This document shows positions 1 through 64,000 of a DNA stretch of 64,000 nucleotides, one piece after another (positions within the stretch are counted from its first letter, which is position 1; each line of letters begins with the position of its first letter). Made by a program: the position numbers and the translations under genes. The stretch comes from Promethearchaeota archaeon. GTDB lineage: Archaea; Asgardarchaeota; Heimdallarchaeia; Hodarchaeales; Hodarchaeaceae. Below the pieces are notes generated by a model. It searched no databases, was not told the DNA's origin, and saw nothing but the letters and a program-made list of their open reading frames with translations. Where the stretch lies: the NCBI GenBank assembly GCA_048938105.1, contig JBHLMN010000001.1, forward strand, positions 428,921 through 492,920, in the 5' to 3' direction.

Positions 1-1
1 A

Positions 2-451
2 CAACAAATCCCTGATATAGAAATTATACCTTTTCCACAAGATGGGCATTGTTACGTTCACCGGAAATTTAATCCTTCTGATATTGAAAAATTAAAAGCT
101 AAATTCCCTGACGCGGAAATTCTTGCCCATCCAGAGGTTGGCCCTTCAGTTCAAAAGCTTACTAATAAAATCTATTCAACTAATGGCATGTTAAAAGAGG
201 TTGACAAATCCTCGGCTGAAAAGTTCATTATTGTGACTGAAAATGGGCTAGTAGATCGTTTAAGATCAGATTTTCCTACTAAAATATTCATTCCTACTCG
301 TAAAGATGCGATCTGTATCCAACAAAAGAATATTACTACTTATAATCTATATCTTTCACTTCTGAATGACCAATATCGAATTCAAATTCCACCAAATGTT
401 GCTAAAAAAGCTCGTCTGCCCATCGAGCGAATGATCGAGCTTTCAGGATAA
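2..451 (+). CDS. nadA: Quinolinate synthase, 5'-truncated by the window edge
   Basis: Frame is open from position 2 (QQIPDIEIIPFPQDGHCYVH...AHPE...VTENG...AICIQQK). Contains NadA motifs GHCYVH and AHPE. Directly upstream of nadC. Confidence 0.9.
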   Translation, partial: QQIPDIEIIPFPQDGHCYVHRKFNPSDIEKLKAKFPDAEILAHPEVGPSVQKLTNKIYSTNGMLKEVDKSSAEKFIIVTENGLVDRLRSDFPTKIFIPTRKDAICIQQKNITTYNLYLSLLNDQYRIQIPPNVAKKARLPIERMIELSG

Positions 452-468
452 GTAAAAGAGGTCTCATC

Positions 469-1368
469 ATGTCATTTATTCCTCCAAAATTATTGGAACA
501 AAGACTCCTTCAATTCCTCCAGGAAGATATTCAATATGGAGATATTACTAGCGAATTAGTCCCAAACATACAGGTTCATGCTAATTTGGTCTCTAACCAA
601 GAAGGAGTTCTTTGTGGATTAGATTTTGCTAAGATTATTCTAGAATCATTAAATATTGAAGTTTCAAGTTTATTCAAAGATGGAGACATTATCAGAAATG
701 GGGATGTAATTTTGCAGTTACGAGGCTTGAGTCGGGCAATTCTCGTCTCAGAACGTACTATCCTAAATCTAATGATGCGGCTTTCAGGAATTGCTACTCA
801 AACACGAAATCTGGTAGAAAAAGTTGAAAAATCAGGACACGCCATAAGGATCGCTTCTACGCGAAAAACAACTCCAGGATTTCGATTTTTTGAAAAATAT
901 GCTATAAAAGTCGGAGGAGGAGATCCCCACAGATGGAATTTATCTGATACCATATTGATTAAAAAAAATCATCTCAGAATAATTGGAGAGGAGGCTATTC
1001 CCTCAATCTTCAATCAGTTAAAAAATAAAACTTCTTTTACAAAGAAGGTTGATGTTGAGGTAGAAAATATATCTGAATTGAAGATAGCTTTGAAGTTTTC
1101 CCCAGATATAATTATGTTAGATAATTTTTCTATTGAGGAAATTGAGACTGCAACTGAAATTGTACAGCAGGAATCAACACAAGTACGTCCACTTATAGAA
1201 GTTAGTGGAGGAATCTCTAAAGAGAACATAGATTTATACCTCATTCCTGGTATTGATATTATTTCTATGGGAAGTCTTACTCACTCTGTTGAAGCTATTG
1301 ATTTTTCGCTAAAAATCATGAAAACCGCTTCACCAACCCCTTTTGGAGAAATTAATAGTGATAATTAA
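469..1368 (+). CDS. nadC: Nicotinate-nucleotide pyrophosphorylase (quinolinate phosphoribosyltransferase)
   Basis: Motifs EDIQYGDITS, STRKTTPG, HRWNLSD, IMLDN, EVSGGI. Confidence 0.95.
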   Translation: MSFIPPKLLEQRLLQFLQEDIQYGDITSELVPNIQVHANLVSNQEGVLCGLDFAKIILESLNIEVSSLFKDGDIIRNGDVILQLRGLSRAILVSERTILNLMMRLSGIATQTRNLVEKVEKSGHAIRIASTRKTTPGFRFFEKYAIKVGGGDPHRWNLSDTILIKKNHLRIIGEEAIPSIFNQLKNKTSFTKKVDVEVENISELKIALKFSPDIIMLDNFSIEEIETATEIVQQESTQVRPLIEVSGGISKENIDLYLIPGIDIISMGSLTHSVEAIDFSLKIMKTASPTPFGEINSDN

Positions 1369-1612
1369 CTTGTTTCGTGGCTTATGTATTGCCTTTTTAT
1401 CCGCTATAATTATAGCTTTTGTGATTTTCATTTTTTCACCATTACTACCTTTCAACATCTTTGAAGGGCCATTAGGATTGTTATTCTTTCTTGTAGTTAT
1501 AGGATTATCCTTTATAGTGTATATTGTTCTACCCCCTGAATATTCATCTGATAATTCTACCTTAAGAAACACGAAGACAAATCAGATTCAAAAATCAGAG
1601 AATTCCAATTAA
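1343..1612 (+). CDS. Small two-TM membrane protein
   Basis: Two hydrophobic segments. Co-oriented between nadC and the acyltransferase. Confidence 0.55.
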   Translation: MEKLIVIINLFRGLCIAFLSAIIIAFVIFIFSPLLPFNIFEGPLGLLFFLVVIGLSFIVYIVLPPEYSSDNSTLRNTKTNQIQKSENSN

Positions 1613-1628
1613 GAAAGAAGGCCTTAGC

Positions 1629-2354
1629 ATGTCTAAAAATCAAGGATTTCAGTCTAAAAGAGCAGTTATGGAATCATCATTCATTTCGAAGACCAGTTGC
1701 ATATATGGACCCTCTAAAATCAAAAAAAAATCAATCATTGACTCTTATGTTGTTATAGGATATCCTACGAGAGAGAAAATCAAACAATTACCTCTAAATA
1801 ACGAAGAGCAATTAGACCTTGAAAATTATTATGATAAAATTTCAATTGGTTCCATAATTGGTGAAAGTAATCACATTCGACCTTTTACGACTATTTATGA
1901 AACCTCTTCTCTGGGAAACCACGTCGAAACAGGAACAAATGTTATTATTAGAGAAAAATGTCAAATTGGGTCTGGGAGTATCATTGGAAGCGGTACAGTT
2001 CTTGATAGTGGAGTAATGATTGGAAAAAAGGCACGAATCCAATCGAATAACTTTATTCCCCCAAAAATAACACTAGGAGACAATATTTTTCTTGGTCCAG
2101 GTGTGCAATTTGCTAATGATACGTATCCTGTAAGTAGAAAATTAGTAAAAACTATTGTAGAAGATAATGCAATTATTGGGATCGGAGCTATTATATTAGC
2201 AGGAATAACTATTGAGAATGGAGCTGTCATCGCAGCTGGTTCTCTTGTTACTAAGAATGTCCCTAGTGGCCACGTTATGATGGGAACTCCCGCAAGATGT
2301 GTTATGACTCGAGAAGAATATGATTTGAAACAAAAGAATTATGAAAGATTATAA
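1629..2354 (+). CDS. Hexapeptide-repeat (left-handed beta-helix) N-acetyltransferase
   Basis: Repeated [LIV]GxxxxI hexapeptides; GPGVQFAND; AAGSLVTKNVP...GTPAR. Confidence 0.88.
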   Translation: MSKNQGFQSKRAVMESSFISKTSCIYGPSKIKKKSIIDSYVVIGYPTREKIKQLPLNNEEQLDLENYYDKISIGSIIGESNHIRPFTTIYETSSLGNHVETGTNVIIREKCQIGSGSIIGSGTVLDSGVMIGKKARIQSNNFIPPKITLGDNIFLGPGVQFANDTYPVSRKLVKTIVEDNAIIGIGAIILAGITIENGAVIAAGSLVTKNVPSGHVMMGTPARCVMTREEYDLKQKNYERL

Positions 2355-2434
2355 AAGAGGTCGCTAGGAACTCCCTTAATTTATATGGGTAGAGAATCGA
2401 AGAATTCCTTTCTAAAAATATATCTTAAACGAAA

Positions 2435-2734
2435 TCAAAGAGGGGGGCAGCTACACGGATTGGCGCTACATTTAGGGCAACAAGAAGGATATTTTCTCCA
2501 TGCAGCAGTTTCTATATCTATATTAAGAAGATTACAAATAGAACAAAGCCATGCGAATACATCAGCTACTTCTTCTTCTAGGGAATTTTGATCATGATTT
2601 AAGTAAGCTTCTATTAGTTCCCCAATTTCTGTATATAACCACAATAGGCTTTTCTCAATACCTCTTTTCTGGTCTCGTTCTCCATAAAGTGTGAACATTA
2701 GCTCTTGAAATTCGTGAATTGAGTGATTTGCCAC
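2435..2734 (-). CDS. MazG-like nucleotide pyrophosphohydrolase
   Basis: EIGEL...EEEVADVFAW motif and C-terminal CPKC..PCSC, typical of archaeal MazG. Confidence 0.88.
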   Translation of the reverse strand: MANHSIHEFQELMFTLYGERDQKRGIEKSLLWLYTEIGELIEAYLNHDQNSLEEEVADVFAWLCSICNLLNIDIETAAWRKYPSCCPKCSANPCSCPPL

Positions 2735-2747
2735 TATATACTCTCCT

Positions 2748-3764
2748 CTATATCAATTGAACCTTTGAGTGATCACCAATGTTTAAATCATATCCTTTTC
2801 CGATCAGTTTGACCTTATCACCAATAAGTGAGTCATGAATATTTGTATTACAAATACGGGAATAATTTCCGACGATTGAAGACGAAATTATTGACTTCTC
2901 AACAATTGTACCTTTATCAATACTTACATAAGGACCAATAATAGAGTTTGAGATGAGACAGTCCTCTTGAATCGCAACAGGAGGAATTATCGCTGTATTA
3001 TCCAATTTACATTCAATTGAGGACATCTTACTTCTGTCTAATACAAATGTGTTTGCTGCTAAGAGGGCCTCTTTTTTACCACAGTCAAACCATCTACCAG
3101 AGTTAATTATTCCAAGAATAGAGCCCTTTTTCACCATTATTTGAAGAGCATCGGTTAATTGCAATTCTCCTCCTTTTCCAATTTGATTAGAAGTGACTAA
3201 TTCTTGTAAGGCGTATTTTAATTTTAAAGAGTCCCGTATCATATAAACTCCAGTAATTGCTAGTGATGAGGTTGGATTCTCAGGTTTTTCTATTAATTGT
3301 TTCACTATATTAGAATCTTCATGGGTAGTAACGATACCATAAGCTTGAGGATTAGAAACTGACTTAACAGTGATTGCCCCCGTCCATTTGGGATGTTTTC
3401 TAAACTCATCAAGCATTAGAGAAAATGGATTCTCATAAAGACTATCTCCAAGGGTAATTAAAACGGGTTCCCCATCTAAAAAATCTACAGCTGTATATAT
3501 TGCATGGCCTAAGCCTCTACGATTTTCCTGCTCTATGAAAGTATAATTACAGGTTTTTTCATAATTAGATTCTATATAGTTAATTAGCTTTTCTTTTTCG
3601 TAACCTACAATAATAATTATCTCTTTAATACCCGTTTCAATAAGGTTATCTAAAATATGGGAGATTAAGGGTTTATTTCCTAATGAAAGAAGAACTTTTG
3701 GTTTTGTGTTAGTATGCGGCCGTAATCTAGTTCCCTTTCCAGCAGCAGGTATGATACATCGCAC
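2748..3764 (-). CDS. Sugar-phosphate nucleotidyltransferase (glucose-1-phosphate thymidylyltransferase-like)
   Basis: PAAGKGTRLRPHT..KPK, GLGHAI, EKP, GELQLTDAL, WFDCG; C-terminal LbH domain. Confidence 0.92.
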   Translation of the reverse strand: MRCIIPAAGKGTRLRPHTNTKPKVLLSLGNKPLISHILDNLIETGIKEIIIIVGYEKEKLINYIESNYEKTCNYTFIEQENRRGLGHAIYTAVDFLDGEPVLITLGDSLYENPFSLMLDEFRKHPKWTGAITVKSVSNPQAYGIVTTHEDSNIVKQLIEKPENPTSSLAITGVYMIRDSLKLKYALQELVTSNQIGKGGELQLTDALQIMVKKGSILGIINSGRWFDCGKKEALLAANTFVLDRSKMSSIECKLDNTAIIPPVAIQEDCLISNSIIGPYVSIDKGTIVEKSIISSSIVGNYSRICNTNIHDSLIGDKVKLIGKGYDLNIGDHSKVQLI

Positions 3765-3868
3765 GATTACAACTCCATAAATCAGGAATGTTAAGTTCTA
3801 GTTCTAAATCCATTGGATTGTCTTTAGTTATATCCTTTTAATTCATTCTTTTTTTTAGCTAATTCATA

Positions 3869-4906
3869 ATGATAACATTAGAAATACTCGTTACTGCTCT
3901 CCTTGCGCTAGTTATTTCCGCAATCATAACACGTGTTCTCATCCCATGGGTAATTGAGTCCTCTTTAAAACAGGGAATTACAACAGTTGATGCTCATAAA
4001 AAAAATAGCCCCGAAATCGCTGAGTCAGGAGGATTAGCACCACTACTGGGATTTATCTTTACTATTCTTATTTTTGTATTTATTTGGGAAAACATCATCT
4101 CGGATTCTCAAGTAGAAATATTTGAATCCCTCTTAGCAGGGCTTCTGAGTGTAGTGATTGCTGGATTAATTGGATTCTTAGATGATATTTTCAAAATTCG
4201 ATGGCGCGACAAAATATTGCTAGGATTTCTACCAGCAATCCCTCTAATGGCTCTGAAAGTTGGCAAAAGTAGTATCAACCTAGGAATCCTAGGTATTATT
4301 GACTTTGGTAACTTAATAAATCTACCTTATATTGGATACATTAATCTTTACAGTCTTATCATAATACCATTAGCAGTGAATTTCGCATTCAATTCATTTA
4401 ATATGCTTGCTGGTTTTAATGGATTAGAAGCTGGGAATGGAACAATCTCCTTGACCATAATTCTTATTGCAGCACTTTTTGTAGGCGACCCCATTGTTGT
4501 TCTTTTTGTAACCTCATTACTTGGTGGTTTTCTGGTTTTACTCAAATTTAATTGGTTTCCTGCAAAAATCCTGATTGGTGATACAGGAACTCTAACTCTA
4601 GGAACAGGAATCATAGTTGCTCTAATCATCGGTAACATGGATAGGTTGGCGCCAGGACTATTCGGATTGCATTTTGTAAATTTTTCATTGTTCTTTCTAT
4701 ATCTTATTACTCATCAAACTGCAAAGATAGCTACTATAGATGATGAAGGTAATATTAAGGCTCCATGTCCCTATACTGTATATTGGTTCTTTCCATATTT
4801 TTGGAAAATTGGAGAAAAGAAGAATGTAATCATCCTTCTTTTAATTCATACAATTATATCTGTAAGCATCTTAATCGTCTCATTACCAGCGTTCTCTCCT
4901 GTTTAG
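3869..4906 (+). CDS. UDP-GlcNAc:dolichyl-phosphate GlcNAc-1-phosphate transferase (GT4/MraY family, AglH/GPT-like)
   Basis: Multi-TM. Motifs ESGG, GFLDD, NSFNMLAGFNGLE, NWFPAKILIGDTG. Confidence 0.9.
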   Translation: MITLEILVTALLALVISAIITRVLIPWVIESSLKQGITTVDAHKKNSPEIAESGGLAPLLGFIFTILIFVFIWENIISDSQVEIFESLLAGLLSVVIAGLIGFLDDIFKIRWRDKILLGFLPAIPLMALKVGKSSINLGILGIIDFGNLINLPYIGYINLYSLIIIPLAVNFAFNSFNMLAGFNGLEAGNGTISLTIILIAALFVGDPIVVLFVTSLLGGFLVLLKFNWFPAKILIGDTGTLTLGTGIIVALIIGNMDRLAPGLFGLHFVNFSLFFLYLITHQTAKIATIDDEGNIKAPCPYTVYWFFPYFWKIGEKKNVIILLLIHTIISVSILIVSLPAFSPV

Positions 4907-4934
4907 CTAAAAGAAGCATGTAGTTGTATCCCCT

Positions 4935-6539
4935 TTGTCTCAAAATAAGTTACTGATAGCTTTAGATGACCTTATTCAATCACTCATAGATGAACCAGCT
5001 CCATCAAGAGCTAAACTCGAGACTCTTAAAAGAAGCATTGCGAAACAGTATAGACTTAAACGGTTTGTTCGAAATTCGGAAATTATTGAGTACATTCTCA
5101 CTTCGGAAGATTTTACTGAATATGAAAAAGATTACTTAATACAATTTCTCCAAATCCGAAAAGTTAGAACAATCAGTGGTATCGCAGTTGTTGCAGTGAT
5201 GACAAAACCCTACTCCTGTCCAGGAGACTGTATTTATTGCCCTGAGGTTAATGGAGCACCAAAATCTTACACAGGAAAGGAACCTGCAGCAATGAGAGGG
5301 GCTCAAAACAACTTCATTCCAAAAAAACAAGTACAGGCTAGATTAAAACAACTTAAAAGTATAGGTCATCCGCTAGATAAGATCCATCTTGTAATAATGG
5401 GTGGAACATTTTTAGCAACACCCTTAGAGTACCAAGAATATTTCGTAAAGGAATGTCTTGATGGAATCACGGGAAAAACATCAACGAATCTGAAAAACGC
5501 GCAAAGGTATGCAGAAACTAGTATTAATCGAAATGTCGGCATAACTTTTGAAACTCGGCCAGATTATTGTACTGGACCACATGTTAGTAAAATCTTGGAA
5601 CTAGGGGGCACTTTTGTAGAAATTGGACTACAAACACTTTCTGATAAGATATTAAAGTTCATACAACGTCATCACACATTAGAAGACATAGAAAAAGCAA
5701 TCCGTTACGCGAGGGATGGAGGACTGAAAGTGACTGTTCATATGATGCCAAACCTCTTTCAAACTCCTGAAGAAGATGTTCTTATGTTTGAAAAGCTCTA
5801 CACGGATTCTAGATATATACCAGATGCCATTAAAATTTATCCCACCTTAGTTTTGCCGAATACTCGCTTATATAAGTTATGGAAGGAAAAAACCTATATT
5901 CCTTATGATATTGATGATGTTTTAGATGTAATAACCTCAATTAAATCGAAAACGCCTCCTTTTGTACGCATACAACGTATTCAAAGGGATATTCCTGCAT
6001 ACTTGATTGTGGATGGTGGTCGTTCGGGAAATCTAAGAGAAATGGCTCGAAGGAAATTATCAGAGCAAGGTGGGAAGTGTTCTTGTATTCGATGCAGAGA
6101 AGTTGGTCATCAAACTAATCTTGGGGATAAAACTTGGATAGATAAAGAGAAAAAATACCATATTTTTGAATATCATGCATCTGATGGAATTGAACACTTC
6201 ATTTCCTTTGAAACCAGTGACAGAGAGACACTTTTTGGATTTTTACGCCTTAGAGAACCATCATCTTATTTATTCCGTCCTGAGACAATCGATCCTCCAG
6301 CAACTTTGATCAGAGAACTCCATGTTTATGGAAGATTAGTAGGAATAGGAAAAATACCTAAAGAGCTGGAATGGCAGCATAGGGGTCTGGGACAAGGGTT
6401 GATTTCGCTCGCAGAAGAAATCTCACTTGAAAGAGGATATAATAAAATTGTTGTGACGTCAGGAATCGGAGTTCGTGATTACTATCGAAAACTCAAATAT
6501 AACCAAAAGGGGCCATACATGGTTAAATCTTTAACATAA
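4935..6539 (+). CDS. elp3: Elp3 tRNA uridine(34) acetyltransferase (radical SAM + GNAT)
   Basis: RTISGIAVVAVM, CPGDCIYCP, ETRPD, RIQRDIP, RELHVYG, QHRGLG, SGIGVRDYY. Confidence 0.96.
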   Translation: MSQNKLLIALDDLIQSLIDEPAPSRAKLETLKRSIAKQYRLKRFVRNSEIIEYILTSEDFTEYEKDYLIQFLQIRKVRTISGIAVVAVMTKPYSCPGDCIYCPEVNGAPKSYTGKEPAAMRGAQNNFIPKKQVQARLKQLKSIGHPLDKIHLVIMGGTFLATPLEYQEYFVKECLDGITGKTSTNLKNAQRYAETSINRNVGITFETRPDYCTGPHVSKILELGGTFVEIGLQTLSDKILKFIQRHHTLEDIEKAIRYARDGGLKVTVHMMPNLFQTPEEDVLMFEKLYTDSRYIPDAIKIYPTLVLPNTRLYKLWKEKTYIPYDIDDVLDVITSIKSKTPPFVRIQRIQRDIPAYLIVDGGRSGNLREMARRKLSEQGGKCSCIRCREVGHQTNLGDKTWIDKEKKYHIFEYHASDGIEHFISFETSDRETLFGFLRLREPSSYLFRPETIDPPATLIRELHVYGRLVGIGKIPKELEWQHRGLGQGLISLAEEISLERGYNKIVVTSGIGVRDYYRKLKYNQKGPYMVKSLT

Positions 6540-6580
6540 CGTAATAAAACAAGAAATGAAGGAGGATTTTATGGATGTCC

Positions 6581-7468
6581 TCATTCCAATCTCATGAGCA
6601 TTTCCCATTCAAATTGAATATCTTTCTTAAGTTCTTCAATTTGCTCAGGGGTCATCTTTTTAAAGCGCCCTTGTTTATTTAGATACTCTTCTAATGGTAG
6701 TCTATTATCAGGATCTCGGTACTTCATTCCACGTTTACTGAAGGTAAGTTTCCCATTTTCAATTTCAAAAAGTGGAAAATATCCCGTTTGTACAGATAAT
6801 TTACCAAGTTCTGGAGTAATAGCGGGATCAGAGTTCCAACCAGTAGGACATGGAGCATCTATAAGAATGAATCGGTATCCTTCTATGTTTCCAGCTTTTT
6901 TAGCTTTTGTATACAAATCTCGAGGATAACCAATGGATGAAGTTGCAATATAGGGTACATCATGAGCAGCCATAATACGAGTAACACTTTTTCTCTTTTC
7001 CTGTTTACCTATTGGAGTTGTAGTTGTAGATGCACCTCGAGGAGTAGCCCCGCTTCGTTGAGCGCCAGTATTACTATAGAAACCATTATCGTAGCAAAAG
7101 TGGAGGATGTCCTCACTTCTTTCGGCTGCTCCAGACCAAGTAGCAACACCAATATCATAGGTTCCCCCGTCTCCAGACCAAACCACAGTTGTCACTTTCT
7201 CTCCTCTCCTTTTCTTAGCCCTTGAAATTCCAGAAGCTGCACTAGCATGAGCTGCAAATGCAATGTTCAAAGTAGGAACATTATAGGTGACGTGTGGATG
7301 GAGACTTTGGATAACAGAAGCACAACATGCAGGAATCACTACAATAGGTCGCTCTAACGCTGATATAGCAGTACGATACGCAATAGAAAGGCCACAGCCA
7401 GCACATGCAAAATTCCCTCTTAATAGAACTTCTGGACGATCTAGCATCTCTTTTATCTTGACACTCAT
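6581..7468 (-). CDS. porB: 2-oxoacid (pyruvate-type):ferredoxin oxidoreductase beta subunit
   Basis: ACAGCG, GDGG, YSNTGAQRS, CPTGW (TPP-binding). Substrate specificity cannot be determined from sequence alone. Confidence 0.9.
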   Translation of the reverse strand: MSVKIKEMLDRPEVLLRGNFACAGCGLSIAYRTAISALERPIVVIPACCASVIQSLHPHVTYNVPTLNIAFAAHASAASGISRAKKRRGEKVTTVVWSGDGGTYDIGVATWSGAAERSEDILHFCYDNGFYSNTGAQRSGATPRGASTTTTPIGKQEKRKSVTRIMAAHDVPYIATSSIGYPRDLYTKAKKAGNIEGYRFILIDAPCPTGWNSDPAITPELGKLSVQTGYFPLFEIENGKLTFSKRGMKYRDPDNRLPLEEYLNKQGRFKKMTPEQIEELKKDIQFEWEMLMRLE

Positions 7469-7483
7469 TTCTTCATTCCTCTA

Positions 7484-8632
7484 TTACATGATTTTTTCTA
7501 CTTCAAAAGCGATATCCATGTATGTAACATCCATTCCTCCTAGACCTCGGATAATTTGGTGAAATTCAATATCTACCTTATTTGCGTACAATTCAGCCTG
7601 AATTTCAATTGCAAGCTGACCAGCATTGCCAAACGAAACAGATCGATCAATGACTAAGACTTTTGGTACTCTTCTCAAAGCTGCAATTAATTCTTTTTTT
7701 GGAAATGGTCGAATAACACGTGGTCGAATAACAACAGCCTTAATACCTTTCTTATTCAAAACTTCCAGCGATTGTTCAGCTTCTTCCCCTAAAGTTCCTA
7801 TGGCAACGATAGCAACGTTTGCGTCGTTAATATCACCCACGATTTCAACCATTTCTTTGCTGAGTCTTCCGAATTTTTCGTAATACTCATTGAAAACTTT
7901 AGGGATAATAACTCGTGCATTGTTAAATCCATCAATTAATGACATTCTTTGCTCCCAAATGCCTTTAGAATCAGTAAGGGATCCATGGGCGAAAGGATCA
8001 TCAGGATCTAACATCGCAAGTGGTTTAAAAGGAGGGAGAAATTCATCAACTTCCTCTTGGGTTGGAATTTCTACCTGAGCTGATGTATGACTCAGGATGA
8101 ATCCATCCAAACAAATCATAACTGGCATCCACACCTTATGATGTTCAGCAATTTTGAATGCACAGAGGGTTAGGTCTAACACTTCTTGATTGTTCTTTGC
8201 ATAAAATTGAATCCATCCCGCATCCCTAAAAGTCATTGAATCTTGGTGATCTGGCCATATATTCCAAGGATTTAGAGAACGATTCACTACTGGCATTACA
8301 ATAGGAACCCGTGTCACTCCAGCCCACCATACCAACTCCCCCATGTAAAGAAGACCGTGGGCACTAGTTGCAGTAAAAGTTCGTACACCTCCTAATGAAG
8401 CACCAATTGCAGCACCCATTGCACTATGTTCACTTTCGACGTTTACAAAATCACAATCAAACTCTCCCCTTGCGATCATTCCTGATATAGTCTCAACAAT
8501 AAGTGTTTGAGGAGTAATAGGATAAGCTGGAATAACTTGTGGCCTTGCTAGTTTTGCTGCAGTAGCCACAGCGGCATTTCCAGTCAATAATTGAATATTA
8601 GATTTTTTCATTGTCTGTACCACTTTTCTCAC
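7484..8632 (-). CDS. porA: 2-oxoacid:ferredoxin oxidoreductase alpha subunit
   Basis: AYPITPQT, ESEHSAM, TATSAHGL, DGFILSH. Confidence 0.92.
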   Translation of the reverse strand: MRKVVQTMKKSNIQLLTGNAAVATAAKLARPQVIPAYPITPQTLIVETISGMIARGEFDCDFVNVESEHSAMGAAIGASLGGVRTFTATSAHGLLYMGELVWWAGVTRVPIVMPVVNRSLNPWNIWPDHQDSMTFRDAGWIQFYAKNNQEVLDLTLCAFKIAEHHKVWMPVMICLDGFILSHTSAQVEIPTQEEVDEFLPPFKPLAMLDPDDPFAHGSLTDSKGIWEQRMSLIDGFNNARVIIPKVFNEYYEKFGRLSKEMVEIVGDINDANVAIVAIGTLGEEAEQSLEVLNKKGIKAVVIRPRVIRPFPKKELIAALRRVPKVLVIDRSVSFGNAGQLAIEIQAELYANKVDIEFHQIIRGLGGMDVTYMDIAFEVEKIM

Positions 8633-8914
8633 CTATTCTTTCTCCATTTTAAGCGCGTCTTGAGGGCAGACATGTACACACACCCCACAACCTTTACAAT
8701 AAACATAATCAATGTAGGGATATTCTCCTTTAGCATCAACACGAATAGTGCCTTCTGGACAAAACATCCAGCATTGATAACATTTAGTGCACTGTTCTTC
8801 AAAGAAAACTGGTTTACTTGTTCGCCAATCACCAGTCGTACCTGGACCTGGAGCAGAACCTACCGTAGGTCTACCTAATGGTAAAACGGGATCTTTCATT
8901 TCACTTTCATCCAT
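8633..8914 (-). CDS. porD: 2-oxoacid:ferredoxin oxidoreductase delta subunit (2x[4Fe-4S])
   Basis: TGDWR..P, CTKCYQCWMFCP, CKGCGVCVHVCP. Confidence 0.92.
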   Translation of the reverse strand: MDESEMKDPVLPLGRPTVGSAPGPGTTGDWRTSKPVFFEEQCTKCYQCWMFCPEGTIRVDAKGEYPYIDYVYCKGCGVCVHVCPQDALKMEKE

Positions 8915-8928
8915 TGATTTGACCTCAG

Positions 8929-9510
8929 TTAGTTAATGAATTCAAATCTTTCAAAGGCCATTCTTATCGATCGAATATTAGCCTCAGCCAGTTCTCCTTC
9001 TCCAAATTGATGTTTGATAGCAGCAATAAGCTCTTCTAGACTAATCAACCCTGTAGCTTTGACCCAAGCTCCCAACATTGTTGCGCTAACCATCATTGTT
9101 CCTGATTTAATCAATCCACATTCTCGAGCAATATCTACCGCATCGACTTTTCCTATTCTTAGGGTTTCGTTTCCTTTTAATGCAGGAGGAATTTCCGATG
9201 AATTAAGTACGATAATTGTTCCAGGAGTTATATCATCGAGAGGCATGGTTTCGACTAACGAGGGTTCCAACACGATCCAACTATGAGTATTTTCTGTAAT
9301 TACTGGAGCATGTGTTTTCACATGTTTGTCAGATATTCGTACATCTGCAAAAATAGGAGCACCTTTACGTTCAGCTCCATATTTGGGAATTGCCTGGACG
9401 AATTTTCCGCCAAGATGGCCACTATATGCTAGTACTTTCGCAGCTGTTACTCCACCCTGTCCTCCCCGGCTTAGAATTCGAATTTCAGTCATCATCCATT
9501 TTCCATCCAT
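8929..9510 (-). CDS. porC: 2-oxoacid:ferredoxin oxidoreductase gamma subunit
   Basis: RGGQGGVTA, YGAERKGAP. First gene of the gamma-delta-alpha-beta operon. Confidence 0.9.
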   Translation of the reverse strand: MDGKWMMTEIRILSRGGQGGVTAAKVLAYSGHLGGKFVQAIPKYGAERKGAPIFADVRISDKHVKTHAPVITENTHSWIVLEPSLVETMPLDDITPGTIIVLNSSEIPPALKGNETLRIGKVDAVDIARECGLIKSGTMMVSATMLGAWVKATGLISLEELIAAIKHQFGEGELAEANIRSIRMAFERFEFIN

Positions 9511-9947
9511 AAAAAAAGCCTTTTAGAATCCTCTAGGCCTATATAGATCCACAATGACTTCTAAAGATTTATAATTAAGACATCTTTATGCTTATTTAAG
9601 AACTATTTGTGAGGACAATTTGCAAACATTTACCAAAAATAAATTATCATAAAACCTTATTATTGAAAGAGATAGCCACCTCACTATTGAAAGAAATAAC
9701 CTTAGTTCTTTAAGAATATTATTAGGTAATAAATCTTTTAAAATTTACTTCGAAATTTATGAAAAAAAATGCTAATGATTCAATTCTTAGCCATACTAAG
9801 GTATTAGAGTTATTAATACTCGTAAAAGCCATTTAATAAACAAATCTTTGATTTTTAAGAAAAACTAGATAAGGATAAATTAATAAGAAAAAAGCAAGTA
9901 TTCAGATACAATCCCATATTAGACTTTATGAATTTGCTGGAATGGTC

Positions 9948-10052
9948 GGGCCGATAGCTCAGCTTGGTAGTAGCGCCTGCTTGGCAAATAGTACTCTCTT
10001 GAGTATAAATCCTGAATGCAGGAGGTCGTGGGTCCAAATCCCACTCGGTCCA
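9948..10052 (+). tRNA. tRNA-Ala(GGC) with a 30-nt intron at the canonical 37/38 position (intron ~9987-10016)
   Basis: Acceptor stem GGGCCGA/TCGGTCC has the G3:U70 alanine determinant. Anticodon stem CCTGC/GCAGG, anticodon GGC at 9983-9985, T-stem GTGGG/CCCAC, discriminator A. The intron contains a hairpin TACTC-tctt-GAGTA. Confidence 0.92.
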
Positions 10053-10293
10053 TTTCCCTTCTTTTCACCTAAATGCAATATCAGAATAGTTAAAACCCAA
10101 TATCACTCTAAAATGTTCACAATTTCCTCAATAATGATTAGCTTATTTCAACTAAGAATATTAAGAGTTTTAAGGGTGGATATTACGCATTTAATTACAA
10201 GACAACAATTATTAATCACCGATATGAAGGCTTTTAAAGGTTGAAACTGGTTCCCTTTGCATAGACGTTTATAAATTTGAGAAGGCTCATAGC

Positions 10294-11067
10294 ATGTCAC
10301 ACACTTATTGTACGAATTGTGGGAAAGAAATTAGCGTAACTGCTCGTTTTTGTCGTTTTTGTGGAACCCCAATAAAAAGATCTCAAGATCCAGCTCCAAC
10401 TCCAAGATCTTCTTCCCCCTCTCTAAGTGTACCTCCCGCACCTACTAGAGAAACGATTACACCTCCAGCTGAAGTAGTCGAAAGAATTCCAGATGAAATT
10501 GTTGAAATTCTTTATGCACGAAAGAGAAAAGATCAAATCAAGACTGAGTTAAAGAAATTACTTGATGAGATTGATGAACTTACTAAAAAAGTTGAGATTG
10601 GACTTATTGATGAAAGCGAATCTACAGAAATGATAGAAGAAATCCAATCCAATGTAGTTACACTTCAAGAAGAACAGAAAACTCTTGAAACTCAACCACT
10701 AGAGCTTGAAACCTTGGTTGAAGATGAGAAAAAATGGCAAAAACGCTTAGAAAAAATCGAAGAGAAAAGACGAGTTCAAGCTGTTTCTGATAGTGTATAT
10801 TCTTCTCTTCGAGATGAATACTCTTCGGAATTAGCTGCTATTCAAAAGAAAGTAGCAGTTGAGGAGCGAAAAGCAAGACGTTGGCTTGTGGACCTTCAGA
10901 AAGAGGCAAGAGATCTTGAAACAAAAATTGAAAGAATTCGTGTTCGTGGGGAAATAGAAGGTCTAAATAAGTCAGAAATCAACCAAAAAACGGAGGAATT
11001 ATCCTTAAACCAAGCCAAAAAAGCAACAGCTTCAGAAGTTCTCACACAGATACTAGGATCTCTTTAG
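10294..11067 (+). CDS. Zinc-ribbon + Pro-rich linker + CdvA-like coiled-coil protein
   Basis: CTNC/CRFC N-terminal ribbon. Repeated helical hairpins (VEIGLIDE; VSDSVYSSLRDEY; IRVRGEIEG) resemble the CdvA coiled-coil repeat. Confidence 0.6.
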   Translation: MSHTYCTNCGKEISVTARFCRFCGTPIKRSQDPAPTPRSSSPSLSVPPAPTRETITPPAEVVERIPDEIVEILYARKRKDQIKTELKKLLDEIDELTKKVEIGLIDESESTEMIEEIQSNVVTLQEEQKTLETQPLELETLVEDEKKWQKRLEKIEEKRRVQAVSDSVYSSLRDEYSSELAAIQKKVAVEERKARRWLVDLQKEARDLETKIERIRVRGEIEGLNKSEINQKTEELSLNQAKKATASEVLTQILGSL

Positions 11068-12389
11068 TGTAAAAAATTAAGGATTTTTTCTTTTTCTTCT
11101 TCCACCTCCTGGGAAAAGGATAATATTTTTTCTTTTATTTCAGGAACCTCCTTTTTAAGTCTGGTAATTTCAGATTCCATTTCATTAAAATCTTGAATCG
11201 TGTTTTGAGCTTCAGAATATTGAGGATCTTGTAGCATCTTTGTCTCGATTTCGTCAAGTTCTTTCTCAAGTTTTCTAAGATGAGCAAATTTTTCTAAAGT
11301 ATCTTTATTTACTATAAATTGTCGTAATTCGCTTGGATCTTCGAACTTAAACCAATTCTTTCCACTTAATAACTCGAAGCCGTGGGTTTCAAAAATAAAG
11401 ACGATCTGTCGCCATAATTCTTCGTTTAATCCTTCATATCTCGTTGGTTCAAGGATTAAACCTAGGAAGTCTTCTTTTTGTTCCAAACTACGACTTTCAC
11501 GTCTTTCAATCATCTTCATATAGCGTTCTAAACCTGTAGTTAGAACTTTTAGGAACAGAGATAAGTCTGGATCTAAGAAAAGCCCTTCTTTTTCCCGTAT
11601 TATTGATGGAATTCCACTTTTTTCCCTATGAAGTTCAATTTGATTTCCATAACGAGGCAAATCTACTTTTATTTCTGCTAAGCTTGCACTTAATTTTGCT
11701 ATTTCATTATTTTTCTTTTTAAATAAGATTTCATATTCTCTTTTCTCTGCATTTTTTTTGGTCAAAATATTTAATAATCGAGAGAGGGAATCAAAAAAAT
11801 TTTTCCCATCTGAATCTTCGATAATAAATAATTCTTGCTTTTTGATAATATCTTCAAGAATAAGGGGATAATTTTCATCAGATAGCAATTTTTGATACGC
11901 TTTCTTAGCATTGCGGATAAATTTCATGTCTTTTTGGTATTTTACTGGGGGATTCACGCTTTTCTTAAATTCCAATTCAATCTTTCTGAGATCAAAATCT
12001 ACAACTTCCAGTTCTTTTCGGTATCCTCTACGAGATCGTGACTTCAATTGAGAAATTACCTGATACGAACTCAAATTTTCAAAAATTTCTTGACATACTG
12101 TTCCATAACGAAACATATTCGCAGTAGATTCTGGGATTGTGTCATCTGACTCCTTTGCTTTTTTAACTATTGTTTTAGACCGATTTATTAATTCTATAGT
12201 GCTTTCTCCCAAACGAAAACCTTTTCTTCCTGTATTAATCTTTAACTGATCTTTCGGAAAATATTTTGAACAAAGTCTAAGCAACCTTTCTTTTGCATAC
12301 TCCTTGGAATCAAATTTTGATACCATATGATATATTTCCTTGATTTTTAATAACCTGAAATCGTCGTCATTATTACTGAAAGGAAACAA
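11064..12389 (-). CDS. Hypothetical coiled-coil protein
   Basis: 441-aa ORF, K/E-rich heptads, no recognisable motif. Confidence 0.75.
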   Translation of the reverse strand: MFPFSNNDDDFRLLKIKEIYHMVSKFDSKEYAKERLLRLCSKYFPKDQLKINTGRKGFRLGESTIELINRSKTIVKKAKESDDTIPESTANMFRYGTVCQEIFENLSSYQVISQLKSRSRRGYRKELEVVDFDLRKIELEFKKSVNPPVKYQKDMKFIRNAKKAYQKLLSDENYPLILEDIIKKQELFIIEDSDGKNFFDSLSRLLNILTKKNAEKREYEILFKKKNNEIAKLSASLAEIKVDLPRYGNQIELHREKSGIPSIIREKEGLFLDPDLSLFLKVLTTGLERYMKMIERRESRSLEQKEDFLGLILEPTRYEGLNEELWRQIVFIFETHGFELLSGKNWFKFEDPSELRQFIVNKDTLEKFAHLRKLEKELDEIETKMLQDPQYSEAQNTIQDFNEMESEITRLKKEVPEIKEKILSFSQEVEEEKEKILNFLH

Positions 12390-12402
12390 ATATCATAAAA
12401 GT

Positions 12403-13089
12403 TCATTCAGAACTCTCAGGTGTAAGAATAACCCAGTCACTCATTCTGAGATTAAGCATCATATCTTCACCATTAGGACATTCAATCCTCAAAACTAATT
12501 GTTTTTTGCTCTGTAATATGACTTCAGGATGCAAGCATCCCTCGCGTAATTTTTCTAGTAAGAAGCGAACATAAGAATCAGAGATCGCAGTCAAAGAACC
12601 ATCTTGTAAGTTTTCAGCCATCTGTCCAGGATATATTTGCACTTTACGACCACTACGTTTTGTTATTATCAGATCAACGTTTTCTAGTCTATTTAGATGA
12701 TATCTAACTGTATCATGATGAACAGATGGAGTTATTCCTTGAGCAATTTGGCTTTGAAAGGCACCAGGGTTGTTTAATACATAATTAAAGATTTTATTGG
12801 CTGTTTTTGGCCTTAAGACAGCGAAAATCCGCTCCGCTTCAGCCGATCGAAGCCCTGCTGGGTAGTAAATGCGTTTTCCCGCATATTTCAGTGATTTAAT
12901 AAGATGATCTTCCTCTAAACGCTTCAAATGCCAATTTAGAGTTCCTTGAGGTAGGTCTAGATATTTAGCCAAATCAAAAAAATACGAGCCAGGATTTTCT
13001 GCTAGGATTGAATATATTTTCCTTCGAAGTGGGTGTAATAAAAGACTAATTTCTCTGTCATCAGAAGCTAAGGTCATATTATGATTCAT
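12403..13089 (-). CDS. Tandem winged-helix (ArsR-like) transcriptional regulator
   Basis: Two repeats of 'I..NPG....lA..l......l.wHL..LE'. Confidence 0.85.
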   Translation of the reverse strand: MNHNMTLASDDREISLLLHPLRRKIYSILAENPGSYFFDLAKYLDLPQGTLNWHLKRLEEDHLIKSLKYAGKRIYYPAGLRSAEAERIFAVLRPKTANKIFNYVLNNPGAFQSQIAQGITPSVHHDTVRYHLNRLENVDLIITKRSGRKVQIYPGQMAENLQDGSLTAISDSYVRFLLEKLREGCLHPEVILQSKKQLVLRIECPNGEDMMLNLRMSDWVILTPESSE

Positions 13090-13420
13090 CTTCTTCGTAG
13101 GATTTTTGTTTAGCGATAGGAAGCGTTCAATGAAGCTCTTGAATAAGAACTGTCTATTGGGGCTCTTGTGTAGCCCTCGGTTTTTATTCTTTCTTTTTTA
13201 AAGATTTGTACCTGAACCTGAATTAACAGAATATTTGGGTGAATAAAGGCTTTTAATGGTATTGTTAGTCTCTTTGAAAATTATAACTGGAATTCTTTAT
13301 TTAAAAATAAATGACTGATATACTTTAGAAGAATCAAAAAGTAGAAAATGAAAAAGGGATGCCCACTTCTTAATCTAAATTAATTGAGGAAAAAAGGAAA
13401 AAAGTGAGTCAAAAAGGAAG

Positions 13421-13840
13421 TTAGGCTACAAGTGTGGTTATATCTACCTTACTTACGCCTTTAATTTCCGCTAGCTCATCTTTCAGCTGTTCTTGTGAGA
13501 TTGTTAGGTCACTGGAATCCAAATAGCCTTCATAGGTACAGCTATCTTGTGTGAAACACAGCCCTGTGCTGTAAAGGGTCTTTATTTTACTTCTCATAAA
13601 GACAACACCCAACTCTTGCAAGAAGTCAGGTGATAGCTCACCGATTTCTATAGCAACTTTAACAACTTCAGGACTTTTAGTCGGAATAATCCTAATGATT
13701 TTTGTCGAAGGAGCAAGGATCATTACAGCAGAACTTTCCTCAACATCCTTGGGGCGTAAGGTTTCAAGAAAGTCAGCAGGAAGGGAAATCGGTTTTGACT
13801 CTTGAAGTTGAATCATTTTTGCGATTGTAACAGCAGACAT
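13421..13840 (-). CDS. Conserved hypothetical protein, possible N-terminal swapped hairpin plus ACT-like C-terminal domain
   Basis: 139-aa ORF preceded by GGAGG. C-terminal ELAEIKGVSKVDI is an ACT-like ending. Confidence 0.6.
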   Translation of the reverse strand: MSAVTIAKMIQLQESKPISLPADFLETLRPKDVEESSAVMILAPSTKIIRIIPTKSPEVVKVAIEIGELSPDFLQELGVVFMRSKIKTLYSTGLCFTQDSCTYEGYLDSSDLTISQEQLKDELAEIKGVSKVDITTLVA

Positions 13841-13974
13841 TTATCTATTATCCTCCGCTAATTATTCTAATTTTCATTATGATCTGAAGGGGTTTCTTAT
13901 GCTTTGAGCTGCTAAGACTAGCAAATCTCATTTACAAACAATTTGGATTGCTTTCTATTTATTAAGGTTTTTAT

Positions 13975-14015
13975 TTTTGCGAGAATTTCGAATTTTTTTG
14001 CGAGAAATTCGAATT
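13975..14015. promoter_or_regulatory. Tandem 20-bp direct repeat (candidate operator) next to a minus-strand BRE/TATA
   Basis: TTTTGCGAGAATTTCGAATT and TTTTGCGAGAAATTCGAATT, 21-bp period. Adjacent minus-strand AAAAACCTTAATAAATA at ~13957-13973. Confidence 0.5.
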
Positions 14016-14565
14016 GAACCTTTGCCTCATAATATCAAAAATCTTTAAGATGTGGGACAGTTAGGTGCTTAGGTTGAGACTAGAGAGGTAAGTACTTCAA
14101 AACTAATTTTGTGTTGAAAAACCTATTAAATATCTTCACATTAGGATCCAATCCAGAATCGGTCATGATTAAACACTTATTTTTATTTATTTGCCCAAAA
14201 AAAACAATAATTCTACTTATAGCTAATACTATCTCTGGAAGATTATTTAAAAATCGGTAAATTTCAGCTTTAATAGTTTAACTTCAATTAATTGTATCTT
14301 AACTCAATACATAGAGAAAGAAGTGATTCATGCTTCATATGGCTGAATATTGATTTTTACTGCAAATATAATTCTGTATTCTTGGGATAAGCATACAAAA
14401 TCATCTAAAAGTGTTTGAATTTATTCGTCATCTTTCTGTTGTGCTAATGATTATTTCTATACTTTCTTCTTATTGTCATGTTGGTTTAGTGATGAAACAA
14501 AGATGCTCATGTTGCATATCGATAAGAGTTCTAAGGATAACTGCAGCTAATCCGAAAATAACTTA

Positions 14566-15300
14566 ATGAAAGGTTATTTTTATAAACCACTCATTAAAGC
14601 TAATCTTTTTGATGAAACATCACCCCTTTTGTTGCTTTTCTCAAGTGTAAGAAAAAAAGTGGGGAAAATTATCATGGTATTAGATAGAGACATTCGATTG
14701 ACGATCCTTGGTCATACTGGTGTAGGAAAAACCAGTCTAATCAAGCGATTGAAAGGAGAAGATCCTACTTCGACAGAAAGAACTTTAGATATAACTGTAG
14801 AGAAAAAGAAAATAACTCTACTGTCGAGTAGTAAGCATTCAAGATTATCCTTTGAGCGATACAGAAAATATAACGTGATTGCAGTAGATAATCCTGGAGA
14901 TTTCAAACTTCGCCGTAAGTGGCGCGAAGCAATGAGAAAATACAAAACAGACGGAATTTTATTTATGTTAGATCCTATCCAAGGAGTAGAAACTCAAAGA
15001 GTGGCAATGGAAGATTCATTCAATTATTTTCTTGACAGTTTGAGCTTAGATCCTGATAAAGCTGATAGAAAAGCAAGAAAAAAGAAAACTCTTTTTTATT
15101 TTGTAATCAATAAGATGGATACAATTGATAATGATAAAAAGAAAGCACGTGTGTTTTTAGAGAATTTCAATATCGTTATCCAAGACTATAAAATGACTTT
15201 TCCTTTCGCTAAATTCTTAGAGGCATTCATTAGTGTTCATAAATCCCCCTACGAGGAAATTGATGCAATTTTTGAAAAATGTAAACGAGCATTATATTAG
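14566..15300 (+). CDS. Ras-superfamily-like small GTPase (true start possibly 14674)
   Basis: G1 GHTGVGKT, G2 T, G3 DNPG, G4 NKMD. Confidence 0.85.
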   Translation: MKGYFYKPLIKANLFDETSPLLLLFSSVRKKVGKIIMVLDRDIRLTILGHTGVGKTSLIKRLKGEDPTSTERTLDITVEKKKITLLSSSKHSRLSFERYRKYNVIAVDNPGDFKLRRKWREAMRKYKTDGILFMLDPIQGVETQRVAMEDSFNYFLDSLSLDPDKADRKARKKKTLFYFVINKMDTIDNDKKKARVFLENFNIVIQDYKMTFPFAKFLEAFISVHKSPYEEIDAIFEKCKRALY

Positions 15301-16138
15301 AAATTATTGGAAAATGTCTAGGATGGAGAAAATTCGACAAGTAATTGTTCGGGATACTCCTGAAAGAGGACTCGATGTCGTAGCTTCTAATTTGCATGAG
15401 AGTCAAACACAAAATATCTCTTTATTCATTCCGGACGAAGAACTTTCTGACTTCAATGAAGTTTTTTTGACTAAATTCCAACATCCTTCAGGAAATATTA
15501 TCCTACGATTCACATTTGATGATGGAATAGACCACTTTGGACGTCAATCAATAAAAACTCACACATTAATCATTGATAGCTCTTTCTATAATGAAAAAAC
15601 AGCTCAGTATTTTATCTCACCATTAATAAATGGATCTATGAATATAGAAGATAATAATATTTTAAAACTGAATGATTTTGAAACACTAGATCCATATCCT
15701 ATATCTTCGAAATTTGTTGAACTTGTTTTAACCAAGAAGCAAGTTCAATTGATGAGTCAAGAAAAAATAGATCCTTTGAATCTTATTCAAATATTTGGAG
15801 CTTTAGATCGTGTAATACCTCCCCCGTTAAATCTAACATTTTCTTTTCAAACAATTGTCTCTCCTAGTCATAAAAAAACTTTAAGGAAACATTCAATAGT
15901 TTATTCATTAGAAAAATTACCCCATTCAGAAGTATTCGAACAGATTCAATTGAAGGAATCGGAGTTTACTTCTATTCAAGCAATATCAAACTGTATTTCA
16001 GATCTGTCCTTGCTCAGGCAGCTACAAAAACAGTTATTCCTAGGGATCCCCGAAAAATGGCTAAATCTAAGACTACAATGGCGTTTTGGGATCAAAAGAT
16101 TTTCTCATATTCGAGAGAACCTGAATACCTATTTCTAA
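15233..16138 (+). CDS. GTPase-associated hypothetical protein (GAP1-N/DENN-like motif)
   Basis: Directly follows the GTPase and has the motif DDGIDHFGRQSIKTHTLII. True start probably near 15314. Confidence 0.6.
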   Translation: MFINPPTRKLMQFLKNVNEHYIRNYWKMSRMEKIRQVIVRDTPERGLDVVASNLHESQTQNISLFIPDEELSDFNEVFLTKFQHPSGNIILRFTFDDGIDHFGRQSIKTHTLIIDSSFYNEKTAQYFISPLINGSMNIEDNNILKLNDFETLDPYPISSKFVELVLTKKQVQLMSQEKIDPLNLIQIFGALDRVIPPPLNLTFSFQTIVSPSHKKTLRKHSIVYSLEKLPHSEVFEQIQLKESEFTSIQAISNCISDLSLLRQLQKQLFLGIPEKWLNLRLQWRFGIKRFSHIRENLNTYF

Positions 16139-16141
16139 CTT

Positions 16142-16357
16142 TTAAGGAATAACTTCTTTATCTTCAAGAATTTTACGAATGCAATGAACTACTTCTGGAT
16201 CAGTATCCTCCAAAACAGCTCTCTTTAAATGATTTTTACTTATTAAAAAATTGTATTTAGCAAGATATTGAGCAGCAAACATCCTTTCGAATTTATCAGG
16301 ATCCTTCTGCAATTTCTCAATCATTAATTCAACATTTTCTTTTTTTGTCTTTGTCAA
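16142..16357 (-). CDS. Small HEAT-repeat protein
   Basis: LQKDPDKFERMFAAQYL...LEDTDPEV resembles PBS-lyase HEAT repeats. Confidence 0.65.
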   Translation of the reverse strand: MTKTKKENVELMIEKLQKDPDKFERMFAAQYLAKYNFLISKNHLKRAVLEDTDPEVVHCIRKILEDKEVIP

Positions 16358-16455
16358 TAGACTCAGTTGAACTGATTCATATTTAAATAAAATAAGTTCT
16401 TGTCATGCGAAGGAAATAAGAATCTAAATTCTTACTAGAACGTGCACATATTAAT

Positions 16456-17217
16456 TTGAAGATATCTTGTCTTGTTGGACATAAAGCTCAAAATAAGGTT
16501 AGAAATGTGAATCTACAATCATCTTTTTCTACCGAACCCGAAAAAATCGATCACATTTTAACAAGATTATTGCAGGCAACAAAAGAACTAAAAGATCCAA
16601 TAGTGACGAGTATATCTAAAACTCGAAAAGATCCTTTTCTAATACTTATAGCTACTATCTTGAGTTTGAGGACGAAAGATGAATTAACATACAAAGCAAG
16701 TCAGCTACTCTTTGCCCGAGCAGATACACCTGCTAAAATACTCGCAATTCCTCTTGAGGAACTTGAACAACTCATCTTTTCTGTAGGTTTTTATCGTCAA
16801 AAAGCAAGAACTATTCATGAATTATGTAAAAGACTTATTGATGAATATAATGGTAAAGTTCCTGATTCTCTAAACGAATTGATAAGTTTTAAAGGTGTGG
16901 GTCGCAAAACTGCTAATTTAGTTATTACAAAAGGATTTGACAAACCAGGGATATGTGTTGATGTTCATGTGGCTCGTATTACTCAACGAATCGGTATCGT
17001 ACCAATCAAAGGTGAAAATGACAATAAACCTATCTTTCATAATGCAGATCAGGTTGAAATGATTTTGAGAAAGATTTTACCAAAGAAATGGTGGATACCA
17101 ATTAATGATATTCTAGTGAGGTGGGGACAAAATATATGTACTCCAATCAGTCCTAAATGCAGTCAATGTGTCATTTACGACTCCTGTTTGAAAATTGGTG
17201 TTCAAAAGCATCGTTAA
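16456..17217 (+). CDS. nth: Endonuclease III (HhH-GPD DNA glycosylase)
   Basis: LIATILSLRTKD, FKGVGRKTAN, VDVHV, Fe-S motif CTPISPKCSQC..C. Confidence 0.94.
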   Translation: MKISCLVGHKAQNKVRNVNLQSSFSTEPEKIDHILTRLLQATKELKDPIVTSISKTRKDPFLILIATILSLRTKDELTYKASQLLFARADTPAKILAIPLEELEQLIFSVGFYRQKARTIHELCKRLIDEYNGKVPDSLNELISFKGVGRKTANLVITKGFDKPGICVDVHVARITQRIGIVPIKGENDNKPIFHNADQVEMILRKILPKKWWIPINDILVRWGQNICTPISPKCSQCVIYDSCLKIGVQKHR

Positions 17218-17243
17218 ATCTGAAAAAAAGTCTAATGTAGAGT

Positions 17244-18401
17244 TCAATAATTTATTTTTGATTGTCTGATAGTCCTATAAGAACCTGAAACATATTTTTC
17301 AGTCTCTAGTCCTCCTCGAAATTGGTTTGTATCAAATCCTTTGCTTCTTGCAATAAAATATGAAAAAAATTCCACTGGAATGGTATAAATCAATGGGGAT
17401 AACACCTCCTTCTTGGGTGTTTTTATAGGTACGAAGTTATAAACTGATGTATCATGCAAGTCTGAGTTTACTAAAACAATAGTCTTAGCATTAACTATCT
17501 CTCGAATAACTGGCTCAATCTCCATTATGCGATTGAAGGAAGAGATGTCAGGGGCTAAAAATATGACAAGACTATGCTGTGTTGTTATAAAATAATTAGT
17601 GTGACAATATTCCTCTATGTCACACGCGAATCCATTCAAAGAAAATTCATACATTTTATACGCCCCAAACAATCCAGTAGGAGCATTAGATCCTGAAGAA
17701 ACAAAAATAATCTTATCTACTAAATTATTTAGGCCATCACTGAGTTTGAGATAAGTTGTTCGCTGATTTAAAGCCCCATTAACTAATTGGAGAACCTCTT
17801 GAAAACGATTAACCCCTTTTTGTAAAGAAAAATGTGATAAGAATTTAATTTGGACTGCAAGATTTGCTAGATAAGTTTTGGTTTGAGCTATATCATGATG
17901 GTATCCTGTATATTCTTTAGCACCTTCAGTAATATATGAGGAAGTTTCCAATGCATCTGGAGGAGACGCATGGATGTAAAGTGTATGGTTTGCCTCTTTA
18001 GCAACCTTACCCTTGGGATTATCAGTGATCCCTAAGATTTCTCCACCATTTTTTTGTGCAAAACGAAGTGCTTCAACTACTCTAGGAGTGTTTCCAGAAA
18101 CTGAAAGAACAATTACAAGGCTTTTATTCAAATATTTGCGATTCAGATAATTTACAAATTCAAATGGAGCGTAATGCTGAATGTTCAGGTCAGGTCGCCA
18201 TTTAGTACCAAGATTCGATCCAAACCAAGCAGCGCAATAGCTATCTCCGGATCCTGTAAAATAGATACGTTTAATATCGCTTTCTAGCAAAGAATCGGAA
18301 ATATTCTTAATGTTATTATCATTAAAAATTGAATCAATAATTCTAGGTTGTTCTAACATTTCTGAAAGCATGAAATCAGGTTTTTCATGAATTTTTGACA
18401 T
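17244..18401 (-). CDS. Double SIS-domain sugar-phosphate isomerase/deglycase (GlmS/FrlB/AgaS-like)
   Basis: EMLEQP, TGSGDS, SVSGNT, QTKTY, K..E...EEYCH. Confidence 0.88.
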   Translation of the reverse strand: MSKIHEKPDFMLSEMLEQPRIIDSIFNDNNIKNISDSLLESDIKRIYFTGSGDSYCAAWFGSNLGTKWRPDLNIQHYAPFEFVNYLNRKYLNKSLVIVLSVSGNTPRVVEALRFAQKNGGEILGITDNPKGKVAKEANHTLYIHASPPDALETSSYITEGAKEYTGYHHDIAQTKTYLANLAVQIKFLSHFSLQKGVNRFQEVLQLVNGALNQRTTYLKLSDGLNNLVDKIIFVSSGSNAPTGLFGAYKMYEFSLNGFACDIEEYCHTNYFITTQHSLVIFLAPDISSFNRIMEIEPVIREIVNAKTIVLVNSDLHDTSVYNFVPIKTPKKEVLSPLIYTIPVEFFSYFIARSKGFDTNQFRGGLETEKYVSGSYRTIRQSKINY

Positions 18402-18752
18402 AAATTCCTTCCTCTAGTAGAAGAACTTATTCTGATGAAAGTAATTATCATGAATTAAAAGTGAAAAAAGAAGTTTATTATTCACTTTCATTACTTCTAA
18501 AATAGTTTTAGACACAAAAATTGGTTAATTCATTGACTTTAAATGTGTCTTCCACTGTTTTTACATCACAGAGGGAAACTTGTCACCAAAATCTATTTTT
18601 ACGATGTTTATTTTAGTAATATTGTGTCACTTAACCAATTTACAATGTAAAAAATTGTAGAAATTTCATATTTTTGTCTTGAACTAAATGTTTATATTGC
18701 ACATTTTTCACAACTTTCACAGTTTTCTCTAATCGATTAAGTAGGGAAGTTC

Positions 18753-19208
18753 ATGATAACTCTAGAGGATTCTATAGAAATCCAAACAACACCTGAAAAA
18801 GTGTTTGCTGCCTTGATAAGAGTTTTTTCTTCACAAGAGTATTTTAAGAAATGGCATCATGACCATATAAAATGTAGTTGGATTAAGGGTGAATCATTTG
18901 AGGTAGGATCGATTCTTTATGTGGAGGAGTATTTACACGGTAAATTGGGAAAAATGAAATTTCTAGGTACAAATGTGGAAATAAACAAAAAAATTGAGTA
19001 TAAACTCCTATTTCCAACATCAATTATTTGTCCTAAAGGTTCTTTTATAATAGAACCAAAAGAAGGAAGTTCTATCTTTACTGCTACCCTTTATTTCAGG
19101 TTTGGTAGGTTTTTCCAGAAATTTGCTAAAAGTAGAGTTGAAGCTATTACCAAACATATGAAAGTAGAAGGTGAGAATCTTAAAAAAATCTTAGAAAATG
19201 AAATATGA
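18753..19208 (+). CDS. SRPBCC (START-like) family protein
   Basis: SIEIQTTPEKVF...W, C-terminal HMKVEGENLKKILE. Confidence 0.82.
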   Translation: MITLEDSIEIQTTPEKVFAALIRVFSSQEYFKKWHHDHIKCSWIKGESFEVGSILYVEEYLHGKLGKMKFLGTNVEINKKIEYKLLFPTSIICPKGSFIIEPKEGSSIFTATLYFRFGRFFQKFAKSRVEAITKHMKVEGENLKKILENEI

Positions 19209-19586
19209 GAAAAATCTAGTTCTCTTAATTCTTTTACACTCAATTGACGCCCATTGACCAATTTGTTCTATAAATTCTATCACTTATTTTCAAGAGAGAT
19301 TTCCATTTGTTTAGAAACCAGAACATTACATAAACCGGTCCAATTTTTATTATATCTACTCGACCTGATATTCAAAGTTTAAATCCTTCTTATTTCCTTA
19401 GTATGTACCGAAGCATATAATTTTCCTGATATAACCAACTTTAAACGAAATTTTTCAAAGCTGAACAACTTAGTTTCCCGATATAACATGAAAAATCCTA
19501 AATAAATGAAGAATAAAGAAATTCTCGTACGAGAGTAAAATTTGACGATAGTGTTTAAACCATAGGACAATCTTAGTTTAAAAAAT

Positions 19587-22500
19587 TCAAAAGATATAGT
19601 CTTCTAAACCAATATCAATATTCCTTCCTTTCTTAGTTGGTTCTATTAATTCCTTTGCTAATTTCAAAGTTGTTTTAGCTAATTCTGATCCAAAACCTGG
19701 CAGCTGACTTAATTCGGTATCAGTAAGTTTCAATAGCTTAGTTATATCACGAATCCCATGGTCTAACAGAATACGAGCCCTTTTTCGTCCTATTCCTTTA
19801 ATTCTGGTTAAACTAACCGCATCACTTTTGATCCCATACTTGACTCTATCACTTAGAGATAAAGCTGCTTTCATTAGGGGATGATATTTTTTATTACTTC
19901 TTGACTTTAAATGAGCAATTTCAGCTGTTGCAGATATCAACCAAGTAGCAGTTTCTACTATTCGCTGAACATCACCAGAACCAATCTTGTACCGCATGAT
20001 GATTCGTTCAATTGGCAATTCTTTTATCCAATCCCACAAAAACAGAACCGTACGGAAATCACGTAAACGAAACTCATATTCAATCTCGTGTGCTTTTGGA
20101 ACATCTCGTACTAATCTAAAGGCGAATCGTTCAAATCTTTTCTCTGTAGTTTTCCAGTCACTCTTACGAAATGACAATGTAACCATATCAGGGGTACCGA
20201 CTATTAGATCAAGAAGCGCAACGGGATGGACTTTTGATCGGGACTGTTGAATAGCTCCATTAAGCCCTTCTACTATAGTTGCTGCGGTTTCGGGATCTAA
20301 ATAGAGTTGACTAACACGAAGCCCATAAAGGGTGGGTTCAAGAGTTTCATTTACATCAAGCGGTTTAATCATTTCCCATCCTATAAGAAGATCGACCACT
20401 TCCCTGATTTTTCCCTCCAAGAATACTGCTTCAAATTGAAAGCCATAGAAAGTCTTTTCAAAAAAATGTAATAAATCAGGTATAGTACCAACTACTTTTG
20501 AGGCAATTAATCCTAAGACAGCTCTACGTAATGCAGGTTTAGCAGCTAATTTCGAATACACAGCTTCAGGATCACGAAGAATATAGCGGTCCATTAGCCA
20601 ACTTACCGCCCTTGGCTGCTTTGCTAACAAGATCGATTCCCCCTCGTTGTCAAATTGAGGACGCCCAGCTCTTCCGGACATTTGTTTGTACTCTAGGGTC
20701 TTGATAGGATGAGATCCTTCTTCGATAGAATATCTATAAACACTGGAAACAACAACGCGCTTCGCAGGAAGATTGACACCTGCAGAATTATGTACAATGA
20801 AACCATTAGCCACAAACATATGATCATTACTTGGATTATTCGCTAATACAATATCATATACAGGAGCGTTATTAGGGACACTTCTAACTGATCGTACAAA
20901 ATCCCAAAAAATATCTTTATCAAAATCAGAATCTCTCCATCCCTTTTTCATTGAATACTCAATGGGGTTATTACATAAAGGACAATTAAGTAATTTAAAT
21001 ACATTATTAAAATTTTTATCTTTTTTAAGTAAGTTTTCAAAGATCCAACATCCAATTGGGTTCAAGCTCCAGAACCACTCTGTATTACTTATTTTTCCTA
21101 TTTTTTTCTTCTTAATCAACTCATAATGATGATCTAATCTTCTTTCACCTTTTTTAGGTTCAAATCCAAGCAATTCTTTAATTTTTCTCGAACCTAACTC
21201 ACCTCTATTTCCGAGTAATTTAATAATTTCTAATTTCTTCTTTCCCCACTCTTTTTGTGATTTAGTCCTCCCTGAAAATAGATCCCTATAGATTTTATAT
21301 TTGCACCTTAGACATGTAATATAATGTATATTGGATTTAATTTCTGTTACTAATTTCATCAAATCTCGTTGTTTTCTTTGAACTCCAAACCCAATGGATT
21401 CAGAAAATTCAAGAATACATTTTTTTTGAGAAATCAATAGCTCAGAATATTTTTTTGTTCTATATTTCTTATCATGCATTTTTATGATATTTTCTTTTCT
21501 TGGCCTTAAGCTGCATACAATACCAAATCTGAGTAATAATTTTTGAATTTGTTTAACTAATATTTCAGAGGTATTAGAAAATCCTATTGACCTACCTTTA
21601 TTGACATAACCATCTGAATCAAAGAGACCCATCAATAAAGAAGTAATATTCTCATTTTGCATTTCCATGATTTTTTCAGAAATATATTTTCTTATTGATT
21701 TTTCAACTCCACATCGCACTAGAAATGTTCTGAACCATTTATTTTTTCCCATGACGAGTTCAGGAGTTCCATATGAGTTTACTTTCCTTTTGAAAGATAC
21801 ATTTAATTTCGTACACACATTCTGACAATATTTTAAGATTTCCTCGTCTGAATTAACAATAGTGGGTGAACCTTTGAAAATTATCCTATCTCCAACCGTT
21901 TCTGCTCCTGAATAACCATCACCTAGCATAAGTCCAATGAAATAAGCTAAATGAGGATCAAATTCATATGATCCAATATTTCTGTCACAATTTTGGGTGA
22001 AATTATGAATAATGTATTTTTTTGTATTTTTAATTCTTAAATTTCCAATTGTAGCGATTCTATCATTTTTCCGAACTAAAGCAGCTCGAATAGTTGATTT
22101 TTTGTTTTTTCTTTTCACTAACATTTTATGGTTTGGTGTAACTTTGATAGTGTATCCAGAAACAGACGTGATCTCAATTAAATCTGAATCATTGTTATTG
22201 ATATTGATTTCCTCAATTGTTAATGGGATTAGGGAGTTATTTTGTAATACAAATGGTCTTGTAGAGGAATCTAATTGTGATACTTTAGTTTGGCAAGTTC
22301 CGTGCCAGATCATGGTGTCTTCAGCAAGACAAAGTGTTGGTGTAGCGCAAAGAACCTTGACCAATCCTTTTTTGAACGCTTTTTCAATAAGATCTCGTTG
22401 TCGTGAATTGAGTCCTGCATGATGGAAGGTAACTCCACGTTTAATGGTTTCAGCTAACTTTGAAGAAAGAGGGTCAGAAAGATTAAGAACAATTTGAGAG

Positions 22501-23381
22501 GAAAGGTCATTTAAGTGCTTTGCATCCCCTGGTTCAATCAATGATTCAATACTTTTGCCAATTCTCTCCGCTGTAGCAACCGCTGACCTTCTTGATGGAT
22601 TGAAAATGAGTACTTGTTCTTGGGAGTGAACTGAATCAAGTGCAATATTGAGCAATTGATCTTTACGGCGAAAAGGTATTTCTCGAGAGGAAAAATCTGA
22701 ATAAGTTATTTGATCCTCAAAAAAAACTCCTTCCTTTAAAGGAACTGGTCTCCAATCGCTTTGAACTAGTTCCGCATTCAACCATTCAGCAAGCTCATCT
22801 GCATTTCCAATAGTGGCACTCAAAGCTATAATCTGAGAGTGAGAATTTTCAATCAATAATCGAGCTATTAAAATTTCTAACGTTGGTCCTCGATGTTGAT
22901 CATTTAATAAATGACATTCATCAACGATAACCAGGCTGACTTGATCCTTTATCCAGCTGACTTGATGACGTAGAAGGGCATCCATTTTTTCATTAGTTGA
23001 CACTATAATGTCATATCTGGGAAGATAGCTATCCGCTGAATCATAGTCACCAGAGGTAACAGCTACCCGAATTCCTAGACTCTCAAACCGTTTCAGATCA
23101 TTATATTTTTCTGAAGCCAATGCTCGTAATGGACATAGATAAATGGCTTTTCCGTTAAGTTCAATTACATGCTTTAAAGCTGCTATCTCTGCAAGCAATG
23201 TTTTGCCTGCAGCTGTAGGAATAGAAATAACAAAGTTTTTCCCTGTTAATAATCCTTGATTAATAGCTTCTATCTGGGGAGGATAAAGGTTTTTAATTCC
23301 ATCTTTTTCAATTATCACTTTTTTAATTCGCTCATCAAGAGCAAGTGACTCAATAAGCATAAATAACCCAGATTGCATCAA
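19587..23381 (-). CDS. hel308: Ski2-like DNA helicase Hel308/Hjm, intein-containing
   Basis: PTAAGKT, DECH, SAT, HHAGL, ATPTL|SAGVNLPA, QMSGRAGRP, C-terminal HhH. Confidence 0.94.
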   Translation of the reverse strand: MMQSGLFMLIESLALDERIKKVIIEKDGIKNLYPPQIEAINQGLLTGKNFVISIPTAAGKTLLAEIAALKHVIELNGKAIYLCPLRALASEKYNDLKRFESLGIRVAVTSGDYDSADSYLPRYDIIVSTNEKMDALLRHQVSWIKDQVSLVIVDECHLLNDQHRGPTLEILIARLLIENSHSQIIALSATIGNADELAEWLNAELVQSDWRPVPLKEGVFFEDQITYSDFSSREIPFRRKDQLLNIALDSVHSQEQVLIFNPSRRSAVATAERIGKSIESLIEPGDAKHLNDLSSQIVLNLSDPLSSKLAETIKRGVTFHHAGLNSRQRDLIEKAFKKGLVKVLCATPTLCLAEDTMIWHGTCQTKVSQLDSSTRPFVLQNNSLIPLTIEEININNNDSDLIEITSVSGYTIKVTPNHKMLVKRKNKKSTIRAALVRKNDRIATIGNLRIKNTKKYIIHNFTQNCDRNIGSYEFDPHLAYFIGLMLGDGYSGAETVGDRIIFKGSPTIVNSDEEILKYCQNVCTKLNVSFKRKVNSYGTPELVMGKNKWFRTFLVRCGVEKSIRKYISEKIMEMQNENITSLLMGLFDSDGYVNKGRSIGFSNTSEILVKQIQKLLLRFGIVCSLRPRKENIIKMHDKKYRTKKYSELLISQKKCILEFSESIGFGVQRKQRDLMKLVTEIKSNIHYITCLRCKYKIYRDLFSGRTKSQKEWGKKKLEIIKLLGNRGELGSRKIKELLGFEPKKGERRLDHHYELIKKKKIGKISNTEWFWSLNPIGCWIFENLLKKDKNFNNVFKLLNCPLCNNPIEYSMKKGWRDSDFDKDIFWDFVRSVRSVPNNAPVYDIVLANNPSNDHMFVANGFIVHNSAGVNLPAKRVVVSSVYRYSIEEGSHPIKTLEYKQMSGRAGRPQFDNEGESILLAKQPRAVSWLMDRYILRDPEAVYSKLAAKPALRRAVLGLIASKVVGTIPDLLHFFEKTFYGFQFEAVFLEGKIREVVDLLIGWEMIKPLDVNETLEPTLYGLRVSQLYLDPETAATIVEGLNGAIQQSRSKVHPVALLDLIVGTPDMVTLSFRKSDWKTTEKRFERFAFRLVRDVPKAHEIEYEFRLRDFRTVLFLWDWIKELPIERIIMRYKIGSGDVQRIVETATWLISATAEIAHLKSRSNKKYHPLMKAALSLSDRVKYGIKSDAVSLTRIKGIGRKRARILLDHGIRDITKLLKLTDTELSQLPGFGSELAKTTLKLAKELIEPTKKGRNIDIGLEDYIF
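20787..22331 (-). mobile_element. Intein (515 aa) with LAGLIDADG homing endonuclease in Hel308
   Basis: Starts CLAEDT, block B VTPNH, LAGLIDADG motifs IGLMLGDG and LMGLFDSDG, ends GFIVHN followed by Ser. Confidence 0.93.
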
Positions 23382-23383
23382 TC

Positions 23384-26300
23384 TTATGGCCGTTTAACAT
23401 ATCCTGGCTGGGGTTCAAACAATATTCCACGTCGTGTCATTTCATCTATAGCTTTCACTATTTGATTCTTACTAATACCTTCCTCCACTGCTTTATCAAT
23501 TATATCTTTAATCGCCACTGGTTCCTCATCCTCAGCCTCTTCAAACATTCGATCAATCAATGTATCAATCTGATCTAGCCGACGTCTCGATCTTGCACTC
23601 ATATCTGACGCATACTTATCAATATCCAATTTCCCTGTTTCAGTATCTTTGGCCAACTTCTCCAACGTAGCATTCATCAAATTGACGGCACCAGACGCAT
23701 CATCGTACGATACTTCATTGGTTAGACGCATTTTAGCTCGCGCCTCGGCTAATCGAACCAATGATTCTAATTGACGAGGAGTGATTGCTATTGGTTCGAG
23801 CTGACCTTCTTCCACTTTCCCACTTGAACGACGTAATTCCTTGTAGTATTCCAAAAGACGTTCCTCAGCCTCATCTGAAAGGCGAGGATGAATTTCTCGT
23901 CTCGCATAAGCAATATACTTACGTAATAAATCCTGTTCAATTGGAGGGCTCGTAGGAAGAGTTTGTGATTTATGAAGTTGTAGAATATGAGTAGCTAAAT
24001 CGTGATCTTCTTTTAAATCTGGTTTGTCCTCTAAGACAAAAATTAAATCAAATCGGGATAAAATTGTAGGAGGAAGATTTAAATTGTCTGCGGTGGCTTT
24101 AAAGGGATTCCATCTTCCCCTGCGAGGATTAGCTGCCGCTAAGATTGAGGTTCGAGCGTTGAGGGTGGCTACTATCCCTGCTTTAGCGATAGATATCGTG
24201 TGCTGCTCCATCGCTTCATGGATAGCACTCCGATCTTCAGCACGCATTTTATCGAATTCGTCAACCATCGCGATCCCCTGATCAGCCAGAACGAGGGCTC
24301 CTGCTTCTAACGTGATTTCTCCTGTGTCTTGGTCTCTAATCACAGCTGCAGTATTATGTGTTACAAACCCATTCACGATAAAGTTATGTGTTTCAGGGAT
24401 CGTTAAATCATATACAAACTCATCCTTTGATGATATTATTTCCTCTACTTGAGTGATTTCATCCCACATTATATCTGAATCACAAAGTTTCACTAATAAA
24501 TCATACTTTTTCTTAATTACTTCTTCTTTTTGATTGATAGACCAAATTAGCTCATTAAAATATCTAGTTATCGTATTAGAGAGAATGATTTCCGTCTCAT
24601 TCAATATTTTTGCTATTAATCCAATGGGAATCCAGGGGTTTCTATTCTTTCTTATAAAATACTCATAAACCTTATCTTGAGCAATCTGTGTTTGAGAAGA
24701 GTTAAAAAATGTTTTAAGTTCCTTATACAATAGAAACCTCATTTCATTAGGTATTCTAACTTTATGACGCATCCAATTAGTATCAATTTTCTCAAGAATT
24801 GACTTCAATTGTGAACGAGTCATTGCCTTTTTAAGTTGGGAACGAGAAAATGCTCCTTTATAACCAGTTAATTCCCTACTCGTATATCCATAAAAATTAA
24901 TAATTGGTTTTAATAAAACTCTCGCTGAAGGTACATTGTCGATATTTCTATGGTCATTTTTCTTAGTTAAACAGTAATTATGAAGAATTTCACTCTTTTT
25001 GGGATGCCTAAAGCCAATAAATTGCTCAAATATTTTGAAATCAGAATAAGAATTAAATATTAATTCAAATTTCACTTTTTTACTGATTATTTTTCGTCCA
25101 GATTTTGTAGTTACGATTCGTGGCTCTCTTTGTCGAGTATAAGTAATAATACCAAGTGTAAGTAATGCATACCTTATGAATTCGATTAGATCTTTACTTG
25201 TCGAAGTTATTCCAATTTGAGAGGATCCCTCTTCACGGACGCTTATCCAACCGTCTGAATCAAATAATCCTCTCAAAAAATTATGAAGGTACCCTTCAGG
25301 ATAATATAACAAATCTTTTGTGGGATTGAGAGTGCTGGATTTTGGAGAAGGTGATAAGCCAAATTTTGAAAAAATGTGATATAGTATCCTAGACCAAATT
25401 CGGTATTCCATTGGTCTTTCTTCACTTTCTTTCCCTTTATTTACTTTGATAGAAATTTTTTCACAAAATTCATCGAATTCTTTCAGGATTCTCTCCTCTC
25501 GATTAGAAAGGCCAATGCACACGCCCCCATATCTACCCTCTTGGTTATCCTCCAAAACCCTTCCATCTCCAAATATTACTCCAAGTATATAAAACCAGTT
25601 TTTATCTAATCTTTTTGGTAATTTTAACCGTTGTCCTTTCTTAATTTCGACTTCTATTATTTTTGGCAATTGTGTTTCGACATTACTTTCAGCTAATTGA
25701 CATAAATCTTCGAAAAGCTTTAATGAAATATTTCCTAGTCGTTCACTATTCTTCCATCTATATATTGCATCTTTTGCAACACCTAGTTGGTCAGTAATAT
25801 CTTTGTTTGTCATTAAAGTTTTTTTCTTAATCCTATTATGTAATTTAGTAACAATTTGAGCAACATTTGTTAGGATTATTTCATTCGGGTAATCCTTAAT
25901 CAATTCATAAACAGAGGGTACTTCTTTTCTTTCCTTAATTAATAAACAACGAGAAGTTGCTACTCTTTCATTTATCTTTATGGTTTTCGCTTGTTTCCAG
26001 ACTAATCCTTCATCACTCATTGAAAGGAGACTCGTTTCCGGAGTTAATACAATCTCATTTCCTGTTCTAGTACTTATTCTAAATAATTTTTCAGGATGTT
26101 TGATTCGCCATACTCGGGAAATAGGATCTGTGGTTATATTCAGATTTTTTGAATGGTAGGTCCTATAATCAGCTGTTATTTTCTTATATTCTATTTCTTC
26201 AGTATATTTCTCTACTCCACCTTTTTCAAATTCATTATTAACAAAATCAGATATAGATGTGACTCTATCAGTGAGAAAAATAGTACTATCTCCAGAAACA

Positions 26301-27406
26301 CATAGCCCTGCCGCGGTACTTCCCTTACCTGTCGTATATAACGCTCGTGGGGCCAATTGGGACACAAATTTAAGAATCTGGCTTTTTCCCGTTCCAGGAT
26401 CCCCTACAATGAGAATGTTCGACTCTCCCCTCAATTTCATCCCATCAGGCATCTCTTTTGCCGTTCCACCAAATAATAATGATGCAATTGCTTCTTTTAC
26501 AAGGTCATGTCCATAAATGGACGGAGCTAATGAATCTCGAATTTTCTCAATTACATATGGGGATTTAGAGAGATCGATAATTTTTAACTCATCCTCCTCA
26601 GAAATCTCGATATCAACATATTCTTCTGTTTCGCGTGAAATCGAAATCCCATGAAAAAATTTCCCATAGGTAGCCAATTGTCCTCTTTTTAAAAGACGAG
26701 ATGCTCTTGCTTTAAGAATTCCTACAATTTCCACACGATCTCCAGGTCTAGCGTGATCTACCAGGTCATCAAGTACATGGATGGACGTACTTTGGGGTAA
26801 TTGTCCTGGTGGAAGTTCTTCAGGCTTTTCTTGCAAAGTAATCTTTTGCCAGTCTATGAAATCACTCCTATCTAATTGAAGCTGTAGGGATCCTTTTCTT
26901 TGACAATGTTCATTACGACATTGATACGGGGGTGTATAAATACCCTCAGGAAAATCAACAGTTTGATTTTCACCACACGATGCACATTTAAAATGGCCTC
27001 GTATTAACAGAGGCTTAGCGTCTGTCACTCCAATGACAATACCCTCAAAACATGTGAGAATTTCTAAATGTTCAGTTTTTAAAGAACGTAACAGGAGTTT
27101 TTCTGAAAGGTCTGTAATTCTAACATGGACTTGCTTTATTCGCTCTATATATTCAGGATTTATTTCAACTAATTTTGAGCGTAATACCTCCTCACCTGCA
27201 GAGATGCTTAGCTCTGGATTTACTAAAGTTTCCTTGGCTAATTTTGGATCTTGAATAAGCAAATCATTATATGAGATATATAGACTCCTTGCGCCTATTG
27301 TCTCCATTTCGCGGATTTTTTCCTGATAGTGTAATTGGCCATCCTGGTCTGTAAATTCCTCAATGAATGATTCAAATCGGCCCCTTAAATCAAATGGAAA
27401 ACCCAT
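23384..27406 (-). CDS. mcm: Replicative helicase MCM, intein-containing
   Basis: Zn finger CASC..C..C, GDPGTGKSQ, VDEFDKM, AAANP, SRFD, ITPRQLES. Confidence 0.96.
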   Translation of the reverse strand: MGFPFDLRGRFESFIEEFTDQDGQLHYQEKIREMETIGARSLYISYNDLLIQDPKLAKETLVNPELSISAGEEVLRSKLVEINPEYIERIKQVHVRITDLSEKLLLRSLKTEHLEILTCFEGIVIGVTDAKPLLIRGHFKCASCGENQTVDFPEGIYTPPYQCRNEHCQRKGSLQLQLDRSDFIDWQKITLQEKPEELPPGQLPQSTSIHVLDDLVDHARPGDRVEIVGILKARASRLLKRGQLATYGKFFHGISISRETEEYVDIEISEEDELKIIDLSKSPYVIEKIRDSLAPSIYGHDLVKEAIASLLFGGTAKEMPDGMKLRGESNILIVGDPGTGKSQILKFVSQLAPRALYTTGKGSTAAGLCVSGDSTIFLTDRVTSISDFVNNEFEKGGVEKYTEEIEYKKITADYRTYHSKNLNITTDPISRVWRIKHPEKLFRISTRTGNEIVLTPETSLLSMSDEGLVWKQAKTIKINERVATSRCLLIKERKEVPSVYELIKDYPNEIILTNVAQIVTKLHNRIKKKTLMTNKDITDQLGVAKDAIYRWKNSERLGNISLKLFEDLCQLAESNVETQLPKIIEVEIKKGQRLKLPKRLDKNWFYILGVIFGDGRVLEDNQEGRYGGVCIGLSNREERILKEFDEFCEKISIKVNKGKESEERPMEYRIWSRILYHIFSKFGLSPSPKSSTLNPTKDLLYYPEGYLHNFLRGLFDSDGWISVREEGSSQIGITSTSKDLIEFIRYALLTLGIITYTRQREPRIVTTKSGRKIISKKVKFELIFNSYSDFKIFEQFIGFRHPKKSEILHNYCLTKKNDHRNIDNVPSARVLLKPIINFYGYTSRELTGYKGAFSRSQLKKAMTRSQLKSILEKIDTNWMRHKVRIPNEMRFLLYKELKTFFNSSQTQIAQDKVYEYFIRKNRNPWIPIGLIAKILNETEIILSNTITRYFNELIWSINQKEEVIKKKYDLLVKLCDSDIMWDEITQVEEIISSKDEFVYDLTIPETHNFIVNGFVTHNTAAVIRDQDTGEITLEAGALVLADQGIAMVDEFDKMRAEDRSAIHEAMEQHTISIAKAGIVATLNARTSILAAANPRRGRWNPFKATADNLNLPPTILSRFDLIFVLEDKPDLKEDHDLATHILQLHKSQTLPTSPPIEQDLLRKYIAYARREIHPRLSDEAEERLLEYYKELRRSSGKVEEGQLEPIAITPRQLESLVRLAEARAKMRLTNEVSYDDASGAVNLMNATLEKLAKDTETGKLDIDKYASDMSARSRRRLDQIDTLIDRMFEEAEDEEPVAIKDIIDKAVEEGISKNQIVKAIDEMTRRGILFEPQPGYVKRP
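24353..26302 (-). mobile_element. Intein (650 aa) with LAGLIDADG endonuclease and an HTH insert in MCM (AAGL|TAAV site)
   Basis: Starts CVSGDS, motifs LGVIFGDG and LRGLFDSDG, ends GFVTHN followed by Thr. Confidence 0.93.
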
Positions 27407-27421
27407 ATATAACCCTTCGAC

Positions 27422-28012
27422 CTATTTTTGAATGAATTCTGCTTTCCAGGTTTGAATCCTATCAACGATTTCTTTGAATAAGATTTGTTCTGATGATGTC
27501 AGGTTTTTTTTCTTCTGAGCAAGAACCTTTCTACTATCGGTCATTTTTACGAGTTTTGAGATTCTTTCGTGAGTCAATTGATTATACTTGGTCTTTTGTC
27601 TTTTCTGCTCCAATTCACTAAATTGCGAATCTTTATCTTCCATAGAAAAAACGAAATCCTGCAATAAAAGATGGAAATAGGGGTGAATAGGTTGTAATTC
27701 ACCCGCACGAACTTCTTTACGGACTGCTCCTTCTAAATCCTGCAAAGTGACGGGAAAATTCATCCTAAAATCTTCAATCATTGATCTTTTCCGCAATATT
27801 TCTGCAATGAAATAAGGAATATCAATTTGGGTTCCTTTAGGGGAAGGTGGAATATTTATGTTTTCAAATGAAAAACCAGAAAAGTCCTGAAGAAATTTCA
27901 CGGATACATTGCTTTCTGTTAGCTCAAATCGTACTCTATCTAGCTCACTTGCCATTTCTAGTTGTTTAAAACCCATATCTGTTAATTCAGGTGCCTTTGA
28001 CAAAATTATCAC
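27422..28012 (-). CDS. GINS subunit (Gins23-type, B-domain first)
   Basis: N-terminal V.F.QDF.....KGTQIDIPYFIAEIL B-domain. Immediately upstream of mcm, the usual archaeal context. Confidence 0.8.
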   Translation of the reverse strand: MIILSKAPELTDMGFKQLEMASELDRVRFELTESNVSVKFLQDFSGFSFENINIPPSPKGTQIDIPYFIAEILRKRSMIEDFRMNFPVTLQDLEGAVRKEVRAGELQPIHPYFHLLLQDFVFSMEDKDSQFSELEQKRQKTKYNQLTHERISKLVKMTDSRKVLAQKKKNLTSSEQILFKEIVDRIQTWKAEFIQK

Positions 28013-28437
28013 TTCAAATACCTGTTAAAGAGCAATAATCCCTTTGGTATTCAATATACTTATTTTCATTTCAGATGATCTAGTTTTTTATAGCTTATTT
28101 TAATGAAAAACCTGGTTGTAATTTGCCTCTTAAACTCTATGTTTTCTTATAAGCCTTATTCTAAGTATAATCTTGGAATTTTTAACAAGTATGTATCTTT
28201 GTACCTAGGTTAAAAGCTCTTTCTCCCCTAATTAAAAAGAAATGATCTCCCTAGACTGTACAATATCTCATGTAATGGTTATAATGAACGGAAACAACAC
28301 CCTTTTCGATCGAGATTTTCCATTTTCCTTTCAATGTGTTAATAAATCAGCTATAATTTTCATTTTGCTTATTTATTTGAATATTTTCGGCATTAGGTTC
28401 AATGAATTATATGATCAAACCTCAGTAGGGGATTTAA

Positions 28438-29658
28438 TCATGATTTTTGGAACCTCTTTGAGAGAAATACCTCAATACGTTCGATTAGTACTGCTGCTGG
28501 TACATCATGAATTGTTAAGCGTGCACGAACCCCTTTCCGACCCTTTACCCCCTTCGTCACCTTTCCTAATATCCCAATAGCTTCCAACGTTGACAGGTAA
28601 TTTCGGAATGCAGCTTCAGCATTTGGTCGCAAACCCCATTCCTCACAAATTATCCTGTAGTTTTTAAATGAGTGTTCTATAGTAGTAGCAGTAATTCCTT
28701 TATGGTGCAATCGTCTTGCAATACTCAGAGCAGCAAATAATTCATGGGTTTTTAACTCTTCTAGGATATCCGCACGTAATTCAGGAAAGACATCATTCTT
28801 AGCTCTTCGAATCAGCTCTGGTGTAAGCTCATCTAATCTCTGTTGATCTGCTGCACGACCTGTTCGGTATAAAATCTCGATTCCATGACGTAAATTTTTT
28901 GTTTGGTCAGATATTTCTGCGACCATTTCAAGAATGTCTTCTGAAAGGGCTGTTGTTTTGAAAGCTAAATGTGCTCTGTAGTCAAGTATTTTTCTAGTCT
29001 CTTCCAAAGTATATGGTTGAAATTGTATTACATCAGCAATTCTTTGGGAGACCATTGAGGAAAGTGTTACTTTCCACTCAGTAGGGCGACTAATCATTAT
29101 TATTGAAATACGGTGTTCAGCTCCGAACTCTTCAGGAAGGTGAATAAACCCACGGATATCTTTCTGAGGTAATACACTCACCTCATCTAGTATTAATATT
29201 AAATAAGCCTGTTCAGAATTCAAACGACGAATTAAAATATCAGTAGACTCCTCATCACTAAAACCTCGACTTGCTACTCCGAATTGATCTCGCAGAAAAC
29301 TGCGGAGAATTGAGGTTTTAGTACGTGTTGTCCAACAATTCTTATAATCAGTATAGAGCTTAATATGATGGCGTTCAGCCATAACTTGCAAATGATCAAC
29401 TGTGTATCTTGCAGTCACTGTTTTACCAACACCAGCAGGCCCAGTAAGAGCAATATTAGTTGAAAAACCTTCGATTCCTCTATTTTCTGATAAAAATAAG
29501 GGTCGAAAGTTTTGACTAATTCTTCGTATATTATCTTCTCGAAATTTCAGTTCATTGGGAATATAGGCCTGGTTGAGAGTTTTCTCTCCTCCTTCTTTAA
29601 AGATAGATGATGAAAACACTGCATCACGAATTATATCAACTGATTTCTTATTATTCAT
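28438..29658 (-). CDS. cdc6: Orc1/Cdc6 replication initiator
   Basis: YIP..L.FRE, GPAGVGKT, LILILDE, FQPYT, C-terminal winged helix. Confidence 0.92.
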   Translation of the reverse strand: MNNKKSVDIIRDAVFSSSIFKEGGEKTLNQAYIPNELKFREDNIRRISQNFRPLFLSENRGIEGFSTNIALTGPAGVGKTVTARYTVDHLQVMAERHHIKLYTDYKNCWTTRTKTSILRSFLRDQFGVASRGFSDEESTDILIRRLNSEQAYLILILDEVSVLPQKDIRGFIHLPEEFGAEHRISIIMISRPTEWKVTLSSMVSQRIADVIQFQPYTLEETRKILDYRAHLAFKTTALSEDILEMVAEISDQTKNLRHGIEILYRTGRAADQQRLDELTPELIRRAKNDVFPELRADILEELKTHELFAALSIARRLHHKGITATTIEHSFKNYRIICEEWGLRPNAEAAFRNYLSTLEAIGILGKVTKGVKGRKGVRARLTIHDVPAAVLIERIEVFLSKRFQKS

Positions 29659-29940
29659 GCTTTAGGAAGGCCTCCTCCTATTTTATGGAGTTTAGAGATG
29701 AAATTAGCATTATGAAGGTGGCATTGATTGTTTTTCAGGAGATCTTTCTTCTTTAAATATGCCTTGTTACTATTTCTTACTTATTATTATAAAGGAACAA
29801 TAGAATTAATATGGACCTAAAGTACTCCTATATGCAATTGTTCCACTATAAATTCTCTGAATGATGAACCTTAGCTCGTAAATTAGAAAAAAGTAGTATA
29901 TGAAGAGAATAATTTCATCACAACAGCCAATTGAACTGAA

Positions 29941-31140
29941 CTAAGTCTGAAAAAAAGTTTCACAGGCTTTCCAGTCAGGAATAGGTTTTAATAATGATTT
30001 TAAGTAGTTTAATGATTGTTCAGTAGCTTCTATTATCTCCTCTTCAATGAATGGATACCCATCAAGCTTCTTCCAATCAAGGGGTGGATCTTTTAATTGA
30101 GGACAAACTTTTATGCCGTAATTTTGTAAACAAAAGTCTATCCAGTTGGAAGGAGAGGCTTTTGGTATCGATATTCCTGTGATACCAACCAAACTTGCCA
30201 ACCAAACACGAGCAACAGAATCAGGGGTATAACCACCTCCACCCAATAGTAATAATCTACCCTGAGAACTACATTTTCGACTTAATTCAGCTATTCGATT
30301 ACCAAGGTAGGAATACAATCCAGTTGTTAAAGCAAGATGGCCTAAAATGTCATGATAATGGCCATCAGCGCCACACTGCCAAATAACGAACTCAGGATCG
30401 TATTCTTCCCATATACATGGTATGATGTTCTCAAAAGCCATTATATACAGATCATTCCATGTTCCAGGGAAAAGTGGGATGTTTATTGTATAACCCAACC
30501 CTGGTCCCTTTCCAATTTCGTCTGTGAATCCAGTACCAGGAAAAAGGAACCTTGGAGACTCATGTAATGAAACTCCTAGGACGTTTTTATCCTCATAAAA
30601 TGCCTGTAAAACACCATCTCCATGGTGTACATCTGTATCAATATAAAGAACTCGCTCAATTCCGTATTTTTGTTGAAGATATTTGATAGATATGACTACA
30701 TCATTATAGTAACAAAATCCTGTGGCTTTCTCTGCAAACGCATGATGCAAGCCTCCGAGAAGTGCAAAAGCTTGCTGCACTTCACCACTTTGAATTCGTT
30801 TAATACCCTCAAGTGCACCGCCAACAACTAAACTAGAAGCTTCATGCATTTCAGAGAAGACAGGACAATCTCCTGTTCCTAATCCTAATTCCAACTGAGC
30901 CCCTTCCCCAGTTTTTGATAATGTCTTCATTGCATTTAAATAGTTAAGAGAATGAAAAAGAAGGATCTCCGAATCTGTTGCAGGAGAAGGAGTAAAGAAC
31001 TGAAAATCAGGTAGATTAAATAAATTTAAACTTTTGAATAGCTGATAAGGGATAAGCAAACGTTTAGGATTCATTGGGTGCCCTTCCCCTAAATTATACT
31101 TTAAATAACGATCTGACCAAATAATCCCTGTTTTTATCAA
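29941..31140 (-). CDS. Class I-like histone deacetylase / AcuC family protein
   Basis: HPMNPKR, GGLHHA, GFCYYND, DTDVHHGDG, QCGAD, GGGGY. Confidence 0.93.
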   Translation of the reverse strand: MIKTGIIWSDRYLKYNLGEGHPMNPKRLLIPYQLFKSLNLFNLPDFQFFTPSPATDSEILLFHSLNYLNAMKTLSKTGEGAQLELGLGTGDCPVFSEMHEASSLVVGGALEGIKRIQSGEVQQAFALLGGLHHAFAEKATGFCYYNDVVISIKYLQQKYGIERVLYIDTDVHHGDGVLQAFYEDKNVLGVSLHESPRFLFPGTGFTDEIGKGPGLGYTINIPLFPGTWNDLYIMAFENIIPCIWEEYDPEFVIWQCGADGHYHDILGHLALTTGLYSYLGNRIAELSRKCSSQGRLLLLGGGGYTPDSVARVWLASLVGITGISIPKASPSNWIDFCLQNYGIKVCPQLKDPPLDWKKLDGYPFIEEEIIEATEQSLNYLKSLLKPIPDWKACETFFQT

Positions 31141-31294
31141 GCTCTTGTCTCACCTTGACAACATTGGTTTCCATCTAACCATGAGTCCCTGTTCCTAACA
31201 GACCTATAGAGTAACTTAAAATCCGCTTCATTACGTTAACTTCAAATTCTCTAGGAAATCGTTAATTTTTTAAATTACCGGTATTATTGTAAAA

Positions 31295-31939
31295 ATGTTA
31301 TGGTCTTTTCTTAAAAACTATCAAACGGAAATTGAAAGAATGTCGAAAAAAAATGCGAAAATTAGCGTTCTAGGATTGGATAGAGCTGGAAAAACTACCA
31401 TGCTCCAAAGACTGAAGACAGGTCGCTGGATACCCGATACAACCCCCACTATTGGTATGAACGCCGAGACAATTCAAATAGGTGACGTTACTTTCTCAGC
31501 ATGGGATCTTGGTGGACAGCTACAGTTTAGAAGAGCCCTTTGGGAAATGTATACAAAGAATTCTGCTGGTTTGATTTATGTGGTCGATGTAAGTGATCCA
31601 TCACGTTATCCAGAGGCTAGAAGCAATCTGTGGCGAATGTTAAAAATGAACCATTTGAAGGATATCCCATTGGCTATCTTTGCAAATAAAGTTGATCTTC
31701 TCGAAAATAACAAAACAGAGCTTAATGAGGAAGATTTAGCTAATTTCATGGGTATCAATAAGAAAATGAGTCGAGTGTTGAATATATTCAGGACAAGTGC
31801 GAAAACTGGCGAGGGAATACATAAAGGAATTTATTGGTTAGCTGATGCTATTCAGGAAGGAAGACAGGTATCAATGGATATGTACCAGATCAAGTCCCTG
31901 TTTGGACGACCCTCAACTATTCTAAGCATTACTAGTTAA
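31295..31939 (+). CDS. Arf-family small GTPase
   Basis: GLDRAGKTT, PTIGMN, WDLGGQ, FANKVD, TSAKTGEG; N-terminal amphipathic extension. Confidence 0.93.
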   Translation: MLWSFLKNYQTEIERMSKKNAKISVLGLDRAGKTTMLQRLKTGRWIPDTTPTIGMNAETIQIGDVTFSAWDLGGQLQFRRALWEMYTKNSAGLIYVVDVSDPSRYPEARSNLWRMLKMNHLKDIPLAIFANKVDLLENNKTELNEEDLANFMGINKKMSRVLNIFRTSAKTGEGIHKGIYWLADAIQEGRQVSMDMYQIKSLFGRPSTILSITS

Positions 31940-31946
31940 ATTAAAA

Positions 31947-32648
31947 TTAACTTTGTTCTATATTCATCTCAGATTGGCGCAAAGCACGACGAATGAGATC
32001 CGTATCTTCCTTGTACAAATGGTTAATGTCTTTTAAAAGCCATTTCTCGGCCTGCACTAGAAATGAAAGATCTTTTAGCAGATTTCCCTTAAGTAACAAT
32101 TTTGCTCCTTGATAGAAATAGCTATTAACAATTGAGGGAGGGATTTTTGATGCCAATTCAGCCATTAAATGGGCAGCTGCAAATACATCCTTCGCTAAAA
32201 ACATACTGAGAATCGCACAAGAATAATTCATTGCAGCATTTTCATAAAACTTTAGTTCTAGATGTTTCTTTCCTGCTGCTAAATAGGCATCTTTAGCAGC
32301 TAAAAAGCGAGGCCTTTCTACCTCATCTATAGTCAAAGCTGGCCGTATTTCCTTCGGAATATTCCTAAGAAAGGATCCAAAGTCTTCCTGACGTAGTTCA
32401 TTTAGAATATCACTTGTTATATTATCTTGGATGATAACGGAATCTTGATCACTAATAGATGGTTTCGTTGTAGATTCAGGAAAAGGAGGACGTGCTATAA
32501 TGTCTAGAGGTTGCGTAGGGGAAGGGGGCAGATCAGATGGAGCGTAAAGAGATGAATATTCATGATCTAACAACGATGGAGGCTTTGGAAGGTCTTTAAC
32601 GTCAGAACTTGAACCTTTTCTTTTGATAGACCGCTTGAGCGGTGACAT
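31947..32648 (-). CDS. Pro-rich N-terminus + SNAP/TPR-like helical domain protein
   Basis: PKPP/PPSP/PPFP tract followed by AAKDAYLAAGKKHLELKFYENAAMNYSCA. Confidence 0.6.
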   Translation of the reverse strand: MSPLKRSIKRKGSSSDVKDLPKPPSLLDHEYSSLYAPSDLPPSPTQPLDIIARPPFPESTTKPSISDQDSVIIQDNITSDILNELRQEDFGSFLRNIPKEIRPALTIDEVERPRFLAAKDAYLAAGKKHLELKFYENAAMNYSCAILSMFLAKDVFAAAHLMAELASKIPPSIVNSYFYQGAKLLLKGNLLKDLSFLVQAEKWLLKDINHLYKEDTDLIRRALRQSEMNIEQS

Positions 32649-32732
32649 AAGGTTTCCCTTTTAGAATAATTTCCTCGACTTATCAAGGGATTTCCAAAGC
32701 AAAGTCGTATAAAAATACTTGCTAGTTTTTCA

Positions 32733-33359
32733 ATGAATAAATACCTTACCCTAAAGATCCTTAATAGTTGGAGTCTCATGGAAATCGAAATGAAAATACC
32801 TCTTAAGCCAAAATATTCCATTGACAAGATAGTAACACTCCTTTCAAAGAAATTTGGCGCTCATTCCGAGGAGATCACTCAAATTGATACATATTTTACA
32901 AGCCCAAACCATAATTTTATGAAATCTGATGAGGCGCTTCGATTACGCCAGATTTTGACTGAATCAGGAGAAGAAAAGATTGAAATTACCTATAAAGGCC
33001 CAAAGCAAGGTAAAACAATGAAAATCCGGGATGAAATTACTATCGAAGTTTCAAATATCATTAATGCAAAAAGAATTCTACTAAACTTAGGATTTCAGAT
33101 ATTTACTAAAATTAAGAAGAAGAGAATGAATTGGATACAAAATAATATTATAATTTCATTTGATAGAGTAGAAGGCTTGGGACTATTTCTTGAAATTGAG
33201 ACTATAACAACTTCAGAACACTCGGAGGAAATTACCAAAAGGAAAGACAAAATCATTCACATTGTAAGAGAAGTTCTTCCCAATTGGTCTGGAGAAGATG
33301 AAAGAAGATCGTACCTAGAATTACTAATAGAAAAACAGCTTAAACCAAAAGGAATCTGA
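32733..33359 (+). CDS. cyaB: CYTH-domain class IV adenylate cyclase-like protein (true start probably 32778)
   Basis: EIEMK, QIDTYF, ALRLR, TYKGP, GLGLFLEIE, SYLEL. Confidence 0.9.
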   Translation: MNKYLTLKILNSWSLMEIEMKIPLKPKYSIDKIVTLLSKKFGAHSEEITQIDTYFTSPNHNFMKSDEALRLRQILTESGEEKIEITYKGPKQGKTMKIRDEITIEVSNIINAKRILLNLGFQIFTKIKKKRMNWIQNNIIISFDRVEGLGLFLEIETITTSEHSEEITKRKDKIIHIVREVLPNWSGEDERRSYLELLIEKQLKPKGI

Positions 33360-34295
33360 GTGATGAGTCAAAATAAAATTCCAAAGGAATTTGCTGAAAG
33401 GTGGAAGTCATTCTACGGAGAGTTTCAGACTGAATCTATTATACGCAATCTTAGACAAGATGATCCACGTATAATTGTACCAAATCTGCTTAAAACTGAT
33501 ATTCCCACTTTAATATTTCAGTTAGAAAGAAAAGGTTTCAAATTTAAAAAGATAAATGAATTTAATGGATTGATTGTGACAATTGAACCGTTTAATATCG
33601 TTTCAACACCTGAATACTTATCAGGTATGTTTTCTATACAAGCACTCTCATCTTTAATCCCACCATTAAGCTTGCAACCCTCACCCCACAGTATTGTTGC
33701 TGATTTAACTGCTTCTCCAGGAATAAAAACTAGTTTTTTAGCTCAACAAATGAATAACCAAGGAACTATAATTGCTATCGAAAAATCTAGCAAGCGGATA
33801 CCAGCATTAAAAGCAAATCTGATAAGAATGGGAGTTTTAAACACAATAATCCTGAACTTTGATTCTGTTTTGTTCCCTAAGCTAAACATTCAAGTAGATC
33901 ATATCCTTCTTGACGCCCCCTGCACAGGAACAGGACTTAAACTTGCTAAAACCAAACGCTTGAGACCAAGAATGCTTAATGATATTTTTCGCCTTGCAAA
34001 ACAACAAGAAGCTCTAATAGAAAAGGCTTGGGAACAATTGAAACCAAATGGAACTCTTATTTATTCCACCTGTAGCCTAGAACCTGAAGAGGGGGAAGTG
34101 CAGATTGATAACTTCCTTGAACATCATGAAAACGAAGTTGTTCTTCTTCCTATACCTTTTGATATTGGCTCTCCTGGTAGGAATACCAACTGGAAAACCC
34201 CGCTCAATACTCAATTAGTGAAAACTAAACGTATATTCCCGAAACCAGGTTATGATGGCTTTTTCACTGCTATTTTAAAAAAAGTGATTAACTGA
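33360..34295 (+). CDS. RsmB/NOP2-family RNA m5C methyltransferase
   Basis: TPEYLSG...Q, DLTASPGIKT, LLDAPCTG, YSTCS, GFF. Confidence 0.92.
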   Translation: MMSQNKIPKEFAERWKSFYGEFQTESIIRNLRQDDPRIIVPNLLKTDIPTLIFQLERKGFKFKKINEFNGLIVTIEPFNIVSTPEYLSGMFSIQALSSLIPPLSLQPSPHSIVADLTASPGIKTSFLAQQMNNQGTIIAIEKSSKRIPALKANLIRMGVLNTIILNFDSVLFPKLNIQVDHILLDAPCTGTGLKLAKTKRLRPRMLNDIFRLAKQQEALIEKAWEQLKPNGTLIYSTCSLEPEEGEVQIDNFLEHHENEVVLLPIPFDIGSPGRNTNWKTPLNTQLVKTKRIFPKPGYDGFFTAILKKVIN

Positions 34296-34840
34296 TGTTC
34301 TTCAAACCATTAACAATAGATGAAACAAACCAGGTTGAAACAACAATCAACCAACTACTTGACTCTGATGCTATGACCATTATTCTCAAAAGAAAAGAAC
34401 TTATCAAAATAAAGGGGGACAGAAATGATGTTTATTTAGTTTCAAAAGAAGATATTCATTTATTTGAACGGCTTTCCTCAAAACTCCCAAAAAAGGATTT
34501 GAATATTGTACATGCACGGATCAAATTAGGTTTCTTTATTCATGAGAAATTCCTTATTGGAATCGAATCTTTGTCTTTTTTATCCCCATTAACACATAGA
34601 AGAATTTCTTTGGACACAAAAAGCACACAAAAGTTTATATATGGTAATGATATTGTCATTAACACTGTTTCATTAAAGAAGCAGATAAAACACCTTGAAG
34701 AGAACACTACTATCATAGTATTTTCGGATACCAACATTCCAATCGGATATGCAAAGATTCTTTCAAAAGAGAAGAAACCATGGTTACAGAATTTAGTAGA
34801 TATCGGTATTTTCTTACGTTCAGAAAAAAGTGCTTTCTAA
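34295..34840 (+). CDS. NIP7-like PUA-domain ribosome biogenesis protein
   Basis: FIYGND, NIPIGYA, C-terminal DIGIFLR. Translationally coupled to the NOP2-like gene. Confidence 0.78.
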   Translation: MFFKPLTIDETNQVETTINQLLDSDAMTIILKRKELIKIKGDRNDVYLVSKEDIHLFERLSSKLPKKDLNIVHARIKLGFFIHEKFLIGIESLSFLSPLTHRRISLDTKSTQKFIYGNDIVINTVSLKKQIKHLEENTTIIVFSDTNIPIGYAKILSKEKKPWLQNLVDIGIFLRSEKSAF

Positions 34841-35097
34841 TAAATGCACTAAAATTCATCATCATTTGTGAAAAAGACCATAATCTTGGACTGAGGATTC
34901 ATAACATTGGACTGGGGGAACATAAGTTTGGACTAGACTTCCTAGAAAAGGGATTGTTAAACATAACTTGAGAATAATAGAATAAGAATGTTAAATCCTA
35001 AAATCGAAAAGGCTCGCAAAGAGATTAATGATATAATGATGTATCCAAAGCGTACCTGCTATTCATAAAAATTAATCCATATTAGGAGTAACTTAAA

Positions 35098-35994
35098 TTA
35101 CAATCTTTTTTGCTTATTTTCTTTATTTTGCCAGGCAAGGTAAGCATATAATGTTGCCCATTTACTAGGTTTCCCTACCCTTTCTTTTGCCAAATATGAT
35201 TTATTTAGAGTTCCCTCCAATAAAATTCTACCTTGTTGATCCCTCTTTTTATCCAAAAGATCCCAGGCTTCCTGAAATTCAGATGCATGCCCATACCCCA
35301 ATATTGCAAGTGCATCAAGCAGTACCGGCAATCCGATACGCATGAATTCAATTGGAAAAAACACATCAGTCATTCTTCGACCGGGACGGCAATTGAGTAC
35401 CAATTGAGTAGGATTATCAGTTCGATAAAAAAGTCGACGTTTAAGAAAATAATTTACTAATTGTTCACTCCTAATAAAATTGAACCCCTGTTTTTTTAGT
35501 TCACCAATAAGCAATAGACCATGCATAGCGACTTTTATGCAGCTTTTTGGTATTCTTTTCAGCTTTCTGACACGATGAAGGCAAAGCCACCCGCCATCAG
35601 GTAATTGAGTATCTACTACTTGAGTAAGACGTTTCTGAACTCGTAAATCATTTCCATAACCCAACATTATCAGGGCACGTAGAGTCATCAGATCCCCACA
35701 ACCAGCATCAAATGGTTGTAAGAGTAGCTTGTCGACTACTGATTCTATTGGAACATCCTGATGTGATAATCCCGATTCAGCTAATGCGGTTAAATTATAT
35801 ACGAGTACCTGCCCCTTCAGTGGCATCCAAGACAAATCATATGCTGGTTTAAGAGTCTGGATCACGATGTGTCGTGCAGCCTTTACCTTCTCATGATTTT
35901 CTGGAAGACCGCACAATCCAGTTAATGTACGCATACGTACTGCGGGATTATTTTCCTCCAATAACCAACTTGTTATTTCAGGAGTAATTCTCAT
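35098..35994 (-). CDS. Alpha/alpha-barrel (prenyltransferase/squalene cyclase-like) hypothetical protein
   Basis: WLLEENNPAVR, QLPDGGWLC, GKPSKWATL. Confidence 0.7.
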   Translation of the reverse strand: MRITPEITSWLLEENNPAVRMRTLTGLCGLPENHEKVKAARHIVIQTLKPAYDLSWMPLKGQVLVYNLTALAESGLSHQDVPIESVVDKLLLQPFDAGCGDLMTLRALIMLGYGNDLRVQKRLTQVVDTQLPDGGWLCLHRVRKLKRIPKSCIKVAMHGLLLIGELKKQGFNFIRSEQLVNYFLKRRLFYRTDNPTQLVLNCRPGRRMTDVFFPIEFMRIGLPVLLDALAILGYGHASEFQEAWDLLDKKRDQQGRILLEGTLNKSYLAKERVGKPSKWATLYAYLAWQNKENKQKRL

Positions 35995-36076
35995 TGTATA
36001 ACCTATGGAAATCTTTTACCAATTTTATGATACCATTTACATCATTTTAGTCGTAGAAATTAGCGTGTACTGAATC

Positions 36077-37111
36077 TCACGTTCTTAAAGTAGCTCGACA
36101 TTTTTTACATCTAGCTTTTTTGCTTTCTATTATTTTATTCGTTGTATTGCATTTGGGACAATTAACGAACACTTCTTTCAACCCAAAATTACCTAAAGTG
36201 CCTTGTCCTACTAGAACTGATTTTTCAGCTTGCTGTTTCATTTTCAAAAACAGAGGACTATCCGATTCACTTAAATTTTTCAATGAATCCCTTAATTCAT
36301 CTAAATTCGCAGCTTGCTCTTGTTCTTTTCTCTTCTTTTGAAAGTATTCCTTTTTCTGTTTCTGTGTCATCTTTTCTATTAGCTGTAATTCTTTTAAGCG
36401 ACTATTGTACTGATTTCGCTGAGAAATAGGTAATTCAGAGAGGAATTCTGGTATATATTTTTTCAATTCAGCAAGAGTCATATTAGAAAAATCAAGATCA
36501 CTAGTAATAATTTTCCCATTATCTTGAGTATTGGTCTTTGGAGGAGGTGGGGGAGGAGGAAGAGATCTCTGAGCTGAAGATAAGTTACTTTTTATAGATT
36601 TTAGATCATGTTCAATATCCTTTCGGATTGTAGCAAGAATTTCATCTATTATGTCACTCATATAATCTCGTGAGCTTGAATTTCCTAATTTCGATTCCAT
36701 ATTTCTTACTTGAGCTTCTAATTCCCCTATTTTCCTATTTTGCGCATGTATTACTTCCCCCTTCCTATAACAATCAAAACAAACACCTGAAACAAGCTCA
36801 TTTTCCATGGTTCCTTTACCGCAAATACCACAGACTCTGAACATCTCACCAAGATCTCTCAATACCTTGGTAAGGCTTTCACCTGGATTATTACTCTCTT
36901 CCTCAACCTCTATGAGCGCTTTTCTCGCTTTCTCACCAATAGTGGGAAATTCTAATTCCTTCTGATACTCTCCTTCACTTATATTCTGAAAATCTTTGTC
37001 AATTTCTCCTAATTGTGTAAGAATGTCTTCTAAATTCTTATAAGGATTCTTCAAGACGCTTGAAACCGAAGTAAGCTTCTTTATTGTTTCTCGTTCTAAT
37101 CTGTCAGACAT
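36077..37111 (-). CDS. Zn-finger / coiled-coil / polyproline hypothetical protein
   Basis: CGIC..CFDC, coiled coil, LPPPPPPPK, C-terminal CPKC..CKKC. Confidence 0.75.
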   Translation of the reverse strand: MSDRLERETIKKLTSVSSVLKNPYKNLEDILTQLGEIDKDFQNISEGEYQKELEFPTIGEKARKALIEVEEESNNPGESLTKVLRDLGEMFRVCGICGKGTMENELVSGVCFDCYRKGEVIHAQNRKIGELEAQVRNMESKLGNSSSRDYMSDIIDEILATIRKDIEHDLKSIKSNLSSAQRSLPPPPPPPKTNTQDNGKIITSDLDFSNMTLAELKKYIPEFLSELPISQRNQYNSRLKELQLIEKMTQKQKKEYFQKKRKEQEQAANLDELRDSLKNLSESDSPLFLKMKQQAEKSVLVGQGTLGNFGLKEVFVNCPKCNTTNKIIESKKARCKKCRATLRT

Positions 37112-37121
37112 TATGCTTACC

Positions 37122-37817
37122 TCATCTACGTTCTAGAGACTGGGCACGGCGAAGGAAAGTACGTGCAACTGTTCGTTCTATTGAATCGACCTCAGATCGA
37201 CTTTCATTTATCACAACAGTAACTATCTTAGCAATTAAATCAAAGTTTGGATCAGCAATTTGAGGAATACCAGATTTCAATAATTCTGCAGGTGTAATGT
37301 TACGTTGTCTTGCTGCAGTAGTAATCAGATCAAATTGTTCTTTAATCACCTTTATAATCAGGGGATCAATTTGTTCGCTATTTTCTAAAGTTTGTTGTTT
37401 CAGAAATTTAATCTGTAATTCTCTATCTTCTAATGTACGATATAGATTGTTAACTGTTTTTTGAAGCTCTTCAACTAGAGAAGTATTTAGAGGGGTTGTT
37501 TGAGGTTCCGACTCTTTTAAGACTCTGAGAGGATCATTAAGAAGAATATTTTCTTCTTGGACTATTATGTCTTGATAGAATCGTTGCCAATAGGTTTTAT
37601 GTGGTAAACCAATATATCTTCGACGTTGGCCTTTTGGTAATGAAACTTTAACCACAGCTACTTTGTTTTTATCCTGTAAACGATTGATCGCACCGTCAAC
37701 TTTCCCTCGACTCCAATTTAATCGTGATGTAAGATCATTAATTGTTACAGGACGTTCAAATGACTCTAATTTTGAGTGTAGAATTTTGTCTGTAACTTCA
37801 GCAATTCCTTTTGGCAA
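37122..37817 (-). CDS. Winged-helix + coiled-coil protein
   Basis: TINDLTSRLNWSRGKVDGAINRL HTH. Upstream of and co-oriented with the polyproline protein. Confidence 0.7.
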   Translation of the reverse strand: MPKGIAEVTDKILHSKLESFERPVTINDLTSRLNWSRGKVDGAINRLQDKNKVAVVKVSLPKGQRRRYIGLPHKTYWQRFYQDIIVQEENILLNDPLRVLKESEPQTTPLNTSLVEELQKTVNNLYRTLEDRELQIKFLKQQTLENSEQIDPLIIKVIKEQFDLITTAARQRNITPAELLKSGIPQIADPNFDLIAKIVTVVINESRSEVDSIERTVARTFLRRAQSLERR

Positions 37818-38311
37818 CTATAAACGCTTCCAAATGCTCCTTTCTCATTTATAACTTTAACAGATATCATATAGGCAAGTCTAAATTGAAATAAGCTATT
37901 AATTTTTGTAAGATCTCATTAGAGGCCCAATTATATGATATAAAATTAACATAATCAGGCCTATATAAATTTGTTTATATAGAGAAACTTGAAACAGTAT
38001 TATTATATCAATCAGAATAATATAGACATGTCTAATATTGATTATGTTATTCAATTATTCTAAATTCCTGTTAATCAAAAGAAAGAAGAAACACCCAAAT
38101 AGAACATCCATCAAAAAAAAAGAGAATTATACATTTACTAGAGATAAAAACTTAGGTTATCCTTTTATGGCTATTAAATTTGGTTTGATACATCTGAATT
38201 CTCAATATCTAAATGTTAAATTTTTTAAACAATGATTTAGGAGTAATAAATCGATTCAGGGTACAGAATCCTCATATAGAAGAATTTATGGTATGAGAAC
38301 AGGCGTTAAAA

Positions 38312-39136
38312 TTGTCATTTGCTATTTATATGATAAGAAATGGACTTTTTGGTCACGATTATGAAATGAAACTATTATTAACGTTAATTGGACTGGGTGT
38401 TTGCGTCCTATTCATTGTTTTTTCTAAAAAAAATGATTACATCTTTGTTTTTATTACGGGATTGATAATTTGGTCGACATTCGAATTAATGATCACTGCT
38501 TTTGGCATCAGATCCAGTATTGATGCCTCACTATTTGGAATTGATCTGCATTGGAGCTTAGCGGGTGTTATAAGGGGATCATCAGAAGGTTCGGTTGTTG
38601 CAATTGTAGGAATCATTTTTGGTGATTATATTCCTAGTAAAAAACATAGAAAAATTGCTATCCCTGCTGCAATTCTATTACTCACTTATTTTGTTTCTAG
38701 AACTCTCCTAAATGGTCTTCCAGGTAAAAACATAGGAGGAGATGTAATTTCACGAAGAGAAATTTTCGCCTGGCCATCAGTACTATTTTTTCTTATCTTT
38801 ACAATCCTTGTTACTACCTGGTATATCTCTCAAAAAGATTCTCAAATCAAGAATAGAGCTCGAAATATGTTCATCTCGACTTGTATTTTTTCTTCTATTT
38901 GGTCAATTGCTCAATATATTGCAAATACTCGTTGGATAGAAGTGAAAACAAATTCTACTTTCATACAAGCTCCTCCTGTTGTCGAATTCTTTGTCTTTGC
39001 TTGGGATATATTTTTTGAAATTTCTCTATGTTATGTGACTTTTCTGGTTATCCCAATCATGTTGAATTTAATAAAACAACCTCAAGAACTTCTTTCATCC
39101 ATAACGACCAGTTTCAAGCTGGAGATAGAGGAATAG
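38312..39136 (+). CDS. Multi-pass membrane hypothetical protein
   Basis: About 7-8 hydrophobic segments. Confidence 0.75.
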   Translation: MSFAIYMIRNGLFGHDYEMKLLLTLIGLGVCVLFIVFSKKNDYIFVFITGLIIWSTFELMITAFGIRSSIDASLFGIDLHWSLAGVIRGSSEGSVVAIVGIIFGDYIPSKKHRKIAIPAAILLLTYFVSRTLLNGLPGKNIGGDVISRREIFAWPSVLFFLIFTILVTTWYISQKDSQIKNRARNMFISTCIFSSIWSIAQYIANTRWIEVKTNSTFIQAPPVVEFFVFAWDIFFEISLCYVTFLVIPIMLNLIKQPQELLSSITTSFKLEIEE

Positions 39137-39146
39137 AAATAGTATG

Positions 39147-39210
39147 GCTTCAGAGAGTAATCTAGCTTCTGTTAACTCTTCAGGGTCACCCATCGGAGTT
39201 TCTGACATCA
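39147..39210 (-). repeat. rnpB 3'-end fragment, copy 1 (short, ~64 bp; att-like scar)
   Basis: Degenerate match to 60636-60700. Ends at TTTCTGACATCA. Confidence 0.85.
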
Positions 39211-39505
39211 CTCTCAATGTAACAAAGAAATATCGTTTATATAAAGCCATGTTAACAAGAAATTGATAAAAATAGCAGAATGAATAAGACCTTTTAAACC
39301 TCAATAATGATAGAGGGATTTTAGAAGATTTTTCCTCTAGGAACAACTGGAAACATGAATTTGCATTTGGAGGCGTAATATAACGAAGAAAGAATTTTTA
39401 AAGGAGTCAATCAAAGAAAGTAAAATAATTGGTAGAATTAGAACGCATTTAGAGAAACAAAGTAAAAATCTCCCTACTTTAGTTAAATTAAACTTTCTGG
39501 CAATT

Positions 39506-41290
39506 ATGGTGGGTGTGATAGGAGGATTGGGCTCATGGGTCTTTCGATTAGCAATTTCACTTATCTATGAGGTCTTTTTTTCGCTACCAATGCATATATT
39601 GAACCTTTTAGGATTATCTTTCATTAATTGGATACCTTTTCTTCTTGCTCCAATTATTGGTAGTTTAATTGTGGGTTATCTCACCTCACGAGTGTCAAAA
39701 GAAACAAAAGGGCACGGGGTTCCCGAAGTTATTGAATCGGTTGCTTTAAATAATGGAAAAATGAATTTAAGGGTTCCTTTCGTCAAGATCATTGCTTCTG
39801 CAACAACTATTGGCTCTGGTGGATCAGCAGGACGAGAAGGACCGATCTCTCAGATTGGGGCTGGATTTGCGTCCTTAGTAGGACAGAAATTGAATCTTCC
39901 TCCCAAAGAATTGCGGATTCTGGTAATTTCAGGAGTCGCAGCAGGAATAGCGGCTACATTTAATGCACCTATCGGGGGATCACTATTTGCCTTGGAAGTA
40001 TTAACGGGAGAAGGGGGGGCCATAGGGTTATTGATTCCAATAATAATAGCTGCTGTTGTTGGTGTAATAACAGGACAACTCTTACTGGGAACAAATCCCG
40101 CTTTCATTGGATTCCCTACTTTAGAATATCATGAGCCATACTTAATCCCACTTTTTGTGATTTTAGGTTTAATTTGTGGAATAGGCTCTGCATTATGGAT
40201 CAAATTCTTTTATAAAGCAGAAGATATATTTGAATATATATTTAAGAAGCTTAACATTCCTGATATCTTGCAACCAGTTTTTGGGGGGATATTTGTGGGC
40301 TTGACATTAGTTTTGACATACTTTATTGTTGGTGATCAATGGGAAACATTCACCACCATGGGACATACCTATCTTCCCATAGATTCTGTTTTCCTGGGTT
40401 CATTGTTACAAGGATCTGTTCTGCTAGTTCTCTTTATATTAACTTCACTATTTGTTCTGAAAACCCTTAATACTGCATTCACAATCGGTACTGGTGGTTC
40501 AGGAGGAGTATTTGCTCCCACTTTGTTTTTAGGGGTCATGTTAGGGGCGATATTTGGAATCATTGTAGATGATATCATTATTATTTCCAATACTCCAATA
40601 TCTCTACTCGCTTTATTAGGAATGGCTGCGTTTTTTGCAGGAACAGGTCGTGCACCATTAACAAGTATTATTATGACTGCAGAAATGACAGGAGATTATT
40701 TCTTAGCCATTCCCTTAATGATAGTAGTTTCAATCAGTTGGATCGTTTCAATAGTTCTTGAGAAAGACAATATTTATACTCTGAAACTTATTAGGAGAGG
40801 AGTCGTCTTACAGGAACCTCTCGCTGATATCCTTGAAACCATAACGGTCGAAAAAGCAATGATCCCAAGGGATAAAGTAATCGTGGTAGATACCAAGACA
40901 AGATTAGAAACAGTTTTGGAACTTGCCCGTACTACTCGTCACGAGGGATTTCCAGTAGTTGAAAAAGATCTGTTACTTGGGGTAATCACATTAAATGATG
41001 TCCAACAGGCATTATATAACTCTCCGAAGGATTGGAATGTATTTGATGTCTTGTTAACCAAGAAAAAAAATCTTATTTGTATACATAAGGAGGCAGCTTT
41101 AATGCATGCTGTTCATATTATGGAAAAAAAGGATATTTCTCGTCTTCCTGTGGTAGAAAAACATAGTCAGAAAGACGAATTTCCTAAGTTAATTGGGTGG
41201 ATAACACACCATGATATAATAAGAATCTATATATCAGAAAAAGCACTTGCAACCCTTCAAGCATCTGAAGAACATATATTTTCTTATTAA
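39506..41290 (+). CDS. CLC chloride channel/antiporter with CBS domains
   Basis: GHGVPEV, GSAGREGP, GGVFAP, C-terminal CBS pair. Confidence 0.94.
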   Translation: MVGVIGGLGSWVFRLAISLIYEVFFSLPMHILNLLGLSFINWIPFLLAPIIGSLIVGYLTSRVSKETKGHGVPEVIESVALNNGKMNLRVPFVKIIASATTIGSGGSAGREGPISQIGAGFASLVGQKLNLPPKELRILVISGVAAGIAATFNAPIGGSLFALEVLTGEGGAIGLLIPIIIAAVVGVITGQLLLGTNPAFIGFPTLEYHEPYLIPLFVILGLICGIGSALWIKFFYKAEDIFEYIFKKLNIPDILQPVFGGIFVGLTLVLTYFIVGDQWETFTTMGHTYLPIDSVFLGSLLQGSVLLVLFILTSLFVLKTLNTAFTIGTGGSGGVFAPTLFLGVMLGAIFGIIVDDIIIISNTPISLLALLGMAAFFAGTGRAPLTSIIMTAEMTGDYFLAIPLMIVVSISWIVSIVLEKDNIYTLKLIRRGVVLQEPLADILETITVEKAMIPRDKVIVVDTKTRLETVLELARTTRHEGFPVVEKDLLLGVITLNDVQQALYNSPKDWNVFDVLLTKKKNLICIHKEAALMHAVHIMEKKDISRLPVVEKHSQKDEFPKLIGWITHHDIIRIYISEKALATLQASEEHIFSY

Positions 41291-41366
41291 ACAACCACTG
41301 GATTCAGTATATATTTTCTCTCACTTGAGTTTCCCCTTTCAATCATAAGTTAATTACTCAAACTAA

Positions 41367-41771
41367 TTATTTTTTTTTGTAAAATGGCCACTGAGAAACC
41401 CAACCCTTACCAATGGGTAAAGTTGGAGATAATCGCTGTTCTGTTATCAGCCAAACCATTCCTATCCCTAGTAACAAAATTACTGGAAGCATTATACCGA
41501 TCATATACCAAGTGAGATCTTGTCCCAGGACAGAAAAAGGTGGGATGTCAAAGGTAATCCCTATCGTAATCGTATAGTAAAGGGTAAAGTCAAGTAGGAA
41601 ACCAGCTCTTAACCCAACGATGAATAAAACATCTTTATCTTCCATTTGTTTCCATAAAATCACTAATAATATTAGAAGTTCCCGTAACCCAAACACTAGC
41701 CATGTCAAAATAAATAAATTAGATCCTAATAGTGATAGTTGAACATCTCTAAGAACAGCTGCGAGAATCAT
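41367..41771 (-). CDS. Membrane hypothetical protein
   Basis: 3-4 TM segments. Confidence 0.55.
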   Translation of the reverse strand: MILAAVLRDVQLSLLGSNLFILTWLVFGLRELLILLVILWKQMEDKDVLFIVGLRAGFLLDFTLYYTITIGITFDIPPFSVLGQDLTWYMIGIMLPVILLLGIGMVWLITEQRLSPTLPIGKGWVSQWPFYKKK

Positions 41772-41922
41772 GAATGTTAGGCCAATAAAACAACCTACAA
41801 CATGGAAAAGAGATGCTGGACGCAGTTTAATCTCCTATTTTTTGTACACCTATTACTCGAATTAACAGTCCTCATCTTTAAGATTTTCGATCCCACTTTT
41901 ACCGAATAGCTCTAGTGTTACT

Positions 41923-42708
41923 TTAGTCTGAAAAAGCATTCTTAACCTCTTTTAGAAATGAGTCTCTTTCTGTAAAGAATGATTTGATTGGTTTGCCGTT
42001 AACAATGCAGAAAGAGATTTTTCCACGCTTCTCACATTCCACAGGCTCATTATATTGATTAATGATCCTTATCGGGGCCTGTGGTACCGCTTCCTCTACC
42101 AATTTCTTGATAGCTTTAGTAAAACGAACACAAAAAGGACATGAGATGTCAACGAAAATTAATACTTTTCCTTCATCCTCTTTTTGAGGAATATAGCACG
42201 TATATTTCGGAACATATACAAATCCCTTTTGAATAGGATAATAGAGGAGAAAAGGGTGATTATCGTAAACTTTTTGAAAGCCTCCAAGAATAAAGAATTC
42301 CTTTTGAGAGAAGCGCCCAGGCACATCAAATGTATGTGCTACAAGTGCCAATGGTGGTTTGTCATTAAAATAATGTTGAGGGTATTGCATCTCTTCAAGT
42401 AACGCTTTTAATAAGGCATTACCCACTCCTCTACGATGATACTCCTTTTCAGGTACAAATATACATGTTATCTTAATTAAACGCTCATCAATATCTGGTA
42501 AGTACTGAATAAATCCAACAAGTTTTGAATTGAAAAAAGCTAGTTTGGCAATGCTTCCATATTTCTTTAGATTCTGCTTTATCCATTTTTTCTTTAGCTT
42601 AGATCCTTCTATAAAAAGGGGATCATCTTGTTGGTCAGGTGGAAGACACAAGTTGATCAGATCATCAATATGTGCCATATTGAGGTCTTTAAGTTCAATT
42701 CTTGTCAA
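41923..42708 (-). CDS. GNAT acetyltransferase with YoaP/thioredoxin-like C-terminus
   Basis: VGFIQYLP, ITCIFV..YHRRGVG, C-terminal CPFC. Confidence 0.82.
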   Translation of the reverse strand: MTRIELKDLNMAHIDDLINLCLPPDQQDDPLFIEGSKLKKKWIKQNLKKYGSIAKLAFFNSKLVGFIQYLPDIDERLIKITCIFVPEKEYHRRGVGNALLKALLEEMQYPQHYFNDKPPLALVAHTFDVPGRFSQKEFFILGGFQKVYDNHPFLLYYPIQKGFVYVPKYTCYIPQKEDEGKVLIFVDISCPFCVRFTKAIKKLVEEAVPQAPIRIINQYNEPVECEKRGKISFCIVNGKPIKSFFTERDSFLKEVKNAFSD

Positions 42709-42791
42709 TACATTCTACTCATATGATTTAAATCGGAATTTTCGAGACATTAAAGAAGAAAGATAGCCAAACCTCTTACAAAGAAGTGAGA

Positions 42792-42864
42792 GGGCGTCGA
42801 TCCAGAGAGTAATTCAGCTTCTATTAGCTCGTCAGGGTCACTCCATCAGAAGTTCTGACATCAA
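42792..42864 (-). repeat. rnpB 3'-end fragment, copy 2 (short, ~73 bp; att-like scar)
   Basis: GGGCGTCGATCCAGAGAGTAAT...TTCTGACATCAA matches 60629-60701 with several substitutions. Confidence 0.88.
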
Positions 42865-42949
42865 AGTACGTGTCGTTCATTAAATTTACCCTGAAATCTT
42901 TTTAAATTTATAGGGAAATGGAAGTATCTGAATGTGAGGGATAAAGAAG

Positions 42950-45019
42950 TTGAAGAAATATCATTTGAATCTAGTATTTAGATCTCTTTTATTCTTTATT
43001 TTGATTAGGACTATGCTCTACAATTCATCTATAAATTCATTAGATTCTGATGAGACATTAAGTCCACTAAAGGCTACTTCTATAGAAGCTAAAACAAGTT
43101 ATTACGATATTTCTAATTATATATATGTTGAGAATGACTCTGAATTAGCCAAAGTAGCAAGTAGCGGCAGCGGCTTAAACGAAGACCCCTATATCATCGA
43201 GCGCAAAAATATAACCACAACCTTTCCTTTGGGAATCTATATCAGTGGTACATCAAAATATTTTGTAATTAGAAATTGTTTTGTTAGTACGGGTCTGATT
43301 TGGGGTCATATTGGGATTTATCTAGAATATGTAGCAGCAGGAACAGCTAGGATCATTAACAATACCTGCAAAAATAACAGTGATGGAATAAAAATCTATT
43401 ATTCAAACAATTGCACAATTAGCAACAATACTTGTCAAAACAATAGTCTAGGATTTTTCACCGCAGGAATATCAATCTATCATTCTAATAATTGTATAAT
43501 AAATAATAACACTTGTAAAGGAAATGTTGTTGGAATTAATATTGAGAATTCCAATTCAGCATTAGTTTTGAATAATTCGTGTAGTCAGAACATACAGGGA
43601 GGTGTTAATATCATTAATTGTGAGTTTATACAAATTATTAACAATACATTCTTTGATAACAGCATTAGATTCAATACTTTCACGAAAAAGAGCTACTTTT
43701 CATATGTAGTCCAAAATAATTTTTTTGACTCCCTCCCTATTGGCTATATTATCAATCAAAGCGATATATTAATTTCGAAAATTTATAGACAACTCATTCT
43801 AGTCAATTGTATAAATGTTACTATTCGTGATTATGATAATACAATTCTAGCCTTAAATTTTTACTATTGCACGAGTTGCCACATCATCAATAATAGTTTC
43901 GCTCATACTTGGTCTGGTGTGGAACTTTTAGGTTCGATCGCTATACGGATCCATAATAATACGTTCTTAGATTGTTACATAGGTCTATCCACTGTTTTCT
44001 CTAATTCCTCTTTCATTACCAACAACTCATTTTTTCAATGTATGGCTGGTATTTATTTAAGTCATTCTTCTTCTTCAATATTAACTAACAATTTATGTAA
44101 TCAAAATGAGGCATTTGGAATATATGTTGGGTACCAATCGCCAAATACTATTATTGACAGTAATATCTGTAATCACAATAAAGGAAATGGAATTCAGACT
44201 GAAGATGCAGGATCACCTATTCTGAAAAACAATTTATGTAATGAGAATAGTCGTTATGGTATAGATATTGAGGATAAAGCCAGTGTTATAAATAATACAT
44301 GCAATCAAAATGGATTGGAAGGTATTCAACTTTTTGATTTTGAATCATCTAGCGTTAGTAATAATACTTGTAACGAAAATAATGGGAGTGGTATTTTCAT
44401 ATGGTCTTCAGATAACGTTATTGCTTCTAACAACAATTGTACGAAAAATAAAATAAGTGGAATACAACTATTATCGTCAGGTTCCTCAATAATTAAGAAA
44501 AATTTCTGTACACACAATGATCGCGATGGACTTCTGCTTGAGCGTTCTGATGACTGCATTATCAGTTTTAATTCTTTTGAACACAACACTGAATATGGGG
44601 TTACACTTAGTGACGAATCCTCCAACAATATTATATATTCCAACCGTTTTATTGATAATGGGGTAACTAAAAATTTCAATTCTCAAGCTTATGACGATTC
44701 AATGAATAATTCTTGGTATGATTCATCAAGGAGTGTAGGTAATTGCTGGTCTGATTATTCTGGGTCTGGGTTTTATGTTATTGCTGGGACTGCAGATTCG
44801 GTAGATCAATATCCAAACTATTGCGATAACAAAACATCTATCAGTACATTTACTCAGGTGCCTTTATCTAACTCTTCTATCCAACCAACTTCTATAAGTC
44901 AAACTTCTGTAACAACCAGACTTATTACGACAACTTCGATAGCCTTAGTTCATGGTTTTGGGATTATCCTAATATTTGTGACAGCTGTTCTGGCAAGGAT
45001 GAAAAGAAGAAACAGATAG
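42950..45019 (+). CDS. NosD/right-handed parallel beta-helix surface protein with S/T linker and C-terminal TM anchor
   Basis: GSG..EDPYII, many NNTC..N..GI repeats, GNCWSDY, hydrophobic tail followed by KRRNR. Confidence 0.88.
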   Translation: MKKYHLNLVFRSLLFFILIRTMLYNSSINSLDSDETLSPLKATSIEAKTSYYDISNYIYVENDSELAKVASSGSGLNEDPYIIERKNITTTFPLGIYISGTSKYFVIRNCFVSTGLIWGHIGIYLEYVAAGTARIINNTCKNNSDGIKIYYSNNCTISNNTCQNNSLGFFTAGISIYHSNNCIINNNTCKGNVVGINIENSNSALVLNNSCSQNIQGGVNIINCEFIQIINNTFFDNSIRFNTFTKKSYFSYVVQNNFFDSLPIGYIINQSDILISKIYRQLILVNCINVTIRDYDNTILALNFYYCTSCHIINNSFAHTWSGVELLGSIAIRIHNNTFLDCYIGLSTVFSNSSFITNNSFFQCMAGIYLSHSSSSILTNNLCNQNEAFGIYVGYQSPNTIIDSNICNHNKGNGIQTEDAGSPILKNNLCNENSRYGIDIEDKASVINNTCNQNGLEGIQLFDFESSSVSNNTCNENNGSGIFIWSSDNVIASNNNCTKNKISGIQLLSSGSSIIKKNFCTHNDRDGLLLERSDDCIISFNSFEHNTEYGVTLSDESSNNIIYSNRFIDNGVTKNFNSQAYDDSMNNSWYDSSRSVGNCWSDYSGSGFYVIAGTADSVDQYPNYCDNKTSISTFTQVPLSNSSIQPTSISQTSVTTRLITTTSIALVHGFGIILIFVTAVLARMKRRNR

Positions 45020-45298
45020 TATTGAATGATATCTTCTTTGGACTCAAGGTCAGTTTTAAATGGAGCCATATCATTACAAGTCTCATTAATGTAAAAGACG
45101 TGAGAAGGGTTAGGTTTGATCTTGTTTCTATCACTTAGGCTTTTACGGTTGATTTTCAATAATTTTCCCTTAAGAGAAATTTACTAAGATTGGAAGTCAT
45201 TTTAATTTAATATTATTATGAATATTTTTAATTACAAAAAATATCAGGTTTTTTAAATGGACTCAGAAATAATCCTCATATAATCAATTCAATGAAAG

Positions 45299-46312
45299 GT
45301 GATCCATATATCATCTCAAGAGAAACAGCCTCATCCTGCATGGTATAAAGTAAGTGAAATTAATTATGGTCGTGAAACTATTATCTGGATAACAATCATG
45401 GGTCTAATCTTAAGTGTGATTGGAACTTTCATTAGTATATTGTTTTTATTCTTCTTAGGGATAATTAATCTCCCAAGGGAATTCCAAATCATTATTGATC
45501 CTGTTTCCCCTCTTATTGTTATGTTGATTATTGGATGCTTTCATGAAGGAATTCATGGTCTTGTTTTTAAATTCTATGGAAAAAATGTAAAATATGGATT
45601 CAAAATTATGTATAATGTTATTCCTGTTTTCTATGCTTATTCTAAAGGAATTTTCTTTAGGAACCAACTTATCATCGTCTGTTTAGCCCCTTGTTTTCTG
45701 ATCACAGCTGCCCTTTCAATTATTTTGATTATAACTATTTATCAAAACTTAGTTTGGATTTCATTATTTCTTATTGCAATAATTCTTGCTCATCTTGCGG
45801 GATGTGGTGGAGATTTCTATCTCACATATCAATTATTGAAATATCCTTCAACAGTAATTGTAGAAAATACAGGAGTTGATGATCCATTCATTATTTGGAA
45901 TGATTCAGAATTAAAATCACTGAACTATTCTATTATTCCCCAAACTTGGATTATTCCTAGATATCTGAATCCAGTACTAAAATATAGCAGAAATTTAGCA
46001 AGTGGTTTATGTCTATTCCTTCTATTGGTAATATTAGGAGTAACAATTCTAGGTATACTTCTTCCAGTGATAATGATACCACTGATGACAAAAGAACTTC
46101 AACTGTTGGGTTTTCATTATATAAGAACTTCAATTGGGATAGAAATTAGCTGGGTTCATCCCTGGGAATTACTAATGATTAGCTTCCTAGGAACTATTTC
46201 AATTTATGTTAGTTATAGGAAGATCTTCAGTTTAAAACGAAAGAAATCATTAGAAAGTGAAGTAGATGATTCTTCTGAAAATGAAAATGCAGGAATCCCA
46301 TTTTTTATTTAA
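45299..46312 (+). CDS. DUF3267-type membrane zinc metalloprotease
   Basis: HEGIH, LAP, AGCGGD motifs; multi-TM. Confidence 0.82.
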   Translation: MIHISSQEKQPHPAWYKVSEINYGRETIIWITIMGLILSVIGTFISILFLFFLGIINLPREFQIIIDPVSPLIVMLIIGCFHEGIHGLVFKFYGKNVKYGFKIMYNVIPVFYAYSKGIFFRNQLIIVCLAPCFLITAALSIILIITIYQNLVWISLFLIAIILAHLAGCGGDFYLTYQLLKYPSTVIVENTGVDDPFIIWNDSELKSLNYSIIPQTWIIPRYLNPVLKYSRNLASGLCLFLLLVILGVTILGILLPVIMIPLMTKELQLLGFHYIRTSIGIEISWVHPWELLMISFLGTISIYVSYRKIFSLKRKKSLESEVDDSSENENAGIPFFI

Positions 46313-46488
46313 AAAATCAATAGCTATTAACAAAAGGATTCAATGAGATGAAAAAGGAGAAAGACCGATGAGGAACAAGCGAGCATTTAAAGACAAAATT
46401 GTGACCCTCACGGATTTTTTCAGTGCCTAGCACTCCTTCTTCCTTTAGTTTTTATAATAGTACAGTAGTAATTGACAGGAAAGGTATA

Positions 46489-47931
46489 TTACTTATTATA
46501 TAGTAGTAATCTGGTTTCGAGGTCTGGATTTTTCATGTCTAGTTGAAGAAACGTTTTTAATATTTGAAACCCAGCTAAATGGTCGTTAGGAGGAGCTTTC
46601 CATAATTTCATTGAGTCACCTCCCATAAATCGCAAATAGAACGTTTGTTTAGATTTTTCAATATTGAGAAGAGCTTTTTTCGGGATTATGAGGGAAGTGA
46701 TTTCTTTTTGGAAAACTTTGTTTGAAATGTTTATGAATACTCCCCAAAATTCAATATATTTCCGACTAATAACATCTGTTAGGAAAAGATATCCAAACAA
46801 TAATGAGATTAATGAGATAATTATAGAGATTAGAAAAAATACAATAATGCCAATTTCTTGAGGAGACTTAGAAAAATCTCCATTAGGAAGCGTAGATCCA
46901 TTAGATATGATATATAGAGTTAATATGATGAGGAGAGCTAATACACAAAGGAAAAATATTAAGAATGTAGTAATAATTATTCTTCCCAATATATTTATAT
47001 TCCCTCTTTTCTTTGCACGAAGAATATAAACATCATGATGGGATTCTATATCAAATTTTGTTTTAAGGGGTTTGTATTGGTCAACTAAGTCATTCAAAGG
47101 AAGCCCCTTTACTTTTGTATAAGGATCTAGATCATCATTTTTTTCTATAATTTGGTCAATGACAGTTAAAATGTTATGACTTGGAAAGACAGTAGATGTG
47201 GATTTATGCGGACGATTACGAAATTTTTTCCACTGACTTAGCTCTACTGAACCTTTTGTTACAATCAATACAGGATAATGACTGAGTATGTGAATGAGCT
47301 TATAGTAAAACGGGGCTACATTGGCTAGTCCTGCCCATGTCCACATTTTTATTGGGTCATCGGATTCTGAGAATTCTAGTTGATTGTAAAACCTAACTGA
47401 GATAAAATAACTCCTTGTGCTTACTCGAATTTCAACACTTTCGACCTGTTCTAAATTGATCTGATCTGTTACTACTTGGGTGTAAAAATCTCGAATTGAA
47501 TAAAGAACCTTATTAACAGAATCATGAATAATGTGGTGTCTTGGAAGGTTTATAAAGATTATAACCCATCCAGTCAAAGATAATAGACCCTGAAAAACCA
47601 AGATAAATATGAATAATTCTAAATCAAATCGATTACAGATAAAATTGAATAAGATAAAGATCATGACCGTTAAAACCAATAAATACTGTTTCCAAGGGAC
47701 ATGACATGTCTGGTTTGGCCATTTTAACATTAAGTACCCAATGCTGATAAGTAAAAGCGCAAGTAACATAACGAAACCATTTATGGTTAACGTTATTAGT
47801 TCTGAATTGATTATAAATACAATAATAAAGAATAAGGAGTGAAGAAAGATACCAAAAAGGGAATTGACAACAGAATATAATCTAGATCCCATAGGTATTT
47901 TCAAATTATTCTCTAATGCGTAGTACTCCAC
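46489..47931 (-). CDS. Membrane hypothetical protein
   Basis: 480 aa, 4+2 TM segments, each group followed by a soluble beta-rich domain. Confidence 0.72.
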   Translation of the reverse strand: MEYYALENNLKIPMGSRLYSVVNSLFGIFLHSLFFIIVFIINSELITLTINGFVMLLALLLISIGYLMLKWPNQTCHVPWKQYLLVLTVMIFILFNFICNRFDLELFIFILVFQGLLSLTGWVIIFINLPRHHIIHDSVNKVLYSIRDFYTQVVTDQINLEQVESVEIRVSTRSYFISVRFYNQLEFSESDDPIKMWTWAGLANVAPFYYKLIHILSHYPVLIVTKGSVELSQWKKFRNRPHKSTSTVFPSHNILTVIDQIIEKNDDLDPYTKVKGLPLNDLVDQYKPLKTKFDIESHHDVYILRAKKRGNINILGRIIITTFLIFFLCVLALLIILTLYIISNGSTLPNGDFSKSPQEIGIIVFFLISIIISLISLLFGYLFLTDVISRKYIEFWGVFINISNKVFQKEITSLIIPKKALLNIEKSKQTFYLRFMGGDSMKLWKAPPNDHLAGFQILKTFLQLDMKNPDLETRLLLYNK

Positions 47932-48077
47932 AAAATTGCCCTCTAGATAACATAATGCATTCTGATTTTCAAATACTCTGGGATTTAATTGTATATTATC
48001 CTTTAAAATGTTATAGATCCAAAACTTTTAGAGGAGGAGTAAATTAAAATTTCAGTAAGTTAGATGGGTATTGAAAT

Positions 48078-48878
48078 ATGAAAGAAGTGCAACCTATTAT
48101 TGACATAAGAGGTTTAATAAAGAATTATGGTACATTCCCTGTATTCGATAGACTATCATTGACAGTCAACAAAGGTTCTTGTACTGGCCTAGTTGGGCCT
48201 AATGGGTCGGGGAAGACCACTTTGTACAAATGCTTACTTGGTTTCACCGATGTAACATATGGCCAAATTTCTTTTTTTGGAGACGAAACATGCAAAGACG
48301 GTCTTGTAAGACACCAGAGTTTACACACCTGTAGAAAACGTATTGGTTATGTTCCAGAAGAGAATGTCTTTTACGAACATTTATCTCCAAAAGAATACCT
48401 CCAGATGGTTGCCTCTGTCATTCGAATACCAAAGGACGTTCAAACCATTCGCGTAAACGCATTGCTAAGTGCATTTAAATTGGAACGTTGGGCGGAGCAG
48501 ATGATAACCACCTTATCTGAAGGAAATAGACAACGTTTATCTATCGCTGCTGCCTTTATCCAAGGACCTGAACTTCTACTTCTGGATGAACCTCTTAACG
48601 GACTTGATCCTGGTGGAAGACATTACTGCCTTAATTTACTCTCACAATTCACGGATAAAGGTGTGCCTGAACTCGCTATTACTTCTCCAGGAACTATTCT
48701 TATCAGCAGTCATTTACTTGGAGATATAGAGCGTATTTGTACGGACGTTATAATATTGAACCATGAATGTCAAGTAGTAGCTCGTGGTTCACTCTCTGAG
48801 GTACGTAATAGACTAACCGAGGATGCAAACCTTGAGGATGTTTACCTCGCTGTAGTTGAAGGTTGGGAGGAAGAATAA
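48078..48878 (+). CDS. ABC transporter ATP-binding protein (exporter type)
   Basis: GPNGSGKT, LSEG, LLLDEP, SSH. Confidence 0.93.
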   Translation: MKEVQPIIDIRGLIKNYGTFPVFDRLSLTVNKGSCTGLVGPNGSGKTTLYKCLLGFTDVTYGQISFFGDETCKDGLVRHQSLHTCRKRIGYVPEENVFYEHLSPKEYLQMVASVIRIPKDVQTIRVNALLSAFKLERWAEQMITTLSEGNRQRLSIAAAFIQGPELLLLDEPLNGLDPGGRHYCLNLLSQFTDKGVPELAITSPGTILISSHLLGDIERICTDVIILNHECQVVARGSLSEVRNRLTEDANLEDVYLAVVEGWEEE

Positions 48879-50342
48879 TTGGAAATAATGAGGGATTTAT
48901 TTGAGAAAGTTTATTATTTAAGTTGTTTACGAATAAAAATTGGTTTTAAAAGACATTCTCCTATTATCTTTGCAATTGGTATATTGTTTCTTTTGTTTTA
49001 TGCTTTGATTTTTGGAATTCTTTTAGTTATTCTTTTCTTAGGTATTTTCTCACAACAAAACTTCCAACCACCAATTCCTTATAGAGATTTATTATCATTC
49101 GGATTTTTAGCCTTTTTTGCCACAATCTTGTCTTATTTGATTACTGCTGGAGCGACTGGACTTCGAAACCCTTTTATTAGTGGGCGGCAGGATGCTCACT
49201 TTTTTCAGCGCATCCCAGTTGAATCATTTGTAATGTATGTCTCAACACAAATAATTGAGCCTCTCAAAATAGCCTTACTATTTGGACCGATGATTGTGTT
49301 TCTGTTCGGTCCTTTAATGCTGGTACTTCATTTACCTTGGTGGAGAATAGTAGGTGTACTAATTGTATGTTTCCTTACCTACATTCTTTGTGAAAACATG
49401 GCACAATTAGCTTTCTTTACTCTTAGGAGGTTCAGGCGTAAAGGAAGTTGGTCCTTAATATGGATAGAATATAATTCTCTAATTGGCGGTATATGTATTC
49501 TAGGAATTCCTGTAATAGCACTTCTATTGTTACAACAAAATATTATCACCAATTTCAAAACTCTTACCAATTATACTCTTTTCCCCTTGGTTAATACAGC
49601 AGTATCAGCAACAGGTTTTTTCTTCCGGTCTGGTGTTCCTTTAGTAAGCTGGTTTGCTCTGTTAATTCTATTTTTGGAATCAGTCATACTTTCATGTGTC
49701 GCTAGCATTGTTGCAGTGAAATACAAACCAATGGAGGACATAACAGAGATCATACCTGTATTATCATTTCAAGCAACACAAATAGAAGATCTTATTGGTG
49801 GGAAAACTATTGAACCCCCTGAGCTAATTAACGAAAATATCAAAGGTACAACCATTATCAGTGGTAAATCACCTTGGCGAGCTTATTTATTAAAAGATTG
49901 GCTTGCTATTAAACGTATTCGCATGTTACGGAACCAATTTTATCAAGCTCCGATTATTGTTATTGGAATTATCATTATTATTTTATTCGTTATACCGAAA
50001 GAGAATACATTATCCCATATAATACTAATCTTAGCTATTTATCGAATGGCCGAATTTTGTATGCAAATTATGCAACTAGAAATTAAGGATCCAATGCAGC
50101 GTTTCCCAGTTAATCCATGGGATATGAGAAAAAGTAAGTTTCTCCTTGGCCTCTTAGGAACAGGTTTTTATAGTATTCCTTTGTTAGTAGTTAAAGGACC
50201 AATTAGTTTATTGATCATAATCCTTATATCAGGACTGAGTATAATTCTTGGGAAGACAAAATTAATAAACTCCAAGCTTACCAGATACTTCATATTATTA
50301 ATGATTGCATTTTTGACAACATTATTACTCTTGTTATTTTGA
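48879..50342 (+). CDS. Putative ABC exporter permease
   Basis: About 11 TM segments. Abuts the ATPase gene. Confidence 0.78.
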   Translation: MEIMRDLFEKVYYLSCLRIKIGFKRHSPIIFAIGILFLLFYALIFGILLVILFLGIFSQQNFQPPIPYRDLLSFGFLAFFATILSYLITAGATGLRNPFISGRQDAHFFQRIPVESFVMYVSTQIIEPLKIALLFGPMIVFLFGPLMLVLHLPWWRIVGVLIVCFLTYILCENMAQLAFFTLRRFRRKGSWSLIWIEYNSLIGGICILGIPVIALLLLQQNIITNFKTLTNYTLFPLVNTAVSATGFFFRSGVPLVSWFALLILFLESVILSCVASIVAVKYKPMEDITEIIPVLSFQATQIEDLIGGKTIEPPELINENIKGTTIISGKSPWRAYLLKDWLAIKRIRMLRNQFYQAPIIVIGIIIIILFVIPKENTLSHIILILAIYRMAEFCMQIMQLEIKDPMQRFPVNPWDMRKSKFLLGLLGTGFYSIPLLVVKGPISLLIIILISGLSIILGKTKLINSKLTRYFILLMIAFLTTLLLLLF

Positions 50343-50658
50343 GTTTCTTCCTCCAATAATTCCTATTATGAAGAAGTTATGTGGAATGTGAAGTCTTTCT
50401 TAGAATTCCACCTTATTAGTGGGAAAAAGTTTTATTTCTCTGTAGGTGGTGTTTTTTTCGCAAGAATTAACTAACCCACACGCTTTGGGCACCATGCTTT
50501 TAAAGGAAGGATGTGTCAAAAAGCTAGATATCCTTGCTTTTACAGGGGGTAAGTAACGATTGGACGGTTGATTGAAAAGAATTACAAATAATAATTGCAT
50601 TGGAATGATAGACATTCCGAAATGTTTTAGAAAACAGCCACTTATTTTATTAAATCGT

Positions 50659-52086
50659 TTATGCGGTAGATGGTTTTAAATTATGGTAAATTATACCAAA
50701 ACAAAAACAAAGAAAGTAAATACATAGTCCAATCAGAAATAGATCATTGTTATTCATTATTAAGAGAGGAATATGAATACAAATTACAAGAAGAAATGAT
50801 AATAGCCATTTTTCTGTGATTAAAGCTGTTTTGGATATATCAAAATGGCGAACGAATGTTTTTGATTCTTTAAACCACAAAAAGAGACTGATAATAATGG
50901 TGATCACAGGTACAATAATAAGATAGCCTGGATATATTGTTACTTTAGTAAAAATCCAAAATACAAGTAAACCGCTAATTAAAATAAAAGCACAACTATA
51001 GAGTAATGATATTCTGAATTTATCCAAAAGTAAGAAATCTTTCTTGAGTAAACTACTAATTTCAGATAGGAAACGACTTTGAGATGATTTAACATAGGTG
51101 AATTTAAACAAAATTTGTGCTAAAGAACTAAAGATCAGAAGAGAGATCAATGGGGCTTCTATATTGGATGATAGGTATTGTACTAACGGTTGTCTTTCAT
51201 ATAATCGAGCTAAAGGGTCTATTCTTCCTAAAATTAGAAAAAAAAGAAAATTAACCACTAACCAATTGAAGATTAATGTTGATAATGCCAGGAGTACCAT
51301 GTCGTGAGGCCAGGTCTTGGAAAGAAAAGCTAAGATAAGATAGATGATATTAAAAGGGGGAATAAACCAAAGATTAAGAACCAAATCTTCGAGAAACAAA
51401 GTATTAATCTTACTTGCCTCCATTATAACAACTAGTCCTCCGAAAAATAGAAGGAAAATCAAAGCTTTTACAACAGTAGTTATTCCAGAAATATTTTCTT
51501 CTCGCCATCTGGGCTTGAAATTTTCAAGAATTTCCTCAACAAATGTATATACAAAAGCACCAGCTAATATGAAGAGATGAGTTCCTAAAAATAACGTGAA
51601 AACTGCTGATAGCATATAGAGAAGTTGAATATCAAATTTTGAACCATAAGAAAAGATGAATAAAGATAGTACAAAGATTAATCCCATTACTCTCAGAGTA
51701 GTCCGAAACCACCCAATGAGTGTCCAAGTTAAGGGTCTACCTGAAATCTGTGATACTACGTTTAAATCAGCCACCTTGAAATTAAAAGGATTCAGAGGAA
51801 ATAATTCAGGTCCATCAGAAGCAGGAATTGTAAAACTTAGACATGATAGAATAAAGATTACCAATAAAAAAAACACTAAAATCGTTATAACAACCCCTCG
51901 CGGATTTCCTCCCAAGAATGGAATATACCATCGCATGAATACTATTATGAGGATTTCTAAAAATATCACAAAATAGAACATCAGGCTTGATTTTGGCACA
52001 GCATCCAATAATCTTCCCCATTTTTTATATTCAAGCCAAATAAACCGTCGTAAGATATTCCAATTGCTAGATGCTTTATGTTTCAC
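50659..52086 (-). CDS. Putative ABC exporter permease
   Basis: About 11 TM segments. Overlaps the stop codon of its ATPase gene. Confidence 0.78.
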   Translation of the reverse strand: MKHKASSNWNILRRFIWLEYKKWGRLLDAVPKSSLMFYFVIFLEILIIVFMRWYIPFLGGNPRGVVITILVFFLLVIFILSCLSFTIPASDGPELFPLNPFNFKVADLNVVSQISGRPLTWTLIGWFRTTLRVMGLIFVLSLFIFSYGSKFDIQLLYMLSAVFTLFLGTHLFILAGAFVYTFVEEILENFKPRWREENISGITTVVKALIFLLFFGGLVVIMEASKINTLFLEDLVLNLWFIPPFNIIYLILAFLSKTWPHDMVLLALSTLIFNWLVVNFLFFLILGRIDPLARLYERQPLVQYLSSNIEAPLISLLIFSSLAQILFKFTYVKSSQSRFLSEISSLLKKDFLLLDKFRISLLYSCAFILISGLLVFWIFTKVTIYPGYLIIVPVITIIISLFLWFKESKTFVRHFDISKTALITEKWLLSFLLVICIHIPLLIMNNNDLFLIGLCIYFLCFCFGIIYHNLKPSTA

Positions 52087-52900
52087 GATTCCATACCTCT
52101 AGGATGAATGATTCGAATGTTTGATCCTTAATCATTCTTTTTTTTGCATCAGAAATTGATCCTTTCCAAGCAATCTTACCTGAATGGAGAATAGTCATAT
52201 GGGTACATAAATCTTCTAGATAAGATGGACTATGAGAGGAAATGAGAATTGAACCAGGAGAATTGATGCCTAATTCTGGGATACCATCTGTTATGAATTC
52301 ATTAAGTAACTTCTTTACTTTATTTCTTATGTTAACATCTAAAGTAGCAAAAGGTTCGTCTAAGATGAGTACTTCAGGTTGATGGATTAAAGCGGTACAA
52401 ATCATTAACTTTTGGTGATTTCCCCTTGAAAGATTTTTGACCAAGGTTTCTTGCCAAGTTTCTAACTCAAATATATCGAATAAAAAACTAGTATAAGTTG
52501 AAAGTGCTTCCTCTGATAAACCATAAAGGTCGCCAAGAAAGTTAGTGTATTCATCAATGGTTAAGAAAGGATAGATTTCAAGCTGTTCAGGAGTGTACCC
52601 AATTCTCGGTCGTATATTTCGAAGGACAGATAAAATTTTTCCATGTATAACCACATCATACCCGAAAATACGTATATTACCCTTCTGAATCTTTACTAGT
52701 CCCATAAGGCATTGTAGTAAGGTTGTTTTTCCAGCGCCATTCGGTCCAACAATGCCTAAACACTCATGATCTTTAAGACTCAAACTAATATCGTCAAGCA
52801 CCTTAATTTTACCGTAACTTTTCACTAAATGATCAATTTTTATAGGGAAACGGGATTGTAATAGTGCTTCTGAGTTCGTTTGGTCTTTGATAAACGCCAT
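52076..52900 (-). CDS. ABC transporter ATP-binding protein (exporter type)
   Basis: GPNGAGKT, LSRG, LILDEP, SSH. Confidence 0.93.
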   Translation of the reverse strand: MAFIKDQTNSEALLQSRFPIKIDHLVKSYGKIKVLDDISLSLKDHECLGIVGPNGAGKTTLLQCLMGLVKIQKGNIRIFGYDVVIHGKILSVLRNIRPRIGYTPEQLEIYPFLTIDEYTNFLGDLYGLSEEALSTYTSFLFDIFELETWQETLVKNLSRGNHQKLMICTALIHQPEVLILDEPFATLDVNIRNKVKKLLNEFITDGIPELGINSPGSILISSHSPSYLEDLCTHMTILHSGKIAWKGSISDAKKRMIKDQTFESFILEVWNRET

Positions 52901-53437
52901 TCGAATTCTCCAATATAATTTTGAATATTTTAATTAAAAACTAACTATTTAGTACACGGATATAAAATATTGAGAATCCAATAGTAATGAAAGACCCAGA
53001 GAAAAAGATTTTGTGTGTACTCCTCAGTAGACTCTTGTCAAGTTTAACTGATTTTTCTGATAACTCATCTTGTTTGTACTCATCAAAAAATCTGGGGATA
53101 AAGTTCTTAAGATCAAGAAAATGCTAGATAGATCCAACCAGCATTATATCATAACTAGATCCAGCAATAATGAGACCTAAGCTAAAAAAATGTACAAATA
53201 TCGTCATCTATATCACCGTGAAAATTCCCACTAAGCTTAATTTCAAACAAATATTGTTAAATCATTTTGACTTAATTTTTATCATTAACCAACTATAAAT
53301 GCTGTTTAGGTAGCAATTGAATCTAAAATATTACGCTGTGAAGTTCAATTTGTATTCTATTAATTTTCACCACTTTTGGAAATTCTTCTTTCTTCCAATA
53401 CTAACCTAATAATCACTTTAACATAAAATAAAAGTGA

Positions 53438-53616
53438 GGACGTCGCTCCAGAGAGTAATCCAGCTTCTGTTGGCTCGTCAGGGTCACCCCATCCGAGTTT
53501 CTGACATCAACCTAAGCGCTGCACTCCATGGCCCCCAAAGAGACCATTACTTCAGCTTGCATTCACTGAGGATGCTCGTTTCACCGATACCCTGCTCGTC
53601 CTCAGGAGATTAACTC
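53438..53616 (-). repeat. rnpB 3'-half fragment, copy 3 (179 bp; att-like scar)
   Basis: Matches 60629-60807 with 4 substitutions by my count. Ends at GGAGATTAACTC. Confidence 0.95.
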
Positions 53617-53843
53617 ATTCAGAAATTGATAAGTATACCTGATTTTCGTTCCTTCCAGATAATAAATCTCATGGGGGAAGATTTTTTTCAAAAAATCGTT
53701 CAGATAACTGAAAAGTAGCAACGGCGGCGTGGAGGCCAAATGGTTCCCTTCCAGATAAGCCGTCGACTAGAGGCGCCGACGCCCCGTTCCTCTCGTACTG
53801 AGAACGTCTTCCTCTCATAGATTCAACATGTCCCAGACTTAAT

Positions 53844-54035
53844 TCATAGTTTGTAACCGACAGTTGCATTGACGCGGAGTTGTTGCTCCTCGTAAATGGT
53901 TTCCGTACCAACCCAACCACCTGAAGATGCAATCAACATCATCTTGCCAGTACTAGATTCTTTTGGGTTAATGGGTAACCTAACAATAACTTCATTTTTT
54001 TCTTCATCAATTTCAATTTTAACCAGTTTCATCAC
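53844..54035 (-). CDS. Small hypothetical protein (SxxGKxxxIASxGG motif)
   Basis: 63 aa with a GAGGTG Shine-Dalgarno at the start and protein-like composition. Confidence 0.75.
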   Translation of the reverse strand: MMKLVKIEIDEEKNEVIVRLPINPKESSTGKMMLIASSGGWVGTETIYEEQQLRVNATVGYKL

Positions 54036-54104
54036 CTCTTAAGACAATTCTAGTTTCTTCCCTTAATTTGTAGGACACTTTGTGAATTTTAGTTAAATTA
54101 AAGT

Positions 54105-54821
54105 TTATTGGATAGTTTTAAGTTCATTGATGAGATATAATAAGGAATGCCAAACCAAGTTTGAATCCCCTGCTGAAGCCAATTTTGGGTTCTCATGGGC
54201 GTATAAGTTACGTAAATTACGAATAATTTCCTGAACATTCTTAGTCATTTCTTTCTTCTGTTTTGGTTGTTTTTGAGTTGATTGAAACCTATTAAATAAT
54301 TTTAGAATGCCCCATTTCTCTTCAAATCTAATTGAATTTTTATTCATTTTCTCTTTCAATATATATTCAGTAATCTTACCGCATAAAATTATTGAAGCAT
54401 CAAAAAAGCCCAAGAGATGGAGTTTCCTCGCGTTCACTAATGATTCTTTTAAATAAGGATCTAACTGTCTCTTTTCTAAATCTTGAAGTTCTCTCAAATC
54501 TGATATATCCTTCAGTTGTCTAATTGCTCTACAAATAAGATAATCTCCACGATAAACATTCTTTTGCCACTTAGGAATAAACATTTTCTGTTTCACATTA
54601 AGTTTTGAGAAATTGGGAATGTTTCCCATCGTCCTAAGTAATCTAAAGGATTTCTTCTGTTCATTAATCTTATTGAGAGATTCTATTGTATTGTTGTCAA
54701 TAATCATGGCCCAAGTAAAAATCTTGGTTAAAATTTCATTATTCTTATTTAACCAATTTTCATATTCACTTCTAATATCAGAAAGATAAGATGTATTATT
54801 CATGAAATCTTCACTAGCCAA
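54105..54821 (-). CDS. HEPN (DUF4145/Abi-like) domain protein, putative RNase toxin or defence protein
   Basis: ASIILCGKITE followed by IRNLRNLYAH (Rx4H HEPN motif). Confidence 0.75.
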   Translation of the reverse strand: MASEDFMNNTSYLSDIRSEYENWLNKNNEILTKIFTWAMIIDNNTIESLNKINEQKKSFRLLRTMGNIPNFSKLNVKQKMFIPKWQKNVYRGDYLICRAIRQLKDISDLRELQDLEKRQLDPYLKESLVNARKLHLLGFFDASIILCGKITEYILKEKMNKNSIRFEEKWGILKLFNRFQSTQKQPKQKKEMTKNVQEIIRNLRNLYAHENPKLASAGDSNLVWHSLLYLINELKTIQ

Positions 54822-54870
54822 ATCAGTTCTTCAGAGGATTTCAGCATGTTTCAATTCATACAATACAAAG

Positions 54871-55014
54871 TTATTTAGGGTATTTAGTTGCACCTTTTGC
54901 GTCAGACCGTTTCTTTCTCCATTTTCCAGACATTGTTCTTGATCTAGGTGCATATTTTCCATTTTTTGTCTTAACATGTGGTCCTGCTTTTTTACCTGCT
55001 CTACGATCAGGCAT
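54871..55014 (-). CDS. 47-aa highly basic small protein (not in the ORF track)
   Basis: MPDRRAGKKAGPHVKTKNGKYAPRSRTMSGKWRKKRSDAKGATKYPK, preceded by the SD GAGGTGA. Confidence 0.65.
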   Translation of the reverse strand: MPDRRAGKKAGPHVKTKNGKYAPRSRTMSGKWRKKRSDAKGATKYPK

Positions 55015-55032
55015 TTGTCATCACCTCTTTGA

Positions 55033-55710
55033 TTAGTTCGCTATTGAAACACTACTACATTTTCTTCTCCAGATTGTTAGATAATAATTGTGTTCAAAGG
55101 TATTATTACATATATTACACGTAAAATCTAGGAATTTTGACCAAAATCGGTCTAGTTTGTCTAATATATAGCTATGAACACTTTCTTCACGACACACTGG
55201 GCAAATAATTTTTAGATAGATTTTATGATTTGTTTCATTTACTTTTTCACATTTTTCTACAAAATATTGAATTCCCAATCTCGTTTGATGCCACTTTTGC
55301 ATCCTTGGAAAATGATCAAAAGTACTATCCATAGGATAGTGGTATTGAATGCTTGATTTTTGATTTATAACTGAAATATGATTATTGAAATCTGTTAGAA
55401 AATTCTCTACATCGTCAAATCGACATTTATTTAGAATATCAATGATTCCTCGGTTTTCAAGCCTTTTTAAAATTCTTTTACCAAATTTTGAGATGATACA
55501 TGGTCTTATATGAAGATGCTTGGGTGTTCTATTTTTAACAAGACCTTTCTTAATTAACCAATCACATATGGCACCAGAGTCGATGAAAGAAGGCAATCCA
55601 CTAATTTTAAGCTTTTCTCCTATGAAGCAGAGCGTGATCAATGCATGTTCATTTTCTAGAAGATTTTTTATACCTGCCACGTTGCTATCATCTCTGCCAT
55701 ATTTGTCCAC
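55033..55710 (-). CDS. Hypothetical protein with wHTH-like N-terminus and C-terminal Zn ribbon
   Basis: WLIKKGLV....ISKFGKRIL wing; CPVC...CNIC. Confidence 0.7.
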   Translation of the reverse strand: MDKYGRDDSNVAGIKNLLENEHALITLCFIGEKLKISGLPSFIDSGAICDWLIKKGLVKNRTPKHLHIRPCIISKFGKRILKRLENRGIIDILNKCRFDDVENFLTDFNNHISVINQKSSIQYHYPMDSTFDHFPRMQKWHQTRLGIQYFVEKCEKVNETNHKIYLKIICPVCREESVHSYILDKLDRFWSKFLDFTCNICNNTFEHNYYLTIWRRKCSSVSIAN

Positions 55711-56043
55711 TCGATTATCAAGGTTTCCTAGAAGGAAACAAAGATTCAGTGTCTAATAACTTTTGATTATCATCCTTGAATGTTTGCCTCACTAGTTTTG
55801 GTTCATCAATCTCCGCAGAATTTTTTCAATCCTCTTCTCCAGACTCCATAATTATAATATAACCTTTTTTTAACTTCAAAATTGAATGGTTATTTTGTAC
55901 ACTGCATATTAGGGAAACTTTAAATAGATTACGTATAAATGAATAAAATGAATTTTTTTGCGTACTAATGAAATATGACGCTACTATATCAATATACTAG
56001 AGCTGTAGTACCTTGATATGAAACTCCTTCTGGTGGATACTAG

Positions 56044-56652
56044 ATGAAACGAACTCCTTTAGCTGTTATTATTGATTTGATGGTTGGATTAAATACTCTT
56101 TTATTAGAGGAAGATTATTCTATTAACACTGTCTCAGAAATCACAAACCTTCATTGGGAATCTACTAATCGTTATTTGGAAATCATTAGAAAGATTCAAG
56201 ATTACTCACCATTTTTTACATTCACCCAAGATAGAAAAATAAGGATCTTAGCACGAAATCCGAATTTAAACATCGAAAACGATGATTTAATATTAGTTTA
56301 TAGTTTACAAAATAAAGCATTTGATGAACAATCAGCGATCGTACTACCAAATTCTTTAAATGCAGAGATAGAATTCTTATTGGATAAAGAGTTTGGTGTA
56401 TTACAAAAGAACAGAAAATTCTTTCTAACTCAAAGAGGAAAGGAAATGGCGCTTGATATTTTTCTAGAAATCCAACAAAAAATTGAGTCAGCTCAAACAG
56501 CCCATATAGGCATGAATGATTTTGATTTCGATAAATTACGTAAAATAAACTTAAAACAGAGAGAAATGGAATCCATTGCTGATAATATAATTGCAATCAT
56601 TTTCGAGAAACTTGAGAAAAGTAAATGTGACAAAGAACTCGAGGTTCACTAA
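56044..56652 (+). CDS. Winged-helix DNA-binding protein
   Basis: SINTVSEITNLHWESTNRYLEII HTH; second wing FFLTQRG. Divergent from the HEPN cluster. Confidence 0.72.
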   Translation: MKRTPLAVIIDLMVGLNTLLLEEDYSINTVSEITNLHWESTNRYLEIIRKIQDYSPFFTFTQDRKIRILARNPNLNIENDDLILVYSLQNKAFDEQSAIVLPNSLNAEIEFLLDKEFGVLQKNRKFFLTQRGKEMALDIFLEIQQKIESAQTAHIGMNDFDFDKLRKINLKQREMESIADNIIAIIFEKLEKSKCDKELEVH

Positions 56653-57138
56653 GCAGGTTGATTTTTCTGTCTTTTTCAATTCTAAATATTTCTAAGTTGT
56701 AAATAGGATAAGTGCGGGGTGGGGATTGTGATTGGATTGATTGATTTATCACCTGTCAGAATATCAGAACAAATCGAGTTAAGTACAAAAAATGCATCTT
56801 CAAATACAACCCAGCTTTATAATGTTTCAACAAACGCTTACAGTTTAAGTTACCAAGTGAAAGTTTATGGATATCAATAAGATCTTTTTGGGGGAAATAT
56901 CGTTGCTAATCTATAACTTATCTGCTTTTCATCTTATAAATGTTTCATTTTAAGGTTAAAATGAGTTTCTAATGAAATACATAGGTAACAAATAACCAAA
57001 TTGAGCATTGAATGAAAAATAATGTTAGATTTGATTTTATTTTTTGTTTTCGATTTTTTATCTATTGTTTTTCGAATTATTTTTCCATTCTCACACCTCC
57101 ATAATCCTATACCTGTTGTTGATGTAAAATAATTGGAA

Positions 57139-57317
57139 GGGCGTCGCTCCAGAGAGTAATCCAGCTTCTGTTGGCTCGTCAGGGTCACCCCATCGGAGTT
57201 TCTGACATCAACCTAAGCGCTGCACTCCATGGCCCCCAAAGAGACCATTACTTCAGCTTGCATTCTCCGAGGATACTCGTTTCACCAATGCCCTGTTCGT
57301 CCTCAGGAGATTAACTC
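57139..57317 (-). repeat. rnpB 3'-half fragment, copy 4 (179 bp; att-like scar)
   Basis: Matches 60629-60807 with ~10 substitutions. Ends at the same GGAGATTAACTC breakpoint as copy 3. Confidence 0.95.
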
Positions 57318-57412
57318 AAGGACTCCAGAAATTAAAAAGATGATTTCACTTATAAGTTCCCTTGATATACATCATATATTAAAAAAACAAGAGATTTGAA
57401 CTTATGTCCAAG

Positions 57413-57919
57413 TCAGAGCGATTGTGGTGAATCCTTAAAAACAGAATACGCTACTCCTGTAGGATAAGGGGGAGCTGTGTCCAGAAATAGCTTAATCATA
57501 ATTAATGATGCTAATAGATTGACTAAAAAAGCTGTGAATCTAATATTTTTACTCAATCCATACTTTTCTTGGCCTGGTATCGTAAAGATCCCATTTCCAG
57601 CATGTAGTGAAAGAGTAAAAAGTAATGCTGGAGTACTATTAAATATAAAGTCGATTGGATACGTAGCTCGTTCTTTAATAGTAACCAGGGTCATACCAAT
57701 TAATGATGAGACCATAAAGATCGCTATTTGTATAAGAAGATACAATGGTTTAGCAATAAGTCTTTTATTCTTACCTTGTTCGAAGGTTGATACCGAAACG
57801 TTAAGTTTTTCTCCAATCTCATCAATTTTCTTCTTATTCAAAAAATTTACCCCAATAAACGCAGTGCGATTATCAAATAAAATCTTATACAAAACATGAT
57901 CTAGGGGACTGTTATACAT
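57413..57919 (-). CDS. Membrane hypothetical protein
   Basis: 168 aa with ~3 TM segments. Confidence 0.55.
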   Translation of the reverse strand: MYNSPLDHVLYKILFDNRTAFIGVNFLNKKKIDEIGEKLNVSVSTFEQGKNKRLIAKPLYLLIQIAIFMVSSLIGMTLVTIKERATYPIDFIFNSTPALLFTLSLHAGNGIFTIPGQEKYGLSKNIRFTAFLVNLLASLIMIKLFLDTAPPYPTGVAYSVFKDSPQSL

Positions 57920-58066
57920 ATTTTAGTATAACTCCCTTACCATTGTTCAAGAAAAAGATCTATAAATATTTTTATGATTCTGGGTTCATATTAAAAAATC
58001 GTTTATGTTACTCTTATCCTCCAAATAAGATGTTAAGTTTTAGTAGGTCAGGTATATACTACTCTT

Positions 58067-59377
58067 TCATCGAAGAACGGGTATATCAATTACAGATCCT
58101 CGTACTCTTTCTTTTACTCCTCGAAGTTCTTTTAGTATTTCTTCTTTTTCAGCTTTAGTTGTAGATAAAGTTAACGCAGTTCGATAGAAGTATGAGGTTT
58201 TAGGGTCATCTGTCAACGCTCCTAAACGACCTAAATTCCAATAGATAATATAGTTATCAGAAATTAATCTTGAAGATACAATAAACAAGTCTTTAGCTTC
58301 TTCATACCGTTTTAAATAGAATTTTCGAAGACCTTGATTATAACAAGTAGCAGCCTTGTTCATGATAAAGAAAAAGTCAAAAAAATGGATAGATTCAGAA
58401 CTCAAGGAACGAGTATAGGAAAAAGTCTTTTTTAAATCAGAATCAGTGGTGAATACCTGATAAAGTTTAGATTCTAGATCAACTATAAAAGATTGATAAT
58501 CTTTTTCCAATTCTCCAGGCGTTTTTTTTCGTTTAACCCATAATGTGAATATTTTCTGGTGAAAATCAATGTTTTGTAAAAAATTTATGGTTTTACTCAT
58601 TTTAATTTGATATTTATCTAAAATATGGGTATAACGTGTGATTATTTGCAGCAATATTCCTGCTAATAATGGATTACAGATAGACAATCTGGTAAGGGCA
58701 TGAATGCAATTGTTAAGCATGTTTGTTTTCTCTTTTTTGTCTAAATAGGACTCAATATTTTCAATATGATTTTTTTCTAACAAATGAGTGTTTTTCACAT
58801 GTCCAGAAAATATAATTGGCGTAATATTTGTTCTAAAAGCGTGAATGAGAGTTATGTCTCGAATTTCATTGGGAAAAGGTTTTTTGCAGGTAATTCGTAA
58901 TCCTTTCTCGTATTGATGACTCTGAGGAGTTTCTTTCCTAATCTTAACGAATCCTGCCTTCAACAAAAAGTTAATAAGAATTTCACTTGTGAAACCCGTT
59001 TTATGCCGCATTCCAGGGTTTTTTACACCATAAATCCACTGTAGAGTTGATATTTGTGATGATAAGTCTTTTAAACGGGAGATCTTTCTACTGGAAGACT
59101 TTAAATCAGGTACTTCGATAATCAAGCTCCCACCTTCTTTTAATATTCTGAACCACTCATTCAATATGTATTTGACTTCCACCCAGTCAAAATGTTCAAG
59201 TAAGTGAAAAGCCTCTATCATCCCAACTATATTTGACTTGATCGGTAAAAAAGCAGCATGAGCACCAATGTCTGCAGCACTCAAATTAAATAGATCTACA
59301 TTCAAAAAACCAACGCGGTACTTCAATCCACATCCTAAATTAAGAGAAATCTCTGAAGTTTTTTCATTATATATCAT
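58067..59377 (-). CDS. Class I SAM methyltransferase (type 11) with C-terminal TPR
   Basis: LNLGCG, NVD, HLLEH, RILKEGG..VPD; TPR-like YNQG...YEEA...YWNLG. Confidence 0.82.
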   Translation of the reverse strand: MIYNEKTSEISLNLGCGLKYRVGFLNVDLFNLSAADIGAHAAFLPIKSNIVGMIEAFHLLEHFDWVEVKYILNEWFRILKEGGSLIIEVPDLKSSSRKISRLKDLSSQISTLQWIYGVKNPGMRHKTGFTSEILINFLLKAGFVKIRKETPQSHQYEKGLRITCKKPFPNEIRDITLIHAFRTNITPIIFSGHVKNTHLLEKNHIENIESYLDKKEKTNMLNNCIHALTRLSICNPLLAGILLQIITRYTHILDKYQIKMSKTINFLQNIDFHQKIFTLWVKRKKTPGELEKDYQSFIVDLESKLYQVFTTDSDLKKTFSYTRSLSSESIHFFDFFFIMNKAATCYNQGLRKFYLKRYEEAKDLFIVSSRLISDNYIIYWNLGRLGALTDDPKTSYFYRTALTLSTTKAEKEEILKELRGVKERVRGSVIDIPVLR

Positions 59378-59385
59378 AATATAAT

Positions 59386-60417
59386 CTAATCCTCATTGAC
59401 CTGATTTTGGATAATATCTGTTTCTATACGATGAAAACAGTACGGATCATTATGGAATTGTTCCATCAGTGCATAGGAAACCGAGTTACAACCTCCTTGG
59501 CAAGTCAAGTTGTGTGGGCAACGAATACAGTATGATCCTATTTGGTTTTTCGAAAATTGTCTGTTATAAGAAAACGTATCTTTACTGTACCAAATCGATG
59601 ATAATGATTGCTTTCGTATATTCCCTTCAATGAAGCGATCATTTCCCATGGCTAAACATCCAACGATTCCACCATTACTTGTAATCCCAATTGAACTGAT
59701 TCCAGCAGTACAGCCATTCCAAAGAAAATTTGGCATCACACTAGAATGATACCCCATAGAATGGGCTCCGACAACTGGCATGTTTTGGAAGTGATGTTTA
59801 GCTCTTAGTTCAGCAATGAATAAGCCTACAGCATAAAATTCTTCATAAGAAAGCATTTTATCTTTTGTGAATTGACCAAAAGGTGCTGCCAATTGAATTT
59901 GCCAGTTAACCCCTTTATTATAAATAAGAGTCTTTAGTTTGGGAAGCTCATTGAAATTAATTTTGCTAACTGTTGTTATAATAGTTACATGGATTTGTTT
60001 TCTTCTTAAAAGATTGATTGCTTTAATTGCATTAGTGAAAGTTCCTTTTACACCACGAATGAGGTCGTGTGTTGTTCGTAAACCATCAAGACTAATGCCA
60101 ACCACGGTTGGTTTTAATTCAGCTAATTCATTGATGTATTTATTAAGAATAAACCCATTAGAAACAATACTCAATTCTATGCCAAGATCTTTAATACAGC
60201 TAGCAATTTCATACCAATCTTTTCGTAAGAAGACTTCTCCTCCCATTAAAGCAACATTATCACACTTTAAATGGGCTAATTGCTCACATAACGAAAACGA
60301 TTCCTCAGTGGTTAATTCATCACTTCGGGCTTGACCTGCGGATGATCCACAATGAGAACAACGTAAATTACATTTAAGAGTGGTTTCCCATATTGCGCAC
60401 TCCAATGAATAGTTCAT
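59386..60417 (-). CDS. Radical SAM protein with SPASM domain
   Basis: CNLRCSHC, GGE, SLDG..HD..RG, CTAG...GC...C..C.....C.GGC...C. Confidence 0.92.
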   Translation of the reverse strand: MNYSLECAIWETTLKCNLRCSHCGSSAGQARSDELTTEESFSLCEQLAHLKCDNVALMGGEVFLRKDWYEIASCIKDLGIELSIVSNGFILNKYINELAELKPTVVGISLDGLRTTHDLIRGVKGTFTNAIKAINLLRRKQIHVTIITTVSKINFNELPKLKTLIYNKGVNWQIQLAAPFGQFTKDKMLSYEEFYAVGLFIAELRAKHHFQNMPVVGAHSMGYHSSVMPNFLWNGCTAGISSIGITSNGGIVGCLAMGNDRFIEGNIRKQSLSSIWYSKDTFSYNRQFSKNQIGSYCIRCPHNLTCQGGCNSVSYALMEQFHNDPYCFHRIETDIIQNQVNED

Positions 60418-60629
60418 TGCATCGACCTTGCAGAATAAAGTAAAATACTAAATATTAGTTACTTAAGGTGACTGACCCTCATTAACACAACATATATTCA
60501 CTTGAGACTTTAAAAAATTCTGATTTCTATTTTTGTTCTGAAATTCTCTCTTTTTCTCGGATTTTTCACGTATTGACAGTATTAACAACAGTTTATGAAA
60601 ATAAAAGTTGAGCCATAAAGAAAGCAGTG

Positions 60630-61002
60630 GGCGTCGCTCCAGAGAGTAATCCAGCTTCTGTTGGCTCATCAGGGTCACCCCATCCGAGTTTCTGACATCA
60701 ACCTAAGCGCTGCACTCCATGGCCCCCTAAGAGACCATTACTTCAGCTTGCATTCACTGAGGATGCTCGTTTCACCGATACCCTGCTCGTCCTCTGGAGA
60801 TTAACTCGTCCACTGTTACCAGCGTCTTCACTCCATCATAGCCATGAGAACAGGGGCGTTGCGTTTCTGTAGCAGAGCCCAACCTCTCGGTTGACAGCGA
60901 ATAGTTACCCACAGGTACTATCCGACTGTTCAGCATACAAGAATGGCTGGAATTTCCTCAGGTTTTCGGAGAAACCCGGAGTCAGACTTCTGCTTCGACG
61001 CC
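60630..61002 (-). ncRNA. rnpB: RNase P RNA (archaeal type A-like, ~373 nt)
   Basis: Minus strand: P1 GGCGTCG/CGACGCC; P2 TCTGAC/GTCAGA; GAGGAAATTCCAGC pairs with ACAGAAGCTGGATTA (P4 with bulged U); P5 CATTC/GAATG followed by CAAG; conserved ACAGAAAC and TGAAAC; P12 base CCCTGTTC/GAGCAGGG. GC-rich block in AT-rich DNA. Confidence 0.93.
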
Positions 61003-61024
61003 AACATTATTAGGTTCCCTCTAG

Positions 61025-61039
61025 TATTTTAACCTTTCG
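61025..61039 (-). promoter_or_regulatory. BRE-TATA promoter of rnpB
   Basis: Minus strand CGAAAGG-TTAAAATA, with the TATA 23-30 nt upstream of the P1 5' end. Confidence 0.65.
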
Positions 61040-61136
61040 AGGGTTTCACGTTCTAATCCTCTTGCCTAAACCTCAGGCCCTACTGCCGTCATACGATTTG
61101 GAAACGGCTATTAGACGCTTTGTTGTGCATTTTTCC

Positions 61137-61616
61137 TCAATTCCTAAAGAATTTCTGGTCTTGCACTATCAAATTAGCGATTACCAGCAAATGGTTTCGC
61201 AACGTGTTATGTCCATGGTTCATGGATTCTGTTAAGTATTGTAATTCCTTACTATTGTAAATATATGTATAGAGTGTCCAGATGTTTGTAGACACCTCCT
61301 TTATTTCATGAGCGAGTCTATCAGAGTCTATTTTTTCCCTCATTTTCTTCGCCTGCCATGTATAACGACTGGTTACTGGTGAACGGATCTTTCGCGTTAT
61401 ACCAGCAGCCCACTGATCATAAATTTGGAAGATACTTATTAGCGGATCGTATATTTTCTCATGATGGTTTCGTAATCGCTCTACGAAGTTTTCGTCCTCT
61501 AATGGTGGTTCTACATAGATTTTTGATTTGTGAATAGGTGTGACTCAGCCCAGTCCAAGTAATGTCCCGTTCGGACTTATCCTTCTCTTTGGGATTGGGT
61601 TTCTCCTCATTATCAT
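61137..61616 (-). pseudogene. 160-codon frame with SD and ATG interrupted by an in-frame TGA at codon 24
   Basis: AGGAG-ATG at 61616; MIMRRNP...LGLG*VTPIHK...MREKIDSD...FFRN; TGA at 61545-61547. Confidence 0.35.
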
Positions 61617-61855
61617 TCTCCTTTTTTATTAAAAGACCAAGTGACGATAATGTTAATGGCACTTCGAGAAGACTGATCCCAAGAATTATATTTTTAAAAT
61701 GAATAGTTTTTCAATTCAAAGCTCTTTCTCAAATATCATTAAATCTCAAGTTTTTCTAAGATAAGTGTTACCCTATTCAAACTGGAGCTCCCCCACAAAC
61801 CCCTAGACACGAAAGAACAGATTCACGAATTGTTTCAACCAATAGTATTGTATTT

Positions 61856-63070
61856 ATGAATAAAACTTTAAATAAGATTTATTGGTTTATATTATGTAAG
61901 GAGGTATTTCAACTGAAGAGTAAGGGCGGGGCTTTAATCTTGAGGGGAATTCTCTGTCTTGTCGGTTTTGGCGGTATCCTCCCCCTTCTCTTAGTTACTG
62001 CTTCAAAGGGGGTGTCAGTCGAATACACTATCGAGAATATTTGGAATAAAACTGATGCCCAAAAAATCACTTTAACAAGAGGTCGTTTTTTTCTAGTGAC
62101 TGAGGATAATGAGATTATTTTAGTTGAACAAAATCAAAACAAATCTGTTTTTCAATCGAATGAGACAATTGCTGCTTTTGTTGTGATCAATCATACTTTG
62201 ATCTTTACTACCTTCGAACATTCGCACTACCTATTTTTTGTGAGTTTTAATAATGATTCCGATCCCCAAACTGTCTCAAAAATTACAACGAAAACAACAG
62301 GGTTAATATCTTTCTTAGATACTTTTGATGAATTCGTATTTACAGCAAACTATGAATGGGGTTTTCTGATTTATGACTTTACAAATGTGACCCACCCCCA
62401 GTTAAGGGGTTATATCACCTTAGACAACTGGCATTGTCAGCAAGTGTTTATTGTGTCACAGTATGGTTTTTTTAGCGGAGATCACAAGACAGGAATTTAT
62501 AATCTAAGTGGTAATCCTCTTGTTTCACAGGATCCCCATTTATTATGGTCTATTGATTATAAAAATTCCAATTTTGAATATTTCCTACGCTTTGCGGGAA
62601 GACCAGCTGTTTCCAATGAATATTTCGTTATTAATCACCGATCATCCTTTCGTGAGTTAAACATGTTCCATATCATTCCTCTCATGTCTACCACATCAAA
62701 ATACAAAAGGTATAGTGTGAACTATGACGCAGAGAAAGGCTATAGAGATTGTGGCCTGATCGATGAAGATGTACTGGTTGTAAGTGGAGTGAATAACACT
62801 GTATCTGTGTTCAGAATAACAGAAAATCACGATTTAGATTTTTTAACAGACATTTATTTAGGAGATGGTGGTTCTATAGAATATCTACTTCAAATAGAAG
62901 GAACAAATGATTTCTTAGTTGCTGATGGGGCAAATGGCCTCTTGAAACTCTCCCTAGACATTATAATCTCATCTAGTGTACCTACACGGTCTCCTAGCTT
63001 TTCTTTACTGAATGTTTTCCTAATTATTCTCGTCCTCATCTTCGTTAGGAGATTTCAAAAGCCCTACTGA
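61856..63070 (+). CDS. LVIVD-repeat beta-propeller surface protein with C-terminal sorting/TM anchor
   Basis: FTANYEWGFLIYDFTNVTHP, LVADGANGL; SPSFS + hydrophobic stretch + RR tail. Confidence 0.8.
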   Translation: MNKTLNKIYWFILCKEVFQLKSKGGALILRGILCLVGFGGILPLLLVTASKGVSVEYTIENIWNKTDAQKITLTRGRFFLVTEDNEIILVEQNQNKSVFQSNETIAAFVVINHTLIFTTFEHSHYLFFVSFNNDSDPQTVSKITTKTTGLISFLDTFDEFVFTANYEWGFLIYDFTNVTHPQLRGYITLDNWHCQQVFIVSQYGFFSGDHKTGIYNLSGNPLVSQDPHLLWSIDYKNSNFEYFLRFAGRPAVSNEYFVINHRSSFRELNMFHIIPLMSTTSKYKRYSVNYDAEKGYRDCGLIDEDVLVVSGVNNTVSVFRITENHDLDFLTDIYLGDGGSIEYLLQIEGTNDFLVADGANGLLKLSLDIIISSSVPTRSPSFSLLNVFLIILVLIFVRRFQKPY

Positions 63071-63158
63071 ATCCTAATTTTCCCCCAAATATGTTAACAC
63101 CATGTTGATAAAACTTTTTATAACAAAAGAGAGCCATAAGCTCGAATTTAGGATTTGA

Positions 63159-64000
63159 ATGAAGAGTGTAACCAATTTGAAGAATAATGATAGAGTTCTC
63201 ATTCTATTCCTTTTACTTTGTCTAAATGTCCGTGGATTATCCCAAGTGCTTCGATTCAACCCTGATAGCCAATTCTCTGCTGATCAAACGGCCCAATTTA
63301 CTGTTATTACTCAAAAGCTTCACCAATTCATTCCTCATGATCCTATTATTATTACAAATGACAATAATTTTTCCTCCCAAGGATTTCCTGGCTTAGGAAC
63401 CATCGATGATCCCTACCGCATAGAAAACTTCAATATCACAACTTCCACGGGTGCTTCGATCGCAATATATGATACTGATACATATTTTTGCATTAGAAAT
63501 AATCTTCTCAATGGTTTGTTCACAGCTTCATCAGGTATTGAGTTTAACTATGTTGATCATGGTATAATCGACGGTAATGTTGTAACTAATTATTTCTCCT
63601 ACGGAATACTTCTTGAACACTCAAAAAATAATATTCTTTCCAACAATATGGTCTTCAACAATAGAAACGACGGAATTCGACTTCGAATTTCTACAGCCAT
63701 AACCATTTCTAGCAATACGGTTGCCCACAACGATGACGGTATTTTTCTTTATGGTTCTATAAACAACACAATTTCCAACAATACGCTTTTTAACAACAGA
63801 GATGGAATTTCTCTTTGGGAAGACTCGGAGAATAGCATTATTTCAAGCAATTCTGTCTCCAACAACAACCACCATGGAATTTCTCTTCGAGAATCAGGGA
63901 ATAGCATTATTTCAAGCAATTCTGTCTCCAACAACAACCACCATGGAATTTTTCTTTGGGACTCGGAGAATAGCATTATTTCAAGCAATTCTGTCTCCAA
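63159..64000 (+). CDS. NosD/beta-helix surface protein, 3'-truncated by the window edge (not in the ORF track)
   Basis: ATG at 63159 with an open frame to the end: HDPIIITNDNNF..GFPGLGTIDDPYRIENFNI, then N..GI.L repeats. Confidence 0.85.
   Translation, partial: MKSVTNLKNNDRVLILFLLLCLNVRGLSQVLRFNPDSQFSADQTAQFTVITQKLHQFIPHDPIIITNDNNFSSQGFPGLGTIDDPYRIENFNITTSTGASIAIYDTDTYFCIRNNLLNGLFTASSGIEFNYVDHGIIDGNVVTNYFSYGILLEHSKNNILSNNMVFNNRNDGIRLRISTAITISSNTVAHNDDGIFLYGSINNTISNNTLFNNRDGISLWEDSENSIISSNSVSNNNHHGISLRESGNSIISSNSVSNNNHHGIFLWDSENSIISSNSVS
63802..64000 (+). repeat. 69-bp near-identical in-frame tandem repeat (23-aa beta-helix rung)
   Basis: AATAGCATTATTTCAAGCAATTCTGTCTCCAA starts at 63831, 63900 and 63969. 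Confidence 0.9.

Follow-up and report, generated by a model that had tools for sequence, protein, structure and literature searches.

Gene blocks bounded by RNase P RNA gene fragments in a Hodarchaeales genome carry the scar pattern of repeated insertion, with no integrase gene in any block

Why should an essential ribozyme gene stand at the head of a row of accessory gene blocks, each closed by a piece of that gene's own 3' end? This is the arrangement found at rnpB, the gene for RNase P RNA, in the window, by which we mean the whole stretch of 64,000 nucleotides analysed here. That elements insert in tandem at genes for tRNA and tmRNA is textbook knowledge, and a first-pass annotation of the window proposed that integrative elements had repeatedly targeted rnpB in the same manner. 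That annotation was aware of no description of rnpB as an attachment site in archaea, and we found no report of such a use in the literature searched. The locus bears the known scar pattern of repeated insertion, here at a new target and without an integrase gene in any block.

The intact minus-strand rnpB predicted upstream of the array was confirmed with Rfam cmscan (an Infernal-type check). It matches RNaseP_arch (RF00373) over its full length (model positions 1-288) and well above the gathering score of 84 (E 2.3e-38), which identifies it as an archaeal RNase P RNA. The repeat unit extends beyond the gene to ~60617, taking in ~18 nt of flanking sequence on the 3' side as well as a T-rich tract. 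Between the 3' strand of P2 and CR-V lies a GNRA-capped hairpin, visible in the cmscan alignment as an insertion relative to the Rfam consensus and present with covarying stems in all 14 of the 14 congeneric rnpB genes.

Four copies of the rnpB 3' end follow downstream on the same strand, at ~57.1, 53.4, 42.8 and 39.1 kb, and were located by repeat search and BLAST (Table 1). All coordinates given earlier hold, as do the block sizes: ~3.3, 3.5, 10.6 and 3.6 kb in the first-pass annotation, and 3313, 3523, 10574 and 3582 bp for blocks A to D as measured. Reading from the intact gene at one end, the order is rnpB-A-c2-B-c3-C-c4-D-c5, so that direct repeats in the orientation of the gene bound each block. 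Copy 5 is the final fragment ahead of a conserved host flank, which at and below 39132 is syntenic with G009. Copies 2 and 3 have in common ~10 nt of junction sequence not derived from rnpB, AATTTCTG.

Table 1. Positions of the rnpB gene, its fragments and the gene blocks in the window
Feature	Position	Strand	Description and source
rnpB	60635..60997	-	RF00373, 137.1 bits; repeat families D1, D2
GNRA-capped hairpin in rnpB	60665..60688	-	CTCGGATGGG-GTGA-CCCTGATGAG
Block A	57323..60616	-	three genes (Pfam)
Radical SAM/SPASM enzyme (A)	59386-60417	-	Pfam
436-aa protein (A)	58067-59377	-	weak methyltransferase match (Pfam)
168-aa protein (A)	57413-57919	-	without family match (Pfam)
rnpB fragment, copy 2	57127..57322	-	~183 nt, 94% identical; rnpB positions 196-386
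Block B	53622..57126	mixed	three genes (Pfam)
wHTH protein (B)	56044-56652	+	Pfam
225-aa protein (B)	55033-55710	-	
DUF4145-like protein (B)	54105-54821	-	Pfam
23S rRNA fragment (B)	53683..53833	-	LSU_rRNA_archaea 2732-2874, 33.5 bits, E 4.3e-08 (Rfam)
rnpB fragment, copy 3	53426..53621	-	~183 nt, 98% identical; rnpB positions 196-386
Block C, mosaic	42865..53425	mixed	Pfam
ABC ATPase + 475-aa protein (C)	50659-52900	-	Pfam
ABC ATPase + 487-aa protein (C)	48078-50342	+	Pfam
480-aa protein (C)	46489-47931	-	
DUF3267 zincin-like protein (C)	45299-46312	+	Pfam
NosD/beta-helix protein (C)	42950-45019	+	Pfam
rnpB fragment, copy 4	42780..42864	-	85% identical; rnpB positions ~302-386
Block D	39211..42779	mixed	three genes (Pfam)
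GNAT-thioredoxin protein (D)	41923-42708	-	Pfam
134-aa protein (D)	41367-41771	-	
ClC channel with CBS domains (D)	39506-41290	+	Pfam
rnpB fragment, copy 5	39147..39210	-	89% identical; rnpB positions ~303-367

Across the whole genome (5.85 Mb, 65 contigs), the search found rnpB matches at these five places only, all on one strand of one contig (E 1.9e-16 to 3.4e-201), so the scatter that might have marked a dispersed repeat is absent. A 27-mer from the rnpB 3' end has four matches at three mismatches or fewer, against 0 expected from shuffles. The copies are not due to chance. Since the copies differ by 2-15%, have unique flanks and recur in the same architecture in independent assemblies, including a closed single-contig genome, the array is not an assembly artefact. 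The same facts bear on any explanation that does without insertion, whether by local duplication and gene turnover, by SINE- or MITE-like dispersal, or by faulty assembly or binning. Duplication within an array does occur, as paralogous copies of one cassette end in G003 illustrate, but apart from ABC and NosD domains of a generic kind the blocks share no paralogy, no fragments lie elsewhere in the genome, and homologous fragments enclose different cargo in different relatives. Such an explanation is already largely refuted, and we consider it very improbable.

The cargo is made up of ordinary accessory genes, and sister species hold orthologues of some of them at different loci. Block A occurs also in G011 and G014, at 80-86% nucleotide identity and at other array positions. 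None of the three genes of block B had a match in the genus, and elsewhere in the block only the pieces derived from rnpB and 23S and two short segments at 53727-54053 did. Two parts of block C, the ABC module and the 480-aa gene, sit elsewhere in the G009 chromosome (3.08 and 3.35 Mb); in G011, G012 and G005 the ABC module is on other contigs. The ClC gene of block D is by itself the sole block of G009. Transporters, toxin-antitoxin and HEPN-type defence candidates and a radical SAM cluster are included in the cargo.

Arrays of the same kind with different cargo are present in five close congeners (G009, G011, G014, G003 and G012). The complete genome G009 has a minimal version: rnpB, the ClC channel gene, one fragment and then the host flank seen in the window. 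G011 has a full rnpB and five fragments enclosing blocks of 0.6-3.8 kb. Many blocks in the relatives measure merely 0.6-1.5 kb, the species-specific ones of G011 among them. In eight more distant congeners (G001 and seven others) there is one rnpB, and fragments were not detected. Rather than identical content, the synteny comparison called for earlier therefore revealed alternative cargo, a minimal state and fragment-free states, with sporadic presence and differently filled sites. Both the architecture and this variability are direct observations.

Cassettes common to several genomes retain rnpB half-sites of their own at their flanks. In the window's genome (G000) the 3' end of the gene itself precedes block A, in G011 fragment f4 does so, and the two stretches are continuously homologous from rnpB position ~326 into the block, including a T at position 335 and a CCACT 3' flank. 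The fragment after block A (copy 2 in the window) bears the GAGTATCCTCGG variants in both genomes. The left limit of a cassette of PadR and a 505-aa protein falls at position 244 in both G012 and G014. The continuous homology at block A supports the view that the terminal 3' stretch of the functional rnpB moves along with the first block. A fragment in G002 is 91.7% identical to the rnpB of G005, against 71.9% to the G002 gene, and we count this horizontal origin in support of the insertion reading. Cargo also changes with no part played by an rnpB fragment, the insertion or deletion of NadA being an example, and this speaks against that reading.

Recombinases beside rnpB fragments in relatives had been suggested as a check. 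None came to light. No tyrosine or serine recombinase, intact or remnant, lies in or beside the ~25 blocks of seven genomes. Six-frame searches with PF00589 (Phage_integrase), PF00239 (Resolvase) and PF16795 (the archaeal Phage_integr_3) over the arrays of G000, G009, G011, G014, G003 and G012 and the contig with the 23S array returned nothing in or near any array, and no cargo ORF was identified as a recombinase when scanned with Pfam and PHROGs. The integrase that tRNA/tmRNA-type islands carry within the element is thus absent from these blocks. PHROGs revealed no viral or plasmid hallmark genes in the arrays. Each of the same six genomes has one conserved XerA-like gene; their additional tyrosine recombinases are sporadic and do not track the arrays, and none was a candidate for the array enzyme. 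An extrachromosomal element bearing an rnpB-like attP did not turn up in pattern scans of contigs from viral and metagenome collections.

Two specific element types were considered. For an integron, in which intI with attI adjoins the first cassette, the ORFs upstream of rnpB in G000, G009, G014 and G003 are mutually unrelated and none is a recombinase. For an SSV-type provirus, in which attP lies within int so that int(N) and int(C) pieces flank the element, the ORFs that overlap fragments (60463-60678, 56934-57188 and 39095-39346) have no Pfam match and are conserved over their rnpB-derived part only, and PF16795 matches nothing in the genome.

The proposal of integrative elements repeatedly targeting rnpB accordingly stands in part: the architecture, the confinement to one locus and the variable cargo bear it out, but the blocks are not recognisable as integrative elements. 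As classical islands they fall short, with no integrase, many blocks of 0.6-1.5 kb, chromosomal cargo and a process not specific to rnpB. Viruses, plasmids or islands that once entered at rnpB could have lost integrase and backbone and left useful cargo with att scars. The age of most events would suit such decay, given fragments 2-22% diverged from the gene, as would the presence of block A and the ClC block, apparently vertically inherited, in several species; integrase-less remnants in tandem arrays are, moreover, known at tRNA genes. We nevertheless think this distinctly unlikely, as no integrase gene or six-frame remnant survives in the six arrays or on the 23S contig, hallmark genes are lacking, and the species-specific and hence younger blocks of G011 are the very small ones.

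Serial Campbell-type insertion with rnpB restored each time fits the locus well. We give about an even chance to a tandem accretion array built by such insertion at the 3' part of rnpB, with the recombinase acting in trans. An incoming DNA circle would bring the 3' end of rnpB in duplicate form; by recombining with the gene already in place it would join the host 5' part to the incoming 3' part as an intact rnpB, and the former 3' end would be displaced downstream and persist there, truncated at its 5' side. The order seen in the window would follow from four events of this kind, or from fewer combined with insertions into existing fragments. The inserted units are small gene cassettes lacking an integrase. 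The exchange is, we think, most likely the work of a recombinase encoded elsewhere, whose crossover would fall within the GNRA hairpin or immediately 3' of it (rnpB positions ~318-338). What we infer is a circle as intermediate, the place of the crossover and an enzyme acting in trans.

The proposed crossover zone comes from the breakpoints, which cluster at this hairpin. Left limits of fragments in the relatives span rnpB positions 158 to ~329. Fragments in G009, G003 and G011 start at positions 318-326, and one in G015, whose upstream flank is masked, matches from 327. Two truncated fragments stop at 338 (G011 f3) and 333 (G014 f1). In all, six to seven fragments (the G015 start being masked) have breakpoints at 318-338, while the other left limits fall at 158-303.

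Homologous recombination alone could produce the same architecture if circles re-inserted, through a crossover of the RecA/RadA type, into the highly conserved rnpB of a relative's cell. The circles would form by pop-out between two direct rnpB repeats or by illegitimate circularisation of donor DNA with the 3' end of rnpB and the genes downstream of it. Only 3' fragments would then be seen, because only circles with the 3' end of the gene leave a working rnpB. Much of the evidence suits this process: the lack of any recombinase in the blocks, the long duplications (47-211 nt for rnpB, ~300-370 nt for 23S) with varying left limits, the use of two different conserved RNA genes as targets, cargo of ordinary chromosomal genes found elsewhere in sister species, and junctions that are inherited while cargo differs, like the one shared by copies 2 and 3. 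Three points tell against it. G011 f3 and f4, which bracket a 0.9-kb insert, overlap by only ~10 nt and imperfectly, which is too little. Within ~20 nt at the hairpin, two truncations of independent origin meet three short fragments, besides one more in G015 with the masked flank, and the common left limit of the 23S fragments fits a fixed site or a single origin but not random circles. We rate this process as somewhat unlikely.

A recombinase in trans faces objections of its own. Neither a candidate enzyme that tracks the arrays nor an attP carrier has emerged; the range of left limits (158-329) is also expected from arbitrary lengths of homology; the cluster of short fragments could reflect no more than the least homology that still recombines; deletion at a hairpin prone to it could account for the two truncated fragments; and the same architecture at an unrelated 23S gene would require a site-specific enzyme to have two specificities. 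On balance we favour the trans-acting recombinase over plain homologous recombination, as a reading that is not proven.

The 23S rRNA gene of the same genome has the same architecture as the rnpB array, so the insertion process is not specific to rnpB. The 23S fragment in block B spans the sarcin-ricin loop, lies ~60 nt 5' of rnpB copy 3 and has a left boundary identical to that of the 23S fragments on contig C8. Nearly all 23S fragments in the genus share one left limit. Ras-like GTPases are included in the cargo of the 23S array.

A wider and more tentative possibility is a Hodarchaeales system for cassette capture and exchange that would dock at the 3' end of structural RNA genes, essential and highly conserved ones (rnpB and, as an independent case, 23S), with the cassettes moved either by a host or helper recombinase that reads an RNA-gene hairpin or by homology to the genes shared among relatives. 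Cassettes lacking a recombinase would keep the RNA-gene 3' end as an address label and might move between arrays, as block B with both 23S and rnpB fragments would suggest, and between species, as would the G005-type fragment in G002.

The array accounts for ~21 kb of accessory genes beside an essential ribozyme gene, and the 23S locus follows the same logic. If the cassettes are mobile in trans, they give Hodarchaeales, a lineage with a large and fluid gene content that is debated, a way to exchange genes. For the rnpB locus, the predicted junctions can be looked for in read sets that already exist. If the capture system is real, genes would flow by an integron-like route in the archaea closest to eukaryotes, the position given to this Asgard lineage in PMC8813620.

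Like the islands and proviruses at tRNA and tmRNA genes (the Islander/TIGER class), the array targets the 3' part of a structural RNA gene, which on the insertion reading the incoming copy restores while the displaced 3' fragment marks the far end; repeated events give same-orientation tandem arrays, and a hairpin with dyad symmetry is the proposed crossover site, comparable to anticodon and T loops. Unlike them, it uses rnpB (and 23S elsewhere in the genome), encodes no integrase in its blocks, and has blocks down to 0.6 kb with ordinary accessory cargo. TIGER and Islander require an integrase by definition, and island finders class such sites as intergenic and drop integrase-less blocks (PMC12424338), so arrays of the rnpB type are invisible to present island finders.

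The units compare with cis-mobilisable elements or Xer-dependent dif modules rather than with self-sufficient islands. CIMEs (ICESt1/ICESt3 of Streptococcus thermophilus) are integrase-less, att-bounded units in tandem at one site that take their recombinase from another element. The array resembles this accretion-mobilisation in its integrase-less units bounded by site copies and in their tandem accumulation, and differs in its archaeal host, its RNA-gene target and the absence of an identified helper element or integrase. IMEX at dif and the pdif modules of Acinetobacter plasmids are small, recombinase-less, site-bracketed and moved by a housekeeping recombinase; small modules without a recombinase lie between sites here too, and the six Hodarchaeales genomes have a XerA-like gene, but the repeated site is an rnpB fragment rather than an apparent dif-like site. 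Archaeal integrons were reportedly described by Ghaly et al. in 2022. Here there is no intI by the array, attC-type sites are not apparent, what repeats is part of an essential RNA gene, and the cassette genes lie in both orientations with their own intergenic regions; as in integrons, small cassettes, mostly of one to three genes, stand in order, each followed by a site copy, and the same cassettes occupy differing array positions in different genomes.

The gene for RNase P RNA (rnpB) in the genome under study, G000, lies on the minus strand of the window and is followed downstream by four same-strand copies of its own 3' end. The first-pass annotation had proposed this arrangement, and it was confirmed by cmscan and repeat comparison; the block sizes given there were also borne out, with blocks A to D measuring 3313, 3523, 10574 and 3582 bp. 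Every copy reaches the 3' end of rnpB and continues through a few flanking bases into a T-rich tract. The window covers the final 64 kb of contig C52, and a search of the whole assembly (5.85 Mb) returned rnpB matches at these five places and none elsewhere, so a scattered SINE- or MITE-like family, which the annotation had raised as an alternative, is excluded. A blastn-short search for further short rnpB remnants between genes within the blocks found none. The features are collected in the table, where rnpB positions are numbered along the gene from 5' to 3'.

RNA genes, fragments, cargo and related arrays in the genome under study (window, contig C8) and in its congeners
Feature	Location	Strand	Description
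Intact archaeal RNase P RNA gene	window 60635-60997	minus	full-length cmscan match, 137.1 bits (gathering score 84)
rnpB 3' fragment (copy 2)	window 57127-57322	minus	~183 nt, rnpB positions 196-386, 94% identical to gene
rnpB 3' fragment (copy 3)	window 53426-53621	minus	~183 nt, rnpB positions 196-386, 98% identical to gene
rnpB 3' fragment (copy 4)	window 42780-42864	minus	~65-85 nt, from rnpB position ~302, 85% identical
rnpB 3' fragment (copy 5)	window 39147-39210	minus	~65-85 nt, from rnpB position ~302, 89% identical
Block A cargo	window 57413-60417	minus	radical SAM/SPASM enzyme, 436-aa protein (weak N-terminal methyltransferase match), 168-aa unknown
Block B cargo			wHTH protein, DUF4145-like protein, small unknowns
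Block C cargo			two ABC ATPase modules with large membrane partners, DUF3267 zincin-like protein, NosD/beta-helix protein
Block D cargo			GNAT-thioredoxin protein, 134-aa unknown, ClC channel with CBS domains
23S rRNA fragment with sarcin-ricin loop	window 53683-53833	minus	GC-rich, block B junction, LSU model positions 2732-2874
23S rRNA gene 3' end	G000 C8:53937-54756		cut by contig end
23S 3' fragment	G000 C8:46367-46669	same as gene	~300 nt
23S 3' fragment	G000 C8:27759-28068	same as gene	~300 nt
G011 array	L033; fragments at 1214, 2599, 4183, 5176, 8988		full rnpB and fragments; blocks 0.6-3.8 kb
G014 array			full rnpB, fragment 3.7 kb away; block A beside fragment on second contig
G003 array			at least four fragments over two contigs; more on matching metagenome contigs
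G012 array			two fragments on a 2.7-kb contig
G009 minimal state	single-contig genome		rnpB, ClC gene, one 49-nt fragment

An rnpB match was found in 17 of the 20 other genomes of the genus, most of them fragmented metagenome-assembled genomes whose assemblies break at rnpB/23S repeats. Only 13 of the genus genomes with a match have a full-length covariance-model match; it is absent in G003, G012 and G020, G008 has a 33-nt piece only, and G015 falls below the gathering cut-off. The five closest congeners, with rnpB ~90% identical or more, all carry 3'-fragment arrays (G011, G014, G003, G012 and G009). In G009, the host genes that lie beyond the last fragment of the window also come after the lone fragment. 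For eight more distant congeners the query was rnpB from the lineage in question; each showed a single rnpB, and no fragment was detected nearby. The conserved flank genes of G001 are 2.5 kb away from rnpB. The annotation had counted identical gene content in relatives against its reading; instead, the cargo differs, and minimal and fragment-free states exist. A class-wide covariance-model search for extra rnpB pieces misses fragments even in G000 and has no bearing on other families.

Several loci in these genomes depart from this layout. No intact rnpB is assembled in G003 or G012. On G003 contig C204 (L040, 4880-8432), upstream sequence is conserved to ~4 nt before the rnpB start and is followed by three ORFs (167, 270 and 496 aa) and then an rnpB fragment (positions 284-373), with the rnpB body (positions 1-283) missing at the locus. 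The G015 copy (L041, 9869-10217, part of its flank N-masked) reaches only 71 bits and so stays under the gathering score, as unrelated AT-rich sequence stands in place of its first ~60 nt (P1-P3, CR-I). A similar 5' replacement occurs on metagenome contig L051, and both copies may be long 5'-truncated fragments, not working genes. The 5' side of rnpB is also variable (window 61100-64000; G000 C46:80665-86412): upstream homology ends at 60-230 nt with G009, G011 and G014 and at ~500 nt with G003. G009 has 3.8 kb of unrelated genes there (230 aa, 137 aa and a histidine kinase) before synteny with C46 of G000 resumes, and the end of contig C52, 3 kb upstream of rnpB, falls in a NosD-repeat gene.

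The cassettes keep parts of the RNA gene at their edges. Block A is found next to the gene in G000, as the fifth block in G011 and also in G014, at 80-86% nucleotide identity. Between the rnpB hairpin and the beginning of block A, G000 and G011 show unbroken homology, the stretch being the 3' end of the working gene in G000 and fragment f4 in G011; the homology takes in a T at position 335 and CCACT in the 3' flank, and in G011 it begins abruptly at rnpB position ~326. The same comparison shows that the terminal ~50 nt of G000's working ribozyme gene came in with block A. The fragments after block A in the two genomes have GAGTATCCTCGG in common, and the left limit of a cassette with PadR and a 505-aa protein is position 244 in both G012 and G014. 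Retention of flanking half-sites by cassettes is expected from a circular intermediate that carries a single composite site. Within blocks, the limits of cassettes cannot be set, as intergenic homology is lost at 75-90% identity. Judged by identity, a fragment in G002 derives from another lineage, since it is closer to the rnpB of G005 (91.7%) than to that of G002 itself (71.9%). Taken as a whole, the array was very probably built by Campbell-type insertion in series, with restoration of the RNA gene.

The fragment ends point to where the exchange may occur. Between the P2 3' strand and CR-V, rnpB of this genus has an extra GNRA-capped hairpin that is not in the Rfam consensus, and it is present with compensatory stem changes in 14 of 14 full genes aligned. 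The shortest fragments start at rnpB positions 318 (G003), 322 (G009) and 326 (G011 f4), a G015 fragment with a masked upstream flank matches from position 327, and two fragments without the 3' end stop at 333 (G014) and 338 (G011 f3). Fragments f3 and f4 of G011 flank a 0.9-kb insert and overlap by only ~10 imperfect bases. The remaining fragments begin anywhere between positions 158 and 303. Breakpoints gathered in this way have the pattern that a fixed crossover at a site of dyad symmetry would give, as at tRNA loops, but are not proof of one, as a lower limit on usable homology would also pile short fragments near one length. A recombinase acting in trans would perform the exchange at the hairpin, a step to which we give an even chance.

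The cargo was searched for recombinase genes. No recombinase was found by Pfam on ~70 ORFs or by PHROGs on 10 unknowns, and six-frame searches for Phage_integrase (PF00589), Resolvase (PF00239) and Phage_integr_3 (PF16795) gave no match in or near any array; that the blocks are decayed classical islands is improbable. Across the whole of G000, six-frame searches gave three Phage_integrase matches (contigs C14, C56 and C45) and four Resolvase matches, of which the closest is 180 kb from the window; nothing matched Phage_integr_3. A conserved XerA-like protein is encoded at C14:173967-174788. The second tyrosine recombinase, at C56:201270-202136, is a candidate trans-acting enzyme; close homologues of it occur patchily (at 70% identity in G012 alone, at most 42% elsewhere) and are not distributed with the arrays, which neither supports nor excludes it. 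This gene is preceded by an overlapping 156-aa ORF and surrounded by 60-137-nt direct repeats, for example 188017-188092 and 200670-200746 (96% identical). The region (C56:187952-216754) contains no Rfam RNA gene and is possibly a conventional integrated element.

Other candidates were rejected: an SSV-type split integrase, and the ORFs of ~500 aa whose ends lie immediately ahead of fragments in G003, G012 and G014 and which are mutually unrelated; the 505-aa ORF is a membrane protein paired with PadR. Chimeras of gene mRNA and the rnpB 3' end, made by reverse transcription and template switching, were rejected because the genes adjoining fragments lie in both orientations. A search for a recurrent unknown protein family across cassettes found none, and scans of viral contigs, metagenomes and genome contigs matched only related chromosomal arrays and no extrachromosomal attP carrier. 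Block A is a conserved three-gene unit kept in three species and may be a cluster for peptide or cofactor modification.

Homologous recombination by way of the conserved segment of the RNA gene is a less likely reading than a trans-acting recombinase, and several observations favour such a less specific process. What the blocks carry belongs to the ordinary gene pool of the genus: in G009 the ABC module and the 480-aa gene of block C are found at 3.08 and 3.35 Mb, far from rnpB (2.63 Mb); G005 has the module at 90% identity, against only 77% for rnpB between G005 and G000; and syntenic chromosomal orthologues of a 161-aa gene that is an insert in the G011 array exist in G000, G003, G007 and G009. 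NadA is present or absent within one cassette with no rnpB fragment involved. Explanations other than a trans-acting recombinase, homologous recombination or decayed islands are very remote. Beside the ABC module in G009 (L063, 3068000-3087999) we also observed other local direct repeats, each in three copies and with scattered copies in G000: one of 75 nt that contains a perfect hairpin (ATGACTTCA-AAAG-TGAAGTCAT) and one of 220 nt that resembles the 3' end of a gene for a small membrane protein.

Also on the side of a less specific process, a second gene of G000, that for 23S rRNA, has the same architecture. Its fragments on contig C8 (L073 and L074; 27759-54756) bracket blocks of 7.3 and 18.3 kb, which carry an AbiEi/AbiEii toxin-antitoxin system, Ras-like GTPases, a Kelch protein, a methyltransferase and a 1177-aa NosD protein, and no recombinase. 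Fragments of this type are multi-copy across the genus, often at contig ends, and nearly all have one common left limit just 5' of the sarcin-ricin loop. Material seems to pass between the two kinds of array, since a 23S fragment in block B sits ~60 nt from rnpB copy 3 and one gene of the G011 rnpB array is homologous to a gene that lies downstream of the 23S array in G000. ARAGORN, used to look for arrays at tRNA genes of G000, yielded no more than 20 tRNAs in the whole genome and a single inverted 40-nt piece of tRNA-Leu, and other repeat-rich loci of G000 (C37, C56, C64, C53 and C42) contain no Rfam RNA gene. An Rfam tRNA in the window (9948-10052, plus strand), not called by ARAGORN, has 32 nt inserted behind its anticodon stem that presumably form an intron.

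The closest known kinds of system are tandem islands at tRNA or tmRNA genes, cis-mobilisable elements, Xer-dependent modules and integrons. The array differs from genomic islands because an integrase is absent from every block, and from integrons because intI is not adjacent. The reading of the first-pass annotation is well supported as to serial insertion restoring rnpB but not as to the blocks being classical integrative elements. In the TIGER/Islander resource, every island must contain an integrase, and sites fall into tRNA/tmRNA, coding and intergenic classes (PMC12424338). In the literature searched, no report names rnpB as an attachment site, and two papers on Asgard mobile elements make no mention of RNase P.

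Follow-up and report, generated by a model that had tools for sequence, protein, structure and literature searches.

Recombinase-less gene cassettes have probably accumulated at the 3' end of the RNase P RNA gene in a genus of Hodarchaeales

In the genome of a Hodarchaeales (Asgard) archaeon, the 3' end of the RNase P RNA gene (rnpB) appears to have served as a landing site for successive gene cassettes that encode no recombinase, and the edge of each rnpB copy appears to be the edge of the homology block carried by the cassette rather than a crossover point (probability about 0.55). The window, i.e. the whole stretch of 64,000 nucleotides analysed here (JBHLMN010000001.1:428921-492920), contains one intact rnpB gene and four copies of its 3' part, all of which are oriented like the gene and are situated downstream of its RNA 3' end. 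The insert measures roughly 25.8 kb, of which the copies divide about 21.5 kb into cassettes A-D; the remainder constitutes segment E. The end of the Nip7-like gene and the rnpB 3' end are separated by 36 nt in the related genome G010 versus 25.8 kb here. The features are as follows.

60629..61003, minus strand: rnpB, intact; RF00373 match of 137 bits, P1 extension, TATA-like upstream box, and T-rich tail.
57318..60628, no strand assigned: cassette A; radical SAM/SPASM protein, 436-aa methyltransferase-like protein, and 168-aa protein; no recombinase (Pfam, PHROGs).
57139..57317, minus strand: long copy fAB, distal to cassette A; RNA positions 191-372; 94.4% identity to 60629-60807 (BLAST).
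53617..57138, no strand assigned: cassette B; 238-aa DUF4145-like, 87-aa, 225-aa, and winged-helix proteins; no recombinase (Pfam, PHROGs).
53438..53616, minus strand: long copy fBC, distal to cassette B; RNA positions 191-372; 97.8% identity to 60629-60807 (BLAST).
42865..53437, no strand assigned: cassette C; two ABC ATPases, a DUF3267 zincin-like protein, and a NosD beta-helix protein; no recombinase (Pfam).
42792..42864, minus strand: short copy fCD, distal to cassette C; RNA positions 297/298-372; 84.7% identity over 85 nt (42780-42864 versus 60617-60701, BLAST), the tail homology extending to 42780.
39211..42791, no strand assigned: cassette D; GNAT-thioredoxin protein, 134-aa protein, and CLC chloride channel (Pfam).
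39147..39210, minus strand: short copy fDE, distal to cassette D; RNA positions 298 to about 362; 89.2% identity to 60636-60700 (BLAST).
34841..39146, no strand assigned: segment E; three genes, from the last rnpB copy to the Nip7-like gene; common to G009.
34295..34840, plus strand: Nip7-like PUA gene (UPF0113), which marks the uninterrupted arrangement.

The intact gene was identified at 60997..60635 (minus strand) by a full-length match (1-288) to the Rfam model of archaeal RNase P RNA, and the P1 pairing GGCGUCG/CGACGCC widens this match to about 61003..60629. Its 5' neighbours encode a 404-aa protein that looks like a beta-propeller and a NosD-like protein. The repeated block corresponds to the 3' 179 nt of rnpB (60629-60807). 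Both 179-nt copies terminate after GGAGATTAACTC, at RNA position 191, and the two short copies terminate after TTCTGACATCA, at RNA position 297/298. GGAGATTAACTC occurs exactly three times in the window (ending at 53616, 57317, and 60807; chance expectation, 0.02) and TTCTGACATCA five times (ending at 39210, 42863, 53509, 57210, and 60700; chance expectation, 0.11). In the alignments, the long copies part from rnpB at the identical base and the short copies part from it within one base of each other, as the original prediction had described (53616 and 57317, gene position 60807; 39210 and 42863-42864, gene position ~60700). Its placement of these points in P12 and at the 3' strand of P2 also agrees with the Rfam alignment, where position 191 lies inside the P12 insertion and position 298 just 5' of the P2 3' strand, and we share its view that the end points do not result from random decay. 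The copies represent scars of repeated insertion at rnpB. The copy distal to cassette C shows one additional matching T, which may be due to chance.

Each of the four fragments reaches the RNA 3' end and is followed by a cassette-specific T-rich tail; nearly all copies share a common 3' core (RNA positions about 298-372) and a tail of ~20 nt composed of a T-run and then (A/G)CA. fAB carries six private variants, clustered at positions 212-242, and fBC is near the consensus of the rnpB genes from related genomes. A more decayed ortholog of fDE is present in G009 (L004 11372-11446), the closed chromosome of which (CP070695.1) contains D and E only. Cassette D, common to G009, G003, and G011, is the oldest cassette dated by synteny, and no terminal rnpB fragment was detected in segment E. 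A homolog of cassette A with an identical junction is found in G011 (L001 5484-9168), in which A is directly followed by D with no B between them, and genes of A are also found in G014 (L003); most of the genomes are MAGs, and the order of repeats may be misassembled in them. Relatives of the module of cassette B formed by the 238-aa protein and small ORFs occur in defence-like contexts and beside A-like genes in L087-L091. Three further proteins of cassette C, each 475-487 aa long, match no family. No further rnpB 3' copies were found elsewhere in the genome.

Neither an integrase nor a resolvase, nor a remnant of either, was found in any cassette of the window or in any rnpB-array contig of 21 congeneric genomes. 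Six-frame searches with PF00589, PF16795, and PF00239 yielded no match in the window or in these contigs, and the genome as a whole contains no match to PF16795 above E=0.39. Annotation of the cassette ORFs of this genome and of G011, G014, G003, G002, and G015 with Pfam and PHROGs revealed cargo genes only, except for one DDE transposase, which adjoins an orphan rnpB copy in G002. Overall, about 20 cassettes in nine genomes are devoid of integrases, resolvases, and detectable traces of either. A recombinase hidden among the ORFs without a family was also considered and set aside, as PHROGs found none and the 404-aa 5' neighbour resembles a beta-propeller. In SSV-type archaeal integration, the Int(N) and Int(C) gene fragments overlap the att copies; the ORFs overlapping the rnpB copies have no family match, and no such Int(N)/Int(C) pair was found among them. 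There is no IntI-type gene beside rnpB, the 5' neighbours being other proteins, and no PF00589 match in the window. A helper element with a matching integrase was not found in this genome, extra PF00589 genes do not track the array-bearing genomes, and none of the IMG/VR contigs carries the rnpB 3' core. Transposon-type insertion was set aside, as no pair of terminal inverted repeats joins the ends of any cassette. Retro-copying of the RNA, which would yield 5'-truncated copies with a common 3' end, was rejected because there is one co-oriented array directly behind the gene and none elsewhere and because the tails differ by cassette, and plain segmental duplication was rejected because the cassettes have no common sequence.

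Throughout the genus and in metagenome contigs, 14 unrelated junction classes were identified at positions 153-323 (these counts omit the G015 fragment, affected by a scaffold gap, and the G014 contig-end copy). The boundaries found in other genomes are 153, 167, 211, 226, 233, 239, 246, 279, 315, and 323, and coincidences among the 14 classes are no more numerous than under a uniform spread (P=0.46). A cassette passes its boundary on to its descendants, and deletions can displace it. Cassette A has a boundary at 191-194 with homologous flanks in both the window and G011, a cassette encoding PadR and a 505-aa protein has its boundary at 239 in both G014 and G012, and a TM-protein cassette has its boundary at 278-281 in four contigs; in L077, the TM-protein cassette has lost about 90 nt spanning its junction, a deletion that has placed the boundary at about 325. 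Many cassettes of the genus are just 0.6-3.7 kb long and have intact cargo genes. Given these many other end points and the lack of a recombinase in the relatives, the end points most likely mark the extent of the gene that was carried, not the cutting sites of an enzyme. The repeat edges here are cassette-inherited and deletion-eroded. As a general caution, att-like repeat edges are readable neither as crossovers nor as recombinase specificities unless comparative data support such a reading.

The original prediction had taken the two end points as the crossover points of two recombinase specificities, to be linked to integrase clades, and had named a continuous spread of breakpoints in other genomes as the result that would speak against this; the spread observed is essentially of that kind. 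The two boundary classes do exist in the window, each in two cassettes with unrelated cargo. Their attribution to two specificities is not supported, in view of the absence of integrases from the window and from the array contigs of the 21 genomes, which also leaves no clades to link, the inherited and deletion-shiftable boundaries, and the variants linked to cassette A that are described below.

According to the reading that we favour, a cassette would arrive with its own copy of the 3' part of rnpB, extending from a cassette-specific start through the RNA 3' end to a T-rich terminator tail. One reciprocal (Campbell-type) recombination within this homology block would insert the cassette, keep the ribozyme gene whole, and leave a displaced 3' fragment. 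The point at which identity is lost would then represent the edge of the travelling homology block, inherited and trimmable by later deletions. Mobility of the cassettes is suggested by comparison between genomes. The agent is quite possibly host homologous recombination of excised circles, which would be self-perpetuating after the first duplication; a site-specific recombinase supplied in trans is a less probable agent, and integrases of the elements themselves, lost later, are less probable still. Homologous recombination alone would not obviously account for the choice of rnpB over the tRNA genes that were checked and for the joining of cargo exactly past the RNA 3' end. Elements that retain an integrase can leave, so that the arrays may be enriched for integrase-less remnants.

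The position of one crossover may be deduced from linked variants. The fragments distal to cassette A in the window and in G011 both carry T221, T233, and G240, the first and the last of which are absent from every other copy, and the rnpB part proximal to A has T330 and the tail in common between the window and G011. This pattern suggests that the crossover of A occurred between 243 and 329 and not at 191 (roughly P=0.02, from three shared sites, the fragment having diverged by 24%); alternatively, vertical inheritance of the junction combined with gene conversion could have produced it.

That the boundaries of A and B coincide exactly, and those of C and D nearly so, is unlikely to be due to chance and would be expected if two successive elements shared one att type. 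Both pairs consist of neighbouring cassettes (adjacency test, P about 0.012), so that the cause may be local, the use of one att type by successive elements being among the possibilities. The cassette-side flanks at the matching junctions are not significantly alike (A versus B, score 18 with a shuffle mean of 16.7; C versus D, 23 with a shuffle mean of 18.9); the matching end points are thus not simple duplicates. The two matched pairs most likely reflect shared junction ancestry or successive arrivals with the same type of block. The adjacency is also compatible with two families of integrative elements whose own tyrosine integrases cut at ~191 for A and B and at ~298 for C and D, the block starting at the crossover, as it does in the sublocation classes known from tRNA and tmRNA genes, and the integrases being deleted later. 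Such a history would explain the classical tRNA/tmRNA layout of a regenerated gene and a displaced fragment, the base-exact boundary common to cassettes with unrelated cargo, and the grouping of boundaries in time (first D and C at 298, later B and A at 191, each pair in that order); the confinement to a single genus suggests a specific agent, and survivorship could purge integrase-encoding elements. It is nevertheless unlikely, since none of the approximately 20 cassettes retains an integrase or a detectable trace of one, many small cassettes have intact cargo, the genus would require at least 12 specificities over 170 nt, at least one boundary has been displaced by deletion, the three shared sites linked to A suggest a crossover at least 50 nt inside the block, and the rnpB 3' core was found on no viral contig.

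A and B, and perhaps C and D, may instead go back to a single composite element carrying one rnpB block. Unequal recombination between the rnpB repeats would have duplicated it in tandem, or the same element would have integrated twice, and the copies would then have lost different genes, leaving two cassettes that differ in cargo but not in junction. Besides the fact that both coincidences are between neighbours, A-like genes (radical SAM, 428 aa, 150 aa, and 149 aa) and B-like genes (230 aa and 63 aa) adjoin with no rnpB fragment between them in L089 and L090, which are metagenome contigs from another Asgard lineage; shared junction ancestry is therefore plausible, and so is a composite unit as the common source of A and B. 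The 14-nt CTTWTYAATTTCTG is also located 3-8 nt from both 191 junctions, but it is T-rich and may be the terminator of the last cassette gene, and a similar motif, AGAAATTGA, is present in D. Because flank similarity is not significant overall, the A|191 junction of G011 adjoins D rather than B, the B-like module of L089 is inverted relative to the A-like genes, and C and D yielded no comparable evidence, we regard this origin as improbable for the array. Integron-like capture, in which one recombinase provided in trans would act at a single site in the shared 3' core (~298-372 plus tail), would make the fragments attC-like sites of variable length: those with the 297/298 boundary would represent minimal sites, longer fragments would include additional homology, and shorter fragments would have undergone decay. 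The core and tail common to all copies, the small cassettes without a recombinase of their own, the confinement to one genus, the inclusion of 298 in the crossover interval deduced for A, and the deletion-derived boundary beyond 298 are all consistent with such capture. However, no candidate recombinase lies beside rnpB, a conserved inverted-repeat core was not identified, the conservation of the 3' core and terminator could equally reflect the need for a rebuilt working gene, and the extra PF00589 genes do not follow the distribution of the arrays, all of which renders this mechanism improbable. A broader proposal, which we consider doubtful, is that rnpB anchors a gene-capture platform in this genus, where small recombinase-less cassettes, each terminated by an attC-like rnpB 3' fragment of variable length, are inserted and shuffled by a trans recombinase acting at the 3' core or by a self-perpetuating homologous-recombination cycle; if true, it would be an archaeal counterpart of integron arrays built on an essential ribozyme gene.

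An integron contains attI and attC sites of variable length, with a fixed platform followed by small cassettes. The rnpB arrays likewise have a fixed platform and small cassettes, each ending in a site-like repeat of variable length; unlike integrons, they have no IntI-like gene beside the platform, and their repeats are copies of the platform gene itself. In genomic islands and prophages of tRNA and tmRNA genes (Islander model), the target gene is regenerated by sequence carried on the element, and the displaced 3' fragment lies at the far end as a direct repeat (PMC4383910). The rnpB arrays resemble these islands in being tandem at a single-copy essential RNA gene and in having an intact target with a co-oriented displaced 3' fragment that bounds the insert. 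They lack an element-encoded tyrosine or serine integrase near one end and a few discrete crossover sublocations tied to integrase clades; moreover, their repeats are 64-220 nt rather than a short identity block, their boundaries are cassette-specific over 170 nt, and their cassettes often contain 1-3 genes. The ssrA islands of Dehalococcoides are also arranged in tandem behind the tmRNA gene, each bounded by a repeat of the 3' end of the gene, and those among them that lack an integration module are considered either fixed or mobilised by accretion (PMC3146451). Those repeats are all the same 20 bp, with one insertion point (333/334), and 16 islands have a serine recombinase module (DsiB) beside attL (PMC3146451), whereas the rnpB arrays have many repeat lengths and no recombinase. 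Recombinase-less cassettes that are flanked by att copies and arranged in tandem are reminiscent of cis-mobilisable elements and accretion, insofar as that concept is cited in PMC3146451, but a helper with a matching integrase was not found here, and the rnpB 3' core is present nowhere else in the genome.

Among the genomes of the class that were compared, the arrays are limited to one genus. In other genera of the class, no fragment was found in the stretch of up to 16 kb downstream of rnpB in any of 40 genomes, the 40 downstream regions having been compared by BLAST since the Rfam model misses fragments. Exact-protein look-ups retrieved no near-identical strains on record, and no report of rnpB as an archaeal landing site was found in the literature searched. 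With rnpB, a further gene is added to tRNA, tmRNA, and ffs as small-RNA landing genes, and through it a single locus has taken up about 26 kb of accessory genes in the archaea most closely related to eukaryotes. If such arrays form without element-encoded integrases, Asgard archaea would acquire genes in a way that escapes island finders relying on integrases. No comparable array was found at the 35 tRNA genes that ARAGORN detected in this genome, many intron-bearing tRNAs being missed by this approach. A genome-wide self-BLAST for similar arrays returned mostly paralog noise, and contig C56 contains one classical integrase-flanked element without an RNA anchor.

The full-length archaeal RNase P RNA gene, rnpB, occurs once in the window (60997..60635, minus strand; 137 bits, Rfam), and its 5' GGCGUCG and 3' CGACGCC lengthen helix P1, so that the RNA spans ~61003 to 60629. 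A T-rich tail follows its 3' end. Four partial copies were identified, all downstream of the RNA 3' end and in the same orientation; no further copies were found elsewhere in the genome.

Copies of rnpB in the window (boundary, RNA position at which a copy stops matching the gene)
57139-57317, co-oriented with rnpB, long copy of 179 nt, 94.4% identity (BLAST), boundary 191
53438-53616, co-oriented with rnpB, long copy of 179 nt, 97.8% identity (BLAST), boundary 191
42780-42864, co-oriented with rnpB, short copy (BLAST and alignment), boundary 297/298
39147-39210, co-oriented with rnpB, short copy (BLAST and alignment), boundary 297/298

The original prediction, which took the matching ends of these copies as two recombinase specificities, was accurate in its description of the ends: by BLAST and alignment, identity to the gene breaks off at RNA position 191, to the exact base, in both long copies, and the short copies end within one base of each other (297/298). 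The anchor words are likewise distributed as described, GGAGATTAACTC ending only at 53616, 57317 and 60807, and TTCTGACATCA at 39210, 42863, 53509, 57210 and 60700.

The inserted material comprises four cassettes between the rnpB copies and one segment adjoining a Nip7-like gene.

Cassettes and segment of the window
Cassette A, 3.3 kb, radical SAM/SPASM protein, methyltransferase-like protein and 168-aa protein
Cassette B, 3.5 kb, DUF4145-like protein, winged-helix protein and small proteins
Cassette C, 10.6 kb, ABC transporters, zincin-like protein and NosD-like protein
Cassette D, 3.6 kb, GNAT-thioredoxin protein, 134-aa protein and CLC channel
Segment E, 34841-39146, from the last rnpB copy to the Nip7-like gene, three genes, common to G009

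In the related genome G010, only 36 nt separate the end of the Nip7-like PUA gene from the rnpB 3' end; in the window the Nip7-like gene (34295-34840) lies 25.8 kb from rnpB, and in the closed chromosome of G009 (CP070695.1) only the CLC-channel cassette and segment E lie between them. As judged from these sequence comparisons, the rnpB copies appear to be scars of serial Campbell-type insertion, in which one cassette after another would insert at rnpB and leave a fragment copy; the copy edges would then mark the limits of the homology blocks belonging to each cassette. Segment E, at the far end of which no rnpB fragment was detectable, is either an older insertion with a vanished scar or arrived by another route. 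The 5' neighbours of rnpB encode a beta-propeller protein and a NosD-like protein. The place and orientation of rnpB with respect to the conserved RsmB-like/Nip7-like block (window 29941-34840; L013 and L015-L018 in relatives) vary among clades of the genus, implying rearrangements at this locus. In one state rnpB and Nip7 converge, in a second rnpB sits in tandem between Nip7 and ABCE1/RLI, and in the third it lies at the block's far side.

Fragments of the rnpB 3' part were found in 8 or 9 of 20 congeneric genomes, most of which are MAGs, and in JGI metagenome contigs. When the fragments were pooled by relatedness of the cassette-side flanks, 14 independent classes of junction resulted, with boundaries at RNA positions 153, 167, 191 (A), 191 (B), 211, 226, 233, 239, 246, 279, 297 (C), 298 (D), 315 and 323. 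The two pairs lying within one base of each other are what a uniform spread predicts (P = 0.46), and boundaries in the genus are thus close to continuous, essentially the outcome that the original prediction named as its refutation. What remains is a local signal, namely that both coincident pairs are neighbouring cassettes in the window array (chance P about 0.012). Individual cassettes keep their boundaries: that of cassette A is unchanged between the window and G011, a cassette encoding PadR and a 505-aa protein has the same boundary in G014 and G012, and a TM-protein cassette has the same boundary in four contigs. In L077, ~90 nt are deleted across the junction of the TM-protein cassette, shifting the boundary from ~279 to ~325.

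Two copies in relatives were noted separately. At the end of G014 contig C84 (L003 7802-8024), a copy with boundary ~192 is followed by the proximal genes of cassette A, and the 30 nt preceding it, where the contig ends, partly resemble the distal arm of A itself; possible readings are two A cassettes in tandem, the junction of a circle, and an assembly artefact. In G002 contig C84 (L011 6509-6739), an orphan 3' copy with boundary ~167 lies apart from the rnpB of that genome, and the locus that it matches, in the 3' core and the downstream flank, is the rnpB locus of G005 rather than that of G002. It is adjoined by genes for a DDE transposase and an NYN/PRORP-like (protein-only RNase P-like) domain protein (L011 1007-1486).

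The arrays are specific to this Hodarchaeales genus lineage. In 40 genomes belonging to other genera of the class, the regions downstream of rnpB (16 kb or less) hold no rnpB fragment, and the tRNA genes detected in the source genome have no comparable arrays. An intron-containing tRNA at 9948-10052 was found by Rfam (47 bits) and missed by ARAGORN in default mode, so ARAGORN tRNA counts for this genome are underestimates.

No recombinase was identified in the cassettes using Pfam and PHROGs. In six-frame searches of the whole genome, PF00589 matches were confined to contigs C14, C56 and C45, no SSV-type integrase was found, and the closest resolvase was 180 kb away from the window. Nor did any rnpB-array contig among 21 genomes of the genus carry an integrase or resolvase match. 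Cassette ORFs of five relatives (G011, G014, G003, G002 and G015) encode cargo (PIN, PadR, NadA, ABC transporters and AbiEii), the sole exception being the IS-type DDE transposase gene beside the G002 orphan copy. With no recombinase on the array contigs and with cassette-specific boundaries, the proposal that the edges are two recombinase cut sites is not upheld. Homologous recombination of excised circles is slightly favoured over a recombinase acting in trans and over integrases that the elements once carried and have since lost. Of described systems, tRNA/tmRNA islands and the ssrA island arrays of Dehalococcoides come closest; unlike the rnpB arrays, the latter use a single 20-bp repeat and a single insertion point and include a serine recombinase module. 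A segment resembling a classical integrated element is present on contig C56 (188017-202088; L021 4017-18140): direct repeats of 77 nt, 96% identical to each other, enclose 12.5 kb; there is also a third, partial copy of the repeat, and a PF00589 integrase gene lies just beyond the right-hand repeat. No Rfam RNA gene was found at its ends.

Sequence variants bear on where strands were exchanged. The fragment distal to A has six private variants at RNA positions 212-242, three of which (T221, T233 and G240) recur in the G011 fragment distal to A; T221 and G240 are absent from every other copy. In the rnpB part proximal to A, T330 and the tail are common to the window and G011. Provided that these variants move with A, the crossover of A would lie between 243 and 329, not at 191, for which the evidence is modest (roughly P = 0.02); alternatively, the whole junction may be shared by descent. 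Cassette A is directly followed by D in G011. This order would follow either from separate insertions of A in the two lineages or from gain or loss of B and C inside the array. Copies leading into different cargo show homology over the first 55-90 nt past the RNA 3' end, as in the copy distal to B (53340-53437) and a G012 fragment (L009 127-220), and in the G003 fragments with boundaries 211 and 315 (L007 5757-5815 and 7073-7130). Every tail contains a T-run and, after it, (A/G)CA, about 15-20 nt past the RNA end.

Between A and B, which share boundary 191, the cassette-side flanks show no significant likeness; a T-rich 14-mer common to both, a few bases from the junction, may be only a terminator. 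In two JGI metagenome contigs (L089 10001-15738 and L090 524-6391), homologs of the two-gene module of cassette B (238-aa protein and small ORF) adjoin homologs of the four genes of cassette A, with the B-like module in the opposite relative orientation and no rnpB fragment between them. This adjacency suggests that A and B may have a common origin in one composite unit, and their shared junction would then be accounted for. Restriction-modification and AAA_15/DUF4435 genes surround the B-like module instead in L087 and L088.

Follow-up and report, generated by a model that had tools for sequence, protein, structure and literature searches.

The window, that is the whole stretch of 64,000 nucleotides that was analysed, belongs to a contig of over 490 kb in a metagenome-assembled genome of an Asgard archaeon (G000, a metagenome bin with 7% contamination), and its relatives in the following are Heimdall/Hodarchaeales of the same genus. 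Towards its right end lies a full-length archaeal RNase P RNA gene, rnpB, detected by Rfam search (RF00373, threshold 84 bits) with a match over model positions 1-288. A direct repeat in three copies (60617-60812, 57127-57322 and 53426-53621 in the repeat finder) represents the 3' portion of rnpB and reaches its 3' end, as in the island model for tRNA and tmRNA genes. For comparison the 179 nt shared by all three, RNA positions 191-369, were aligned and counted base by base; the two copies outside the gene are here termed near and far according to their distance from it. Two older, short copies, both beginning at TGATGTCAGAA (RNA ~297), had been overlooked in the initial annotation, and every one of the five block copies in the window ends at RNA 362-369. 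A T-rich run follows each block. Judged from the sequence, the full target gene has been rebuilt at one end of the array and rnpB is apparently functional.

Table 1. Features of the rnpB array in the window, listed from the gene outwards.
Feature	Position	Strand	Basis or content
rnpB, full length, archaeal type	60635-60997	minus	RF00373, 137.1 bits
Repeat block within rnpB, RNA 191-369	60629-60807	minus	Alignment
Cassette 1 (radical-SAM cassette)	57318-60628	minus	Profile searches, comparison with relatives
Radical SAM/SPASM peptide-maturase-like protein, cassette 1	59386-60417	minus	Profile searches
Methyltransferase-like protein, 436 aa, cassette 1	58067-59377	minus	Profile searches
Unknown protein, 168 aa, cassette 1	57413-57919	minus	
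Near copy, RNA 191-369	57139-57317	minus	10 differences from gene
Divergent patch of near copy, RNA 212-242	57266-57296	minus	6 of 7 private changes, including U221 and U233; clustering, comparison with genes
Cassette 2 (DUF4145 cassette)	53617-57138	minus	Profile searches
wHTH protein, divergently oriented, cassette 2	56044-56652	plus	
DUF4145 protein, cassette 2	54105-54821	minus	
Unknown proteins, 225 aa and 87 aa, cassette 2			
Far copy, RNA 191-369	53438-53616	minus	4 differences from gene
Composite segment, 10.5 kb	42865-53437	.	NosD/beta-helix protein, DUF3267, 480 aa unknown
Two ABC ATPase + large-membrane-protein pairs, composite segment	within 42865-53437		
Older short copy, RNA ~297-369	42780-42864	minus	85-87% identical
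Oldest islet	39211-42779	.	GNAT/thioredoxin-like protein, 134 aa protein, ClC channel
Outermost short copy, RNA ~298-362	39147-39210	minus	89% identical

The cargo between these copies (Table 1) comprises a RiPP-like radical-SAM set, candidates for DUF4145/HEPN-type defence and transporters. An exact look-up of the radical-SAM protein of the window returned no record, and the DUF4145 protein of cassette 2 was not found in the 20 other genomes of the family, its cassette being seen in G000 only. This restriction to one genome, together with 98% identity between far copy and gene, makes the DUF4145 event recent, though it lies distally. The oldest islet is syntenic with G009, where ClC stands directly between rnpB and a 40-nt fragment, and in the older short copy at 42780-42864 the conserved ACAGAAG stretch is altered.

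The initial annotation had counted about ten differences from the gene in the near copy and four in the far copy, and alignment confirmed both the counts and the limits of the copies. The near copy departs from the gene at 203, 212, 218, 221, 233, 240, 242, 270, 313 and 330, the far copy at 203, 270, 330 and 367, and the two differ from each other at eight positions. A simple age gradient is thus excluded, as had been claimed, because the nearer copy is the more diverged. It had been missed that U203, U270 and C330 are common to both copies against the gene, whose own states A203, A270 and U330 are absent from the genes of close relatives and from the fragments of its own genome. Three private changes accordingly fall to the gene and one to the far copy, which is the nearest of the three blocks to the relatives' genes (four to five differences to G014/G011 versus six to seven for the gene). 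The near copy is unevenly built: six of its seven private changes cluster in the 31 nt of RNA 212-242 (p~0.003; this test and the argument from U233 were framed post hoc and concern few sites), and its other 127 nt differ from the far copy at 313 and 367 only. At positions 221 and 233 the near copy has U where C is invariant across the genus (14 full-length genes), and its A242 and C218 are seen in none of these genes. G257, private to G000, is present in the gene and in both copies.

When the substitutions were mapped pair by pair onto the Rfam consensus structure, the claim that several of them preserve structure held in part. It stands for 212 (G.U to A-U in the near copy) and for 270, a loop site, and at 330 a change from G.U to G-C is gained in the far copy only; the near copy, with its C313, has a C/C mismatch there, and its A242 disrupts pair 64-242. 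The compensation read into 313/330 was an over-interpretation, as working genes of relatives carry C/C or U/C at these positions. Altogether the extra changes of the near copy weaken three pairs and break one, four of the five near-copy changes falling in modelled pairs retain a standard pair, and evaluation on the Rfam structure gives an energy of -37.8 versus -44.7 kcal/mol for the gene, a loss of ~7 kcal/mol. The near copy is on these grounds unlikely to have been a complete allele that once worked. The ACAGAAG stretch (3' strand of P4) is untouched by any change in the near or far copy; hits in the conserved P4 core, along with substitutions random with respect to pairing, had been named beforehand as speaking against allele exchange. 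Positions 270, 313 and 330 vary among working genes and 367 lies beyond the Rfam match; likewise, the gene/far differences 203, 270 and 330 all fall at sites variable among working genes.

Similar arrays of rnpB fragments are present in genomes of the same genus, and homologues of the radical-SAM cassette stand behind rnpB fragments in G011, G014, L089, L096 and L097. Most of the relatives' fragments (20 or more) reach the 3' end of the RNA and a few stop near 327. In eight genomes all fragments extend to the RNA 3' end, while the 5' boundaries are specific to the cassette family: 191/192 for the radical-SAM cassette (G000 and L096), 239 for the PadR-505aa cassette (G014 and G012) and 278-282 for the 496-aa cassette (G003, L084 and L086). 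The three fragments distal to the radical-SAM cassette (G000, G011, L096) all carry U233, against C233 in 14 of 14 genes, and all are altered at position 240. The 3' parts of these fragments, by contrast, bear host-private states: both fragments of G000 have G257, and U265/C266 is confined to the gene and the fragment of G011. Between G000 and G011, homology is continuous from the end of rnpB (RNA 335-369) across the T-rich spacer to the cassette, and again where the cassette tail gives way to the distal block. The array position of the radical-SAM cassette differs among G000, G011, L089 and L096, and array content and order vary throughout (G000, G003, G009, G011, G014, L089, L096), which marks the inserted DNA as accessory. 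Between species the cassette proteins are 69-90% identical in amino acids, compared to 70-76% for core proteins. The gene-proximal tails on the radical-SAM cassettes of G000, G014 and G011 have no derived states in common, and any linkage of the swapped part to the cassette is therefore putative.

Scans against Pfam, NCBIfam and PHROGs detected no integrase or recombinase among the ORFs of the window or among those of five relatives' arrays, and a genome-wide scan of G000 and ten relatives for PF00589 gave no match on the rnpB contigs. G014 and G015 each have one clear PF00589 match, probably the chromosomal Xer-type recombinase. As short ORFs start within the blocks, a split integrase of the SSV type was considered; it was rejected, the ORFs at 60463-60678 and 56934-57188 being unrelated beyond their shared rnpB letters. 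Exact-pattern scans of viral and metagenome sequences revealed no free circular cassette and no attP-bearing element: the rnpB tail had five viral matches, about the chance expectation, the longest of which (21 nt, inside an ORF of a GC-richer contig) was itself judged to be chance, and the metagenome matches were further chromosomal arrays only.

Separate trees for the 5' and 3' halves of the gene conflict at G009 versus G011 only (AU p = 0.08 and 0.02), and the incongruence is weak and post hoc, as the clades were named after the trees had been seen. The 3'/5' divergence ratio of 0.44-0.69 was rejected as a sign of horizontal exchange, because the sister clade without fragments gives a matching ratio (0.2-0.6).

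The array, the mosaic pattern and the family-specific boundaries occur with no recognisable recombinase gene within the arrays examined. Tentatively, and with slightly less than even confidence, we read them as follows. The 3' part of rnpB would serve as a landing pad, a recurrent insertion point for gene cassettes, each of which bears its own copy of this part and joins the chromosome via one reciprocal crossover within the shared block; the full gene would thereby be rebuilt and one extra block left at the far end of the cassette. Here the crossover would fall between RNA ~243 and ~257-270, and because this is inside the block, each product would be a mosaic: upstream of the crossover the gene would stay unchanged, from there to the 3' end it would take the cassette copy, and the distal fragment would consist of the 5' arm of the cassette and the displaced host tail. 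The DUF4145 cassette would have entered first, leaving the far copy, and the radical-SAM cassette last, leaving the near copy, whose patch at 212-242 would be an unselected arm of that cassette which never joined the gene. In the working gene, the last ~120 nt would have been brought by the radical-SAM cassette, whose donor belonged to the same lineage; the enzyme may have been that of homologous recombination or else a trans-acting recombinase. Of the allele swap first proposed, a reciprocal exchange of some of the tail is hence retained as the best reading, without the whole near copy as a former working allele. That rnpB is a recurrent insertion point, at which each insertion leaves a copy of the 3' part, is supported. 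No integrase lies in the arrays examined, and for this reason any enzyme behind element-borne alleles would be hypothetical. Nor would half of the ribozyme be shuffled: the exchange was probably limited to the last ~120 bases, as the copies look like recombination mosaics, and would cover about 250-369. True allele differences could lie at 270, 313, 330 and 367 only, position 203 being upstream of the putative crossover; that A203, private to the gene among its close relatives, stands on that side counts against the reading. Since all three blocks carry G257, the exchanged material appears to come from the same lineage and not from distant donors.

Taken to its full extent, the model first proposed would place the crossover at the 5' edge of the block, with whole 179-nt alleles swapped, the far copy as the original host tail, the near copy as a working allele borne by the DUF4145 cassette and the present tail as borne by the radical-SAM cassette. 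This would match the textbook rule for tRNA and tmRNA genes, which has the block of identity begin at the crossover and continue to the end of the gene (Williams, 2002, as cited in PMC4383910 and PMC12884075), and both the consensus-like far copy, more so than any other block, and the pairs retained in the near copy would suit it. Yet the near copy has U at 221 and 233, A242 and C218 against all 14 genes, has lost ~7 kcal/mol, and combines a divergent 212-242 with a host-like 243-369 (few sites) where spread changes would be expected; this mosaic would argue against a crossover at the edge, and U233 tracks the radical-SAM cassette in three genomes and not the DUF4145 cassette. We consider both that crossover and that assignment of the copies quite unlikely. 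The case for no exchange at all, with fragments decaying in place, the three private bases of the gene as point mutations that arose within it and an uneven pattern due to chance, draws on the small number of differences, on 203, 270 and 330 as variable, unpaired or weakly paired sites, on the older fragments, which are the most decayed and altered in ACAGAAG, and on the low 3'/5' ratio in the array-free sister clade. Uniform decay, however, would not lead one to expect six of seven changes within 31 nt, greater divergence in the nearer copy than in the far one, the confinement of host-private states to fragment 3' parts behind a cassette shared across species, or more private changes in the gene, which is under selection, than in the far copy; this explanation is unlikely.

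Vertical inheritance with gene conversion could produce the same mosaic, if an old radical-SAM cassette and its fragment had been passed down and parts of the blocks overwritten. The blocks are in direct orientation 3.5 kb apart, and cassette divergence is similar to that of core proteins. Such overwriting is nonetheless improbable to much the same degree as the edge crossover, for the 3' part of the near copy is without A270, G313 and U330 of the present gene, the supposedly old cassette has the DUF4145 cassette, found in G000 only, on its distal side, and the radical-SAM cassette takes a different array position in every genome. Strain variants with different first cassettes, joined in tandem by the assembler via the shared 179-nt repeat, might be suspected in a contaminated metagenome bin; given the length of the contig, the distinctness of all three blocks and their flanks, and a comparable G011 array that recurs without change in independent assemblies of that species (one Logan run and four NCBI assemblies in addition to G011's own), such an artefact is highly improbable.

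If the landing-pad reading with an interior crossover is true, an essential ribozyme gene is routinely supplied in part by incoming DNA, and this in the archaeal lineage that stands closest to eukaryotes; a gene tail is then the docking point for accessory cassettes with no dedicated integrase in sight. It would extend the tRNA/tmRNA integration model to rnpB, make the 3' sequence of rnpB a marker to be used with caution in phylogenies of this group, and offer a testable case of the tolerance of an essential RNA for modular replacement. The functional impact would probably be small, because the exchanged alleles differ at three tolerant positions within the RNA only and are of the same lineage. 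A broader version, with portable ribozyme-tail cassettes moving between strains and species, each capture replacing the last ~120 nt and this segment evolving as a shared mobile sequence instead of by vertical inheritance, is doubtful.

Islands and prophages, tandem islands among them, that are integrated into the 3' portion of tRNA and tmRNA genes are the closest known systems (Williams 2002 model; Islander, PMC4383910; Dehalococcoides ssrA islands, PMC3146451). As there, the array shows a direct repeat of the target's 3' part to the gene end, a gene rebuilt at one end with the displaced fragment at the other, successive insertions that accumulate, and incoming DNA that would supply part of the RNA gene. 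The target here, however, is the RNase P RNA gene, for which a literature search found no description as an integration target in archaea; none of the cassettes in the arrays examined yielded an integrase, the cassettes measure only 0.6-10 kb, and the crossover appears to fall inside the block and not at its 5' edge.

Integrase-less elements flanked by att sites are reportedly mobilised in trans, as in CIME/ICESt-type accretion in streptococci and in cargo-only satellites of Prochlorococcus tycheposon arrays. These resemble the rnpB arrays in their short cargo modules, each bounded by a partial target RNA gene and mostly without its own recombinase; there, some array members, or another part of the genome, encode a cognate tyrosine recombinase, whereas none can be linked to the rnpB arrays. 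IMEX elements exploit the host Xer recombinases at dif (CTX/TLC arrays in Vibrio), and the rnpB arrays would be analogous in stacking integrase-less elements in tandem at one rebuilt chromosomal site. Integron arrays differ in their IntI-type integrase and their attC hairpin family, with no counterpart here (no PF00589 protein on the contig); they share with the rnpB arrays a small cassette size, often of a single operon, a uniform orientation, a repeated recombination element at the end of each cassette and an order shuffled between relatives, but the repeat here is a piece of an essential ribozyme gene.

The window contains a single full-length archaeal RNase P RNA gene (rnpB) as recognised by Rfam, and the part of it corresponding to RNA 191-369, here called the block, recurs in a near and a far copy (table). 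Base-by-base counting bore out the initial annotation exactly, with ten differences from the gene in the near copy (RNA 203, 212, 218, 221, 233, 240, 242, 270, 313 and 330) and four in the far copy (203, 270, 330 and 367). Since two additional short copies were found, the array extends from 39147 to 60997 and comprises four segments. Within ~20 nt before each long fragment stands the motif AATTTCTG(G/A)A (in 57318-57345 and 53617-53640), closing two cassettes that are not otherwise related; cassettes here are the DNA segments between the gene or a fragment and the next fragment.

Features of the rnpB array in the genome of the window (G000), and cassettes and arrays in related genomes (other G handles) and sequence records (L handles)
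Feature	Genome or record	Position	Remarks
rnpB, full-length archaeal RNase P RNA	G000	60635-60997	minus strand; Rfam, 137.1 bits (threshold 84)
Near copy of RNA 191-369, 179 nt	G000	57139-57317	downstream of gene, same orientation
Far copy of RNA 191-369, 179 nt	G000	53438-53616	downstream of gene, same orientation
Shorter, more diverged rnpB copy	G000	42780-42864	starts TGATGTCAGAA, RNA ~297; whole-genome search
Shorter, more diverged rnpB copy	G000	39147-39210	starts TGATGTCAGAA, RNA ~297; whole-genome search
Radical SAM/SPASM maturase-like, methyltransferase-like and 168-aa genes	G000	57318-60628	
DUF4145/wHTH set	G000	53617-57138	
10.5-kb composite segment	G000		NosD-like, DUF3267 and ABC transporter genes
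GNAT/134-aa/ClC-channel islet	G000		fourth array segment
ClC channel	G000	39506-41290	
Radical-SAM cassette	G000, L096		fragment 5' boundary 191/192
PadR-505aa cassette	G014, G012		fragment 5' boundary 239
496-aa cassette	G003, L084, L086		fragment 5' boundary 278-282
Array	G009		rnpB, ClC, 40-nt fragment
Array	G011		rnpB, four small segments, radical-SAM cassette, fragment, 134aa-ClC
Array	L089		GNAT, radical-SAM cassette, fragment 279-363, ClC
Array	L096		radical-SAM cassette, fragment 192-363, outer flank

The ten differences of the near copy are distributed unevenly. Of the seven changes private to it, six lie within RNA 212-242 (p~0.003 in a scan test framed post hoc), while across 243-369 it departs from the far copy at 313 and 367 only. 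When three genomes were aligned, all three fragments behind the homologous radical-SAM cassette displayed U233 and an altered position 240, and the 3' parts of these fragments bear states private to their own host: in G000 the gene and both fragments have G257, which all other genes lack, and U265/C266 occur only in the gene and the fragment of G011. G000 and G011 remain homologous without interruption where the rnpB end passes via a T-rich spacer into the cassette, and likewise where the cassette tail meets the distal block. The simplest account of these sequences, which come from a metagenome bin and of which a handful of sites carry the argument, is that the near copy is a mosaic, produced when cassette and host recombined reciprocally within the block at a point between about 243 and 257-270. 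In that case the distal fragment would consist of the cassette's own 5' arm and the displaced host tail and, by the same reciprocity, everything 3' of the crossover in the working gene would be the cassette's copy.

The initial annotation had proposed that each insertion brings its own allele of the 3' half of the ribozyme. The idea that part of the gene is exchanged stands, yet the exchange would concern about RNA 250-369 rather than the whole 179 nt, and the three versions of this part differ only at 270, 313, 330 and 367. Six of the ten differences of the near copy belong to an arm that was probably never part of a working gene here. Since all three versions carry the G000-private G257, the donors of the exchanged tails would seem to be of the same lineage; a link between swapped part and cassette we can only infer, because no derived state is common to the tails that radical-SAM cassettes now adjoin in G000, G014 and G011. 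As to order, the DUF4145 cassette may have entered first and the radical-SAM cassette last, because the DUF4145 protein is confined to G000 within the family's genomes and gene and far copy share 98% identity. Entry of the DUF4145 cassette into an older fragment was rejected: the 3' part of the far copy should then look old, and it does not.

Several substitutions had also been described as structure-preserving, which is true in part. Each difference was placed on the Rfam consensus structure carried onto the RNA (68 pairs). In the near copy 203, 218 and 270 lie outside pairs, the change at 212 replaces G.U with A-U, those at 221, 233 and 240 convert Watson-Crick pairs to G.U, and the conserved ACAGAAG stretch is unchanged in both long copies (it is altered in both old short ones); however, 242 breaks pair 64-242, and 313 and 330 oppose C to C in a lineage-specific hairpin. 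The energy on this structure was -44.7 for the gene, -45.3 for the 5' half joined to the far copy and -37.8 for that joined to the near copy. Among the 14 full-length genes of the genus there is free variation at 203, 270, 313 and 330, with C/C or U/C at 313/330 in the working genes of G014, G011 and G009, so that differences between gene and far copy inside the RNA occupy tolerant sites, 367 lying just beyond the Rfam match. Because 221 and 233 are an invariant C in all 14 and A242 and C218 occur in none, the extra changes of the near copy look like relaxed constraint and not like an alternative working allele.

One candidate route is homologous recombination of the gene with a block carried by the cassette; crossovers would then fall preferentially in the long 3' stretch of identity, and the mosaic would need no fixed site. 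A second is a recombinase acting in trans. Pfam, NCBIfam and PHROGs recognised no recombinase in any of the four array segments, the three PF00589 matches of G000 all lie on other contigs than the array, and no integrase was found near rnpB in the 11 genomes scanned. As G014 and G015 possess one clear PF00589 match each, probably the chromosomal Xer-type recombinase, an Xer-dependent route is a candidate. Both routes would exchange the gene's tail in the same way. Viral and metagenome scans revealed no free element carrying the rnpB tail.

Fragments of the tail were found in eight of 21 family genomes searched (G000, G002, G003, G009, G011, G012, G014 and G015), frequently in arrays adjoining the gene, and the records that share this tail come from Asgard archaea under the labels Heimdall-, Hod-, Hermod- or Promethearchaeota. 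Most fragments reach the RNA 3' end, a few end near 327, and their 5' boundaries vary, tracking the preceding cassette. Content and order of the arrays are different in each species compared; since that of G011 is identical across independent assemblies, arrays of this kind are not assembly noise. On contig L044 (G003:C204, 5880-9427) the counterpart of window 61007-61507, just upstream of rnpB, is followed by a 3-kb segment with three ORFs and a fragment covering RNA 279-363; a search of the whole G003 assembly (83% complete) turned up no full-length RNase P RNA, and rnpB may be unassembled or relocated there. The RNase P RNA of the single-contig genome G015 (L045, G015:C1:754884-755269) scored 71 bits, under the Rfam threshold of 84, and over its first ~27 nt it bears no relation to the other genes. 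A 3' fragment (RNA 167-362) in the middle of a 41-kb contig of G002 (L041, G002:C84, 8542-8737) is 74% identical to that genome's own gene and 76% to the G000 gene, and must either be very old or stem from a distant donor.

Because the ClC protein of G000 is 94% identical to that of G014, where two other window-flank proteins reach 70-74%, and only 83% to that of G003, the closest relative by those flank proteins, exchange of the islet gene between lineages is suggested. Low divergence of the 3' relative to the 5' half of rnpB (ratio 0.44-0.69 among array-bearing species) was rejected as evidence of horizontal exchange, because the sister clade, in which its own rnpB as query found no fragments, equally shows 0.2-0.6. 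Trees of the two halves conflict, G009 or G011 joining G000/G014/G015 (AU p 0.08 and 0.02, clades named post hoc).

Further observations concern neighbouring sequence. About 100 nt just 5' of the radical-SAM gene (60418-60520), highly conserved in G000, G011 and L089 and more so than the surrounding spacer, may be a cassette promoter or leader. Two short minus-strand ORFs, 60463-60678 (71 aa) and 56934-57188 (84 aa), begin within rnpB blocks at equal relative position and continue into the cassettes; they are probably spurious, since they are alike only across the shared rnpB letters. At 63617-64000, 69-nt tandem repeats lie in an ORF similar to the beta-helix/NosD-like protein of the 10.5-kb segment, and a tRNA gene at 9948-10052 (Rfam tRNA, 47 bits) has a 32-nt insertion in its anticodon region, likely an archaeal intron.

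Full-text literature searches yielded no account of archaeal rnpB serving as an integration site; the RNA genes reported there as integration targets are those of tRNA, tmRNA and ffs.
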